A DNA stretch of 64,000 nucleotides from the NCBI GenBank assembly GCA_964247055.1, contig OZ176052.1:7440001-7504000 (forward strand), in the 5' to 3' direction. The position numbers and the translations under genes were made by a program. Below are positions 1-64,000 of this stretch, one piece after another. The notes beneath the pieces are model-generated. The model had not been told where the DNA came from. It did not search any database and worked only from the letters and a program-made list of their open reading frames with translations. The stretch comes from Paragordius varius. Lineage: Eukaryota > Animalia > Nematomorpha. Positions within the stretch are counted from its first letter, which is position 1; the number at the start of each line of letters is the position of its first letter.

Positions 1-3000
1 AAAAAACAAGTCCTACATCATCAAATATCGTTGGCATGTCAAGTGACGGGAAACCCCGCACCCAATATAATATGGTTAAAGAATGGACTTGAATTACACG
101 TGTATCGCATTGACCAAAATAATAATAATTACTCCGGCATAATAAACTCATCCAAATATGTTTCCTTTGAGGATATATCTAATTCCTTATCCGTCCTTTA
201 TGTTAATCATATTGATGTCCATGATTCTGGTATTTATACGTGTCGGGCTAGCAATACAGAAGATTCAATTGATGCCACTGCTATGGTTAAAATATTTACG
301 GCTCCCGTGTTATTGCACAAGCCACCAAATATTATTACCCTTGGGCCCAAAGAAGACGCCCTCCTGAATTGTATAGCGATTGGAAACCCTAGACCTCAAA
401 TAACGTGGTATAAGAATGGGAAATCTATAATGTCTTTAGTGTCGGACACTACTGATGTTATTAGAGAATCAAAAAACGATGTAAACATTGATAATAGGAT
501 AAATCCATTTTACTTGACGCAATACTATCAACAAATGTTTGCATTTCACTTCAATGATACCATTTTAGCCGGTATAAATTATTTGATAGAGCACACGGTT
601 AGCAGTCGATTACATATTTTGGGTGCTGTGCCGAACGATGCAGGTATCTATCAATGTATGGTGCATGATAAAAGAGATGACAGATATACAATTGAAGATT
701 CTATCATTTTCAGAGATCAAGCATTGACACACGTTGTATATAAAATTAACGCAAATGTAACACGCGCTAACGAACTTAAATCTTATAATGGGCCTCTAAT
801 GTCTTTACATAGAGTAGTTAACCATAATACACCGATTCTAACTCTGTTAAAATCAACTAGCGATACTGTTTTGTTACAATGGTCTGTACCCCTTTTCATC
901 CAAAATCTTTGTATATCATACGGCAGAGTGGGTAGTTCCAGTAACACTTTGAAATCCATTGCAAATCACACTGAATTGAGCGGACAAGTTTGGATAAAAC
1001 ATTTGGAACCTGATACGGAATATTCTTTTCAACTTTCAAGTATGAATGAAAAGTCTGAAAAATTGTTGTTGATGAACCTTAATACCACACGGGTATTCAT
1101 TAAAACACCAAAGCTTATCAGCAATCTTGTTTCTCATTCACCATCTTCATTACCTACTTTTGTTGATGAGCAACCAATCCCTACCAATCTAAAGGCGTGG
1201 CCAACATCCAGTACATCAATTAAAATTACTTGGGAACCACCAGTAATGTCAAACGCCCCGGATGAACAAAAATATATTTACACAGTTTACATAAAAAAGT
1301 TGGGAAGTGCCCTGGCTTACTATTACTTTTTATCCATGAATAAGCGGAAAATGTTGATGCAAAAATACCAACAGCACCTTCAACAACGGTATGGCCATGG
1401 AAATTTTGAGACACGAAAAATATTTGATGCTCTTGAAAGCAGTAGCGGTTCTTCTATCAAAAAAGAATATCGATATAAACGGACATCATATGACCTGTTA
1501 TACAATCAAAATCGAGGCGAAGGCGGACAATTGGCTTCCATTGATACAGACAATGGCCAAATAAATCATTTTCCCCTAATGGGGTCTCCTCCTTCAAACC
1601 CTACGCTCGATTATTTTGATGCTACGCCTAACCGTTTTGGTACATCTGGGGAAAACGTTAACTATTATGACGGTGGGGAGGAGTTACTGAATGGCGGTGA
1701 GAATGGAAATTCTCTAAATCCAGCCTCTGCGATACGTGATCCCACCACTGAACATCCCTCTCTACCTTTGGGAGAGTCGTCTTTTGATGCCGAAGAAGAA
1801 ATGATTAATGTACGAGCTTTGTGGTATCATCCGATGAATCTTGTTCCCTTCTCATACTATTCTGTTCGCGTTGAAGCACACATTTTGGATCCTTACTATG
1901 GGAATAGGTTTTACACACCTCCTTTTACTAGTTCAAATTACCAATCTGATATCACTTCTATTCGTTCGAAACATAAACAGGCCAAGGTTATTGTTCGCAC
2001 ACTGTCTGATGTACCAGGAGCTCCGCCAAACAATATAACTATAACTGCATTAACGGCTACTAGAGCGCTTGTTCGATGGCTCCCACCATCCATAAATCAG
2101 TTGAATGGCATTCTCACCGGTTATAAAGTTCGCTACAAGAATTTGCAAAATGGCGCTGATCGTGGCGTACATACCACAGATGCCCGGGAAAATAATATCC
2201 TGTTAAATGAATTAAAACCTGGTCAGAGATATAGTATACGTGTAAGCGCCATAACTATCAACGGTTCTGGGGTGCCTTCAGATTGGTTACATGTGACTAT
2301 GCCACTAATTGATTTAGATGAATCACGTGCTCCAGACTCCCCTTCATCCCTTACACTCACGCCCGTGAAGAGTGGGACAAACATCATTGTTTCCTGGACA
2401 CATTCATCTAATCGCCATATCTTGGTGCGTGGGTATACCCTAGGGTATGGCATTGGAGTTCCCGATATATTTTCACGTGTTTTGCCGCCAACATCTACTA
2501 ATTTTACCCTTGTGGATTTACAACCCAATTCGGAATACGTTGTTAGCTTACGGGCATTTAACAATCAGGGGAATGGGCAAGAGAGGCTTGAAACAGTTAA
2601 GACATTTTCCAGACACAGGAAAACAGACAACACCTTTGATCAAGACCTCAAAAACCTGTATGAAAATTCGAGAGCAATGGAAGAAGATATTTTATTGCCT
2701 CCAATCGGGGTAAAAGCTTTAACGATTAGTGATGCCTCTATTGAGATTTCGTGGTCGGACGCAGAATCACATATTTCCTCGGAAAATAATGCTATAACAA
2801 TAGTATATACAGTTAAATATAACCAAGTAATGCCATCTTTGACGCTTAGTTATTTGGAGGACACGTTTAACCTACAAAATCGACACAGGGTAAATATGGT
2901 AAATGTTACAAATCAAAATTTTGTGATTGTAGATGATCTTAAACCCAACACACAATATGAATTTGCCGTTAAAATGACTTTGGTTGAAGCTTTTGTATCG

Positions 3001-6000
3001 CCTCACACCTATCCAAATGATGGCACAAATGCCGACACGAAAATCAAACAAAGCACATGGAGTTTGTCAACTTTTAATACTACAAGCGAGGCTGCTCCAA
3101 CCTCTCCTCCACGAGACTTGACCATTTTTGGCTTAGATGATGACGAAACTGATCAATTATTAACTAATGATAATCATAACAAATATATGGTATCAACTGA
3201 ATATCATACAACATCTAGCCATATCACATCCATTTATAATAAAATTCATTATAATAGCCAAAGAAAACGTACATATAAGTGTTGTGGCGTATTCGTTAAT
3301 TGGCAACCACCTAAACTCTCAAACGGTAAAATTACGGGTTACATTATATATTATACCACGCAAGCTAATAGACCTGACAGAGATTGGGCAGTTGAAAGTG
3401 TTAAAGGTCATCAACTCACATCATTCATAAATGATTTAACACCCGATACATCATACCATTTCAAGATATTGGCTGTAAACTCGAAAGGATACGGACCACT
3501 TTCTCCAGTAGTATATTATAAAACTCCCAAGGCGAGGAGAATTATTCAAACCAAAAAATTTAATAAACCGTCTGCCGGTTCTTTTATTGTTAAAAATAAA
3601 AATTCTATTACATTCAACGATATTAATGACAATTCTTTGGGCCAAAGTTATCAGGCTCCAACCAAGTATTCATTTTTCAATAATCCAGCCAATAACTTTG
3701 TATTATACCTTGTTTGTGGAGTTATTGGAATTGTTCTTTTACTAATATTGTTGATTGGGATATTGTTAACTGTAATCAAGAAACGAAAAACTAAAGCTCA
3801 ACGTGACTCTTACTCTAAAAGTGCTGAAAGTACAAATTTATATTCGATAGACGGGAGTAATACGTTAAAACAACCCTTACCCAAAAACTTATTAGGGGCC
3901 CCAACAAACGATTATTACTATGGTGCATCAACCATTACTGGTGTGTACGATGATTATGAAATTGAAAATCAAACAATCAAATCCGCTTCGCATTCTGAAA
4001 ACAGGTATGTTAAACAAGTTTTTTAACAAATAAAAGGACATAATTTTACATTTAATTATGTTTTAGGCCAAATGTACCAAAACGAAGATTCGATACCCGG
4101 GAAAATGAACAGAGATCTCTTTGCTCGACCACAAACAATTCTAAACTCCGTTCTTCCAGTCCAGCCACGGGTTCTATCCAACAGGGCTATCAACACGAAT
4201 CTAATAGCATATCTACCAATACACAATCCTCACGGCATCCTTTACTTTCAAAAGCTAACAATAATAATAGGACAGACGAGCACATGAGAAAGGATGCGTT
4301 TGCTAACATCAACCCAACCCATAAATTATTTTCAAAACTAAACACTTTGGGACAATATCTGTCATCTCAAAATAATACCACTCAAAGTCCCAACAATCTG
4401 AACGGTATAAGCGGGGGTGGAAGTTTACGATTGCACAATCACAATACCGGTAAAATGATTAGAGATAAGAGATTTTTAACAAATTTTTCTGGCAACCAAG
4501 GGGATGTCGATATTATTAGTCCAACTTGTGGCGAGGATTTAACTCCCAATCTTCATAATGAGTCACTAACGCTTTCACGCCTACACGAAAGTATAGATGA
4601 GTTGTATAGCCATCAAAATGGCACCAATAAAAATAACCACAAACTCTCAAACAACAACCATAATAATAATAATAAAGGTATAGCTGTAAGACCACCTTCT
4701 CTCCTATTTTTTCGGACAGATTCCCGTGGTTGTTTGTTTGATCAATTAGATTCAGTTTCGACTGCTGCTATGAATAATGGTGTTGGTTTAGAAAACTCAA
4801 AAAATAGCGCAATACCAAATCAACATGAACATCATGGCCATAATTGTGAATGGCACCACAGAGGGAATGAAAAGACTAATCTAACATGTTGTTGTACCAA
4901 TGGTAAAAATATTACCTAAAAGAATATTTTTTTGGTCCAAGTTTCTATTATGTGGACAAAATATAGAAAATTTACTGATTTACATATTCAAATTTTGTTT
5001 TATAGATAACCAAAAATCGCTATCGAATTATCAGCCACCGTCATACGTTAAAAGTGATGGTAGTACTTGTTATTGTGAAAGTTCGATTACCAATAGTGCA
5101 TGTTGTTGTCCCGCTAGCCATCCTAATGATGTAAACTTTAACAAAGAAAAAAATCAACAATGTTGCAATTTAGTTCCCAAAAATATGGAAAACAATAATT
5201 CTGATACCTTGGGTAGGAATACATTATATAGCATACGTATGGAATTGATATATAATTTTAATTTTGCAATTGCGGGTATTTTTATTTTTGCGAAATAAAT
5301 TTTTTTAATTGTTATTACAGGTTTAAGTTTATTATGGTATTAAGTTTTATTCTCTTTACATTATTAAATAGGCAGGAAATTTCAAGATTATTCAAAATCA
5401 ACTAACACAAATCCAAAGGGAGTACATTGTTCCACATGCAATTATCATTCAGTTAAAAATGACGAATCCCTTGTCTATTATTCTCACAATAATCATGCAT
5501 CAAACTGTTTAAGGTACTTGTTAACAATAATTATCAAAATAGCGATGTTATTAGAAAACGGTATCAGAATCCTACAATGCATCTATTAATTATCACATGT
5601 ATAATATACAATGACAAAATAGTTTACCTTATCTAAACAATTAAGGATAATTATTTTACGTTATCACCCAAATTAACTGTTAGTTTGGTTTGATTATATT
5701 GAATCTCGAAATATAAAATTATTGAGCAGCCTAGGATTTTATGTTCAAAAGTTTTACTTTAATTTCTATAGCTGTATAAATCAATTTTGATACAAAATTA
5801 GTCATGCTTGTGAACAACATCAAACAGGAAACGTTAATAGCTGTGATCGCACCCTTGTAAATGGTAATAATATAGGACCGCCTACGAATCAATCTCATTC
5901 AGATTATGCCAGTGGAACTGAATCTTGGAGTCTTGTGGGCGCATCGATTAACACAAATTCTCAACAAAATTCGGAATATTTTAGGACGGTTTCTCATGAA

Positions 6001-8691
6001 TGCTCTAACAATGGACATGCCTTACCGACAAAATTTTATTGTCCTTCACAATCCAATATTTGTAACAACAAAATTAATACTTGTAATAATAGTGCTAAAT
6101 GCATGGATAATGTTTGTAATAATTGTTGTGAAAGGATGGGAGAAAGGCATGAAGGTATTATTGTTTATCACATATAAAGAGTATGCCCTTTGTGTTTCGT
6201 TATATATTTCGGAATTTTTATTGATGTTTTAAATCGTTTATTGGAGTAATCGCTTTTGAACCCTATGTAACCTAGCCCGATTATAAATTTAATTGTATAA
6301 TATGTAATTTCGAAACCCAGCCATTAGGTATAAATAAATATTTTTGACTTTTTGGGCTTTAATATATAGGAGGTGGTGCCTACCAAAGGTCTGCCGCTAT
6401 AACTAAGTTGCAGTATATTAGAATTATTTTAGCATAAAAACTTAAATAAGTGTTTTTATTGGTTTATTTGGAAATAGAGGTTGTTGTCATACAAGAATTG
6501 AGCACTTGACACCACACATGTTTGTTGCTATAGTCACTTTATTTTTCCAATGTTATATCAATTTTTATTATCGTGAACATTTTGTAAAAAAGGGTTCTTA
6601 TATGCTACTTATTGCTTTATAATCTCGTTTTTTAGATCATTTGTGTAACATGGAACTTAAATCTATTACCAGTTCATCAAATCAATCCAAATGTGGACAT
6701 CACAAACACACTTGTTTGTGTGAGCATTCACCTAATCATACAAATCTTTTAACCAAAAGTCCGGCCACACGTTTTAAATACAAAAGTAGGTAGTTTTAAG
6801 GTCATTTATTAAAAAGTTAGCCAACACACTATTACTCTTTTTGTGAAAAAATGAATTATAACTTTTTTGTGCAATATTCTGTTGATCTTTTATTATGGCG
6901 CAATTAACGTAAAAAACTTGTTTGCAGATATATATCTATGTGCATTTTACGCCTAAAAATAATATTTTTTGAGATTATAACATAAAAAATAGTTTATTTT
7001 CGATTCGGTGCTTTTTGTCAAATAAATGTTTGATTGTATTTAAAATATATTTTTATTTCCGTAGATCGAATATGTTACGATTCCACCGTTGATGATACAG
7101 AAAGTTCAATTTTACTTCCGCCATTTTTACCGCCCCCTCCATCATTGCTCACGCCTTTAGTCCTACCAAAGGGTAATGAACAGTTAAATTAAAATAAACA
7201 TAAAAACTAAAAGACAAATATTTTTTTGAAAAAAAAAGATTGTCATACTTATAATAAACCTTGAATTTTTGAGTAACCTGAACAATGATTGTTTAAAAGA
7301 TAAATAAGCGTGTTATCAATTCACATTTCATTGTTTGGCCACCCAATATCGATATAAAAACAAGTTTTAAAAAAGTATGGGTGTATTTTAGAAATGTGCT
7401 TTTTGGTTTTACCTCTTGCATTTATAAACTTCAACATTTATTTTTGTAAAAACAAAGCTTTTACATTTGCTATACAGTAAAGTGCCATATTATTCGATAC
7501 AATAATATTTTGATTAGGCGCAAACTGCATAGTTTGTGCATAATGTCTGTATTTTAAGAACGTACTAACATTTAAATTTTTCTTTATGCGCCATAATAAA
7601 AAACTTTCATAACCAAAAATGTATTTACACTTTTTATGAAAAAAAATTTATTATCTTAACTCATCTAAATAAGCTTTATAAAAAATATTTTTTTGAGGTC
7701 ATTGTAATAAGGCTATATTTCTTTTACAGATCCTCAACAATCAAAATCCCCCAAATTAAACGAAAACGGTATTTTTTATCATTATTTTTGAAAAGTTTTT
7801 ACACTGTTTAAATTAAAATTAGCCAAAATCTTTTTACTTATATATTTTATTAAATTGAAATAGGGAATTGTCGTAAACAAACATTCCTTCCCATGAAAAG
7901 TTTTCAAATGCCTTTGCCACCTTCACCTCTCCTCAAAAAATCCACACAAGGTATTGTTTTTTCAAAATATTTTTTACGATTCGGAGATATTCATTTTGGT
8001 TTTTTTTTCTATTATATTGTTTTAATAGTAATATTGCATGGTATTTCCAGTAAGAAACGGTTTAATCAATTTTAAAGTGGCCTTTCGATAATATTCTTTA
8101 TATAATTTATTTATTGTTTCAATTTGAACAGATGTTTCCAAAAAAGGCAAACCTTCGAATTCTGATATTATGACAATGTTAAAGGTATTATTTAAATTTT
8201 AATAGTAATCATTCCTTTTTACAATATTTTTTTATTTTTTGTCTAATTTCATTAAAAACTGAGTCTAAATTTATACCTCCTTCTATATTTATAATTGGGA
8301 TGTTTTTATATAGTTTGATTTTGTTATTAATATAGTCAATTCAAAAAAAAATAACGAATTTTAAAGGATTAAATAAGTTTAATCATTGAAAGGATTAAAA
8401 GTTTATATGGGTTTAGAAGGTTCAATCATCTAAGTTTTAAATATACCCTTTTTTAACTCGACTTAGGGTTTTTAAAAAAATAACCATTTTCTACATTCAT
8501 TAGATTTATATTTGATTAGTTAAAAATTAAAAAGATATTTAAACACAAATAACTCTAGGTGGTTATAAATTATTATTGTTCCATTTAGGATCTTTTTATT
8601 ATATTTATAAAAATGTTTTTTTTACTAGAGCAATGAAGAATTGAATGCTGAAATGAAAAATTTGGATGAAATGATTAATGGAATCAAATGA
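1..8691 (+). CDS. DCC/NEO1: Netrin receptor of the DCC/neogenin/frazzled family, 5'-truncated by the window edge
   Basis: Frame is open from base 1 and encodes two Ig domains, six FNIII repeats and a TM helix (~3700-3777). Phase-consistent GT-AG exons: <1-4004, 4067-4902, 5006-5212, 5372-5513, 5802-6154, 7065-7172, 7730-7768, 7864-7950, 8132-8184, 8629-8691. The last exon SNEELNAEMKNLDEMINGIK* matches the C-terminal P3 motif of DCC/frazzled. The small internal cytoplasmic exons are less certain. Confidence 0.92.
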
Positions 8692-10312
8692 TGCATACTT
8701 TTGCAAATTTTGCATTTATATTAAATATGCTCGTGTCTATAATACGCATTTATATCATTGATAATCTCAAATTTTTATTAAAATCTGTATAAATATCATA
8801 CAATCCTCATTTAATGTGCAATTTTTATATGAAAGAACTTCCACATTCATTTATTAAATACAATTTTAACTAGATTTTTAATTAAGGCTGTGTTACCAAA
8901 ATATTGATCATTAGTTATAGTCCTTATAATGATACTATTGTAAAAAGTGATATAAATAAATTATTAATTAATAATTTCGTAACTATTCTATCTGATATAT
9001 TATAAATAAATATTTGCAGATTGAGTTGTAAAATTTAAAAGTTTTTAAATGCTTTAGGAACAAAACTCTATAAGAAGATTGCATCTATATTAAACTTTAC
9101 CCCGGATTTATTGATTTTTTTGGCCACGCAGATTTTTATGTGTATTTAGCATTTTCAATGCGTTGAATGCAATAGATGAAATTTTAATCAGAGTTTTGAT
9201 TTGTTAGGCATATTTCAAATGAGTACCAAATTTATTGTTAAAATTTACGTTTCATATTATTTTTACAAGTGAGCTTACATGGAAAATCGTTATCCTCAAA
9301 CGGTCAAATGATTTTAATAAATTCTGGGATCTTATGACTTCACTTTAAAAAAATGGCCAACCTTTTATTAAAATGTGAGATGTTAACTTTATAGGATGAA
9401 AGGCTAATATTTTTGAATTCTGGGTTTAGGAAAAACTTTTTAATAAAATGGCTAACAAAATTTCCAAGACTACGATTCTTAATAAAATCAACCTTCTTTG
9501 CTTGGCATCTTCATAAGCACCATACTTATTTCAAGGTAAAGTTTGATGAAGGTCGGTGGTATACGTAAAAGGGCCGAAGGATAGATGGATGGAAAATAAT
9601 CGAACTTATCTATCGATAAAATCTAAAACTATAGGCATCACGATGATTAACTTCTGATACAATAATCCATGTTTATGATTATTTGGTCGTTTAAATTTAG
9701 GAAAAAACTTACTCAATTTTTAAAAAACTTCTATAAGCAATAATATGGCTCTTATCGTATTTAAATATGATATCCACTGGAACCCTAAAATTAATTCTAG
9801 AACAGTTTTAGAGAATATGTTTATTATGTTATGGGCTAATTTTTATATAATATAAGCTAACACTGTATTAACGCTAAACAAATTATATATTAAAAATCAA
9901 TTATTTCTCAGGGATTAGGACCAAAAATGTTTTTTTGCCTATTGGTTCCACATATTTTTTAAAAAATATCGACTGACGGCTACGTTTATAATTTTATAAA
10001 AAAACTTTGTTTCCGGTTCATCTTTTGTTTAAGTAAACGTTTCTTATTTTGTTACAGTAGTAAATTTGTTTTATGTTAAAACATTCTTAAAGAATAGGTT
10101 AATGCTCGTATTATTGCAAAAAAATTTTAAATTTATTAAGGATTTTTTGATGCTGTCAAAAAGGATTGGGTAAATTAAAATTAATGCTTTATCACTGTAA
10201 AAGTTAAATTAAAATGAATTGAGGATTTTTTAATACAGTAAAAATATGTTAGGTTAAAATTAATAATATTGAAGATGGCCATGTGTAAAGATATAATAAA
10301 ATCTAAAAAATG

Positions 10313-10384
10313 TGCGTTAGCCGGGACTCGAACCCGGATCTGCTGCTTGGAAGGCAGCAATGCTAACCCTTATACCACTAACGC
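10313..10384 (-). tRNA. tRNA-Gly(TCC)
   Basis: Reverse complement GCGTTAGTGGTATAAGGGTTAGCATTGCTGCCTTCCAAGCAGCAGATCCGGGTTCGAGTCCCGGCTAACGCA: 7-bp acceptor stem, anticodon arm GCTGC-CTTCCAA-GCAGC, T-loop GTTCGAG. Confidence 0.97.
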
Positions 10385-10408
10385 TTGGTAAACAGGGAAG
10401 AATAATCT

Positions 10409-10418
10409 TATATAAAAG
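10409..10418 (-). promoter_or_regulatory. TATA-like element about 25-34 bp upstream of the tRNA gene
   Basis: TATATAA-type sequence at the distance typical of Pol III upstream TATA elements; common by chance in AT-rich DNA. Confidence 0.35.
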
Positions 10419-12642
10419 ATTTAATAGCAACAATATTATGGCCGACATCCAATGGTATTCTTTTAGTGGAAGGAAAATTGTTTATTTACTAAGTAGCACA
10501 CCTGAATTGTGTAAAGTTTGAGGCGTCAGAATGGCATGTGGTCACATGGGGATTCGGACAAACTTTAGCGCTAAAATTAAAACCAAATTTTACGGGCACA
10601 GAAGCGTGAGTCTCCTACACTCTTTTCTAGTACCGCTTGATGAGGATCTTTTAAATATACAAAAAGTTCTTTAAGATAAGTGAATAAACACTATCTAGCT
10701 TAACATTTTTTCGGCCACTTCAATAGTATGGTTAAAAATTTTTATTTTGAAAACCTTAATTATGCAAAAATCTTATCTTGTGAAAGTTACGACTCCTGAT
10801 CAGTGTGGATAAATGCCCCATCAGTTTTGGAATAAGACTGTGCCCTCTAATTTTGTCGCACATAATATACCGGAGTACTAATCTAAAAATTTATAGGTTG
10901 GCAAAAGGTCTCAATTTCCATAGTGAAATCTGCATAATATCAATACTCCTCTGTCATTGAATGTATCAAAATTAAAAGCTTAAAAAATACAGGGTTGTTA
11001 GAACCTAGTTGATACAACGCGTCAATATATCGGCTTGCTTTTAAAGATCGGATTCTAATTTTAATTTTGCTAAAAATATACCGAATTGTTGAAAATTTAA
11101 AAAATCGATTTTAAATCTAAATATAAATGCGTTGCAAAAGAAATATGTTTTCTCTGACCTCCCAATTTCAAAAATAAGGATGCTTATAAAAATATTATCA
11201 ATTTTTTGGCGCCAAACTTTATTTTTTTAGTTTTAAATTAAAAACCCATTACCATTATATGTTTGATTTTCTATCAATTTTTTGGTTGCAAAAAATTCCG
11301 GAAAATTTAAAATATGCCAAATAAAATCAATTTCTATAAATTTTAGAATTATTCCATTAAAAGTTTTAATCAATATTATATACTAATATTTATTTTTTCC
11401 TTTAAATATAGTTTTTTAGAATTATGTTGACTTACCAAATATATCGCTATTCATGACCTTTTCATTTTTTTGACCGCGAATGGAATAGTTTTATACCCAA
11501 TGTTTGATCGTGTAAATAAACTTCTTTGAAAGTTATTTTAATTAAACTAGAATCTAACATCGTTTTCCTGTATCATAAATCCAGTTTTGTGACTTCTAGA
11601 GTCTAAAATTGGGACAGCCTCAAAACATGATTGACTAAACAGATTTTAAATACAATAAACATTTTGATGGGAAAATCAACTTAAAAGCTAATTAAAATAA
11701 TTTATTTACATTTTCTAATATTGGCCATTTTAAAAAAGAAAAAAAATGGCGGTGAAAAAGTTTGAGATTACAATTTTTTTGAAAAATTTTATTATGCGCC
11801 CAAAAGGCTAAAGAAAGCATATTTTTAAATTCGGCCAAACACCTTAAATACTTTTTAGATATTCAAATTAAGCTCTGGGAGATAAAACTACCCCAAAGAA
11901 GTGTCAATCCATAATCACCATTGATTATTCCACAAAGGGTTAAATCGTTTATGGATAGTTTAGATAGTAAACATAATTTTATATACTAGGTAGTTGTTAA
12001 ACAACATTTCAATAAACTTTAAAATTTCGGTAACGAAATAATAATTGGTAAAAAAAATAGTTATTACCTCGTATATTTTTTCGTCTCATGTAAAATCTAA
12101 ATTTATCAATGGCCATGACTCATAAAGCCATTTGTGTTAGGCATCCCTACTTTAATATGTAGAAGTTACAAAAATATAAGAGAAATTTTTTTTCGATCAA
12201 TATGGAAATAGATACTTAACTTGGTTGAATTTTATCCACAATGATCTAATCTCATTATCCCTACATCCCGAGGATGTTCATGACAAAGAACTATACTGCG
12301 CCAGCATTTAAACATTGTTCCGAGATTGGAAAAAAATATGCTTAAAATGATAATCAGTTGTTTTTAAAATATATTTTGTAATATCTATTATAATATTTTG
12401 GTCTCTAAAACTTTTATTTAATTAAATTTTTTGCAGGCGCTCTCGCGCCTTTTTGATATAGACCAATTACCACAAAAATAGAATTGACTTTATTAATAAG
12501 CCCCACAACCGCGAGCACCATAAGAATTCTGATCCATTTTTATATCAGAATATATATTTTTTATTAGGATATGCTACGCACTGTGTTGTTATGAGACACC
12601 AATAAATAATTTACATATTCTAACTTATTTATTGCACATAAA

Positions 12643-15600
12643 TTAAAGAGGCTTGATTTTATTCATCTTATTGTAATATATGAAATCGTTGGCTAGGTCA
12701 TACATGTGTTTAACCGTCGTTTTGTATATAAAGCCTTTATCCGTCATAAATTTGTGTAAGGCACCGGCACCTTGACGTACATGTAAATATTCCACCGAAA
12801 TTACCTATATCAAAAGCAAAACAATCACATTATTATTTTGTATTATAATATATAAATTAGTAGTATTCGCTTAAATTTTTACGGGTATAATATAAAAATG
12901 GCTATATTAACAAGTTATATATATATATATATTCGCCATTTTTTAAATAGATTGGTTTTAACAGATTATAACAGATGAAAAGTATTATACTGCCATAAAA
13001 ATTATATTGTAATGTATCTTACAATTATCTTAACAAATTGTAAAAAGTTTTATATGTGGACAAAGTTTAGGTACTACTGTAAAATACGTTTTTCTAGTCA
13101 AACTAAACACTTTTACAATCAAACTCAACATTTTTAATTAAAATTTTGAGGATTTTAAACGTTTTATTAAATTTAAATTTTCCTTACTCTATTTTTTTAA
13201 CTATGGGTACTATATTAAAGCCAACGTTTTTTAATAGAAAATTAATTTGTACATATTATTAATTTAATATTAATAAATTATTTCAAGATTCAATAATTAT
13301 AAATTTTTAATAATTATTGAAATAAATAAAACATTACTTTACTAAAGTTTAGTTAATATAAGTCCTATGTTTGGTTTAAGTGTTGAGTTTGATTGTAAAA
13401 ATATTGAGTTTTATTAAAAGTGTAGAGTTTAAAAAAGGGTACAGTTAATTTGTGCTAAATGATACCTTAATATACAGCTCGTCAAACGGTATTGATTGAA
13501 GAACATCAAGTTCAGAACCTTCTACATCCAAAGAAAAATAATCTATAACAGTGCGATTTAGGGCTAGTATGATAGAATAAAGGGGAAAACAGGGTTTCAA
13601 CTTTGAACTTTGTCTGCGTTGTTTTATCTTTTGAGTTTTATCCAATAATTGGATATGTCCCAAATTATATTGTTCTACAAATGGAATCTATATAAAATCA
13701 TAAACAATTGGTAAAAGTACTAATAAATTTGGTTTGCAATTTTATTTCGTCTTTTGTAATTAAGGACTTATTTGATGCATAATACAGAGTTATATTGTTA
13801 TTAATACTATTATGGTAAACCGTGGTTGCATATGTATATTGACTAAGACATGCATTGATGGAATAGGCTTTGCGTTTTTTGCCCAGTAAAAGAGCAAAGT
13901 TCTTGGAATCTGCTTCGACCAAAAGGCCTTTCCACTTCCATTCCCTTTCCAAAAAGAGTGTGTTGGATCGGGTTTCTCCATCCAGTGCACCGCATTCAAC
14001 AAAAAAGCCTGGTTCCTAATAAATTTGGACATAGAATATACATTTTGCAAGAAAAAGCATTGTAGCACCTTTTCAAGCATTACTAAGTTCAATATAATTT
14101 GAAATTGTAAGTCTTATAATTAGGGTTGTGCATATGACTGCTTTTCCAAAAAAGTCCGGTACCCAGTCAGACCATGGTCATGACCACTTTTTACTTATAC
14201 GATATAGGATTGTGAAAATAATGTTCGAACGACACCTGCGTTTCTTAATAATGTCATGTTTTTTAAAAGTTTGTATTATACATTTTTTAAATATTTATTA
14301 TTTACAAATATTTTCAATCAAATTTAATCTAGAATTTGTTTCAAATAAATTTTGCCACATGTTTGTGGCCTTCAGAATCTTTAAATACCTAGCTTTTAAT
14401 ACTATATATTTCAAATAAAATTTTACCTAATTTGTTTTACACATTCTTTCATCATAAATATATCCAATTATATTGTTTTTCACTTTATTGGTTAACATAT
14501 ATGGACTAAAAGCATATTTTACAAAAAGCTTGATTGTTTAGTTTTTTGAATAACTGGATATGCTTAAATGCTAATGTTTTGCAGATGCATGTTTAACAAT
14601 TTTATGTTGTTAAATAAACAAATTTAAATATTTAAATTACATTTTTTAAGAATGTATTAAAAAATTTTTTACTATTTCTCTTCCAAAAAAGTTTACCAGC
14701 AATTTTTAAAAAAACAGCCGTTTTTAAATGACCATGGTCAAAAAAATAAATAGTCACTCACCTGGTCATGACCCGGTCAATTGAGCGGGTCATGACTTGG
14801 TCAGCACAACCCTACATATAATAAATTATAGTATAAAATTAAATGTTTCATTAAAGTCCAGCAATCACGAAAAACACTTATGAATAGCCGCAAATGCCTC
14901 ATGCCACTAAAATCAAATTTGTAAAAAAACAGACGCATTTTTTTGAAATAAAAATTAGTATACACATAAGGGGGATTGCAAGATGATTAGTATGCTAATA
15001 ACCCAGTGGTTCCCAAAAGTAGGGCGTGAAAAATTTGGACAATTTAATTGAAAAAACTAGAAACAAATTGAAAGATTTCAGGTGCGAATTAGTTTTGTCA
15101 CCAATATGGAAAAAATATTTCGAAAAATGCAGATATCAGGATCTCTTTTATTAGGGTTTTTATAATATTATGATATATTTAATATTTTTATCTTGGATTT
15201 TTTTGAGAAAAGGGCGCAGGTTATTTTCAATTTAGTGGGGCGTCAACAAAAAAAGATTGGAAACCACTGGTATAACCCCTTTGCTGCATTTTAAATTAAT
15301 TCTTACATAAAGGTTGTGTTACTATTAAAGGGGCACTTTTCATTAATGCTTTTATATAATTAAACCTATTAGTTTTTAGATCGGTGTAGATATTGGATGA
15401 AATATCCTAAACTTCTTGGTTTTTTAAGTAAAAATATCAACTGTACCAATGTATATAGCATAATATAAATCTTTGAGATTTACCTCATTGTCGATGAGAT
15501 TTCTAATTGCATCGTTTTGACCCATAGAATAATCTTTTTTCCACGGCTCTTTTAATTTATATGAGTCAGTGGAAGGCTAGAGATATATTAAACAATGGTA

Positions 15601-17336
15601 GTTATTATAGAAAAATTTAACTTGTTGAAGTTTTTAAATATGTTTCATTGTGACCCACATAATGTTAAACAATTTTAATTTATATATACCATAAAATATA
15701 TGTGCCGATGTAATTTTGGAACAGTTACCGCTAACTTGTTTGGAAATTTTTTTAATATCGAGCGATCGTTTGAATTTATCAAAATAAGGGTGATTTAAAC
15801 AAAACTTTTTTATTAATTAATATTGGACAGTTATTTTTCTATATTTATCGCAATTAAATAAATTCTGGTGCAAATGCTTTTCTGATTATTTAACTCTACA
15901 GAACAGGGGTGTCCAACACAAATGGTTTCGCGGGCCGCATTTTGCATCAAAAAATTTGACGGGCTGCATTCGCAAAATATATGGTTATTAATAAATATTT
16001 TATTAGATTTCAAACATAAGACTGTAAAAACCACTATTTATTATAACTTTTTTTCGCAAATTCATTGCCAAAATTTGGATTAACTATTCAGAAAATTTGC
16101 TTAAACTTTTGTAAAATTTTGTATTTAAAAATTTTCGCGGGCTCATATAATTTGGAGGACCGCGAGTTGGACACCCCTGCGGTAGACGTTTATTTTAAGA
16201 TAACTATCCCGTTTTAGAAAAGATTGGAACTTTCGAAGCCCATATAAAATTTAAATTTTTGAAAAATTTTATTTTGCTTTTTATAGGTAGTTTATGATAT
16301 ATTTTAGTAATATTTTTTCAAAAAGAGCATTTAGGTTTCACCAAAAAAATTATTTGGAAAAAATGTCTACAAATTTTGATATTTTATGATATGGAGCACT
16401 AACCACAAAAAGGTAAATAATTTTCTTATCTATCATAAGGGCCAAAATCAAAAGCACCATGATAATCCTGATACATTTTACTATCAGAAAATATATATTT
16501 CAACAGGCTATTTTTTTGTGGACACTATGTTTATTCCATTTTTTTCACAGTCTTATGTTTGAAATAACGAAACATTTAGTAAGGATCCTATGCTTTTCGA
16601 ATGCGGCCCGCCGTTTTTTAGTCTAGAAGCCATTTGTAATAAAAACTTCCTACTTTACAATATCGTTTTACAAAATTAAATTATTTTATTTTTAACTTAA
16701 AACTCCTCTATTAAAAATGGTTTAATTTATAATTAAAGGAAAGAGGTCAATCTTATTTGAAAAAAAGAAAGAAAGAAATATAGTTAATAATAAAATGCAT
16801 ACCGGAAATATGTAATAATCTCGAATTAATTGGACAAGTTTAGTGTCATTTTGACCGTGAAGAGAATTGAAAACTTGTGAAAAATCATCAGAGAGCATAG
16901 GTTTAGTTGTTATAGAGTCTGGTATTTGACTGTTATTTGTTCTCAGTGGTTGTTGAAGACTCAAAACTTTTAAATTTTTAATTTTAGATGTTGAATGGAT
17001 ATTCTTGTCTGCTAGTTTCGAATAATAAATGCGTGGGAGCAGAGGTATAACTGGAAAATATGGTGTTCCATTCAAAACAATAACGGATTGCGGGTTAACC
17101 ATAAATTTTGGAAATTTCTGTAATGCCATATTAATTTCCATATTTTGGTTTGCCCTTTCAAGTATATGGAGAGACCCTATGCTAAAATTTGATAGTTGTG
17201 TCTCATTATTTTGCAGTTTTATCCCAATGGCATCGTTTAAAGATGCAAAATAATGTTTGTACCGTATAGCTAATGTAATGAATAAAAATCCACTCACCAA
17301 TAACCCAATCCATATTTTTGCATAATTATATCTCAT
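12643..17336 (-). CDS. Star-like FkbM-family (Methyltransf_21) type II membrane protein
   Basis: Exons 17336-16803, 15576-15484, 14015-13821, 13687-13466, 12804-12643, all phase 0. N-terminal TM IWIGLLVSGFLFITLAI; motifs GFFVECGALDGETRSNTLFLER, WKGLLVEAD and IDYFSLDVEGSE are typical of FkbM/Star proteins. Start codon is uncertain. Confidence 0.88.
14121..14814. mobile_element. Non-autonomous hAT-type element in an FkbM intron
   Basis: TIR TAGGGTTGTGC / GCACAACCCTA; subterminal GACCATGGTCATGACC repeats; near-matching 8-bp flanks cttataat / catataat. Confidence 0.75.
15004..15269. mobile_element. hAT/Charlie-like MITE
   Basis: TIR CAGTGGTTCCCAA / TTGGAAACCACTG; flanks taataacc / gtataacc. Confidence 0.7.
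15904..16179. mobile_element. hAT-type MITE (CAGGGGTGTCC family)
   Basis: TIR CAGGGGTGTCCAAC / GTTGGACACCCCTG with GCGGGCCGC subterminal motifs; no TSD evident. Confidence 0.72.
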
Positions 17337-17805
17337 ATTCTTCCGAAAAAATGAAATACTACACAATGACTAAAATCCCCTCGTTTAAATTATTTGTTTG
17401 ACGGACGAATAAAGCGTTTTGTATTAAAATTGGGAATATATAACTCCCACATATTTGATATTTGTTGGATGACAACACCCAATTCGTTTTCATAAAAATA
17501 TAAATTATTTTAAATATCAATCTAATTCGTAAGGTAAAATCAAATTGTATTATTTGTATGGCAGTGTGTAAAAAACGACATTATTTATTGGATAACAATA
17601 TATTTTCTATAATTACAAAAACGTTCTAAATAATTTAAAAAATAAACATAAGCACATATAAGTTCATTGTTTTACTTTTTAGTCAAATATGAAAATATAT
17701 TTAAAATACAATCTAGGTAAGTTTAATTTTTTGTGTGATGGCATTGATCTACGATTAAATATTTGCATGCAAACAACGGTTATTTTATTAACAATTGTTA
17801 ATTCG

Positions 17806-17806
<1 letters not shown>

Positions 17807-17838
<32 letters not shown>
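17807..17838. repeat. (TA)16 microsatellite
   Basis: Direct reading; shorter TA runs near 12920, 41600 and 43815. Confidence 0.9.
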
Positions 17839-17839
<1 letters not shown>

Positions 17840-18846
17840 GAAAACTCAACCGAAAATGATAATTGAAACTTCAAATTAAGTTTTTTTAAAGAATATTATT
17901 AATAAATTAATTTTTCATAAAAAGGAATTTTGATTACCAAAAAAATTTAATCGAAAGGTCATTGATGCTCCACAAAAACTATAATTAGAAATTGAAAATT
18001 TATATACAATGATAATTGCAATCTATTTAATATCATTTTTTAAGAAAAAAACAACAGTAAACGTTTTTAAAAAATTGTATATAAAGAACCATTTTATCCA
18101 TACTCATTTATATAATTTTTTTAACGCTGAGGACGGACATACGTTAAAGTGTCCGAAACCGTTCGCAAATTTTATTTATTCTATGACACGTTTTTAATAA
18201 ATTTCCATATTTTTTAAAATATACTTTAGCCAAAAAAAATTTTAGGAAATACACAAATGGTTTAAATAAAATTTAGTCTTAATTAAACAAATTAAAATTA
18301 AAAATTGCGTTTTGAAGACGAAACAATAGTTTTGCGTTTTAGGCATTTAATAAAAATAAATATTAATAAAACATCAATATATAAAATAAATTTCCCCAAT
18401 TAGGTTAATGGACTACTATAAAACTATAAGACTTAAATGATAATGATACTACCAATATATACTATTTACAATTCAAATTCACCCTTAAAGAATTAAAATT
18501 CACCCTTAAACGATTCCAATTTACCTTCCAACACTTCAAATTCACCCTCAAATAGAATATGTGTTTTTTAAGGTTAAAAATTACCAATATTTTTGTATTT
18601 TTAAAAAATAATAATTTTGTTTAAAATTATAATAATATTGAAAAAATAATAAACTATGCCATAGAGATATATTTCATATTAATAATGAGTTATATTAGTT
18701 CAAAACAACCAAATTAATTTTTAGGGTGAATTTGAACTGAAAATGATATGTGTTAATATATTAATTTTGCGAAATATGAATGACTCTATTTTAAAAATTA
18801 ACAACATTTTTTATTAAATGTTAAACTATTAATTCAATGATTAAAT

Positions 18847-19415
18847 CAGGGGTGTTTAAAAAGCGGTCCCTCATTTCTTATGGTCCACGAAAAAGTTAAA
18901 ATGAAACAAAATAAATACATATTATAATTTATGAATATTTCATAATAAAGTTATTAAATTTATATCATTTGCCATAAAATATTATTTCTTATATACAAAG
19001 TTATATTTATTTTATTTACTGGCATCATTAATTCTGTAACGAATATTTTAGGGCTGTTTAATATTTATATATAACACATATTAACCTTAAAATGAGTTTA
19101 GTGAAATCCTAGGAGTGCTTTAAGTTAAATTTTGAAATGAAACCGTAAAAATAACTAGATTCAAATTTTTATTGCGGATAAACTTAACTTCTTAATCTAT
19201 GAATGTAAGCATTTGAATAATTGTTACGAAATTATGCCAACTGAATAAACAAAAATTAAAATAATTAGTAGATATATCGTGATCGCCAATTTTTTTCCCA
19301 TGATTAACATATGATAAAATTTTTATTGATGTCTATTTGTTATGTTACAATGCGGCCGACCGTTCTTTGAGCTGAAAATGCGGCCCGCAAAGCTATTTGT
19401 CTAAGACACCCCATG
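18847..19415. mobile_element. hAT-type MITE (CAGGGGTG family)
   Basis: Ends CAGGGGTGTT / GACACCCCATG; 8-bp flanks gattaaat / tattaaat (7/8 match); GCGGCCCGC subterminal motifs. Confidence 0.65.
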
Positions 19416-19747
19416 TATTAAATAATTATGAAACGACCAACTTGCAAAAGGACAAATGCTTATTTATTAAAAATGTGTTCGATACTCTCAATAATAAGAA
19501 ATTAATCAAATTTAAAGTCCAAAATTTAATAACTTGCCTTTTGTATTAACCCAAAACGTAGATAAATATACACATATTTTTGGTATTATAACAAGTCTGT
19601 ATCAATGACATTCGAATAAAAAACTTGTTTGATTTAAAATAAATGATAAACATAAATTATAATAAATACAATTTATTAGGATATGCATGTAAAACATAGT
19701 AAACATGGTCCAATATTTCAATATCAAAAGTATGTCATATCCAGTCT

Positions 19748-22700
19748 TCAATTTTCACGATGTATAAGTACAAAAAGCCCGAGTACTCCCAATAACATAT
19801 ACTAGTAAATGAATAAAATAATGCAATTAACTTTAATTTGGGGATAATCATTCATCCATATAGTAACCATACCAATGTAAGGGGCAAATCTGTAAAATAA
19901 TTAGGATAAAAAATAATTTAAGTGGTTGTTAATATAATTTAAAACATTTTATCTTATCTATATTTAAATAGTGTGACGCATAATATACATATACTAGCCG
20001 ACAAATTTTATATTCATCGAGCTAAAATCAAACAATGAACCTAAAAATTGTTATGACCACAACACAAGTTTAATGATATTCATCAAATTAAACTTAGGTA
20101 TGAAGAAAAAAATATAAAATAAACCCTTTAGCCCTCCCAATAACATCTTTATCTGTTAACCAAAGTTGACCAGGAGCGTATAATCCCCGATCATCAACTT
20201 GATTATTGTCGCCTTTTGTTAAAAATTTGATTGTGCCATTAGATCTAAAAAGGGAGAATAAAAAGTTTATAAATAAGTTTGAAACTTTTCATGAACTTTA
20301 ATGCATCGATGTACAATTGGAATCTCTCGTCCCTCAATCCGAAATACTGTTATATCGCCCACACGGATGGGTTTCCCTTTGTCATGCGTTAAAAACAATA
20401 AATCTCCGCGGTGAAATGCTGGCTCCATTGAACCACTATGTATGAAATAATTATAAAACAAAAAATAATGCTAGTTACTGTTCATAAAGCATAATATTTG
20501 TAGGGAATGTAAATAATCAGTATGGTTGCTTATTTCACACTATAGTTGGGCAATTAGCAACACAGTAGTGGTTGGAAAAAAGAAAGGAAAAATTGTTTAT
20601 TCAACATTTTGTTGCTTTTTCCATACACTACTGCAGTGGTACTCACCAAAATTATTTGACGGGTCAAATAAAATATACATTTTTTTCGAGGGCCAAAATC
20701 TTATCATGGCAAATATTCCATAGCTATTTGACACATATGCACATATGCACATATTTATACTCTAAATCAGCACAATTAATTTTTTGCGGATCGCATGTAA
20801 ATCCAACTAAAAACTCATTTTGCACCATTTAGTTTAAAAAATTAAATATTTTGATAACAACATTTATTTTGATATTAACCAATAATTTTTGACAAATTTG
20901 GTTTCGCCTCATGATAATCTTAATACGTCGTTCATATGATTATCGGTTAAGCGATTTCTGTATCCATTCTTGAAATACCTTATTTTTGAATATGCTGTCC
21001 ACGGGTAACTTGAGAAAAAACAGTTAGGATAACTTGAGCACATTTTTTTATATTTTCATATTTATTTGGCACATCTTGCCAAAACCATACATATCTTTCT
21101 TCTCTTCGATACTCCTTATATATATAGCCTCCGAATCGGAATCATTTTTAAAATCTACGAATTCTTCAATGATATGCGCCTCAAAACCGAGATGCTCAAG
21201 TTGCTTAATCTTGGATATATCCATATACCATGGATTTTCCACGAGTTTTAAGCAATTTTTAATATTTCTTAGTTTTTCAAATCTGAATTTCATTTCATTA
21301 GATAAAAATGCTAAATGATTGTCTATTTTAATTGTTGGAAAATATAGGAGTGTTTTATATAAATTCTTGTTTATATATTATTAATTTTTCTTCAAAAGCA
21401 AATATTTGATTAGCAAATTGGGTTATTACTTTGCTCCCTTGAAAACTTGTATTAAGACTAAGTCTATAAGTAAATGTCGCAAAGGTATGCAATAAAACCC
21501 ACCATTGGTCACTATTAATTTCCTTGTCAAACTTACTGTTATCTTTTATAAATAATACAATCTCATGTCTTAAAACAAAAAATCTATTTAATACTTTGCT
21601 AAGGCTTAGCCATCTCACAGCGGTGTACAAAAGAATATCATCAAACTCACTGTGGATATCTTTCAGAAGGTTTAGAATTTACGGCTATTAAATTCTCCCG
21701 GATGTGATTAACTATATCCACAACCGTTTTAATTACTGAATTGAGTGATTCATCTTTTACAAGGGAAACCAAGTTTTGCTATTGAGTAAATATTTTTCAA
21801 ATTATATTTGTTTTTCAAAAGAAGGATAAATCCTTCGTTTCATGAGGGACAGCCATCTGTGCAGATCGAAACCAATTTTTTCCATAGATATACCATTATT
21901 ATCGAAAAAAGTGCTACCACTTATTAGACATTCTTTTATTAGTTGGGAATCAGTAAACGGTTTCATGTTTTTTCCTAAAATATAACAAATTTCATACGAA
22001 GCTAATGTTACAACTTTTCCTGGGAGAAAGCTATAAAAATAATAGATTTTCTTTCTGGTACTGAATTTTTTATTTATTTGTTTCTTTCCTCATGATTTTC
22101 TGGTAATTTATGAGAATGATGGATTGAAAAATGTCTTTCAATATTGTATTTTTTATAATTATGTTGTCCTTGCATATAAGGCATGTATCAACATTTTTTA
22201 AAAACGACAAAGAATTTTTCTTCCAATTCCTTTTTAAAGAGCGATTTTTATCGGATAATTTACGATTTTTAGCATTAGATGTCATCCTTTGAATTTATAT
22301 TATGTAAATTTTTGCAAAAAATAAGAATATAATTTGAATTATGCTATAAAAAATAAATGATGTTGATTTGAAAAATATTTTATGGGAGTTATAAAAAATG
22401 ATGTAGGATCGCTATGAAAAGAATATGCATATGCAAGTTTGGGTGAAAAGCTTGCTTAAATACAAAAAAAGGAATTCAATAAAAATTTAAAAATAGAAAA
22501 AAAAATAGAATATAGAAACAGAGACAACGTGTGCCAAAATTTTGAAATCATTTTATGTAGGGAAATTTTTCTACCAAATTGGATAAAAAATAGAAATGAA
22601 ATAGATCTAAAGAAAATAAATTAATATTAAAATAAGCGAAAATTCGTTTATGTGTATTTTAAAAATTCATCAATAAAAAAAATAAATTAATTATCAATAT

Positions 22701-23999
22701 GGTCATAGGGCAATTTTAAGGCACTCTAAGGGCCGCATGCGGCCCGCGGTTTGAGTATCACTGCACTACTGTGTTGCAAATTGCCCACCTATAGTGTGAA
22801 ATAAGGACCCATTAAAATGCATACTGTATATGGATAAATCTTATATAAGATGTATAATCAGCATAAATATACTTAGTCATGAAAATAACCATTAATGATT
22901 AAAATAAAAAAATTATTGTAAACTTCTAATTTAATATAAAAAATAATAAATTTTAAATACATCTTAGACAAAACCATGTAAGCGCCATATCAAATGGTGC
23001 AACTTCTTTTCGAAACAATACTAGATATACGGCTACATTTTTAATAAACAAAACCACGGCCAAAATATAATATTATAGAATACAACTTATCATAATTAAA
23101 AATAACTCCAAAAACTTCACTAATTTTTTTGTCATAACAATTATGCACATATGATTATTAAAAATGTTTTTAACACTTCGATTCAAATTGGGGTATCTAA
23201 ATACCCCAAACTAAATTTAAATTGAATTTTTTAAAAAACTACTAAAGGAAACGGTGACAATTTAAATTTATGCTTCTATCCTGATAAATACTATATAAAT
23301 ATGCCAAAATATCTTGATAAAATTTTGTTTTGAAAAAAAAGTTCCACCTCAAACTACTTCGACGCCATTTTTATTTTACAAAAATTTTGCAAAATATCGT
23401 CTTCAATTAATTTTAAGGTTAAAACTAAAGCTTATTTTTTCTATATATTACATCTAACATTAATAGAAATAGAAGAAGCGGTTTATTATGTATTATGTTG
23501 TAATTTAACAATTTGACACATGTCACGTTGACTAAATTTTTGCCTATAAGTTTTAGCTCAAAATAAGTAATATAAAGTATTTTTAAATAAAATTTTTTAT
23601 ATATTTCGGTTTACTAATGTTATATAAGTGCAAAATTTTGCCATGGTTTCGATTGCTTCCATACTCTTTAAACTATTTGATTTTAAACAGGCCTGGGGTA
23701 TCCAACTACCCCAATTTGAATCGAAGGACTAAAATGAGTGTGTTGTATCCAAGTGTTAATTATATTTGGTATTCAAATACAATATCAATTGTACACATCT
23801 TTTACCTTAAAACTACGACTATAGGACTTTCGCTTCCTGTCAAAAACATTAAGCCCTTCCATATCATTAAAGCCGTTGAAACAATTGTACCAAAATTAAG
23901 GACTTGATATATTAGCTAAATTGATTTATTTAAACTAAAAGAAACTTGTCGTTTATTCATTCTCCGAACTTCATCAAAACAACTCAAACTCGAGAGCAT
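19748..23999 (-). CDS. SEC11: Signal peptidase complex catalytic subunit SEC11 (181 aa)
   Basis: Exons 23999-23946, 23915-23806, 20435-20286, 20244-20125, 19889-19832, 19801-19748. They give [91 protein letters not shown]. Confidence 0.97.
20518..22826. mobile_element. Palindromic CAGT-ended MITE (~170 bp) split by a hAT insertion
   Basis: 20518-20570 is an imperfect inverted repeat of 22764-22826 (CAGTATG..CTTATTTCACACTATAG(T/G)TGGGCAATT(A/T)GCAACACAGTAGTG). Confidence 0.7.
20634..22763 (-). mobile_element. Degenerate hAT (Buster/Charlie/SPIN-type) transposon, copy 1, in SEC11 intron 2
   Basis: TIR CAGTG(G/A)TACTCA; perfect 8-bp TSD CACTACTG (20626-20633 / 22764-22771); broken transposase ORFs ([16 protein letters not shown], 21355-21630; 21048-21293); lacks ~300 bp present in copy 2. 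Confidence 0.9.
23174..23755. mobile_element. TTAA-flanked non-autonomous piggyBac-like element, copy 1
   Basis: TTAA|CACTTCGAT ... ATCCAAGTG|TTAA; homologous to 40098-40606 and 40652-41404. Confidence 0.78.
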
Positions 24000-24045
24000 A
24001 ATGCGTGTGCCTTTAATGAATGTAATAAAATAAAATGGTTATCAT

Positions 24046-26955
24046 ATGGATAAGTTTACAAATTTTGAAATAGGTATAATTTTTTAAAATATCAGCAATC
24101 GTTGGCAGTGGTATCGGCGGATCTAGCTTGGCACATTTTTTGGATGTGGAACTCACTGGAGCAAATATTGATATATATGAAATGGCAACCACATTCGGGG
24201 GTCGTGTTCAAGCTATAAATATGCATGATAGATTATATGATTGTGGGGCGTCTATTATACATCCGTCGAATAAATATTTGGTAGAATTTAGAAAAAAATA
24301 TGGTTTTTCTAATTTTTTATAAAAGGTCTTAAGAAAAGAAAGTCATATTCAGGTTTCGGTCCATCAATATACAATGGCGTATCCGTTTCGAATGGATTTT
24401 TGTTCAAAACATTTCTTAGAATTGATAAATTAATTTCGTTTGTGCAAACTTTACGCTTCATCATTGCATGCGGTGTTATAGACTTTATTAAACTATATTG
24501 GGCTCTTCAAAAAATAATTAAAAAATTTACTAGGTATAGTATGTGATATTATTAATTTTCCTAATTAAAATTTTTAGATATTTTTCAGTTTTAAATTTTG
24601 TTAAGGGTAAAGTGACTATTTATTTTTTAGCCAATAACAGGTATTATTAACATCGGACCGGGCGCTGCTGGTTAGGGACTTTTAGACTAAAAATACGAGA
24701 TTATGTTATCAATTGTTTTATATTTTAAATATCCGTTACATATTTTGTAAAAATATGAAATGATTTGTTCATTTTATTTTTGACTATGTGTGATCGAGAA
24801 AAAAACGGTTTTAAAAACCAAAAAACATTAATGATATAGATTTCATCTTAAATATTATCTGTTTATATATTATTTATTCCCGATATTACGCTAAACCTAT
24901 AAACAATGTCTATTTTAAGAATATACACTCTTCAAGGTCAAGACTATGACTACAAAACCATTGAAGATTTATTGAAGCAAATTCAGTTATATGAATTAAC
25001 TCAAATCACGCTCCATTATTACGTAACAAAATGTTTGCATTTATCTCCAAAGATATATGAAATATTGATTGTTCCCGCCTTACGTGTTAATTATGGACAA
25101 GATCCAAAGAAGGTTCCAGCTTTTGTTGGTAATTAAATTCATTTTTTAACATTTTTGATAAAAAAAATAGTTTATTCTAATTAAATAATTTTTTAGCTTA
25201 ATGATTTATTTATTTTTACATCCTAAATTAGGGTTTTTTATTTTTGTTCCAATATTGGAGTATATACAAACTAATTATTTTTTACAATATTTGTAATATA
25301 AAATAATGTTTTTTAATATTTATACCAATGTTAAAATAAAACGAATTTTTATTGCCAACATCTCTAAACCGATTAAATCGCATTTAAACCTGTCTCTTTG
25401 CGTAAATTTAAATAAATGATTAATTATTTGAACCACATCGGTATATATTTTTATTCTCTGATTTTACAATTATTTGTAGGCTCGTATTTAAAAATAATTG
25501 AAAAATTCTATAAGTATAAATATTTCTTAGGCCTCATCTCATTAGCCGCTATGGGAGCGAATCTTTGGAGTTTCGAAGGTGGCAACCGCATAGTAATAGC
25601 CGCTTTGCTGAAATCATTAAACGTGAAAGTCGGGGAATATGAATCGTATTTTGAATCATCTAAATTCCGTAAACATTTGCACACAAAAAATATGGTAACT
25701 TTGCGTTTAAATGCTCAAGTGGAAAGGGTTGAATACGATGAAAGCACTAATAAATATCAGTTGACTTATGTTGAAAGCGAAAAGTATTATATGTATATCT
25801 TTTTATTAAAGGGGAAATTTTTATTACCCTGGTTTAAGACATTTTAAGCCCATGTATTTAATATCATATATTAATACTCATTTATTCAATATTAGATTAG
25901 TGAAAACCTATGATATGGTTTTCATAGCTACCCCAATGAAATTACAAAAAGTTCATATACCTTTTAAAAACAGCTGGTTTATAGATTTAAAAAGTTCCAA
26001 AGATGAGAATACACAGTATCATAAACTTTGGGTAAATTTCCTAGAAAAATGTGATTTTACTTTAAATGCCCACACTTTCGGAACCAGCAATGTCATAGGC
26101 AAAAATTATTTATATCCCTATTTATCGACCAAGAAAAATATATATTTGGATTCTATCCTAACCAGTCCGATTGGTAAAATTTATAATTCCAACGATATAT
26201 AAGATTTTTATAGTAAATTTAACTTTTATAAAAAAATGGATATCCAAATATATTTATTTTGATCACAGCACACGAAAATTTTAGGTTAATATTTTTTACA
26301 CAAAATAAACCTGACATTTGACGTTTTCACAATGGATATTTAATTTTTTAATTTTTTAAATTAATTTTCTACGGTATATCTTAACGCACATTATATAATT
26401 AAAACAGATGAATCATTCGCTGAACAATGGAATTCAGCTTCTCACATAATGCCTGTGGATTATAAAGCTAAAATTAATAAAATGACAAGAATGTGGATGC
26501 ATCTGAAAGCACGATTCTCGCCTTCCAATTTAAATTATGCACCATTATTGGATCGGACATATGATACGGAAATTACGGATCAAAAATTAGGTTGTTGGAA
26601 AATATTTTCTAATAAAGAAATTTCCGAACAAACTTTAACTCAAAAATTGTTTGAACAAAAAATGGTTGGGAACGAATGCAAATTAGCGAGGAAAGAAATT
26701 ATTTGGCATGCGTACCCTGATTATAAAACACTTTGGAATGATCCATCTACATTGCTAAATCATTCCTCATCAAATGGAGAAATAAAATATTCGTTTCCAC
26801 CCATAATTTGGCATCAAAATGCAATGGGTGGTGGAGTGTATCATTTGAATTCAATAGAATGGTTAGCTTCGACCATGGAAACTAGCTGTATATCAGCTAA
26901 AAATTGTTCCCTTTTAGCCCTCAAACATTATAAAATATGTAGTAAAATGAAATAA
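24046..26955 (+). CDS. PCYOX1: Prenylcysteine oxidase / prenylcysteine lyase
   Basis: Exons 24046-24073, 24096-24302, 24326-24533, 24920-25128, 25531-25783, 25896-26173, 26408-26955. FAD-binding IAIVGSGIGG, GGRV, GASIIHPSN, VNYGQ, LWSFEGGN, WHAYP, IEWLASTMETSCISAKN. Exon 1 is the least certain. Confidence 0.9.
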
Positions 26956-26982
26956 ACATATAATTTTTTATAAACGCATGTA

Positions 26983-27579
26983 TCATAAAATATCGTTGTG
27001 TTGGGGTTTTACCATATCAAACAATCGGGGATCCTTTAAATATTGTGGTAATTTATAGTTGAATGGGAGAAAACCTAAAATAAATATATTTATTAATAAT
27101 TGAAAAAAAAAGATTTATCGTTTCCAATATAATTTTTATTTATATAGTTTATATTGGATATCCAATCAAATAATGAAATAACAAATCTGTTCATTAAGCA
27201 TGGCCATAAAATTATTTGAATCATGATAATAAAAAACGCATCGATAATTTTTTAAAATATATTTTACATACAAAATTTTTGGGCCATTCTTATAGCTTTT
27301 GAAACTTGCGCTTGTTGATAGGCGCATAATCCTGTATATTTTTGACCATAGATTCTTCCTGTGAATGGAGACAAAAATTGGCTAATTAATCGTACATTCT
27401 GAATTTTAAAGAAAAAAAACTTTATATGACACTGTAATGTTGTTTTTGCATAAAAAGCATTCTAAGGGTTTTTGTTCATATGGATCAGGAAGGATTGTAG
27501 AAACCGAAGGTGCTTTTAAGTTTATATGGCGAAAAACGTGATTATTATTGAATTTAATAAGCATCTGTTTGCGTACCAT
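26983..27579 (-). CDS. MRPS18C: Mitochondrial ribosomal protein S18c
   Basis: Exons 27579-27421, 27398-27272, 27074-26983: [51 protein letters not shown]. Confidence 0.88.
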
Positions 27580-27689
27580 TAGTAAAAACAGATGTATTTT
27601 TTTAATAAATTTATTTTCAAAATAGACCAATTGTAATAACTAATATTAAATTTTAGTAAAAATATAAAAAAATTCACGCTGTTTGTAAA

Positions 27690-29580
27690 TTTATAGTTGC
27701 TTTGCGCAAAATCTTGGGCATTGAAAACATCCCAATGAAATATATCTATATATTTATAAAAATGGAAAGTGATGACTTTCTGAATTGTTTCCGGAATACC
27801 GGTAGACCCATTCAAATCCAAATGTCGAATAAATACAATCATTAATGAATGCTCCGACAATAGCTTTGCTTTTTTTGAATTAGGCCCCCAGTTCGGGTTC
27901 ACCCCGTGTAAACGGGTTTTTTGAAAACACAAGTCCACAAAAATCGTGTCTTTGAGACAATTTTCTGGAAAACATGTTGGACAATTCGATTTCAAATATG
28001 ATTTATTTTTACTTATTTTCGATTGCGCCGAATATAGTCGGCTCGCTATTTTAATTTAGGCCCTCTTTCCGCTCCCCCCGTAAAATGTTATTTTTTTAAA
28101 AAAACTTAGTCCACAAAAATAATTTCTAAATTTATGTATCCACCTAGGTATAAGATCGTAAAAACTCAATGAGGATTCCATGTTTCCTGTTAAAAAGCAA
28201 AATTAATCATGCGTTTTTTTAATATTGGCTGCTGGGTAAGGAGATACCCGTTAAAAACTGCTCCGGCATACCGAAATAGCGTGTCTTTGAGGGTAAATTT
28301 TAGAAAACCTATCGGGCCATATGAGTTCAATAGGTGCTTAAAATTACCTGTAAAGCAAATATTTAGGTCGTGTATTTTAAATTAGCGAATTAGGCCCTTA
28401 ACGACCTGAAAAATGCGCCACCATAGAATGATTTTTTAGTTTTATGACAATTTTTTCAAAATTAATGAGGGCATATGGAATCAATCATGATTCCAGGTAT
28501 TCTCCGTAAAATGGCAAAAAAATGCGCTTTTTTGTATCAGTTTCTGGGTAGGGAGCTACCCCTAAAACTGCGCCACCATTTTGAGATTGTTTTGTTTAAT
28601 TTTCAGTAAACTTATCAGGCCACACAAGTTTAATAAGGGCCTGAAATATTACCCGTAAAAAGGCAAATTTAAGTCGATATGTTTTTTTAAATTAGCCGTT
28701 AATTAGGCCATTTACGTCCTAAAAATGAGCTATCATTGAAATATTATTTAGTTTTGAAGCCATTCTTCCAAAAACTATTAAGAACATAAGGAATGATTAA
28801 TGATTCCAGGTATTCCCCCATAAAGGCAAAATTTTTTATCGAACGTCTTTTATATTGGCCTCTATGTAGGGGGGCTAACCCCCTATGCTGCACCACAATA
28901 TCGATACAGCGTGACTTTGGAGGCAAATTTAGTATCAGGCGATATAAGTTCACTAAGGGCTTGAAATATTTCCTGTAAAAAGGCAAATATTTTAGTAGAG
29001 CGGTTCCCTTTAATTAGGATCTTGCCCTAAAAATGCGCCACAATAGAAGACTTTTTGGTTTTGATGCAATTTTTCGAAAATCCCACAAGAGCATATTATC
29101 AATCATGATTCCAGGCATTACCCGAATTAAGACAAAAATATTGATCGAGCGTTTTTTGTTTTGCCCCTGGTTAGGGGGCTACCCGCGTAAAACTGCACCT
29201 TCCCCTCGGTTAGAAGCTACTCGCCAAAAACTGCGCCTTTATATAGAAATTGCGTTGTTTTGGAGCTAATTTACAAAAAATTTATGAAGCCATACGAGCT
29301 CATTAAAAACTTGAAGTATTACCCGTAACTACGTAAAAATATCAGGCGTTTTTTATTAGCTTTTAATTTGGGGCTTATATGCCCTAAATATACGCCATTA
29401 TATAACGATTATTTAGTGTTGAGATATTTTTTAGAATAACCCATGAGTAGATGGTATCAAATTCCAAATAATTGTCCTATAAAGGCAAAATATTTAACTT
29501 AGCGCTTTTTCCATAATGGGTAGGGGAGACGCCATACAAAAATGGCGTGGTTTTGGAGCTAATTTTTAAAAACTTAAGAA
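27690..29580. repeat. Degenerate tandem array, about six units of ~310 bp
   Basis: Recurring motifs ATGATTCCAGG(T/C)ATT, GGGG(G)CTACCC and AAAACTGCGCC near 27840, 28170, 28485, 28800, 29105 and 29460. Confidence 0.7.
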
Positions 29581-30139
29581 ATACGAGTTTAGTTAAACTC
29601 ATTTCTGAAGAATTTGTATAATATCATTCTTTCCATTAAAAAAGGACCAAAAAGGATTTATTTTTTATATCCTTTTCCCATCTGTGTGAACACAATTTTA
29701 AAATAATACTTTTAACCGTAATTTAGTAAAAAAATCTTCAAATAAATCCAATGATAGTTGATTATTAACTTTAATAAGGGAGAGTTTAAATATGGTCAAT
29801 TTCGAGTAAATAATATTTGAGCTTATGCCAAAACCTGTAAAAGAGTAATTAAAGATATTCTTTTTATTAAATATGTTTATTATTATTATTTTTTTTATCT
29901 CCATTACCTCTATTTATTGCAAATTATTAAGAATAATTATCGGTGAGACTACGTCACAGCGAGCGTGACAGGGCCAGCTATTATTTCGATACATAAATAT
30001 TATGTGAGCATATAGACTGTTTTTCGGCAGTACAGTACAGGGTTTTCCAACAAAAATAACAAACAGCTGATATTAAAAATAAATATATATCCAGTTTTAG
30101 CTAGTAAAATGTAGCATCAAAGCGCTTTCAAGTTAATTA

Positions 30140-31800
30140 TTTACAGTTTTTAATCCTAATATACATTTATTTGCCTGTTGCATTAGAGATCAAAAAACTA
30201 CTTATGAAAATGGCGGCGAAAAAGTTTAGGATGAAAATTTATTATAATTTCACATTTTTTTCAGAAGTTTTTTGTATAATGCGCTTAGGCTCCTCCTTAT
30301 CTTAAATATTAAAGTTATTCAAATTTTAAATCATTTTGGGTTATAAAACACCCCAAAGTGTAATGGGGTGTTAATGACTTTTTATTTATACAAAAGAATT
30401 ATATTGAAATCGATAGAGTACCCTCTGTTAACACTTTATGACCGTTGGTGGGCAGGTAATTATTTTAGGTTCGATCCGTTGGAAATTAATATAACAAGTT
30501 CACTTTTCTCTTTTCCATGCTATTTTCTTTAATTTAATAAATAAGTGACGTTTTTACTTCACAGTGTCCAACCATCTAAACATTGGTCTTCCTTTTTTTC
30601 CTTCTAGTTGTGTACTATACGCGTAAACTTTCTTCATATTATAGTTCCCATTAAGCTACTATCGATTATTAATTTTTATCGTATTGTTTCATTATTGTAA
30701 AACAACCTTATATTCATTTTAAATACCACTTTTAGTTGGAATCTTTTTTTATCATTAAGTATAAGTCGTTACTGGAAAAACCATGATTACTCTTACTTTT
30801 CACAGTGAGATCTTTACTTGCCCTTGTGCGATGTTTAGTATCTGGCTAAAAGGAGCCGTTTATCTATTAGAGAGCCCAAGAATTTGATTTCAGGCAATTT
30901 AAATATCTTAATAAATATTTTTAGCATCTTAGCATGCGAAAAAAATATATTTAGAAAATTGTAAAAAATCCTCATCTCAAATCGCCGCCATTTTTTCCTT
31001 AATTTTATTACCACTTCATTTTTCACTTTTTTGGCCTAGTTTACCTTTTGAAGTAGTTTTATATCCCAGAGTAAATTTTGTAAATAAACTACATCTTTGG
31101 TTATTTTAGTTAAAATTAAATTGCATTGTTATCATATATGAGATAAGAAAGCTTATATTTTTACAGTTTTGTGACAACTTGAGCCCAAAATTGGAATAGC
31201 TCCAAAACACGATTAATGAATAGCTCATAATCAAATATATTAAATCTCTGCTGGTGAAATGTAGCCTGAAAGCGTCTTAAACATTTATAATAAACATTTA
31301 TTTGCCTGTTTAGCGATTTAAAAAAAAATATAGAAAAAAATGGCGGCAAAAAAGTTTGAAGTGAGAATTTTTTCTATATTTTTTTAAATAATTTTTTAAT
31401 ATGTTTCTTAAAGATTAAAGGAAGCATATTATATTCGTAATACATAATAAAGTATAACTTAAAATGGCTCTGCAAAATAAAACTGCCCCAAAAAGTAATC
31501 TAGTGGTAAATCGTGAATACAACACGCAAATAAATGTATATTATGTTTATATGTAATTAATTAAAAAGCATTCAGGCTATATTTAACCCGCAAAAACTAG
31601 ATACATTTTGATTTTAATGCCAGTTAAATCGTGTTTTGAAGCTGTCTTAGACTCTAAAAGTCACACTGTAATAAATATACACTTTTTTACCTAATACATG
31701 AAAACAATGGTTAGTAATTAAATTTCTAAAATAACTAAAATAGTGGCTCATTAATATAATTGAGCTCTGATATAAAACATCCCCAATATATACATTAGGA
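30140..31800. repeat. Cluster of old interspersed repeat fragments (AAAATGGCGGC-AAAAAGTTT family)
   Basis: Related segments at ~30140-30400, 30830-31060 (inverted), 31240-31800 and 11540-11960; boundaries approximate. Confidence 0.5.
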
Positions 31801-32520
31801 CAAAAAAGTGAAAAGTTAATGAAGTGTTAAAGCGTACCGTTTGCCTCAAAATAGTATGAAATACGCTTAAACAAAATATGCTATAAATTAAATTTTAAAT
31901 ATAATATCCATTTTTTCGGAAAAATTTTTATTTGATGACAAAATTTAGCATATATTTAAAAGAGTAAATTTTGGGGTTTTCGGAGCTCACACCTACAAAT
32001 TAAAATATTGTTATTTTTTATATGCAGTTTATGATATATTTTAGGGGTTTTGGATTCACCAATTCAACAAAATGTGCGCAAATTACTCCATTTGACATGG
32101 AACAGTTTCTTAAAAGTGTGTTACTTATACCACTCGTAAGGGCCAAAATTAAAATCACGCTAATAATCCTGGTAATTTTCGTATGAGAATATCTATACTT
32201 CATCAGGATATATTTTATACGCATTGAGATGGTAAAAAACACCTTAAAATATATAAATCACTTTTCCTTTGATTAAATGATGCTTAGCGTTTATAACCTC
32301 AAAATTTTAAGTCTATTTTTCGTTTTTAAAATTAAAATAAAACGTTACTTTACTCATATTTCAGCATATATTAAACATTCTGAGGTGAAAATATTTAGTA
32401 TATTCAATTTATAAAGAATAAGTGTATTTTATAACAATTTATTTTCATAAAGAATGGATTTTTTAGATAATATTTGTTAATAATCTATGATATATTTCGG
32501 ATTCTTGTCGCAAAATCGTA

Positions 32521-32592
32521 TTTGAGATTTTCGGCGCCGACATTAAAATTAAAATATTTGAGATTTTCGGCGCCGATCTTAAGATTAAAATT
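32521..32592. repeat. Two-copy 36-bp tandem duplication
   Basis: TTTGAGATTTTCGGCGCCGA..TTAA(A/G)ATTAAAAT occurs twice. Confidence 0.8.
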
Positions 32593-33658
32593 TTATAAAA
32601 ACTTTGCTTTGCTTTTTAAGGTGAACAAAATAAGGGGTTATGCTGATGAAATAAATATATTCTGATAAATGAATTCAGGACTCGTGTGATACTTTTGTTT
32701 ATAAGCGTTAAAAGTAATTTAAAAAATTTACACTTTTATGGTAATTGCTTTACACCGAAAAATTAAAAAAAAATACTCACATTACACTGTGCACAAAATT
32801 GGGGGCTGTAGAAAATATCTTAATGAAATGCAATAAATTTATTAGGATTCTCATAGTGCTTTTAATTTTTGTAATATAAACAAAGTTTTGCATTTTATAA
32901 TACATATATATTTAAAAAAACTGTCGCCGCGTTAGATGTTTTAAAGCAATATTTAATTTTTAATACCCTTAAACAAAGTTATAGTCCGACCCCTAAGAGT
33001 ATAAGGTCAATGCTGAGTCAGACGTAGAGTTTATTTTAAAATCTTATATTTGGTGCCAAAAATATGTTTATTTGCTTTGGGATATTGCAATCAGCAACTG
33101 TCGACGTTACCACTTCGTACGACCATGTTATCAGCCATATGGGACGCTAACCCCGAAACAATATCCATCAAATACGAGATTCGAACCAAAACTCAACTTC
33201 AGTCCAAACTGAAGATTGGTATAACCAGTCCTCTCAAATATCTGCGGTAAATTGCAGGATGATGTCGTTTTCACCACATTTAAATAGAAATTACTTGCGC
33301 CATAATAATAATCGTAAGCGCCAAATTACAAGATCAGGACGCATCCACTAGGCATAGAAGTACGCAACAGGGTGGATTATATCATCGTTAGGGACGAAAG
33401 CAGTTTTATGTGGCCGATGAGGGTTTCAAAACTAATGCCCCAAAGTTGAAACAAGGCTGTTAATGGAAATTGCATAACAAGTGTGCCAGAAAAAAGGGAG
33501 TCAACGCAAACATATGGCAAATCATATGTCGTGACCCATTCCACCAATAGTGTTCGGTGAATGATATTTTACAGGCCGTATCCGAATGAGACGTCAAGCA
33601 ATCTTCAAGCTGTATGCGCCCTAAATGTAAAATTTTGTGGCCCAGAAATATATACACA

Positions 33659-36176
33659 TCAGGTGTAAAGGTTTAACTATGAAAAGACGTCAACGAAAAG
33701 TATGCAGTCGATTTATACACAGGCGCCAATTTGTGGATATGACACTGTTATCTTTTAAGATAAAGAGATAATATAAGAAATGTGAAAATGAACTGAATTT
33801 ATTCGGTTTTTGTAGGGTTTATATATAATTTAAGTTGCACATATTTTGAATTATAACATTAAAATTTCAAGTAACAAAGATTATAATATTTACATATTAC
33901 ACAAAAAATATAGAAAATAATACAATTCAAATAACGGTGAAAGTTATGATATGTATTTCACATTTGCATGTAACCCATAGAATTATGATATAAAAATAAA
34001 GTATATCTTCCAGATTTGCATAACATCACTTCCCCCTTAAGAGAACCGGACCGGCTTTCGCCGAATTCTCTCGGGGTAGCGACGCTCGTGCGGATTTTCA
34101 TTGATATTGTCATTATTGCTATTAATGTTATCATTACTACTTTTTTGAGTGACCGGTGTCGTTAAGTTGGCGGTGTGTCGACGAATCTTGGTTTGAAAGA
34201 TAACATCCTATGTTATGTGTGTCGACGTGTTTCATTTGATCTCTGCCTCATGCCACCCTAGACCATTTCTTTTAAACTGGTCCAGGCGCACTGAAATACT
34301 ATCGGCGCTGTAAGAAATCTGAACAGTGTCCTTTTGTAACTGACACATCCTCTTATTGTTGAAATCGTCGAGGGTGTTGCTTTAGCTCGGCCTGAGGAGG
34401 TAGGCGTCTTACCGATCAATCTTATTACAAGCTTGTCCGCGCCAATCTTACTTACCCATCCATCAACTGTTGAATGATGTGGGAGTCCTCCCCAGCCATT
34501 TGTTGATAATGATTCCAAAGTCGCTATAGATTCTTAGCCCGTTCGCTTTCAGGGCACTGGCGGTTGAACATATTTTTGGCAGTGTTTTTTTTTCTACATT
34601 AGCGAAGTGGTTGGGTTTTCCGCATTTGCAATTGCGGTTCCAGGCGGGACATTTGTTTATGAACACTCCCATCCCTTACGCGAATTTGTCAGAGGTTTTG
34701 ATTGTGATCGATTAAAATTATTACCATTGCTATAATTGGTATTATCATTATATTGTTTACTGGACATGCTGGTGATATTGGAAATTGACATTGTCATGGT
34801 TGTTGCACTTTGGACTCTATCTCCACCATCAGAGTTTGGAACCCGGAGGTTCCGCTGTTGTGTTAGATTAGTTGTTAGATTAGTTCGGTACTCGAATTGG
34901 CTACCAATGTTATCTTGGTAGATAAAAAGATAATATAAGAAATGTGAAAATGAACTGAATTTATTCGGTTTTTGTAGGGTTTATATATAATTTAAGTTGC
35001 ACATATTTTGAATTATAACATTAAAATTTCAAACAAAGATTATAATATTTACATATCACACAAAAAATATAGAAAATAATACAATTCAAATAACGGTGAA
35101 AGTTATGATATGTATTTCACATTTGCATGTAACCCATAGAATTATGATATAAAAATAAAGTATATCTTCCAGATTTGCATAACAGACACTAAACTACAAA
35201 GGCACACAAGTTCAGTGTGCCAAAAACTATCTTTATTTTATCATTCAGTAATCATGTCGAGTTTCGTGCCTGAATTAGAACATTGCGGCGCTCATTGCTC
35301 TTCTTAGTTTGTGCTGAAAGTTCGTTTGCTGGTAGAGACATAAGGTGAACATGCTCCAATGTGAAACATGGTTTTGAAAATTTTGATGTGAAAATAGTGG
35401 GTGTTTCGGTTTACATAACTGCTAAGAAAATTATTTCCAAGAACTATTGGATGACTCAACTTCACATCAGCAATTGACAGAAACCATCCCCGTAAAAAAC
35501 AATCAATAGTCTGTGAGCAATCGAAAGGCCAATATTTTTTGTAAATGGATCCCACACAATTTTGGATGTAAAATCGAAAATCGCAAAATGAGTTGTGAAA
35601 TCCTTCTTCTACGTCAAAAAAGGAAATTCAATCGAATAGTGATGGATGATGAAAAATGATATCGCTTCATGAATCCAAAGGGGAAAATCGTAATTTTCAC
35701 CTTGTCAAGTTCGTTAAAAACCTGACCAAATTGATATGGAGAGAAGCTTGTGATATTCTAGTAAAACCGTGTACATAACGCTATCGTAAACAAATTACAT
35801 AAATTATTAAAAACGACCGGAATGAATCAGAATTCGTGACAAAGTGATTTTGATTAGCAATGCGCCGCTTTATACAGCAAAACGAGAAAAATAAAATTTA
35901 AATCCGTCGATGGGAAATTAAATGTATCCGCCGTACTCTCCTGACCTAACGCCAACTCTTACCTCTTAGTATCAATGTGCTCTCGTTGAACCACATTTAA
36001 ATATTTTGGAAAACGTTAGAAAATGGTTTGATGAATGGTTTGCTGCAGAAGATCATTTTTCCTGGTATGCACTAACATTTAACATAAGAGAGGTGAGCAA
36101 TTTATAAATAATAGACTTCCTTTTAAAATAACATGTTTTTACCTAAAAACCGATTAATACTTATGATTTCACCTGA
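33659..36176 (+). mobile_element. Degenerate mariner (mauritiana/Mos1-like), interrupted by an LTR element
   Basis: Ends TCAGGTG.. / ..CACCTGA|TA. The transposase relic starts ATG 35254 MSSFVP; later fragments are SCEILLLRQKRKFNRIV-DDEK and YPPYSPDL, with stops and frameshifts. Confidence 0.85.
33746..35184 (-). mobile_element. Miniature non-autonomous Ty3/Gypsy-like LTR retroelement
   Basis: LTRs 33746-34025 and 34908-35184 (TG..CA, few differences); 5-bp TSD GACAC; PBS TGGTAGC; PPT TAAGGGGGAAGTGA. The 882-bp interior has a gag knuckle relic (CPAWNRNCKCGKPNHF) and an RT relic (STIRGCVSYKRTLFRFLTAPIVFQ). Confidence 0.93.
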
Positions 36177-36335
36177 TATAGCGATCTTATTATAATAATA
36201 TAATTGCTATATTATGCTTTGAAATGCTCACACTAGTGCATGCCAAGGCGGGTTACACTTATTTAACGCAACGTGAGTTGAGCGGCAAATCTAATCGGAT
36301 ATACCCTTTGCTAAATATTGGCGAAAGAGCTCTAA

Positions 36336-38764
36336 CAGTAGTACTCAAACCGCGGCCCTTAGAGGGCTTTAAAATTGCCCTATGACATTATTGATACTTA
36401 AATTATTTTTTTTGGTGAATTTTTATAATACACATAAACGAATTTCGCTTATTTTAATATTAATTTTTATTTTCTTTAGATTTAATTTTGGTAATTTCCT
36501 TTTTTACCCAATTTGAAATGTAGAAAAATTTCCTTACATTAAAATGATTGGAAATTTTTGGCACACGTTGTTTCTGTATTCTATTTTCTTTTCTATTGTG
36601 AAATTTTTATTGCATTCCTTTTTTGTATTTAAGCAAGCCTTGCACCCAAACTTGCTACATATTCTTTTCATTGCTATCCTGCATCATTTTTAATAACTCA
36701 TTCCCATAAAATAATTTTAAAATCAACATCATTAAATTACTACCAGCATAATTCGAATTATATTCCTATTTTTTTGAAAAAAATTTACATAATATTTAAA
36801 CATAAATTCAAAGGATGACATCTAATGCTAAAAAACGTAAATTAACCAATGAAAAACCACCCTTAAATAATGGGTAGAAAAATTCTTTGTCGTTTTAAAC
36901 CTTATATGTAAGGAACATTATAAAAAAATACAATAAGACATTTTACAATCCATCATTCTCATAAAATACCAGAAAACCATTAAGAAAGAAACGAAAAATA
37001 TAAAAAGATTAAGAAATTATACCAGAAAGAAAAGTATATTATATCCATAGCTTTTTTCCAGGAAAAAGCTGTAACATTAACTTCGTATGAAATTTTCTTA
37101 TATGATTCCTAACTAATAAAGGAATGTCTAATAAATGGTTGCATTTTTATTTGATAATTCATAATAAAGATCAAATCATGAGGCAAGTTAAAAAACTTCA
37201 ACTTTTTGATTCAACATGTGCTCAACACATTGAAGATATGTCTAAATATATTTTTAACAATACATTATTGGCTCTGAAAAACTGCAATTATTTTAGTATT
37301 GCTATTGATTCTAGCACTGATAATCGTTCAATACCTCAATTTGCGCTCTTGGTGAGATTTAGCAACGACAACATAATCAACAAATATTTATTTTTACCAA
37401 TGAATAATACCACGAAAGGAAGTGATTTTCTGGAAATAATTAGCAATTTTTCGATAATAATGGTATATCTATGAAAAAATTGGTTTTGATCTGCAAAGAT
37501 GGCTGTCCCTCTATGATTGGAAAAATAAAGGATTTAAATTTCTTTGAAAAACAAATATAATTTGCTTTGCACCATATTTATTCTTTCACTGCTTTATTCT
37601 TCAGCAAAACTTGGTTTTGCGCGTAAAAGATGAATCAATCAATTCCGTAAATAAAACGGTTGTGGATATAGTTAACCACATCCGTGGCAGAGAATTTTAC
37701 CGCCGTAAATTTAAAAACCTTCAGAATGATATCCATAGGTTTGATGATATTCTTTTCACCGCTGTGAGATGGCTAAGCCTTATTAAAGTATTAAATAGAT
37801 TTTTTGTTTTAAGTCATGAAATTCTATTATTCATAAAAGATAACAGAAAGTTTGACGAAGAAATTAATAAATGGTGCGTTATTAGCCTACCTTTTGCGAC
37901 ATTACTTTTAAACTTAGAATTTTTAATACAAGTTTTCAAGGGAGCAAAATAATAACCCAATTTGCTGATAAAATATTTACTTTTAAAGAAAAATTAATAA
38001 TATATAAACAAGATTTTATAAATAAAACACTCCATTTTCCAACACTTAAAACGATTCATGAAGAAAATATGGACTTTACCGCGAAGATTATTTTTTAATA
38101 GACAATCATTTAATTTTTACTAATGAGATGAAACTCAGATTTTAAGAACTAAGAAATACAAAAAATTGCTTAAAACTCTTTGAAAATACATGGCATTTGG
38201 ATATATCCAATATTAACAACTTGAGCATTTCGGTTTTGATCAGGCGCATATCATTAAAGAATTCGTAGATTTAAAAAATGATTCCAATTTGGAGGCTATA
38301 TTCAAGGATAGTCGTAGAGAAGAAAGATATGTAGAGTTTTTGCAAGATGTGCCAAATAATATGAAAATATAAAATGTGCTTAAGTTATCCTAACTGTTTT
38401 TCCCTCCATTTACACGTGTGAGACGGCATATTCAAAAATGAAGTATGTTAAGAATACATACAGAAATCGCTTAGCCGATCATCATATGGACGACGTATTA
38501 AGATTGGCCTGTCATGAGGCGAAACCAAATTTGTCAAAATATTGGTTAATATCAAAATATTTTAATTTTTTAAACTATATGGTGCAGAACGAGTTTTTAG
38601 CTAGATTTACATGACATCCGCAAAAAATTCATTGTGCTGATTTATAGTATAAATATGTGCATAAGTGTCAAATAGCTATGGAATTCCCATTATAAGGTTC
38701 ATGACCCTCGAAAAAAGAAATATATTTTATTTGGCCCTTCAAATTTTTTTGGTGAGTACCACTG
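36336..38764 (+). mobile_element. Degenerate hAT (Buster/Charlie/SPIN-type) transposon, copy 2
   Basis: Ends CAGTAGTACTCA / TGAGTACCACTG; transposase fragments 37124-37474 (FSIAIDSSTD) and 37611-37952 (TAVRWLS); same family as 20634-22763, opposite orientation; TSD not clean. Confidence 0.88.
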
Positions 38765-38823
38765 CTCTATATTATCATACAAGCTAAAAAAAATCATCAG
38801 ACAAAAATAATTAAAATATAATT

Positions 38824-39446
38824 TTACGTATCATTTATTTTTTTACTTAAAATTGTATAACAAGTTGAATTTAAGGGTGGGTTTGATTCATCGGGTCTAA
38901 ATTTACAATGATTAATATAAAAATTCAAAGCCTTTGTGCAGATATTTAATACCGTAAGAACAATTTTTTGCATTTTAGTCACCAAAGCAATGTATTCTAT
39001 TTTTTTCATCAATTCATATCCGATCCCCAAGGCCTGATATTCGGTTATTATTTGTAGTTCGTAACTAAAATAATAAATATATTTTACCAATATAAAACAT
39101 CAAATCCATAATCGATATCAAATCGAAAATGGACGAATCCAATAAGCATACTATTATCATATACTAATAAGTAACGAGAATCTTGATGAAATAATTCTTT
39201 TATTTTTTCCGTTTCTGACCAACCCCATGTGGAATCGTAAAAACTCTTCATATTTATTTCAATTATTTCAAAAATTATTTTCCTCTGTTCATGTTGCAGA
39301 TTTTTTGCCCAGATAAAACTCACATCGTATATCTTACTGTAATTAAAATTATATAACTTTAAGTTAATATATGGTGAATCAACCAAAACATTCTGAGCCG
39401 ATATTTTTTTTGCATTTTTGATTTTTGCGGAGATTTTTTTGGGCAT
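38824..39446 (-). CDS. NAA40: N-alpha-acetyltransferase 40 (NatD), 199 aa
   Basis: Exons 39446-39088 and 39064-38824: NMKSFYDSTWGWSETEKIKEL..GFVHFRFDIDYGFDVLYC|YELQI..QALGIG..KIVLTVL. Confidence 0.9.
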
Positions 39447-39462
39447 TCGTTCATTAATAATT

Positions 39463-42400
39463 ATGATAAATTTGGTTGGGTTAGACAACGAGACATTTTA
39501 TTTGGATTCCTTTAATTTAGCAGATTTTGGATATTTATATGTAAGCTTGTTTTTTTACTTTAGAATGTTAACTTGCAATGTTTATATCTAACTGAAAACG
39601 GAAAACTGATTACAGAAAATGCGATTTATCCTTATAGAAAATACCATTTACATTTACGTATTTATGGAGGAAAAGGGGGATTTGGATCAATGCTTAAAGC
39701 CATTGGGGCTCAAATTGAAAAAACTACTAATCGCGGGGCCTGCAGAGATTTGAGCGGTCGAAGAATGCGTGATGTAGAAGCAGAAAAACAGTATTTTATT
39801 ATATTTAGTTATTAAAGATAATATTTATTATATATGAATATTATGAGATTTGCTAAAGAACTCCTAGATAAATTTTGTAAATCTATTTCTATATTCAAAA
39901 ATTGAATTGCCAATGTTATTTAAATGAAATTTTTCACCCCTTTCAAACAGCAAAAGTTATATTTTGTTTAATTTTAAATAAATATTAGTACGACGAAGGT
40001 TTGTTAATTCCTATATACGTCCTGAATTAGGTACAAATTATTTAATTTATCAAAAAGTCAAATTTTTGCATAGAGGCATTATATGGAGTTGCTTTAACAC
40101 TTCGATTCAAATTGGGTTATCTAAACACCCCAGAACAGACAATATTTAGTTTGATATTTTTAAAAAACTACCGATTTAGTTTATGAAAAAAGTAGCGTAT
40201 CAAAATTCTTGGACACCTTTTTTATTTTACAACATTTTTGAAAAATATCGTGTTTATTTGATTCTAAGCCTAAAATTAAGTTTACATTTTTATTAAAATC
40301 ACACTTAACATTGATAAATACAGAAAAAGTGGTATTTATTGCATTATTTTTGTATTTTGCTTATGCATACATGTCATCTTGGTTAAATTTTTACCTTTCG
40401 ATTTTACCCCTGAATAAGTAATTACAAGTATTTTTCAATGATTTTTTTATAATATTTCGGTTTATTAATGTTATATAAATGCAAGCTTTTGCCATGCTTT
40501 TAATTTATTACATATTATTTGAAATATTTATATTTAAACAACCCTAGGGTATTTAACTACCCAAATTTGAATCGAGGGACTGAAATGAATGCGTTGTATC
40601 CAAGTGTTAAGGAAATAAATTTTAAATATTGGAATTAAATATTTGACTTAACGCTTTGAATGAAATTGGGATATCTAAGTACTTCATACCATATTTAAAT
40701 TGGTATTTGTGAAAAACTAGTAAAAAAACGGTTCCAAATTAAATTTATTCTATCCTAATAAAAATTGTATAAATAGTCCCTATCTAAATAAAATTTAGTT
40801 TTGAAAAAAAAGTTCCATATCAAATTACTTTGAGGCCATTTTTGTTTTACAACATTTAGCAAAATATTGTGTTTATTTAATTTTAAAATTAAAGTCAACA
40901 TATTTAATATTGATGGAAACAGAAAACGTGGTTTATTTTGTGTTATTTTTAAAATAAGCTTATGCAAACATGTCATGTTGACTAAATTTTTACCTTTATT
41001 TTTTACCTTGAAATAAGCAATATTAACTATATTTGAATGAATTTTTTATATATCGGTTAATGGTATATAACTTTTGCCATGGTTTCGATTTCTTCCATAT
41101 TTTTTAAAGTATTTAACATGGCTTGGAACCGGAACCCGGTTCCTGGGATTTTAACAAGAACCGGTTCCATTGGGATGGAACCAACGCGGTTTTGGTTTCA
41201 GTTCCCTGGGAACCATTCCGGTATCGATTCCAAAATTTCAGGAATCGCCTGGTTCTATTTTTAAATTCTTAAGAATTAACGCGGTTCCGGTTCCACTTTT
41301 TTCAACCGGTTACAAGCCCTGGTATTTAATTTACAACAGGCCTGGTGTATCCAACGACCCTAATTTGAATCGAATGACTGAAATGAATGTATTGTATCCA
41401 AGTGTTAATCAATAATTTTTAAATTTTTAATTTCAATTTATTTTATTTGGTTTTACATTAATTTAAGTTTATTTTAAGCAACTCCTGATGATGCCTCTGT
41501 GTGAAAATTTAAGTTTTTGATAAATTTATTTTTTATTTCACCTTATTCACAACGTATATACGAAACTTATTATCTTTATATATTATAATGAGTATGATAT
41601 ATCTATATATATATATATATAATATACATATCACACAAGTTATCTGGCATATTTCCACGGATAATTTAAACAGTTCAATTGTCAATTTTTGTTAATAAAA
41701 TAAAAATTTTAATAAAATTACCGTTAATGAAAAAAAATTACTAGACGGTTAATATAATTGGGCATACCATAATAATCTAGGAATTTAATAATTGATAATT
41801 GTAAAATAAGCACTCAAAAATAATGATTTGTTTTAATTGAAAATTTGGTTTATTCTTTAATACAACAATTGATTATTTAATTTTTTTCTGATCAGCTTAT
41901 TAAAGATTCATAAGTATTTATATTTCTGCGTTTACATGATTGTAGGTTAAAAGATTGGGTCGAAAAGAAAAAGTCTGAGGCGTTGGATAATCAATCAAAA
42001 AAACAAGAAAAACGCGACAGAATCCTGAACCCCGGAAAGCATTTTTTAGATGATGAGGAATTTGTAGAAACACGTGCGACCATGCCTGATAAAATAGAGG
42101 ATGCCTTACAGCAAGGTAGGCTCTAATAATCACCTTTTAATTTAGAAGAAATTTTGGCTTTATAAATTGTTTTTATCAGACTTTAACATATACGAGATAT
42201 TTTGTGCGGCCCGCGAAAAAATTGGAAAAAAAACATAATATGTAAAAATATGTTAGTTACAAGTCTATTTAAAATTTATTTTTATTCCAAACTTTGGAAA
42301 CGAACTAGTAAAAATTGGTTAAAGAAAAACCAGTATTTTGTTCATATAAATAAAATATTTATTGATCCCAAATTTTTCAATGTGTCCACCGAAGCCAGTT

Positions 42401-43799
42401 GTGTTGGGCAACTGTGTCATTTAATGATTTTACATAAACTTTCCTTCATGTCTTTAGATCTATAAAACACAATCCATTATTTGCCAACAAAACACTTGTA
42501 AAAGTAATTATAAGCATAATTGTTTTGTAAATACCTTTTTTAATATCTTCAAATCATCTCGGGTTGTAAACAGAATTGGCCAAAAAATATAAAAAAAATA
42601 ACCTGTTTATATATAGTTGCATTCTTAATATTGTTTACAATGTTAATTTTATATAAAAATAAAAAAGAGGGATCTCTATCCATAATAATTTACAACACAT
42701 GATACACCCATGTATCATACGTAGCGATGATTGGAATGTATAACATTTTTCAATTAATTTGAAATAAATTATTTTTTACCTATTAGGATTTTCAAGTAGC
42801 AAAGTCCTCACCGAAAATAACAAAAAAATTAAACGTCGACACCATGATAAATTGGATAACTTGTAAGTCAAGCATTTATATACCATTTAGGAAAAAAAAT
42901 AACCACAAAATTTTCTTTTTTTCCTTTTTTATTTTTGTATTTTTTTCAAAAAGAGACAAAGATTTAAACATTACAATTTCATCGTCTTCTGGTTCATCAT
43001 CCGAATGTGATGAGGAATTAATAATGCCAAATGAAACGAATATCGTTACGACAATCATTTGCACAGATCAGATTAAACAAACCAATGTTGAGGATAAAAA
43101 TATTGATAATAAAATTTCAAATTCAAATGTTGGTTCCAACATATCATCAGATGAAACCACTCAATCTTCCAAAGGTAAAGCTACCAATAAAATAATTTCA
43201 AAATGAAATTTCTTTAGCCCATATTTTATGGAAATATATCTATATATTGTATAACCATTCAATTAGATGAGCAAAACCTTTTACATAGAGAACCGGAGGC
43301 CCCTCTAAATCTAGTAATATTAAATTTTATGTCTTAAAAATCATATATTTTTCAATTTATTAACCGTTTTTCATTACGTATTCATTATTTTTAACTTATA
43401 TCATATATATTTTTCACTTTATTAACCGTTTTTCATTACGCATTCATTTTTTAAACCTTATATCATATATATTTTTCAATTTATTAACCGTTTTTCATTA
43501 CGTATTCATTACTTTTAAACCTTATTTATGATTGTAATATTTCTATATTTTTATCTTTATAAATTAAAAGTATTCCTTTATTATTTAAAAAGGAGAACAA
43601 TGTGGACATTATACCGACTAAAATAACCCAAAATTCAACTTTATTAATTAATTTGGATGAATATGCCACTATAAAGGATTTAATGGAATTGGGCCTTGAT
43701 GCCCTCAAGCAAGATCTCAAAAATCGTGGAATGAAATGTGGTGGGACATTGGATGAAAGAGCAAAACGTTTATTCGCACTCAAAAACAGCATAAAATAA
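39463..43799 (+). CDS. SDE2: Replication stress response regulator / splicing regulator SDE2
   Basis: Exons 39463-39540, 39564-39790, 41946-42115, 42787-42862, 42954-43174, probable 43291-43313, 43593-43799. Motifs [41 protein letters not shown] and [30 protein letters not shown]. Confidence 0.9.
40098..40606. mobile_element. TTAA-flanked piggyBac-like element, copy 2 (SDE2 intron)
   Basis: TTAA|CACTTCGATT ... GTATCCAAGTG|TTAA. Confidence 0.78.
40652..41404. mobile_element. TTAA-flanked piggyBac-like element, copy 3, carrying a nested hAT MITE
   Basis: Right end GTATCCAAGTG|TTAA is intact and the left end is degenerate. A further partial inverted copy ends at ~44828. Confidence 0.7.
41117..41321. 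mobile_element. hAT/Ac-like MITE with GGAACC subterminal repeats
   Basis: Ends CA(T/G)GGCTTG..ACCGG / CCGGTTACAAGCCCTG; perfect 8-bp TSD GTATTTAA. Confidence 0.85.
43341..43525. repeat. Minisatellite, three copies of ~62 bp, in an SDE2 intron
   Basis: Unit contains TTATTAACCGTTTTTCATTACG(T/C)ATTCATT. Confidence 0.85.
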
Positions 43800-45515
43800 A
43801 ATAAATCCAAATATATATATATATATATATAATATTTCATACAGCATTAACCTATATAAAGATATTATTATTGATAATTATATAAATTATTTCGGTGTTC
43901 ATTATCTTAAAATTTGTTCGTTGTCAAAATTTGTTAAAAATTTATTTTAATTAATTAATTTTACAGTAACATCCGTACATAACTGGTAATGTTCGATTGC
44001 CACAAAATTTAGTTATGTTGTTTAAAAACAGGCATGTAATATATTTTTAAAATTATATTTGCGATTTATGACGCTAAAAATTAAATTAATTAAGACCTAA
44101 TATGCTAAGTTGAATTTTTTATATATCTTATAAATTAGCAAAAGGATTACATTAAAAATTATATCCGAAAATGAAATGGGAAACATGCATGATTAAAATG
44201 TTAAGTGCTAGTTACTGATAAATCCAAAAATTATTTATATGTTAAACCAAATATTATATAAAAACAAATTTCCAACTATTGTATAATTTAACTTGGTGCA
44301 AAACCTAGCATATGATTAATGGGAAAAATATTTTTTCAAAATCGCCAATATATTTATCAAGTCAAAATCAAGGCAATTATTTGGTCTTTTACAATTTGGG
44401 GCATTTAACTATCCCCAATCCAATATTTTGAAAAATTTGATATTGAAGAAATATTAAAACTACATAAATTTTAAGCACACTTAAAGACCTCTTGATTGTT
44501 TTAGAAATTTAGACAGCTTTAAATTGGAGCATAAATTAAATGCAAAATTTGCTAATGTAACCATTATTTTGTGGCATTTTTATTCCTAAAGATATGGGTA
44601 GAATGCTTAAGGGGTTATTTAAATTATAGCTGGAGAAATATGACTTATTCTCTAATATAGATTTTCACTTGGACAACATATTCATTTCAGTTCTTCGATT
44701 CAAATTGTAGATATATCGGCTTATTTATATAATTTTTATTATGATAGGAGCATAAATTAAAGAACGTTTCCTTCAGTAGTTTTTAATATATATCAACTTA
44801 AATAGGTACCCCAATTCGAATCGAAGTGTTATTACATTAATAACAAGAAAAATATGCTTAGCGTGAATTTATATATGTAATCGAAAAAACCATTTTACCA
44901 AAAACACTGAAATCAATATTATTTTAGCGATATCCATTGGGAGGAAACATTTAACCAATAACCAATTTTTAAAAAAATGTTCGGAATCAAAAGCAGAGAC
45001 ATTCGATTAAAACTAAAATCATTTTGGTTTAATCCCTGTTGGATATAAAAATTAACAAAATTTTTATTTAATGTACATCTAGTCATTAATATATCAAATA
45101 CATAACATATAAATTAGTGCTAATTGGGTTTTATAAATTCTTCCCATTTATCGAGATCTTTGAGAGATATTTGTCCGGATCCCCGTGCCGCAGGTGTCGG
45201 CTAAAAATAAATAATAATTTTATATGTTTTATAATCTTTCATTCAGTGGTACTTAAAAAAAATTTTAAAGGGGCCAAAAAAATATTTTTCTTATCAAGGG
45301 TCGTGTTCCATATAACACCGTTAAATATTTCATAGCTGTTTCAGGGTCATAAACAAGCACTTTTAGGGTCACATGCGAACCTTGAGCCGCGGTTTTAATT
45401 AATAACATTAAAATTAATCCATAATGGAAAATAAGATTAATTACTTTAAAGAAAAATTTTATTTTAAATTGAAAATATTGTCTCTTGAACTATGGCTAGA
45501 TTTATCCACTGATTA

Positions 45516-46623
45516 CACTGCGCAACAAATTTTTCTGCCACTCGAGTTTTTTGCATTTTCTGATATTTAGTATCATTTTAATAGTAAATTAGAAATAAAA
45601 ATTATAACTCGAGAGAAGAATTTTGTAAAATTTGATTTTTTTGATTATGCGCCCTCTTTATCAAAATTTTACTAAAAAATGTTTTTTCTATGAAAATATA
45701 CAAGTAATGCCCATTTGTAATATATAGTTTGAAAGAGTAATAAAAACTCTATAAAATGCATACTAATATGTATTACATCGACAGTTAATATTAAACACAA
45801 AGAGCGACAAACGCGCGAAGCGAGAGCATTTTTTTTAATTATTATATTTTTAAAACTAATGGATGAAAATAGCGTTTAGATGGTGAGGAATGTCTAAAAA
45901 AGATAACACAAGAAAGTTTTTTTGATTAAAACATTTTATTGCTTTTATGTCACTCAAAACAGCCATTTTTAAGTTTTTTGTTTATGAATTACCATTTCAT
46001 CAATATCAATTTATTTTCTTTACGAGGCTGATAATTACGAAATTTTAAAATAAAAACAAAGTTTAAGGTATTTTTGATCTTTTATAGCCATTATGAATAA
46101 ATTTACAGTTAAAACTATGCATTTTAGTAGCCACCAGGTAAAATATTTATGATAATAATAATTTTTATTAAAAAAGCAAACCAAAAGCTTTTTTAAACAT
46201 CTTTTTTAAATTAAATACTAATATAACCCTAATAATTATATTAAAATAATTTATATGATTTTCAAATTAGTTTGTCTGTGAAAATTCTTGAGTTATTTAA
46301 GGATTGAAAATTTCGATCCTTTAAATCCAAATAACTTTTATATCCGATTGATTTAAATAACTTACTACCATTTAAAAGATGCAGTTTTTTGCGCTCTTTC
46401 GAATGATATAAAATACAAGGCTTCACATCTAAAACACTTAATTTTCGAAATTTCGAGTTTAATGTTAAATCGGGCCAAAAATTATCGATAAACTTTAATA
46501 TAAATAAATTCTTGCATGCTAGACCAATTTTCTTTTCAGATATACTAATTATGTACTTTAATGAAATAAATTTTAAATTTAAAAAAATGGCAGTTAAAAA
46601 AAGTTAAAATTTGTTGTCTAGTG
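45516..46623 (+). mobile_element. Non-autonomous CACTA/EnSpm-like element, copy 1
   Basis: TTA|CACTG ... TAGTG|TTA (3-bp TSD); reverse complement of 60176-61269 over ~1.1 kb. Confidence 0.78.
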
Positions 46624-46963
46624 TTATATAAAAAAATAGGTTTATTCATAAAATTACTTGGTTGGGATCTGCTTTCCATCCAATCATATTAATTATCTGA
46701 AAGGTTGCCGGAATACTGAATTCTAATTAGAGTTTAAAGAAATACAGTAAAATTAAATAAACTCAAAAACAAGTATATTTTGCAAAGATAGCCATACTTT
46801 TTTAAATTGAAATTGTGAAATTTAAATTGGATGTGCTACAATTTACACCTCTAATCCCAATTTCGTAACCCAAAAGGATATGTTATAATAAAAATCGTGA
46901 AAAAATTGTTACATTAATATAAAATGTTTATCTTTTTACGTTTTGTCTTCATAATTTCAATTA

Positions 46964-48891
46964 TTACTGTAAATAATCACCTTTAGCCGTGTTTTCCTTT
47001 CGGGAATTTTTATTATCATAATTTTCGCCATATAAAGCGGCATAAACAGCGCTAGTTGCTAGGAGTAGGTTTTTGCCCATTTGAGCGCCTTGAATCATTG
47101 GGTCTGCAAAAGCTTTGGACTCTCCAGAACCGCGTAAATCACACATTAATTCGATTGCACTCGGATAATGAACAGTGATTTCATCCACATCAATAGTTAT
47201 AAGTTTGAATCCGGCAGTGTGTAATAGGCGACCAACATCATCAATTTTAACGAAGGGTGAAACACGTGGGTAAAATTTCTAAATACATGATGTTCTTAAA
47301 TTATATATAAGAGGTACTAATTATTGTAATTTGCCGATACTAAAAGTATAAGTTGATATATTATTGTATCATGGCTATTATTTATCCGTAAAAATTTGTT
47401 TAAAATTGGCCCAGAAGATAATGTAACATATATGGCTTTCAAATTATTGGTAAAAAACTAGATAATAAAAATGCTATTTCAAAGATAGATTTAGAGCGGG
47501 AACCAAGTTTTAAAATATATTTTTTAGCTAATTTATGATCAATGTGAGTATTTAAAATGGAAAATGTTTAATAATCGTCTGTCTTAAATATTAATTAGGG
47601 TTTTAAAAAAATTATATTGGATATTTTTAAAATGATAAATTCGAAGCAATAGAGCAGATGACTTTTATAGCAAGCTTAATAAAAAATTCTGACAAATTTA
47701 TAAAAAAGGTGCATATAGTAATAATACACTTTTAATACATAATTAAGGCTGTAAATCAAAAGGATATATGTGATGACGTCCCAATCGAAGTATATTGATT
47801 GTAAAATTAGGTAAAATTCTAAAATTAAATCTTAAGTTACAGGTAGCATCTGCAACCATATATTGAACAGCTGGATTAAAATTGTCTGTTTTTTCTTATA
47901 TGAAATATTTAAAATATATGTTTAATTTTTTTTAAGTTTTCGGATCTCAAACGATAAATGGTTTAAAAGAAAGCGGCTTTATCAAAATACAATTATAAAA
48001 ATGTTTAAATGACATTCTCGAGAATTATATCTGGTAATAATTATTTCTGATAACATGACGCTAAATTATGTTAATATTATATATTGATATTTTTTTGGGA
48101 GAGTGCAATTCTGGTTAAATAAAACATGCACTAAACGTTTTTGAAATCACTTTTTTGTTAGTGCGCGTCTATATTAGTGTAGTTTTTAAATTTAAAGTAT
48201 TTTCATAATAATATATATGACAACTAGATTATTAAACATCAGTGTTAATTCAAACTTATTTCTTTTTTAATTTTTTAGGTCAATAATTTATTTTTTACCC
48301 CTTTGCGTTCCGTTTCAGCAAATCTGAGGGCCGATCTTAATTGAAATAATGTGTCGTGCCCAAACATGGTGGCCAGAAATGCACCATCAGGTTTTAAAAC
48401 ATAATTGACGTTTTTTAACAAAGATGCAAGATCATTCATCCAATGTAGACTAGTTTATAATAAAATAAAATACCAAAGATTGCTAACAACTAGATCAAAC
48501 TTATTTTCACATAGTGAAAAATTTTCTTCGGTAGCTTTTATTTTTTGGGCATTTGTAGATGAAATCTTTCTAAAATACATATATTAATGTACTAGATCAA
48601 AGGGTAATATATTAATTGTATAATTTAAGGAGTCCTAAATATATTCAATTATAATACCTTATTCAATAAACTAATATCAGGTAGACCTAATTCCAAAATT
48701 AAGTCTTGTTTTCGAATAATATCATTTATACGATCATGCAAGCGTAAAGCAACCTAAATTTAACAGATTTTTACTTCATTTCTAATATATTTATAATCAT
48801 CAAGGTTGCTAAGGAAAGATGAGCGATATTGTTGAGTACTTTTTATTTTTCTATCGAAGATAGAAGAGGTCTTTTTTATAACTTTCCACAT
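46964..48891 (-). CDS. NDUFAF5: Mitochondrial complex I assembly factor NDUFAF5
   Basis: Exons 48891-48775, 48753-48658, 48634-48593, 48565-48474, 48449-48299, 47278-46964: IFDRK..RNE|VALRLHDRINDI..FDLVVSNLC|LHWMNDL..LKPDGAFLATMFGHDTLFQLRSAL..VSPF..DVDEITVHYPS..DLRGSGES. Start and middle exons are less certain. Confidence 0.88.
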
Positions 48892-49524
48892 TTAACATGT
48901 TTTTTACACGCTTGTCAACCGACCGAAAAAGGTGCATGGCGTCGATCAGTGGTATATAATTACTTTACATATAAATAGTCATTAATATTATCATTATAAA
49001 TATTACTAACATTGACTAACATTTTTAACCACAAAATTTGGGATGACCCATAGTAATTGACATTTAAATACGTTATAATTTGGATTTATTCCACCAGAGA
49101 GCGATTGCATATGCTAAATATATTTGGCACAATTTAAAAAAATACTGTTTCAAGCATATTTATACAAAAAAATAAAAAATGTAAGATTGTAAAATCCTCA
49201 TGTGAATGCCGCCACTTAGAAATTTTGGTTGAACTGCTAAAAAATGGGAATTAAAAATATATTCAATTGAACAATATGTTTTTAAAAGTCATTTTAATTA
49301 CGTATAGCGAGAAAATATTAGATATTTATTAATCTTAAAATCGAATGTTTGTATTGGATATGAACCATAAAGGCTACTTATTCTTAAAACGATAAAATAT
49401 TTAAAAAATAGCTAAATAACAATTTATTATTTTATACTCATAATTAGTTTTACTTGGGAATATTTGGGTGTTTTAAGTTATAAGGGTTACTAATAACTTA
49501 CTGACAAATCTTTATTAAGATCAT

Positions 49525-49902
49525 TTTTCATATGAGGTATTAAGTCCGGACCGAGTAGATCAATATATGGCAGATATCATAAAAGATGTCAATACTGCCT
49601 TCCAGTTACCTCCAACAGTTACACGCTTATTTTTACATCATTTTAAATAGGATAAAGAAAAGTTATTGGAAAGGTATTATGACGGTAATTCAGATAAACT
49701 GTTCTTAGAGGCGCATATATCAATCCAAATCAGCTTAAAAATAAATATGCAATTGAAACCCAATATTCCAATCAACCCTATGAGCCGCAAAGTGCATTTT
49801 GTGAGATTTGTTTATTATCAATGCCAAAAAAGCAAATGACAGGATTGGACTGTGGTCATACGTTTTGCATTTCGTGTTGGTGAGAATACCTATATACTAA
49901 AG
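49525..49902 (+). pseudogene. ARIH1: Ariadne-1 (RBR E3 ligase) pseudogene fragment
   Basis: Intronless YEVLSP..HHFK*DKEKLLERYYDGN..CEIC..GLDCGHTFCISCW*EYLYTK. TAG at 49648 replaces the conserved Trp, there is a frameshift near 49717 and a TGA at 49881, and no further ARIH domains are nearby. Confidence 0.85.
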
Positions 49903-51751
49903 TTTTTTATGCAAAAATATAATACTTAAAATTATATATATTTAAAAAGAAGTTATTTACAAAAATTTTCGGTACGCAAAATATCTCTTCGCGGACCACA
50001 TTCTGCCGCTGATACAGCATATATTAAAAATTATTTTCGCGCAATATCTTTTTGCTGGATCAAAGCTTTGAAGGGCAATATATTATCGCTGAAGGTCCTA
50101 GTTACGTCAATGGAACTGTTTTTCTCGATGAAACTCATTTTCTGTTAATTTATCATTGTTTTACCTTTTGTTTTTTATCTGCATTTTTGGACTATGGTAT
50201 AGTTAGCACATTATTTACATCTCCCTAAAGAAAATTAAACTTATATTTTATTTAGCCCAAGTCAAAATTTATAATACATTTTGACCTACAATTCAACTAT
50301 AGAATCAAAAATAGTTTTTTAAAAGCGTTGTATATTCACTAATCAATAGTTCGGAGTTCTTACAAAGGTATTGTATTTAATACTATGAATAATAAAGGTA
50401 CCATCTTTATATTTTTAAATTTATAAAACCGCACTTAAACATTTTCATTATCCAATCAGATTTTATTTAGGTATTTCCCTTTGACCCATTTCAAAACTAT
50501 ACATAAAAGGGGATATTTTGCCATCAAACAATAATATATTCACCTATAGATTATATATTATATATACATTTTCTTATAAACAAATGAAAAACATCTCTCA
50601 AAGGTTAATAAAAAATATGTGTTTTGGGATGATTAATACTTTCAATAGCTATATTTAAATATGGTTGTGCAAAAAATAAAACAGTAAGACAAAATTGTAA
50701 AAATATTTTTTTAGCTAACTAACACATAGGAAAAAGAGAAACGCACACATGCTTAATACACACACATTTTTACCTGTGTGTTATAAAAAAAACTTTAACG
50801 TATTTATTTTTTTTCTATATTTTATTCCCTCCTTCAAAAGTTGTGTTAAAATTTATTATTAAAATTTATAATTAAAATGAAAAAAACCTAATTACGTGAA
50901 AACACTTCTCCCTCTTTGTATAAATATAAACGAAATTGTACTTTTTTTCTCAGAAAGGCTACTGCACTACGCTTTTTATAGTCAATGCTCAAAATTTTTC
51001 AAATCCATTAATTATATCATATGCAATATATAATGATGTAGATTCATATATCTTTTAATAAATATATACATGAATTGTCTGGATTGAATAACGGGTCAGT
51101 CAAATATAATTACATATATTGTTTCATAAACCAATATTTTACTGCATGTGGATAACACAATCGGACATAATATAAATAATTATTATAAACCATTTCCTCA
51201 ATTATTGATCACTCTGTCCAAAATATAATATTTATTTTGCTACATAATATTTTTGATGTAATGTAATTTACGACTATCATATATCATTCATATTGCTCTC
51301 TCCGTATACTTATTGTATAACTATATCATGTTTGAAACTTAATTCTTTTGAAGAATACATCAAAGGAAGGAAGGAGTCTTTGTTTTTTTGTCCAACACAT
51401 ATCGAAATTTAAATAGAAAAAATGGTCTAACAACAAAAAAAACAACTACTAATACTTGTTATATATCAAGGCGCTCTTACGTTTGGATTATGCGACGTAG
51501 AATGTGTTATATCACTCTCAGATTATATTTATTCGCGTTCAAATATAATTGAATAATGTTAATTATGTGAAAAAATGTAAAATTTAATTTAATCTTTTCA
51601 GTACATTCAATTAAAATAGGTATATGGAGGTATGAATAATCTTTTGTAACTGACATTACCCATCGCTTCGAATGAAAAAATAATTTTAACAGGATGTGTT
51701 GCAGTAATATAATGCTAAACCAAATATACGGAACAATGAATTACAAAGGGG

Positions 51752-53508
51752 ATGATATATCATGGTAAACAATTATTCTCTACTAGTATTCGGTATCAAC
51801 AGCCATTTTTGTGGATTAATTATTTGAGTCATTTCATAATGTTCACTTGTCTATTCAATACAATTTTTACCACTGTTAATATTGATGGGGTAAAATCATT
51901 AAAAAACGGTGATTCGAACACCAAACAACTTAACACTGAACTCAAAGTATTGAAATCTCCTACATCAGAAAAATATACGGGACCAACGAAAGATAGAAAA
52001 TTTACCCCTGTTACCACGTATTACATTAAAGGTACAACAATGTCAACTGAAAAACATCAACAAATTTTACCCACAACACCCATTTTATCTACACGCAAAT
52101 CTGACACTAATTATTTCAAAAATGTAACTTCACATTCGCAAAAAATGGATTATCCCATAAGCGTTGCCACAGCAGCGTCCGAAGATATGAGCTCCGATGA
52201 ACAATTTGCATTTAGACCCATAGCTCTACATATTCCGCCCTCATTTATACGCCTTTCGGCCCCGCTAAAGTATTTCCGTATTGTGGTAGGTTATGGTTCA
52301 AAATATTACACGGCAAACATGGCCAATGCGAAGAGAGGTGGAGGTGATAAAAATTTTAATCCACCAATCATCAATATAGGACTCCTTTTACCCCAAAATT
52401 GTAAATATCAATCGTGTTTGTCAAAAATTGCGCCGGCCATGCGAATAGCCTTCCGTCGATCTAAGGTAGAATCCCTGCTGACTGGTTACACAATAATTAT
52501 AATACAGGGTGATAGTAATTGCAGTAATGTTGAGGGACCAATCGTTGCTATGCGTATGTGTTGGTTCGAAAAAGTTTCCATAATCTTTGGGCCAGTTTGT
52601 GATTTTGTCGTAGAAACTATCTCAATACTCACTAGTCGATTTTTTAATATTCCTCTCATTACGGCTGGCGCTTTACGTCCCGAATTTGGTAAGGATAAAC
52701 GCTTGGCTGATTCCGCATACCCGTTATTGACTAGGGTAGGTGCTTCGCTAAATTCAATCTACCCATTCTTCCACAAATTTTTTAGGTATTTTATACTGTT
52801 ACGACAATTTTTAATAATATTTGAATACCAATGTTTTATTAAATATGATAACGTTTTAACTTTTAAAGGTGTTGTTTAGGCAAATGTTACCACCGTCTTT
52901 TATGTGTTTTGACTTCTAAAATGACTTAAAACGGGTTACCAATAAGTTAATTCTGTTAAGCATTAAATTAATTCCTCCACTATTTTTATTATCCTTACAT
53001 TAAATTTTAAGTGAAAATATAACAACTATCATAAATCCATAGTTAAATTGATAAAATTTAAATTTTTTAATATATTAAGTTTCGATATTAAAATCAACCC
53101 AATTCTAGATTATCATGTGGATCCATCATATTTTTTATTTTATCTCATATCTCAAAAAACGGTTCAATTACTTTTTTAGACAAAACAAATGGAAAAAGTT
53201 TTATCTTCTTTATGAAGTTGATAGTCACCCCCAAGTAGTATCTCACTTTTGTTTCCATGTCGCTGTAAGCATGAAGAAAGCATCGAATGATTCCAATTAC
53301 AAATACTTTACCGAATATCAAAAATATAGCAATGCTTCATATGCTTCGTATCAACAAGGATTTTCAAACACTCAGCCCGTGAACGCATCACTAAATTCGA
53401 CAAGTAACTCATATTTTATGGATCTCAATAGCGGTGATATTGATCAGATGAAAAAACAAAACAAAACCTATTCCGACATCCTAAGGAACATTGGGAAAGA
53501 CAATTCAA
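51752..53508 (+). CDS. Receptor guanylyl cyclase variable cassette V1 (signal region, Thr/Ser-rich stalk, N-half of the ANF-receptor ligand-binding domain)
   Basis: Exons 51752-52785 and 53180-53508. Motifs INIGLLLP, GDSNCS, IFGPVCD, NIPLITAGA, YPLLTRVG, WKKFYLLYE..SHPQV..FC. Ends NIGKDNS-A|GTTTGT (phase 1). Confidence 0.8.
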
Positions 53509-54021
53509 GTTTGTCAATTTATTTTAAATTCATTTATAATTGCAGTATTTACATTTGTAATGAGTTCATACATAAATTAAATTTTAGAAGTTTTTATACC
53601 TATTTTTTTGAAAATAAATTAAAGCGCAGGGGAATATGCATAAAAGTATGTACTAATATTAGATGATAATCACAATGCCCATAGGGCATACCTTTTGTTT
53701 ATATATTTTATGTATATTTTTTATTTTGTAAAATAATAATAATAATAAAATTACTGGCGAAAACCAAATTACAAATGGGAAAATATTACCTGACCCCTTT
53801 TCATTTGTTGTAATTGAAAAAAAAAGTATAAATACAATAAATTTTGTTTTATTTTTTTTTAAACCTTTTTTTAAACTTTTTTATTTTTATTAAACATGCA
53901 TGCAAAATTTTTTTACTTTCACATAATGTAATTCACATTATCTATCACCATTTCTTACCTTTTTTTTTAATTTAATTTACTTTTAAACATTACATGATAT
54001 GAAATTTATTTTTGCATTTAA

Positions 54022-55786
54022 ATGTTCATTTTTTTAATAAACATTTCATTGGCATACGTTATCCCACTTCTATGTGAGGGGAAGGCTAATTTTAGTAATG
54101 TGCCTTCACCAACAAACAGACATTCTTTTTTACACCTTTCCAATTCTGGGGAAACTAATCAAAGCATAATCAAATTTTATAAACATATGATAATCCCTTA
54201 TGACGAAGAACATTATAGGTATGAACATCTCCCATGGTGGAACGATGCCATTATGTCGTCCCACAATAATTCGATTAAATCATCGTGGGAATTGTTGGAA
54301 GAAGCTTTAAATTCAGGACAGACCTCAAACTATTTCTCAAAGATTCATAGACGAAGCAAAGCCCGGCTGGTCCCAACATATCCTATGGCAAATTTGTCCA
54401 TATTTTCACGAGGCAAAGAACAAAGAATGACAACAACTAGCAACAATTTAATGAACGATGTCAACAATATTACCGCAATAAAGAATAGCAGCGAAACATC
54501 AAATGAGGCAAAACAATCGTTAATAAACGGTAGTAAATTTGTTACCATGGTCTCTGATACAATTAATCAGGATTATGAATCATTTGTTATTAATGAGCCA
54601 TTGAATGTAGCAGATCATGAAATGGAGTTTGATTTAGATGACATGGCAATAGGGGATGGGGGACATGCTTTAATGCCACAACCCACGAGTACTAGTCTTG
54701 CAGTTTTTTCTACCACGCCTCCTATAAATACCCTAACCTTTCATTTAAATGATACACTTGAGAGGTCAAAAATATCGCTAAATATTACTAGCCAGCCTTT
54801 AAGTTTTGACAAGCTTGTTTTAAACTCCACAGTTAATACAACTCGAATTATCCCCAATTCCAGTCTACCTATATTATCGAAAACCAATGTGCGGACAGTC
54901 CCATCGAAATCAATTAACACACCGATTTGGGATAAGGTATCAGATAAAGTAAATTTGTTGGAATCGAATCCCACGTACCCACAAACGATAAATTGGGGTC
55001 TTCTCCTAAACAATGACAGTAAAAGTCTTTCATCGCTTTCACGTATAGCTCCAGCCATTCAAGTTGCCCTGAAAAGGCAACAGGTAAAATCTTTACTAAC
55101 GATGCCAATGAGAATCGCCAATGTTTCTGAATTAAATTACTCTCTTAACTTGGCGAGCACAGGAATTGTGCAACGAATCCCTGAAACATTTAAGATAGTA
55201 GTCAAAGAAGGCGATTCCAAATGTTCCCACATATATGGTTTAACTGAGGCCATACGATTAGTTCTTAACGAAAATGCCAGTGTCCTCTTTGGACCAGTGT
55301 GTGATTTAGCTGCCGCAAAATTTGCTCGGCTGACCGGTCGCTTATTTAACATACCAATGATCAGTGCAGGTACGTTAACTCACGATTTTGGAAAACCTAA
55401 AACGTTGCCAGATTCGGAGTTTCCTTTGTTAACACGCGTGGGACCATCCTTTAATTCCATGTCACGGGCCCTGATCGACATTATTTTACATTTGGATTGG
55501 CATAAAATTGTTATCTTGCATGACCCAAACAGTCACCCCGAAGTCATGGATAAATTTTGTCATTATGGGGCCGCTGGTGTCCTAAACGAGATGCTTAAAC
55601 GAAATGCAGCTTTAACTAACAGTACTAATAACTTTACTGGTCTATACGATCGGGATGGCGAGGAAGAAATTATTATGAGGAATAAAAAATTCCGTTATCA
55701 ATCCCCTAAGGATTTGTCAGGCCCTCTATCTGGTCGGATGAGTTGGCGTGATTTTATGCTAGAAAATATTGGGAATGAGTATTCAA
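54022..55786 (+). CDS. Receptor guanylyl cyclase variable cassette V2
   Basis: Single exon. Signal peptide MFIFLINISLAYVIPLLCEG, ~320-aa Ser/Thr/Asn-rich extension, then INWGLLL, GDSKCS, LFGPVCD, NIPMISAG, FPLLTRVG, WHKIVILHD..SHPEV..FC. Ends ENIGNEYS-A|GTAACA (phase 1). Confidence 0.82.
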
Positions 55787-56500
55787 GTAACAGAAAATAT
55801 ATATAATATATGTAATTGAGTTAATTTAACATTTTATTCTGTTTTTTTTATACTTAGAAAGGGGGATATTTACAATTTGTTTGCACAGGTTTAACAATAT
55901 GTAAAAACTAAACAAACGGAGTTTTAGGTAAACACGGTAGATATATACATAAAAAATATTTAATCTTAGATCAATTCCTTTAATATTCCATTCACATTAT
56001 GTATGATTAATGGTATAGTTTTTCATTCAATTTTTTTGCGCGATATACATAATAGTATATAAACATACATTCTTTATTTACCATTTATTTGTTTTATATT
56101 CGTTTGCAGGTATGCATGCATTTATTTTTACTTTAATTTAGATGCGATTGTAATTGCATCTATCTTTTCATCAATATATTTGTTTATTAATGTTATAACA
56201 TTAACTATATAGTTTTACCCAATGAAAAAAAAATCGTTCGTTATTTGATCGTTACTTGCATATATTTTTTGTTATTGAAAATGTATGTATATGATATGTT
56301 TATAAATAAGTTATCAACGCTTTTTAGTTTAAAGTGTTTGTTTTACCATTTGCACATAGCGCTTGAAAAATGACTTTTTTGCAAACAAAGAAGTTGCATT
56401 TAAATAAATTTCAAAATAATTTTTTCTATTGGGCAACAGCTTGTACAAAAGACATTTATATGTCCCATATAATTCTGTATGACAGTTCTCCAAAATATTG

Positions 56501-57440
56501 ATGATTTTTATTCGAATTCATGGTAAATATTTATTATACTGGATGTTCTTGCCCATTTTACTCTCATACAACAATTATTCTGCCCAGAAACAGAGTATTG
56601 AAAAAGCAGTAAATAATATAACATTAAGCAAAAAGTTGTATGATTTGCAGACATCATTAAGCAACACAAATATATCCGTACCATTCCGGATTCCCAATAA
56701 TAAAAATCTCACACAAATTACACCGATTTATATAGCTGTGATTGCTCCTGATGATACAATATCGTCCACATCATTAAATGTATCCAAGCACATTAACGAC
56801 ACAACTGATCTCAGTCCTCATAGGGAATACCTATTCAGTCGTAAATGGATTCTACCAGCCATAGCATTAGCCTTATCCAAAACCCAATCCCAATATAAAT
56901 TGGCTCAACTACCCTATAAATTTGTACTGCGGTTCAGAGATGGGAAATGTTCAGCAACATATGGCCCTTTAGCCGCCATCGAGTTTTATCGAGAGAAGCG
57001 GGCCGATGTTTTTTTCGGTCCTGTTTGCAGTTATGCCGCTGCAGTCGTTGGTCGGTTTTCCCCTTTCTGGAATATTCCGCTAATAACTCCAGGTGCTATG
57101 GTAGATCACATGGCTGATAAAAAAGAGTATCGTCTGCTAACACGTATGAATGGAAGTTACCGAAATTTGGCTGATTTTTTTGTGGCTCTCCTAAAATACT
57201 TTGATTGGTCAACCATAGCTATGTTGTACAATGATAATTTGGATAGGAAACATCTGGGCAAGTCAGATTGTAGTTTTGAAGCGGAAGCAATTTACATACG
57301 CTTTATGGAAACATTCTCTGACAAATTTACCAATGGATCTAGTCGTCCCACCTTTGAAGCTTTTGAAGAAAGGCCCATAAATTTTCACATAATTCGAAAA
57401 TTCGATCAATGGCTCAAGGATGTATCCAAAAAAACGAGAA
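56501..57440 (+). CDS. Receptor guanylyl cyclase variable cassette V3
   Basis: Single exon. Hydrophobic leader LLYWMFLPILLSY, then IYIAVIAP, RDGKCS, FFGPVCSYAAAVVGRFSPFWNIPLITPGA, LLTRMNGSY, YFDW. Ends VSKKTR-A|GTTGAG (phase 1). Confidence 0.88.
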
Positions 57441-57872
57441 GTTGAGCTATTTGATTTGCATATATATTACATTTTAAATAATTCTTGTTTGATATGATTG
57501 GTTCTAAATATATAATCATCCCTATGTTTGTTGTATGATATTTTTTATCGTTTGGTTAACTAAACATCTATATGGCTATACAAATAAAATATTATCATAT
57601 GATTATAGAAATTAAGTTTGAGCATAAGGTTCATGAAATTTTTAGAGCTAAGATGTTTTCATATCCCAGAAAACGTTAATTTGAACATCTTTTATATTTA
57701 ATACAATAATAGGCCACTATATTTTTACGATTACTTTTTAAATTTTATAATCTACTGTATTTGCGACAATTATTTGTGAAAATTTTTTCGTCACACTGGT
57801 ATCCACAATTGTTTATTTAGCATTTTTGTGATTTGAATATTTTTTCAGTACCATTATGTGTTTATTGTAGAC

Positions 57873-58088
57873 CAGGGGTGTCCAACACAAATGACTCGCA
57901 TTCTAATCATACATGAGCATTAATAAATATTTTATAATTCTCAAACATCAACTGTTAAAAGCAAACACAATATAACAATTTATCTTAGTTCGTTGTCAAT
58001 TGGATAAACTTATTCTAAAATAAGAGTTGCATATTTTTGGAAATTACGAATTCCCAAATTTTTCGCCGGCCGCGTGTGGCCACCTCTG
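57873..58088. mobile_element. hAT-type MITE remnant (CAGGGGTGTCC family)
   Basis: Left end CAGGGGTGTCCAACACAAATG as at 15904; degenerate right end GGCCACCTCTG. Confidence 0.6.
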
Positions 58089-58681
58089 ATGTAGCAAATA
58101 AAAACTCTTATTAGAGTCGGTATTTTGAGTTTGATCGAATTTCCCTTCTTTATGAAAACCGTTTCGTAAAGAAGTTTTATTGCGTCAAAAAATTGTCTAT
58201 ACCGGTACTGATTCCATTGCCTGGTCAAATTTCTGATATCGGTCTTTAATTTCTGATGGCCTAATATACAATGTGAATAAATACCCATAAATTTAATCAG
58301 AAAAATCTTAGTATTGTATTTTTCCCCAAAGTATGTAAAAAACAATAGTAAAAACTAAGGTTAACATTGTATTGAAAATTTTTTTTGGAATTGCGGTTCA
58401 GGTTTTAAACTCTCATTTTTACATTTTTGAAAATATATGATTTCATATTGGTTATCCATAGCTTTGTTTATAATCTTGAAACTATTTTAAATCCATTGCT
58501 TTTTATGTACCAATTATTTAATTTAAATTCTTTGTTAGTATCAGTTATCGCGACACTGGTTAAATCGCAATATTTATGATGTTTTATTACTCACAAAATA
58601 TAATTATATAAGAATATTATAATTTTACTTATGAATAAATTAATGATGTTAGCATTCTATGAATTCTCATTAATTTTTTAG

Positions 58682-61600
58682 TTATCATTCTGTGCGCATC
58701 TCAAAGCAGCGTGCGAAAAATATTGCTCACAGCCTATGATCTCAACATGATCCAAAGTGGTGAATATGTCTTCTTTAACATCGAATTATTCAACAAGTAA
58801 AAATAATTTGTAATTTTTTGATTATAATAAATTTTACTAGCAAACGATTTCGCCTAATTTTAGGTATAGATAACATTTGTTATCAATAGCCATATCAAAA
58901 ATTATTTTAGGTTTTATTTGACGTTAAACCAGTCGATTCAAACATTTGTCGCATAATATTTATCCAACTATTTTTTCCCTTACCTTATAAAATATTAGGG
59001 TCGCTATTTACTATATTATCTCAAAATATGTTTTAGCCATCTCTAATGTTCGCCTTAATATGTAATTTTTAAAAATTCACGTTCTGAGCAATCCATTTTC
59101 CTTGTGTTTAAATGTCGTCACACTTGCTAATTTCCATATTCGAAAAAAATATTGTGCGGACAAACCGGATGTATATGTATATACCCCTTATTTTTCTTCA
59201 TGTTTGTCACCCTAAATGTTAGATTTCTTCCAATCAAAATAGCCCTTATTATAATTAATGAGTTTGAATAACTTAATATTACTTAAAAATAATTAAAATG
59301 TCCTCATTTATCAAACACCAATTTTTTCTAAATGCCAATTTAAATATATAACGATTTTTACATTTACATTTATACGAGAAGGTTATAACCATTTTCATTT
59401 TCAATATTTTTTAATTTTGATAAATATTTAGAAAAATAGCAAAATATTGATAAAAAAATCAGCCTCATTGTCCAATTTTTATCTATAGTTTTTGGATAGA
59501 AATTTTGTTAAAAATACTTTTTATGACATGAGCTAAATTAAGGCGTTTGCATCTGACCATATTATTAATTATAGAACTAATATCATTGTTAAAAATTTCA
59601 TTGGGTATAAAATTACCATAAATACTTACCTTAAATAATTTTTGGAATTTCCACGGTTTTTTTAGCGGCGGTGATTATGGAATTATTATTTGTAAAAATA
59701 ATATTAATTTTGCCCTATATGTTTAGTTATAAAAAACCATAAAATTTTCGCCAAATGGATCCAAATTTTCTAAAAGAATCTAGTTTTGAATTCATTTTTC
59801 AATAAAGTTAGGAAAGGATCCTTTAAAACAGGGGTTGCCAACACGCGGCCCTCCAAAATATTTTTGCAGTCCGCGAGAAATTTTAAATACAAAAGTTTAC
59901 GAAATCCAAGTATAATTATTTTTTTAAACAAATTTTCTTTATAAAAATTTCGAAATTTGGCAATGAACAGCAAAAATGTTCAAATAAATATTAGTTTTTA
60001 CAATCTTTTTCAAAATGTCATAAAATTTTTGTAAATGCCCATCTATTTTGCGAACGCGGCCCATCGGATTTTTCGATCCAAAAATACGGCCCGCGAAGCC
60101 ATTTATGTTAGACACCCCTGCTTTAAAATATTTATATAGGCTACTTGTCCATATAACATTTGTTGCCATTAATAACACTAGACAAAACATTTTAATTTTT
60201 TTAACTGCCATTCTTGTAAATTTAAAATTTATTTCATTAAAGTACATTATTAGTATATCTGAAAAGAAAATTGGTCTAGCATGCAGAATTTTTTTATATT
60301 AGAGTTTATCGATAATTTTTGGCCCCGATTTAACATTAAACTCGAAATTTCGAAAATTAAAAGTTTTAGATATTCGAAAGAGCGCAAACTGCATCTTTTA
60401 AAATTTAAATGGTAAGTCATTTAAATCAATCGGATGTAAAAGTTATTTGGATTTAAATGGTCGAAATTTTCAATCCAATAAGTCAAGAATTTTCACAGAC
60501 AAACTAATTTGAAAATCATATAAATTATTTTAATATAATAATTAGGGTTATATAAGTTTTTAATTTAAAAAAAATATTTGAAAAAGCTTTTGGTTTGCTT
60601 TTTTAATAAAAATTATTATTATCATAAATATTTTACCTAGTGGATACTAAAATGCATAGCTATAACTGTAAATTTATTACATAATGGCTATAAAAGATCA
60701 AAAATACCTTAAACTTTGTTTTTATATTTAAAATTTCGAAAATATCAGCCTCGTAAGAAAATAAATTAATATTGATGAGATGGTAATTTTTAAAAAACAA
60801 AAAACTTAAAAATGGCTGTTTAGAGTGACATAAAAGCAATAAAAAATGTTTTAATCAAAAAAACTTTCTTGTGTTATTTTTTTTGGACATTCATCACCAT
60901 CTAAACAAAGTTTGAGCTATTTTCATCCATTTGTTTGAAAGACATAATTAAAAAAAATGCTCTCGCTTCGCGCGTTTGTCGCTCTTTGTGTCCAATATTA
61001 ACTGTCGATGTAATACATATTAGTATGTATTTTATAGAGTTTTTATTACTCTTTCGAATAATATATTACAAATGGGCATTACATGTATATTTTCAAAGAA
61101 AAACATTTTTTAGTAAAATTTTGATAAAGAGGGCGCATAATCAAAAAAATCAAATTATACAAAATTCTTCCATCGAGTTATAATTTTTATTTCAGATTTA
61201 CTGTTAAAATGATACTAAACATCAGAAAATGCAAAAAACTCGAGTGGCAGAAAAATTTGTTGTCCAGTGTAACATAAGACCGTATATTCGTTTTAATATT
61301 TTCAATGATAATTCATCGGACTAAAGCTATTTTTTAACGTAAATTTTAGACGAATACCATTCTTTAAATCTGATAAGTATAATGCCACTAAATAATTTAG
61401 GCCTGATGGTAAAAATCCAATTTGGCAAAGTGACAAGGATACAGCCGAACAAAATGCTAAAGCCAAATTAGCTTATGAAGCTTTATTCACGCTTACTATG
61501 CGTATGCCTGACAATGAAGAATACAAAAAATTTTCGGACCAAGTTAAAGAAATCTCAAAGCGCGTTTACGGTTTTGATTATGGAACCGAAAATGTTAGTA

Positions 61601-64000
61601 GATCTTTATTGAATTTTATGTCATGTATAATAATGGCAAATTAACTTAAATTATGATTTAAAATGTTATTTTGGTAAAGCGTGCAATATTTGTAATATCA
61701 ACAAGGTTGAATATTTTTTAAAGATATCTTTCTATACTAATACTCTAAAAATGATGATGATATTAAGGTTGTTATAGATATAAAAATTCAGATGTTAATA
61801 TATAAATAGAATTAATTTATCTTTACGGATATAGGTGAATGCATTTGTAAGCGCTTTCCACGACGCCGTCATTCTCTATGCTTTGGCACTGAATGAAACC
61901 TTGCAAGCAGGTTTTAACTATACCGATGGTGTAGAAATTACAAGAAGAATGTGGAACCGCACTTTTACAGGTAATAATGCCAAACATGATTTATTTAGCA
62001 ACAGACATATAAGTTGCTTCATTGCACAGTCATCTTTTAAACTTTATTAGTCAATCAATTTATTAGTAAGTTATTTATTCTACTGTGTAAGTGCATTCAT
62101 TATAAAATATGAATTTTTATAATTGGTATTTATATGTTTTTGAATTTAAATTTAGGGATTACGGGGAATGTTAGTATAGATGCTAATGGTGATAGGTATA
62201 CGGATTACTCCTTGTGGGACCTAAATCCGGTTACGGGGCGTTTTCAAGTATATTTTATTGTAAATTTAAAATTATAACAAAACCTAAATGTAAAAAAATG
62301 TAAGAAAATAATGCAACCTTATGTTAATGCTTAAAGACCGTAATTAATTTTCGAAACGGTTAAAACCAATCAAGATAAAAAATTTTGCCATATGCATTAG
62401 TATATGTACCATAAATATTTATATGTTCCATATTAGGTAGTGTTAAATTATTATGGGAAAGATAATTCTTTGGTTGAAGTGCCCAACAAAACTATTCATT
62501 GGGCCGGAGGTCGGACTTCCGCTCCTTTAGATCAACCCGTTTGTGGATTCGATGGTAGCTTATGCAAGAAAAAGGGTAATCCATATTATATTTTTTATTA
62601 TCCTTTTTTTTGAAAAAGTTTAAACGAATCTATTTTTCGTTTTAAAACAGAATTTCCCAAATACGCCATTATTATCACATTTTTGGGATCACTCGTTTTC
62701 ATTCTCATGATCCTATCATTATTCATATATCGCCGGTACCGGATAGAATCGGAATTGGGTAATATGAAATGGCGCATAGATTGGGATGATTTGATGTTCC
62801 AAAATTTCTTGCAGCCCAAGGATAACAAAAAGTTTGGGAGTAATTGGAGTCTCAATCGATTAGGGTTGGATGATACTAAAAGTAAAAAGTCACGTTTACG
62901 TGGTAATATTCCTCACAAAAAACGATCTCATCGTTTGCACGGGTATCTGAAAGGAACACCTTCAAATCATTTATATTCCCCGAGTGGTCCATTAACCCAT
63001 CATCTCTCTTTCGCATCAACTAAATGTTTGAGTCCTGTTCAAGGAGTTAACACCGAAGATGAAATGGAAAATAACCGTTTAGGTCTTGTCGGCGCAGTCG
63101 TCAAAAAGGGTAGGGAGGAGCGACTTAAAAAACGTTCGCTGGAATATTCTTCGGATACGGCTCTGAGTGAAAGTATGTTTAATGATGACAGTGGTGATAG
63201 CAATAGCTCATCAACACAAATGAAAGTTCACAAAAACAGTGATTCACACGAACAACAGGATCCACTTCTCTCTTTTTACCGAAGGCGTTATTCTCAACCC
63301 CCTAACCATCATCAACAACAAGGACAAAATCATCATTTTAGTTTAACTAATGCTTTGCATCGCGGATCTAATTTTTTCCACTTACACGATAGTTCAGCCC
63401 ATGCAACAGTTAATTCAACATTCAATGATGTTGAACCCAAAAAGAAAAAATCCAGCATGAGGAATCGACTTTTGTCAAGTATGACATCATTTATTTTTTT
63501 AAAATCATTATTTAACTTAAAAAAATCTTTATGAATGTTGTTAGTGTTAATATTTATAATTTTTTTGAAGTTTAAGATTTGTTTATGTCCAACAAAAAAC
63601 TACATAAAAGCAAGTTTCGCTGTGTTTTATATATAATACTTTTTGATTAACTGCACTTCGAGCCAAATCAACTACTGTAGACCTATTATGTCAAAGATGT
63701 ATTATATAATAATCGATATTTTACACAATAAATATATGGTATTAGAAATTGATCCACAATATTACAATCGGTACAGTAAGATATCTAAATTATCAAAAAT
63801 AACGAGCGAAGAATTGGAAAAATTGCATAGGCATCATCATCAAAGCCACAAGAAGAGTTCAGATTCAACCTGGTATGCAGGTTTGACCTCGTTTTAGTTT
63901 TTAACCCATAGATTTAGCAAGGAATTGGGAATGGATTACATCCGTTCGTATTGCATACTACAAAAGTGTCCCTGTTATCTTAAAACCGGTTGTTATGAAA
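58682..64000 (+). CDS. Receptor guanylyl cyclase (natriuretic-peptide-receptor type) constant region, continuing past the window
   Basis: Exons 58682-58796 ([18 protein letters not shown]), 61401-61593, 61835-61970 ([19 protein letters not shown]), 62156-62247 ([14 protein letters not shown]), 62437-62575 (P.CGFDGS.C), 62651-63478 (TM, WRIDW), 63746-63880, 63912->64000 (IAYYK, start of the kinase-homology domain). The cyclase domain itself is not in the window. Confidence 0.9.
59829..60120. mobile_element. hAT-type MITE (CAGGGG family)
   Basis: CAGGGGTTGCCAAC / GACACCCCTG with perfect 8-bp TSD CTTTAAAA. Confidence 0.85.
60176..61269 (-). mobile_element. Non-autonomous CACTA/EnSpm-like element, copy 2 (rGC intron)
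   Basis: TAA|CACTAGAC ... GTCCAGTG|TAA; inverted homolog of 45516-46623. Confidence 0.78.

Follow-up and report, generated by a model that had tools for sequence, protein, structure and literature searches.

Probable 21-31 nt micro-introns, mostly near gene starts, in a repeat-rich nematomorph genome that also carries kilobase-scale introns

According to Hadjez et al. (2026; PMC13644364), introns shorter than 30 nt occur among 51 genomes only in myxobolids and Dicyema, such introns arose in animals at least twice, further cases are predicted, and myxobolids retain U2 and U2AF. In Stentor, the lariat loop measures 10-11 nt and is followed by a 5-nt tail (PMC9505925). The first-pass annotation of the DNA examined here (a 64-kb stretch, hereafter the window) had called introns of this size typical of ciliates, nucleomorphs and dicyemids, which stands for dicyemids, and they had also already been published for myxobolid myxozoans. 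Blind spliced alignment and conserved intron positions support the presence in the window of real GT-AG micro-introns beside kilobase-scale introns in an animal, as that annotation had proposed. Our favored reading, drawn from genomic sequence and given a probability of roughly 0.85, is that the segments are GT-AG introns of ancestral origin which, in a horsehair worm (Nematomorpha), became as short as 21-31 nt and which the major (U2) spliceosome splices out. Among the sequencing runs on record, none catalogued as RNA contains the stretch.

All 12 segments originally listed begin with GT and end with AG on the gene strand and have the lengths claimed for them. Eleven sit in six housekeeping genes (SEC11, PCYOX1, MRPS18C, NAA40, SDE2 and NDUFAF5) whose models are complete or near-complete. 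An ORF check yielded a truncated protein when any one of these 11 was retained, and each of the five segments whose length is a multiple of three carries an in-frame stop; the claim that removal restores conserved proteins held for 11 of the 12, while the segment at 63881-63911 is not required by homology. Support from frame restoration is direct for SEC11, NDUFAF5 and NAA40 and comes from one flank for PCYOX1, MRPS18C and SDE2. The interior of the segments has a GC content of 12%, compared to 29% for the exons on either side (Wilcoxon p=0.0005). The probability of finding GT and AG by chance at two fixed positions is 0.0017, compared to 0.006 when only the donor is fixed and any in-frame acceptor at a distance of 20-31 nt is allowed, and 0.105 per site with a donor anywhere within ±9 nt. 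Comparison with the introns of other eukaryotes (55-4,023 nt there), which covered the SEC11 and NDUFAF5 segments, gave exact positional matches for five segments (two in SEC11, three in NDUFAF5) and a near match for one. Database searches of the spliced models were run one exon at a time; joined models were built locally and compared with sequences already retrieved, and positions 22478-22517, within the repeat of SEC11 intron 2, were excluded when aligning locally, running self-BLAST and fitting the codon model. The two genes with the fullest support contain the following features:

19748-23999, minus strand: SEC11 gene, encoding 181 aa, with five introns that all occupy ancestral positions
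23916-23945, minus strand: SEC11 intron 1, 30 nt, in phase 0 following codon 18, found by blind alignment with 6 independent proteins
20436-23805, minus strand: SEC11 intron 2, 3,370 nt, mostly repeats, including a decayed DNA-transposon-like copy
20245-20285, minus strand: SEC11 intron 3, 41 nt, a distal short intron
19802-19831, minus strand: SEC11 intron 5, the last one, 30 nt, in phase 0 following codon 164, in a distal position 4.2 kb away from the ATG, found by blind alignment
46658-48891, minus strand: NDUFAF5 gene, 3' end left out of the model
48754-48774, minus strand: NDUFAF5 intron 1, 21 nt, phase 0, found by blind alignment
48635-48657, minus strand: NDUFAF5 intron 2, 23 nt, phase 0, found by blind alignment, in the column of 752- and 1,192-nt introns
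48566-48592, minus strand: NDUFAF5 intron 3, 27 nt, phase 0, found by blind alignment, in-frame stop if retained, the weakest of the four
48450-48473, minus strand: NDUFAF5 intron 4, 24 nt, phase 2, found by blind alignment, in the column of 197-, 1,464- and 2,054-nt introns of three animals

Given unrelated proteins, a blind spliced aligner recovered the six SEC11 and NDUFAF5 micro-introns to the base. Forcing the minimum intron to at least 32 nt cost SEC11 52-71 score points and dropped the NDUFAF5 N-terminus; with a floor of 32 or 40 nt, NDUFAF5 lost its first ~115 residues and SEC11 deteriorated at both ends, so that the warning that standard annotation would mis-call these genes is borne out in this simple form. 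The 5' end of NDUFAF5 was only partly recovered with two homologues and not at all with one. When annotation imposes a minimum of 32-40 nt, gene starts are truncated, and this may, by extension, inflate the gene loss reported for hairworm genomes. The position of SEC11 intron 1 is common to 24 other loci (55-250 nt there) and that of intron 5 to 14 (55-703 nt there); retention of the latter is the mildest case, giving 173 instead of 181 aa, and the homologous tail is that of the spliced version. NDUFAF5 intron 1 is identical in column and phase to a 4,023-nt stingray intron and a 999-nt woodlouse intron, while intron 3 lies five alignment columns from a 652-nt phase-0 stingray intron in a gappy, poorly conserved stretch.

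In the remaining four genes, exons were matched one by one to solved human or ancestral proteins, and the features are:

24046-26955, plus strand: PCYOX1 gene, last junction tentative
24074-24095, plus strand: PCYOX1 intron 1, 22 nt, phase 1, leaving a 13-aa ORF if retained
24303-24325, plus strand: PCYOX1 intron 2, 23 nt, phase 1, leaving 84 aa if retained
26983-27579, minus strand: MRPS18C gene, encoding 125 aa, with a tentative start codon
27399-27420, minus strand: MRPS18C intron, 22 nt, phase 0, leaving 57 aa if retained
38824-39446, minus strand: NAA40 gene, 199 aa
39065-39087, minus strand: NAA40 intron, 23 nt, phase 2
39541-39563, plus strand: SDE2 intron 1, 23 nt, phase 0
39791-41945, plus strand: SDE2 intron 2, 2,155 nt, repeat-filled

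NAA40 exon 1 matches the human protein up to residue 136 and exon 2 from residue 138 onward, with the split codon between them. Exon 2 of PCYOX1 matches that protein and begins where the FAD-binding domain begins; the intron 2 junction is based on frame continuity because exon 3 has no Pfam match. The MRPS18C exon downstream of the intron starts at human residue 76, and the upstream CxxC exon, which has no PDB match, was recognized by eye only. SDE2 exon 2 matches human SDE2 from residue 42, beginning with the second residue of the exon, and an in-frame stop right before it means that an upstream exon is required; exon 1 has no Pfam match. SL trans-splicing that would bypass the first intron was rejected as an explanation, given that the first Met of PCYOX1 exon 2 comes after the FAD motif and that NDUFAF5 has four consecutive micro-introns.

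The further claim that the same genes hold 1-3 kb introns filled with transposable elements fits SEC11 and SDE2, whose second introns are repeat-rich (2,593 of 3,370 nt and 1,194 of 2,155 nt, respectively, are repeated in the window), but fails for NDUFAF5, PCYOX1, MRPS18C and NAA40. The 1,020-nt intron of NDUFAF5 has no repeat within the window, and the models of the other three contain no intron of 1 kb or more. The last of the 12 listed segments and one further candidate are:

63881-63911, plus strand: candidate intron, 31 nt, deep in a receptor guanylyl-cyclase-like gene
14016-14041, minus strand: candidate micro-intron (the thirteenth, absent from the original list), 26 nt, intron 1 of an FkbM/Star-like methyltransferase gene

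The former is plausible, though unproven by homology. Its flanking exons have no match in PDB or Pfam. The 135-nt exon that precedes it is symmetric and skippable from a donor at 63479, although the codon usage of this exon looks coding.

Introns shorter than 30 nt form a minority class in the window (10 of 26 modeled), and none of the 10 is farther than 418 nt from the start codon, a confinement that the first-pass annotation had missed. They make up 10 of 15 proximal but 0 of 11 distal introns (Fisher p=0.0007), a value that is optimistic because the 450-nt cut-off was picked after the data had been seen and the introns come from only seven genes. In all seven modeled genes of the window the first intron measures 21-30 nt, and micro-introns tend to be adjacent (NDUFAF5 has a run of four, PCYOX1 a pair). 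The shortest distal introns in the window measure 30, 31 and 41 nt, a very small sample, and the two kilobase-long introns of the proximal zone are the repeat-filled ones. Splice signals are minimal: the 5' site is reduced to GTW, the interior is AT-rich and there is no real polypyrimidine tract. A +5 G occurs in 2 of 13 micro-introns versus 2 of 14 long introns, so that the 5' sites of the two classes are similarly weak. An A stands 7 nt from the 3' end in 8 of 13, with no fixed motif or branch-point register, and TA at -9 occurs in 2 of 13 and is thus not fixed there. None of the 13 introns starts with the U12-type 5' site RTATCCTT, and no snRNA was found in the 64-kb window.

The organism was placed with one exon at the edge of the window:

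1-4004, plus strand: neogenin/DCC exon

Its match to Gordionus scored 798 bits versus 323 for the next match and is collinear over 1,166 residues at 41% identity, compared to at most 32% and shorter blocks in other animals. In a quick tree of this one gene, with 10 rows and no myxozoan or dicyemid among them, it is sister to Gordionus (SH-aLRT 100) on a long common stem. Because the closest named relative, on the evidence of one gene, is the nematomorph Gordionus, it is very probable that this is a third animal lineage with introns shorter than 30 nt, besides myxobolids and dicyemids; a literature search turned up no paper describing short introns in Nematomorpha. At the neogenin locus of Gordionus, 26 introns are annotated, the shortest of them 65 nt, but this says little about the 5' ends of housekeeping genes. 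Exon searches for Gordionus NAA40 and PCYOX1 orthologues came back blank, which the length window makes uninformative, and the NDUFAF5 search gave no match standing out as a close relative.

Under the favored reading, ancestral U2 introns near promoters would shrink to 21-31 nt and would be recognized across the intron (intron definition). A branch A some 6-10 nt from the 3' end would make the lariat loop about 12-17 nt long, and Stentor shows that such a geometry can work. At about even odds, the cap- or promoter-proximal zone might lower the length floor through the cap-binding complex, slow early polymerase or the first nucleosomes; such a zone would permit tiny introns without demanding them, as kilobase-long introns occur there as well. 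The most far-reaching form of the proposal remains tentative: that a nematomorph represents a third animal lineage, independent of the other two and the first among ecdysozoans, to splice introns of 21-27 nt, and that the length floor of its spliceosome depends on position. Introns below 30 nt would then be spliced only if they lie no more than a few hundred bases from the cap or promoter, and kilobase-long, transposon-filled introns elsewhere would be processed by the same spliceosome.

There are several potential alternative explanations for these observations. Some segments may be retained, or bypassed by exon skipping through a single 92-nt intron over the 42-nt NDUFAF5 exon 3 or through one of 433 nt over the guanylyl-cyclase exon of 135 nt; neither skip disturbs the frame, and the whole-sequence HMM score of NDUFAF5 is equal with the skip (299.7) and with the full model (299.0). 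However, this concerns at most 3 of the 12 segments, skipping lowers the NDUFAF5 best-domain score from 295 to 260, the blind aligner prefers the micro-introns and SEC11, NAA40, PCYOX1, MRPS18C and SDE2 offer no such route, making this explanation improbable. It is hardly credible that the segments are cut from the DNA, as in the somatic excision of ciliate IESs, or that assembly errors shortened longer introns, even though only 36-58% of sampled words are present in the best DNA runs. The GT-AG ends lie at ancestral intron positions and are not TA-bounded like IESs, and a 1,331-codon ORF is intact in the same AT-rich window. Additionally, consensus errors change the length of homopolymers by 1-2 nt, and do not produce 20-nt shifts at 12 sites. 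An origin of the DNA in a myxobolid or dicyemid, for which the phenomenon would already have been published, is suggested by the 29% GC and the 22-23 nt introns, which resemble those of myxobolids, and both groups are absent from the tree; yet the neogenin collinearity, identity and common stem with Gordionus make such an origin scarcely likely.

The explanation that bears on position, and on that step only, accepts the introns as real and attributes their 5' bias to deletion bias or to selection for compactness of promoter-proximal DNA in tightly packed head-to-head gene pairs, so that a 22-nt intron could be spliced anywhere. With start codons 47 nt apart in SEC11/PCYOX1 and ~17 nt apart in NAA40/SDE2, the 5' regions are indeed packed extremely tightly; some distal introns are as short as 30-31 nt, and long introns are tolerated proximally. 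On the other hand, the shortest distal introns stay above the 21-27 nt class, albeit in a tiny sample, and flukes show the same 5' clustering, which its authors tied to intron definition (PMC6530080). This explanation is a serious possibility, though short of an even chance. As tiny and kilobase-long introns are found together in single genes, with the tiny class linked to the 5' end, the genome provides an internal control for what determines minimum intron length, a steric limit on U1 and U2 or cap- or chromatin-assisted intron definition.

If the favored reading is correct, this would be the third animal case of introns shorter than 30 nt, in a repeat-rich ecdysozoan. Stentor, whose introns measure 15-16 nt, has similarly AU-rich introns with minimal signals and a workable branch A near the 3' end, but all of its introns are tiny with a fixed branch position, compared to the varied lengths, lack of a fixed register and kilobase-long introns seen here (PMC9505925). 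Liver flukes and other flatworms likewise combine short and kilobase classes in one repeat-rich genome, with adjacent, 5'-enriched microintrons that have no polypyrimidine tract (Ershov et al. 2019, PMC6530080); however, their lengths peak at ~37 nt rather than 21-27 nt, and their microintron splice sites are nearer the consensus, whereas here micro- and long introns are alike in the weakness of the 5' site (PMC6530080). Dicyema is close in size class (median 27 nt) and conservative exon-intron structure, but it belongs to an unrelated lineage in which about two thirds of introns are shorter than 30 nt and, in the available part of the article, no 5' restriction is reported (Zverkov et al. 2019, PMC6543705). 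The myxobolids are parasites, as is the worm studied here, and have introns of the GT-AG type that are 21-27 nt long and conserved in position, a 5' site of only GTa, a 3' site with little beyond AG, short introns that cluster together and longer introns as well; the length below 30 nt and the reduced motifs that define their class are found in the window too. They differ in that the host genome here is ecdysozoan and that introns shorter than 30 nt are a minority in the window, confined to the 5' end, instead of representing the genome median.

All 12 segments that the first-pass annotation had read as spliceosomal micro-introns of 21-31 nt have GT..AG ends and the proposed lengths on the gene strand; 11 are solid or likely introns, while one (63881-63911) is unproven. 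A further candidate in a FkbM/Star-like gene is new.

Micro-introns and candidates in the window
14016-14041, 26 nt, candidate between a short first exon and the FkbM domain, FkbM/Star-like gene
19802-19831 and 23916-23945, SEC11
24074-24095 and 24303-24325, PCYOX1
27399-27420, MRPS18C
39065-39087, NAA40
39541-39563, SDE2
48754-48774, 48635-48657, 48566-48592 and 48450-48473, NDUFAF5 introns 1-4
63881-63911, 31-nt candidate, receptor guanylyl-cyclase-like gene

Models were made for SEC11, PCYOX1, MRPS18C, NAA40, SDE2 (5' part), NDUFAF5 (most of the gene) and the FkbM/Star-like gene, and in these genes retention of any micro-intron truncates the reading frame, with an in-frame stop inside all five micro-introns of a length divisible by three. 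Micro-intron interiors average 12% GC compared to 29% in flanking exons (window, 29%). Independent evidence comes from a self-written protein-to-genome spliced aligner permitting any GT-AG intron, which placed all six SEC11 and NDUFAF5 micro-introns where they had first been proposed. Both 30-nt SEC11 introns were recovered exactly with six of six proteins, taken from intronless metagenome contigs, and forcing a minimum intron of 32 or 40 nt cost 52-71 or 71-94 score points, respectively. The four NDUFAF5 micro-introns were base-exact with five of six proteins and the family profile; two additional proteins found one or none of them, and a single 92-nt intron could stand for 48566-48592 plus its upstream neighbour. 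The expectation that standard annotation would mis-call such genes was borne out at a basic level, as a 32-nt minimum removes the first ~115 residues of NDUFAF5. Around this gene's start, 48892-48919 (-) is a further candidate 28-nt GT-AG intron through which the gene would gain a short exon upstream. An Ariadne (ARIH)-like fragment interrupted by two stops and one frameshift, probably a pseudogene piece, lies head to head with NDUFAF5 (49520-49900, +).

Database searches used single exons, with joined models compared locally to fetched sequences. In NAA40, the match of exon 1 stops at human residue 136 and that of exon 2 begins at 138. Searches with NAA40, PCYOX1 and NDUFAF5 sequences yielded no Gordionus orthologue of a micro-intron gene. 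Only one flank has database support in SDE2 (alignment starts at the second residue of exon 2, human residue 42), MRPS18C (post-intron exon begins at residue 76) and PCYOX1 (exon 2 starts with the FAD motif); the PCYOX1 and SDE2 junctions presumably coincide with human exon boundaries. Five micro-intron positions are also shared exactly with longer introns of other eukaryotes. All five SEC11 introns occupy the five commonest positions among 80 fetched, partly redundant loci (24, 37, 41, 15 and 14 loci), where introns at the two micro-intron positions measure 55-250 and 55-703 nt. In NDUFAF5, introns 1, 2 and 4 coincide in alignment column and in phase with introns of stingray and woodlouse (197-4,023 nt), the position of intron 4 recurring in a third animal. 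Intron 3 lies where the alignment is gappy, five columns away from a phase-0 intron of stingray. Because a fixed donor has an in-frame acceptor 20-31 nt away at only 0.006 of positions, the five exact matches are far above chance. Spliced alignment and conserved positions thus support, at the sequence level, micro-introns alongside kilobase-scale introns in an animal; among sequencing runs registered as RNA, none was found to contain the stretch.

For 63881-63911, the preceding 135-nt exon is symmetric and has coding-like codon usage; no homology support was found for it, and a 433-nt intron from donor 63479 would skip it. Upstream, three long ORFs (51752-58797, +), likely alternative first-exon cassettes, each close with the first part of an ANF-receptor domain and precede one common guanylyl-cyclase-like body.

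Ig/Fn3 receptor and ANF-receptor domains give the window animal-type content. The neogenin/DCC exon (1-4004) best matches Gordionus sp. m RMFG-2023 (798 bits at 41% identity, query coverage 88%; runner-up, 323 bits), and the two are sisters in a quick single-gene tree containing no myxozoan or dicyemid (SH-aLRT 100, stem 1.26). On this one gene, the host is a nematomorph other than Gordionus. In neogenin/DCC (+), one exon of at least 4 kb spans a region that 12 introns divide in Gordionus, a wholesale intron loss in one gene of a genome that retains tiny ancestral introns at other loci. The sole Rfam match in the window is a tRNA gene (10313-10384, -).

Among 26 modelled introns in seven genes, those below 30 nt comprise 10 of the 15 lying no more than 450 nt from the ATG but none of the 11 farther away (Fisher p=0.0007, with the cut-off set after the data were seen). 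The first intron is 21-30 nt in every gene. In the distal set the smallest lengths are 30 and 41 nt, with 31 nt added if the guanylyl-cyclase case is counted. Both kilobase-long proximal introns consist mostly of repeats with other copies in the window; they are intron 2 of SEC11 and of SDE2, the only ones of that length in the 5' zone, and share a repeat family (23170-23760, 40174-41409). Two decayed transposase-like copies, 75-80% alike, hAT-like by eye and without a Pfam match, lie within SEC11 intron 2 (20633-22400) and directly downstream of NAA40 (36685-38765).

Micro- and long introns alike carry minimal splice signals (5' GT then A/T, +5 G rare; T/A-rich 3' ends). Across 13 micro-introns, eight have A at -7 and no fixed TA register was seen. 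Most likely, the major spliceosome would match both splice sites across the intron, with a putative branch A ~6-10 nt before AG. Stentor splices 15-16 nt introns (loop 10-11 nt, tail 5 nt) with conserved U2/U6 (PMC9505925), and U2 and U2AF are retained in myxobolids (PMC13644364). Confinement to 5' ends may reflect cap- or chromatin-assisted assembly by the promoter or, at about even odds, merely greater compaction at very tight head-to-head promoters. Modelled start codons are 47 nt apart in SEC11/PCYOX1 (23999, -; 24046, +) and about 17 nt apart in NAA40/SDE2 (39446, -; 39463, +); each 5' UTR would therefore extend over the start of its partner's coding region. PCYOX1 and MRPS18C lie tail to tail, with stop codons (26955/26983) about 30 nt apart.

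Our literature search found no publication describing short nematomorph introns. Animal introns below 30 nt are published for myxobolids and dicyemids only (PMC13644364; PMC6543705), the size class seen here. Flukes have 5'-clustered microintrons alongside kilobase introns (PMC6530080), resembling this genome in placement but differing in size (~37 nt). As far as sequence indicates, this is the size of myxobolid and dicyemid introns combined with the placement of fluke microintrons, in a third lineage.

Follow-up and report, generated by a model that had tools for sequence, protein, structure and literature searches.

The window analyzed here, a stretch of 64,000 nucleotides from the very AT-rich genome of the nematomorph Paragordius varius, contains an array of three intact, tandem paralogous first exons (V1, V2, and V3) upstream of one receptor body (Table 1). 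Each of these cassettes has its own ATG, a few codons past an in-frame stop, and its own hydrophobic leader, and all three match the Pfam ANF_receptor family (PF01094), in agreement with the first-pass annotation of this DNA, which had described them as separately initiated N-terminal parts of that domain. Their stop-free runs, of 594, 379, and 320 codons, are among the longest in the window, where the mean run is 14 codons. Each cassette covers approximately residues 1 to 215 of NPR-A in the ANF-receptor fold, and V3 aligned with the rat NPR-A ectodomain over residues 16 to 179 (E = 9e-21). Pairwise divergence among the cassettes is about 60%, with the fold motifs and cysteines all kept. Spacers of 513 and 714 nt separate the cassettes, and tblastn searches with the cassettes found no fourth copy.

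Table 1. Positions of the cassettes and constant exons within the window (a slash marks the splice junction)
Feature	Position	Strand	Evidence and description
V1 exon a	51752..52785	+	ORF, Pfam ANF_receptor match, splice model; class X in trees
V1 intron	52786..53179	+	394 nt, GT..AG, phase 2
V1 exon b	53180..53508	+	Splice model; terminal phase-1 donor CAA/GTTTGT
V2	54022..55786	+	ORF, Pfam; single exon, 588 codons + 1 nt, class-X N-lobe
V3	56501..57440	+	ORF, Pfam; single exon, 313 codons + 1 nt, leader, class-Y N-lobe
Constant exon 2	58682..58796	+	Only phase-1 acceptor exon
Constant exon 3	61401..61593	+	tblastn with Limulus receptor, 50% identity; splice model
Constant exon 4	61835..61970	+	63% identity to Trichinella receptor guanylyl cyclase; splice model
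Constant exon 5	62156..62247	+	Trichinella comparison, splice model
Constant exon 6	62437..62575	+	Ectodomain end, Cys pair CGFDGSLC
Constant exon 7	62651..63531	+	TM helix, juxtamembrane motif; 63531 is a provisional 3' limit

V1 had been drawn as one uninterrupted segment; this had to be revised, since an intron divides it within an Arg codon (..FFR/QNKWKK), while the limits given earlier for the three cassettes and for exon 2 all held. Exon a of V1 encodes the leader (residues ~20 to 42), an N-terminal extension of about 200 amino acids, and the initial portion of a class-X ANF-receptor N-lobe, and the two spliced exons amount to 454 codons. V2 begins with the signal peptide MFIFLINISLAYVIPLLC and has a longer extension (about 320 amino acids) with many N-glycosylation sequons, and the V3 N-lobe is nearest to the Trichinella and insect Y type. 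The donors of V2 (CAA/GTAACA) and V3 (GAA/GTTGAG) are, like that of V1, in phase 1; a single codon base precedes the GT in all three, and alignment confirmed that this codon is homologous among the cassettes.

The shared receptor body

The acceptor of exon 2, TTTTTTAG/TT, fills out the codon that the cassettes leave split. The earlier proposal that this is the sole compatible phase-1 exon, with none between the cassettes, was borne out by a window-wide tblastn search with the exon-2 peptide, in which no second copy was found and the next-best match (E = 0.15) lay elsewhere. No alternative downstream exons for V1 or V2 were found within the window, and the same-phase donors there face a single set of constant exons. 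These exons complete the extracellular ANF_receptor domain and lead into a single transmembrane helix followed by a cyclase-type juxtamembrane motif, a segment that aligns to NPR-A residues 442 to 485 and to the Trichinella receptor. Exon by exon, the constant part is 41 to 63% identical to the latter; downstream of the juxtamembrane motif, exon 7 runs into a long low-complexity stretch. The window stops at position 64000, past the exon for the transmembrane and juxtamembrane segment, and the gene continues beyond it. Of the common transmembrane, kinase-homology, and cyclase module that had been postulated, the membrane helix and juxtamembrane motif were seen, and the kinase-homology and cyclase exons would lie outside the window. 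The closest named relatives (Trichinella, Tachypleus, and insects) all carry Pkinase and Guanylate_cyc domains, among them the reference Trichinella receptor, which has a single first exon with the same end point.

The conserved ectodomain cysteines of NPR-A (C60-C86, C164-C213, and C423-C432) all have counterparts at the locus. Those of C60, C86, and C164 align in V3 and occupy homologous places in V1 and V2, and the translation of exon 2 places a cysteine within IIILCAS. We take this residue to be the equivalent of C213, the disulfide partner of C164 in the NPR-A literature, from which we likewise adopt the numbering and pairing of the exon 6 pair. With half of one bilobed fold encoded by the variable exon, both the disulfide and the fold would cross the junction between variable and constant parts.

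Read through its donor, V2 meets a stop after 6 codons and V3 after 1, so a short stand-alone product is formally possible, and V1 and V2 might be translated alone, from unspliced or early polyadenylated transcripts, as secreted half-domains serving as decoys or binding proteins. We regard this as very unlikely: the donor at the homologous codon keeps its sequence and phase across all the cassettes and in other phyla, the cassettes of relatives are joined to a body, the C164-equivalent cysteine would be without a partner, and half of a bilobed fold would represent no known stable unit.

Maintenance of the array in other individuals

DNA contigs from other samples (runs X1, X3, and X5) cover the introns and spacers evenly, and one contig from run X3 spans positions 54886 to 57649, from inside V2 through the spacer and into V3. 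Because the array is bridged by the DNA of other individuals, it is not an assembly artifact, and that explanation was discarded. The V1 intron is rich in differences between individuals. As a separate observation, V2 has diverged at its synonymous sites to an unexpectedly high degree relative to the adjoining spacer.

V2 differs from its counterpart in run X3, another individual, by 23 synonymous and 6 nonsynonymous changes (pN/pS 0.07; binomial p = 8e-11), with a ratio of 19:2 in the domain part, and is under strong purifying selection within the species. For V1, the comparison covered exon b, in which 2 of 329 nt differ against 18 of 358 in the flanks (Fisher p = 4e-4), an approximately ninefold lower variability that shows selection on V1 in part. 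The low pN/pS of V2 and the depletion of differences in V1 exon b imply that both are live coding exons; among the differences listed for V3, three are synonymous and one is nonsynonymous.

These data bear on the idea that V3 is the sole working first exon, next to two partial duplicates, V1 and V2, that have lost or are losing their function. Of the three cassettes, V3 most resembles the Trichinella receptor's single first exon, and the N-terminal extensions of V1 and V2 are long and poorly conserved, both of which fit such a history. Decay of V1 and V2, which the first-pass annotation had named as grounds for giving up its model, is disfavored by the constraint on V2 and the protection of V1 exon b relative to its flanks, by stop-free runs of 594 and 379 codons where the mean is 14, by the retention of fold motifs and cysteines at the observed divergence, and by the expression of class-X cassettes in insects (see below). 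A locus with V3 as its only functional head is thus highly improbable.

Two cassette classes and comparable arrays in other animals

Trees of the cassettes against receptor guanylyl cyclase ectodomains resolved two old classes, with the split between X and Y supported at 99/96. V1 and V2 group with cassettes from horseshoe crabs, the leafhopper X2 isoform, a termite, Lingula, and Batillaria in class X, and V3 groups with Trichinella and the insect Y cassettes in class Y; a single clade of V1, V2, and V3 was disfavored (AU p = 0.024). This placement ruled out that V1/V2 and V3 are recent copies of one another. By their position in the tree, classes X and Y are older than the separation of this worm from insects.

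A search for similar arrays in relatives, where the RefSeq isoforms are computed models, found the layout in horseshoe crab and insect genes. In Tachypleus tridentatus (XP_076324599-602), isoform X2 is predicted to combine cassette A with the body and isoforms X1, X3, and X4 to combine cassette B with it; the isoforms are identical at 838 of 838 positions from exon 2 on, and A, B, and exon 2 lie in tandem in the genome. Horseshoe crabs, including Limulus (XP_022238773.1), thus resemble the window in having tandem first exons: two cassettes, each opening with an ATG and a leader and closing in a phase-1 donor at the same codon, lie 3.5 to 4.3 kb apart, and a single exon 2 is located 7.7 to 10 kb downstream. 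They differ in cassette type: both are of class X, and the locus yielded no cassette of class Y. In insects, one class-X and one class-Y cassette share one body in the leafhopper Homalodisca vitripennis (XP_046686862.1 and XP_046686869.1) and in the wasp Diachasma alloeum (XP_015110011.1 and XP_015110012.1), under the RefSeq label "atrial natriuretic peptide receptor 1." The Homalodisca isoforms X1 (class Y) and X2 (class X) are identical at 50 of 183 positions before the boundary and at 872 of 872 after it. The genomic order in Diachasma (X, Y-a, Y-b, exon 2) follows the X-Y-body order of the window, and the phase-2 intron in the Arg codon of V1 matches intron 3 of the Diachasma X cassette in position and phase. 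Unlike those of the window, the insect cassettes contain a larger number of introns, with distances of tens of kilobases between them (about 690 kb for the whole Homalodisca gene), and only one is of class X. Uninterrupted termite-like cDNA contigs of 6.8 to 7.9 kb run from an X cassette straight into the body, and class-X cassettes are expressed in insects.

The earlier suggestion that this layout is new to the family stood in one respect, in that our literature search found no paper on tandem alternative first exons in receptor guanylyl cyclases; it failed in another, as the isoform annotation of arthropods in RefSeq already contains the layout, which is not peculiar to this genome.

Some models in relatives join cassettes in series. 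Those of Limulus (XP_022238773.1), Lingula (XP_013400522.1), and Branchiostoma (CAH1254748.1) are chained, and hymenopteran RefSeq isoforms link a complete X to the second Y exon, Y-b, and then to the body through two phase-1 introns, unlike our reading of the window, so that X cassettes are not always modeled as clean alternatives. By analogy, V1 or V2 might use a cryptic acceptor that lies within a cassette farther downstream, so that the product would have at least one and a half N-lobe segments. The Limulus, Lingula, and amphioxus models, however, have their entry point into the following cassette within its signal peptide or immediately behind it, and each of these cassettes has its own ATG and leader, so the chains look like artifacts of the predictor; the Limulus model wrongly chains its two cassettes, and for the same gene the more recent annotation, that of Tachypleus, presents clean alternatives. 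V2 and V3 each lack an internal intron, and therefore any known acceptor within them, and each has an in-frame stop closely upstream. A serially repeated half of a periplasmic-binding fold would also be unlikely to fold. Chained use is, in our judgment, unlikely.

Beyond the arthropods, vertebrate NPR-A (NPR1) and the Trichinella papuae receptor (KRZ71309.1) share with the window the ectodomain fold, cysteine pattern, juxtamembrane motif, and a large exon 1 with the same end position, and differ in having a single first exon without alternatives. The nearest formal parallels are UGT1A and the clustered protocadherins, in which paralogous first exons likewise stand in tandem and serve one downstream exon set, every one of them with a start codon of its own and a donor as its sole splice site, and in which the variable part likewise faces the ligand or substrate. 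The window departs from them in having only three cassettes, in the variable exon encoding about half of a bilobed fold rather than a whole domain, and in its two cassette classes that would predate the separation of this worm from insects.

A receptor gene with probable alternative heads

Our reading, to which we assign a probability of roughly three in four and for which all the indirect tests speak, is that the window contains the 5' half of a gene for an NPR-type receptor guanylyl cyclase, with three alternative first exons and one body. From each cassette would come a start codon, a leader for secretion, and the initial ~215 residues of the bilobed fold that binds the hormone, among them the GPVC chloride/disulfide motif and the greater part of the membrane-distal lobe. 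Transcription would most likely start separately before each cassette, the cap-proximal donor would be spliced to the sole acceptor at 58682, and any downstream cassettes would be discarded as intron. V2, V3, and the transmembrane exon had no match in any RNA run of this species, and the junctions are predicted from the sequence. The three products would be unlike one another in the ectodomain half that faces the ligand and the dimer, and so perhaps in ligand specificity. They would have in common the remaining ectodomain, the membrane helix, and, from exons expected outside the window, the kinase-homology and cyclase parts. One gene can thus probably make three receptors with different hormone-binding halves; that heterodimerization adds further variety is pure speculation.

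The same products could arise from one promoter upstream of V1 and a long precursor, with cassette choice left to RNA processing, for instance through internal spliced-leader trans-splicing before V2 or V3. The spacers are short, no promoter was recognized in these AT-rich sequences upstream of the cassettes, and no shared upstream element was found there beyond short matches that may be due to chance; the V2-V3 spacer also varies less than the synonymous sites of V2, which would fit any regulatory role. We are aware of no evidence that this group of animals uses trans-splicing. One promoter per variable first exon is established for the protocadherins and UGT1A, the well-studied genes of this design (PMC1885805), and it is by this precedent that we infer it for the window and hold a single promoter to be quite unlikely.

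The cassette array is real and probably of ancient origin. The X-Y-body arrangement would have been inherited in common with insects rather than assembled locally, and the X cassette would have been duplicated additionally in this worm. We lean slightly toward the view that X and Y first exons in the fixed order X-Y-body predate the separation of this worm's lineage from the insects and thus go back to the base of Ecdysozoa. If so, for over half a billion years one gene would have been the source of two hormone receptors with different tuning, with later gains (two X cassettes here and in horseshoe crabs) and the loss of one class in Trichinella. The arrays of amphioxus, with four cassettes, and of Lingula suggest that the design recurs across animals and is routinely misannotated as chained.

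Receptor guanylyl cyclases are usually treated as one gene, one receptor, and one ligand family, and many of those in invertebrates are orphans or have disputed ligands. The comparison flags a systematic annotation error, in which Limulus, Lingula, amphioxus, and a spider are assigned impossible proteins made of chained cassettes, and across phyla it offers a concrete, testable system because arthropods have the tools for testing it. If one gene gives two or three ligand-binding heads, then knockouts, expression maps, and deorphanization assays built on a single cDNA may miss half of its biology, and cell-specific promoter choice would be a means of readdressing the same cGMP output to different hormones.

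Three first coding exons and one receptor body

Between 51.7 and 57.5 kb, the plus strand holds three of the window's five longest stop-free runs (594, 379, and 320 codons, the mean over the six frames of the window being 14), and all three runs match Pfam ANF_receptor. The cassettes found there, V1 to V3, are tandem paralogous first coding exons with about 40% mutual identity. In every one the ATG lies a few codons past an in-frame stop, a hydrophobic leader is present, and the 3' end consists of a single codon base followed by GT, and the three ends fall at homologous codons when the cassettes are aligned. Open reading frames, Pfam, and alignment thus bear out the first-pass annotation, which had described three paralogous segments, each with its own ATG, leader, and donor at a homologous codon. 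Its extents hold for V2 and V3 as single exons; V1, which it had drawn as one exon, is interrupted by an internal intron. A tblastn search of the window with the cassettes found no fourth copy. In the rat NPR-A ectodomain, V3 aligns with residues 16-179 (E 9e-21), including cysteines equivalent to C60, C86 (FGPVC motif), and C164, and the same three cysteines recur in V1 and V2 along with the motifs FGPVC, NIPLI(T/S), and LLTR. In V1 (51752-52360) and V2 (54022-54980), N-terminal extensions of 200-320 residues precede the receptor fold; that of V2 carries 13 N-glycosylation sequons and is under looser constraint, with 4 synonymous and 4 nonsynonymous differences from run X3, another sample under the same species label.

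Features of the window and of two comparison loci
Locus	Feature	Position	Strand	Remark
Window	DSCAM-like gene	1-6200	+	3' part; Ig, four fn3, DSCAM C-terminal Fn3-like domain
Window	Prenylcysteine lyase-like gene	25416-26952	+	exons
Window	V1	51752-52785 (exon a), 53180-53508 (exon b)	+	394-nt GT..AG intron between, phase 2
Window	V2	54022-55786	+	exon model
Window	V3	56501-57440	+	exon model
Window	Constant exon 2	58682-58796		
Window	Constant exon 3	61401-61593	+	
Window	Constant exon 4	61835-61970	+	
Window	Constant exon 5	62156-62247	+	
Window	Constant exon 6	62437-62575	+	
Window	Constant exon 7	62651 onward	+	
Limulus	Cassette A	10001-10714		
Limulus	Cassette B	14277-14993		
Diachasma	Cassette X	3001-4524		four exons
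Diachasma	Cassette Y-a	19981-20370		
Diachasma	Cassette Y-b	27542-27940		
Diachasma	Exon 2	36632		

Just one exon is able to complete the split codon of the cassettes, and its acceptor is TTTTTTAG at 58681. That only one compatible exon follows had been claimed beforehand, and tblastn of the window with the exon-2 peptide found no second copy. Five further exons finish the ectodomain and add a membrane helix and a juxtamembrane motif alignable to NPR-A 442-485. The Trichinella papuae protein KRZ71309.1, with the domains ANF_receptor, Pkinase, and Guanylate_cyc, has one first exon that ends at the same point as the cassettes (..SAN|VILMCAS), and identity between the later exons of KRZ71309.1 and the constant exons of the window is 41-63%. 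By these domains, this exon boundary, and this level of identity, the gene whose 5' half lies in the window is a receptor guanylyl cyclase of the NPR type; its exons for the kinase-homology and cyclase domains lie beyond the window.

Elsewhere in the window, the DSCAM-like gene forms one 1341-codon open stretch that runs past the window start, and the longer ORFs in the ~23 kb from the prenylcysteine lyase-like gene to V1 gave no Pfam match.

Integrity of the array and selection on the cassettes

An assembly artefact, which the first-pass annotation had named as one of the outcomes that would overturn its reading, is rejected, since the array was recovered in contigs of sequencing runs X1, X3, and X5; a single X3 contig (54886-57649) starts within V2 and spans the spacer and the entire V3. 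Coverage in the three runs is even over exons, introns, and spacers, so they behave as genomic DNA. Run X5, labelled as a different organism (B), contains the locus from 52900 to 58850 at at least 99% identity and only 3-6x depth, as would fit a host sample with a parasite. A 42-nt stretch just past the V3 donor (57470-57511) is present in the window and X1 and missing from the X3 and X5 contigs, and is an intronic indel polymorphism. At 57875-58073, in the intron from V3 to exon 2, a nearly twofold rise in X1 depth and the ends of several contigs suggest a dispersed repeat; a search of the window for the suspected transposon found no clear second copy, with one weak match at 15966-16033.

At about 40% identity, synonymous sites between cassettes are saturated; selection was read from polymorphism. 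Between the window and run X3, V2 differs at 29 positions, 23 synonymous and 6 nonsynonymous, and with only 22% of its sites synonymous this corresponds to a pN/pS of 0.07 (binomial p 8e-11); the domain part alone has 19 synonymous and 2 nonsynonymous differences. For V1 the count covers exon b, in which 2 of 329 nt differ, versus 18 of 358 nt in the adjoining intron and spacer (Fisher p 4e-4). Differences in V3 and exon 2 are for the most part synonymous. The upstream cassettes are alive, V1 on the strength of exon b, and the decay that would have told against alternative first exons was not encountered in V2 or in V1 exon b. Within the V2 domain part, 54945-55443 carries 18 synonymous differences from X3 in ~500 nt (~0.10 per synonymous site). 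In the noncoding spacer at 55787-56500 the SNP rate is lower by a factor of about nine (8 in 714 nt). This excess could stem from long-balanced haplotypes, from gene conversion by an unseen paralogue, or from constraint on the spacer.

Cassette classes and comparable loci in other animals

In a tree of the cassette segment, cassettes fall into two N-lobe types with 99/96 support for the split, and the V1-V3 tree called for at the outset places V1 and V2 in class X and V3 in class Y. Class X also holds horseshoe-crab A and B, Lingula, Batillaria, Homalodisca isoform X2, and a termite-like cDNA; class Y holds Trichinella, Daphnia, Hymenoptera, Homalodisca isoform X1, sea slug, amphioxus, and fish. 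The last residues follow the classes, reading (V/I/M)Gxx(Y/F)x in X and SKxAR or similar in Y. A recent local triplication is rejected, because trees split V1 and V2 from V3 and forcing the three into one group lowers the log-likelihood by 29.6 units (AU p 0.024). Among named sequences, the Trichinella receptor lies closest to V3 in the trees. A profile-free protein search with V3 found no relative above 49% identity. The word-indexed protein search gave no match for V2 and only the self-match for an amphioxus cassette.

Several high-scoring V3 matches are annotated proteins with two to four cassette copies in series. The public models for Limulus, Lingula, Branchiostoma, and the spider Oedothorax string two to four cassettes together as a single protein, each junction falling within or just past the signal peptide of the cassette that follows, and are probably annotation errors. 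In Limulus, A and B each have an ATG and leader and end in phase-1 donors (FG|G GTAGGT or GTAAGT), and a lone exon 2 follows 10 kb further on. Entry into B in the gene model is at a site within B's own signal peptide, which has the look of a predictor artefact. In the newer RefSeq annotation of the Tachypleus orthologue, isoform X2 begins with A and isoforms X1, X3, and X4 with B, all being identical (838/838) from VILMCLSP on, and A, B, and exon 2 stand in tandem. The search of other genomes proposed by the first-pass annotation has therefore yielded comparable tandem cassettes with a shared body in Limulus and Tachypleus. Amphioxus has four tandem cassettes spaced 2.5-3 kb apart, each with an ATG and leader and ending ..ARG, and Lingula has two. 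For the arrays of Lingula, amphioxus, and the spider, a search of the 10-kb downstream flanks turned up no constant exons, so that a shared body is only putative there. The spider locus consists of nearly identical partial repeats, which may be an effect of assembly or of recent duplication.

In annotated isoforms and cDNA contigs of insects, both classes are joined to a body. In Homalodisca, the class-Y isoform X1 and the class-X isoform X2 share 50 of 183 residues (27%) before the boundary and 872 of 872 after it. Uninterrupted contigs of 6.8-7.9 kb that cluster with a termite protein join class X directly to the body, and a separate contig joins class Y to it. The genomic order in the wasp Diachasma (X, Y-a, Y-b, exon 2) matches the X, X, Y, body of the window. 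The V1 intron, phase 2 within an Arg codon (..FFR|QNKWKK), has its exact counterpart in place and phase in the third intron of the wasp X cassette (..MDR|YNWKK). The most parsimonious interpretation of these sequence comparisons is an X, Y, body order older than the worm-insect split, with a duplication of X in the worm lineage. A single body is compatible with the constant-part tree, where the termite-like class-X cDNA groups with hemipteran class-Y sequences (98/96). The deeper branches of that tree have poor resolution, and the horseshoe-crab body cannot be placed in it. Alternatively, the ancestor could have had two tandem genes, the upstream body being lost repeatedly. Hymenopteran RefSeq isoforms (Diachasma 3001-36751, Megachile, Odontomachus) run from a complete X through Y-b to the body, with two GPVC motifs per protein, both introns in phase 1, and Y-b beginning DAFLGPVC; such joins may be genuine transcripts or a product of gene modelling. 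As V2 and V3 have no internal intron, this X-to-Y-b path is not open in the window.

Proposed expression and significance of the layout

The cassette span corresponds to about residues 1-215 of NPR-A. In NPR-A structures this stretch makes up the opening segment of the membrane-distal lobe, where the chloride site and dimer helices lie, and much of the hormone pocket. The exon 2 cysteine is presumably the needed partner of the C164 equivalent, which argues that each cassette functions only as part of a body-joined product. In the mechanism that we infer for P. varius, transcription would start before each cassette and the first donor would be spliced to 58682; the equivalent junction is annotated or seen in cDNA in relatives. 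A search upstream of the cassettes found no shared promoter element, the short repeats there being within chance. In RNA runs labelled as this species, no words of V2 and V3 or of the transmembrane exon occurred, matches being confined to DNA-like runs, and one RNA run aligned to the locus gave nothing. The array itself is confirmed, and its reading as alternative first exons is supported by selection and by the homologous loci, though not yet by RNA in P. varius.

In the open-access literature we found no account of variable or alternative first exons in a guanylyl (guanylate) cyclase or natriuretic peptide receptor, and the layout goes unmentioned in the open-access work consulted on genes with variable first exons and on receptor cyclases of insects. 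RefSeq isoforms already imply it, yet as far as we found it is undescribed. A receptor cyclase gene probably now joins the variable-first-exon genes, with a layout that is likely to be both old and widespread.
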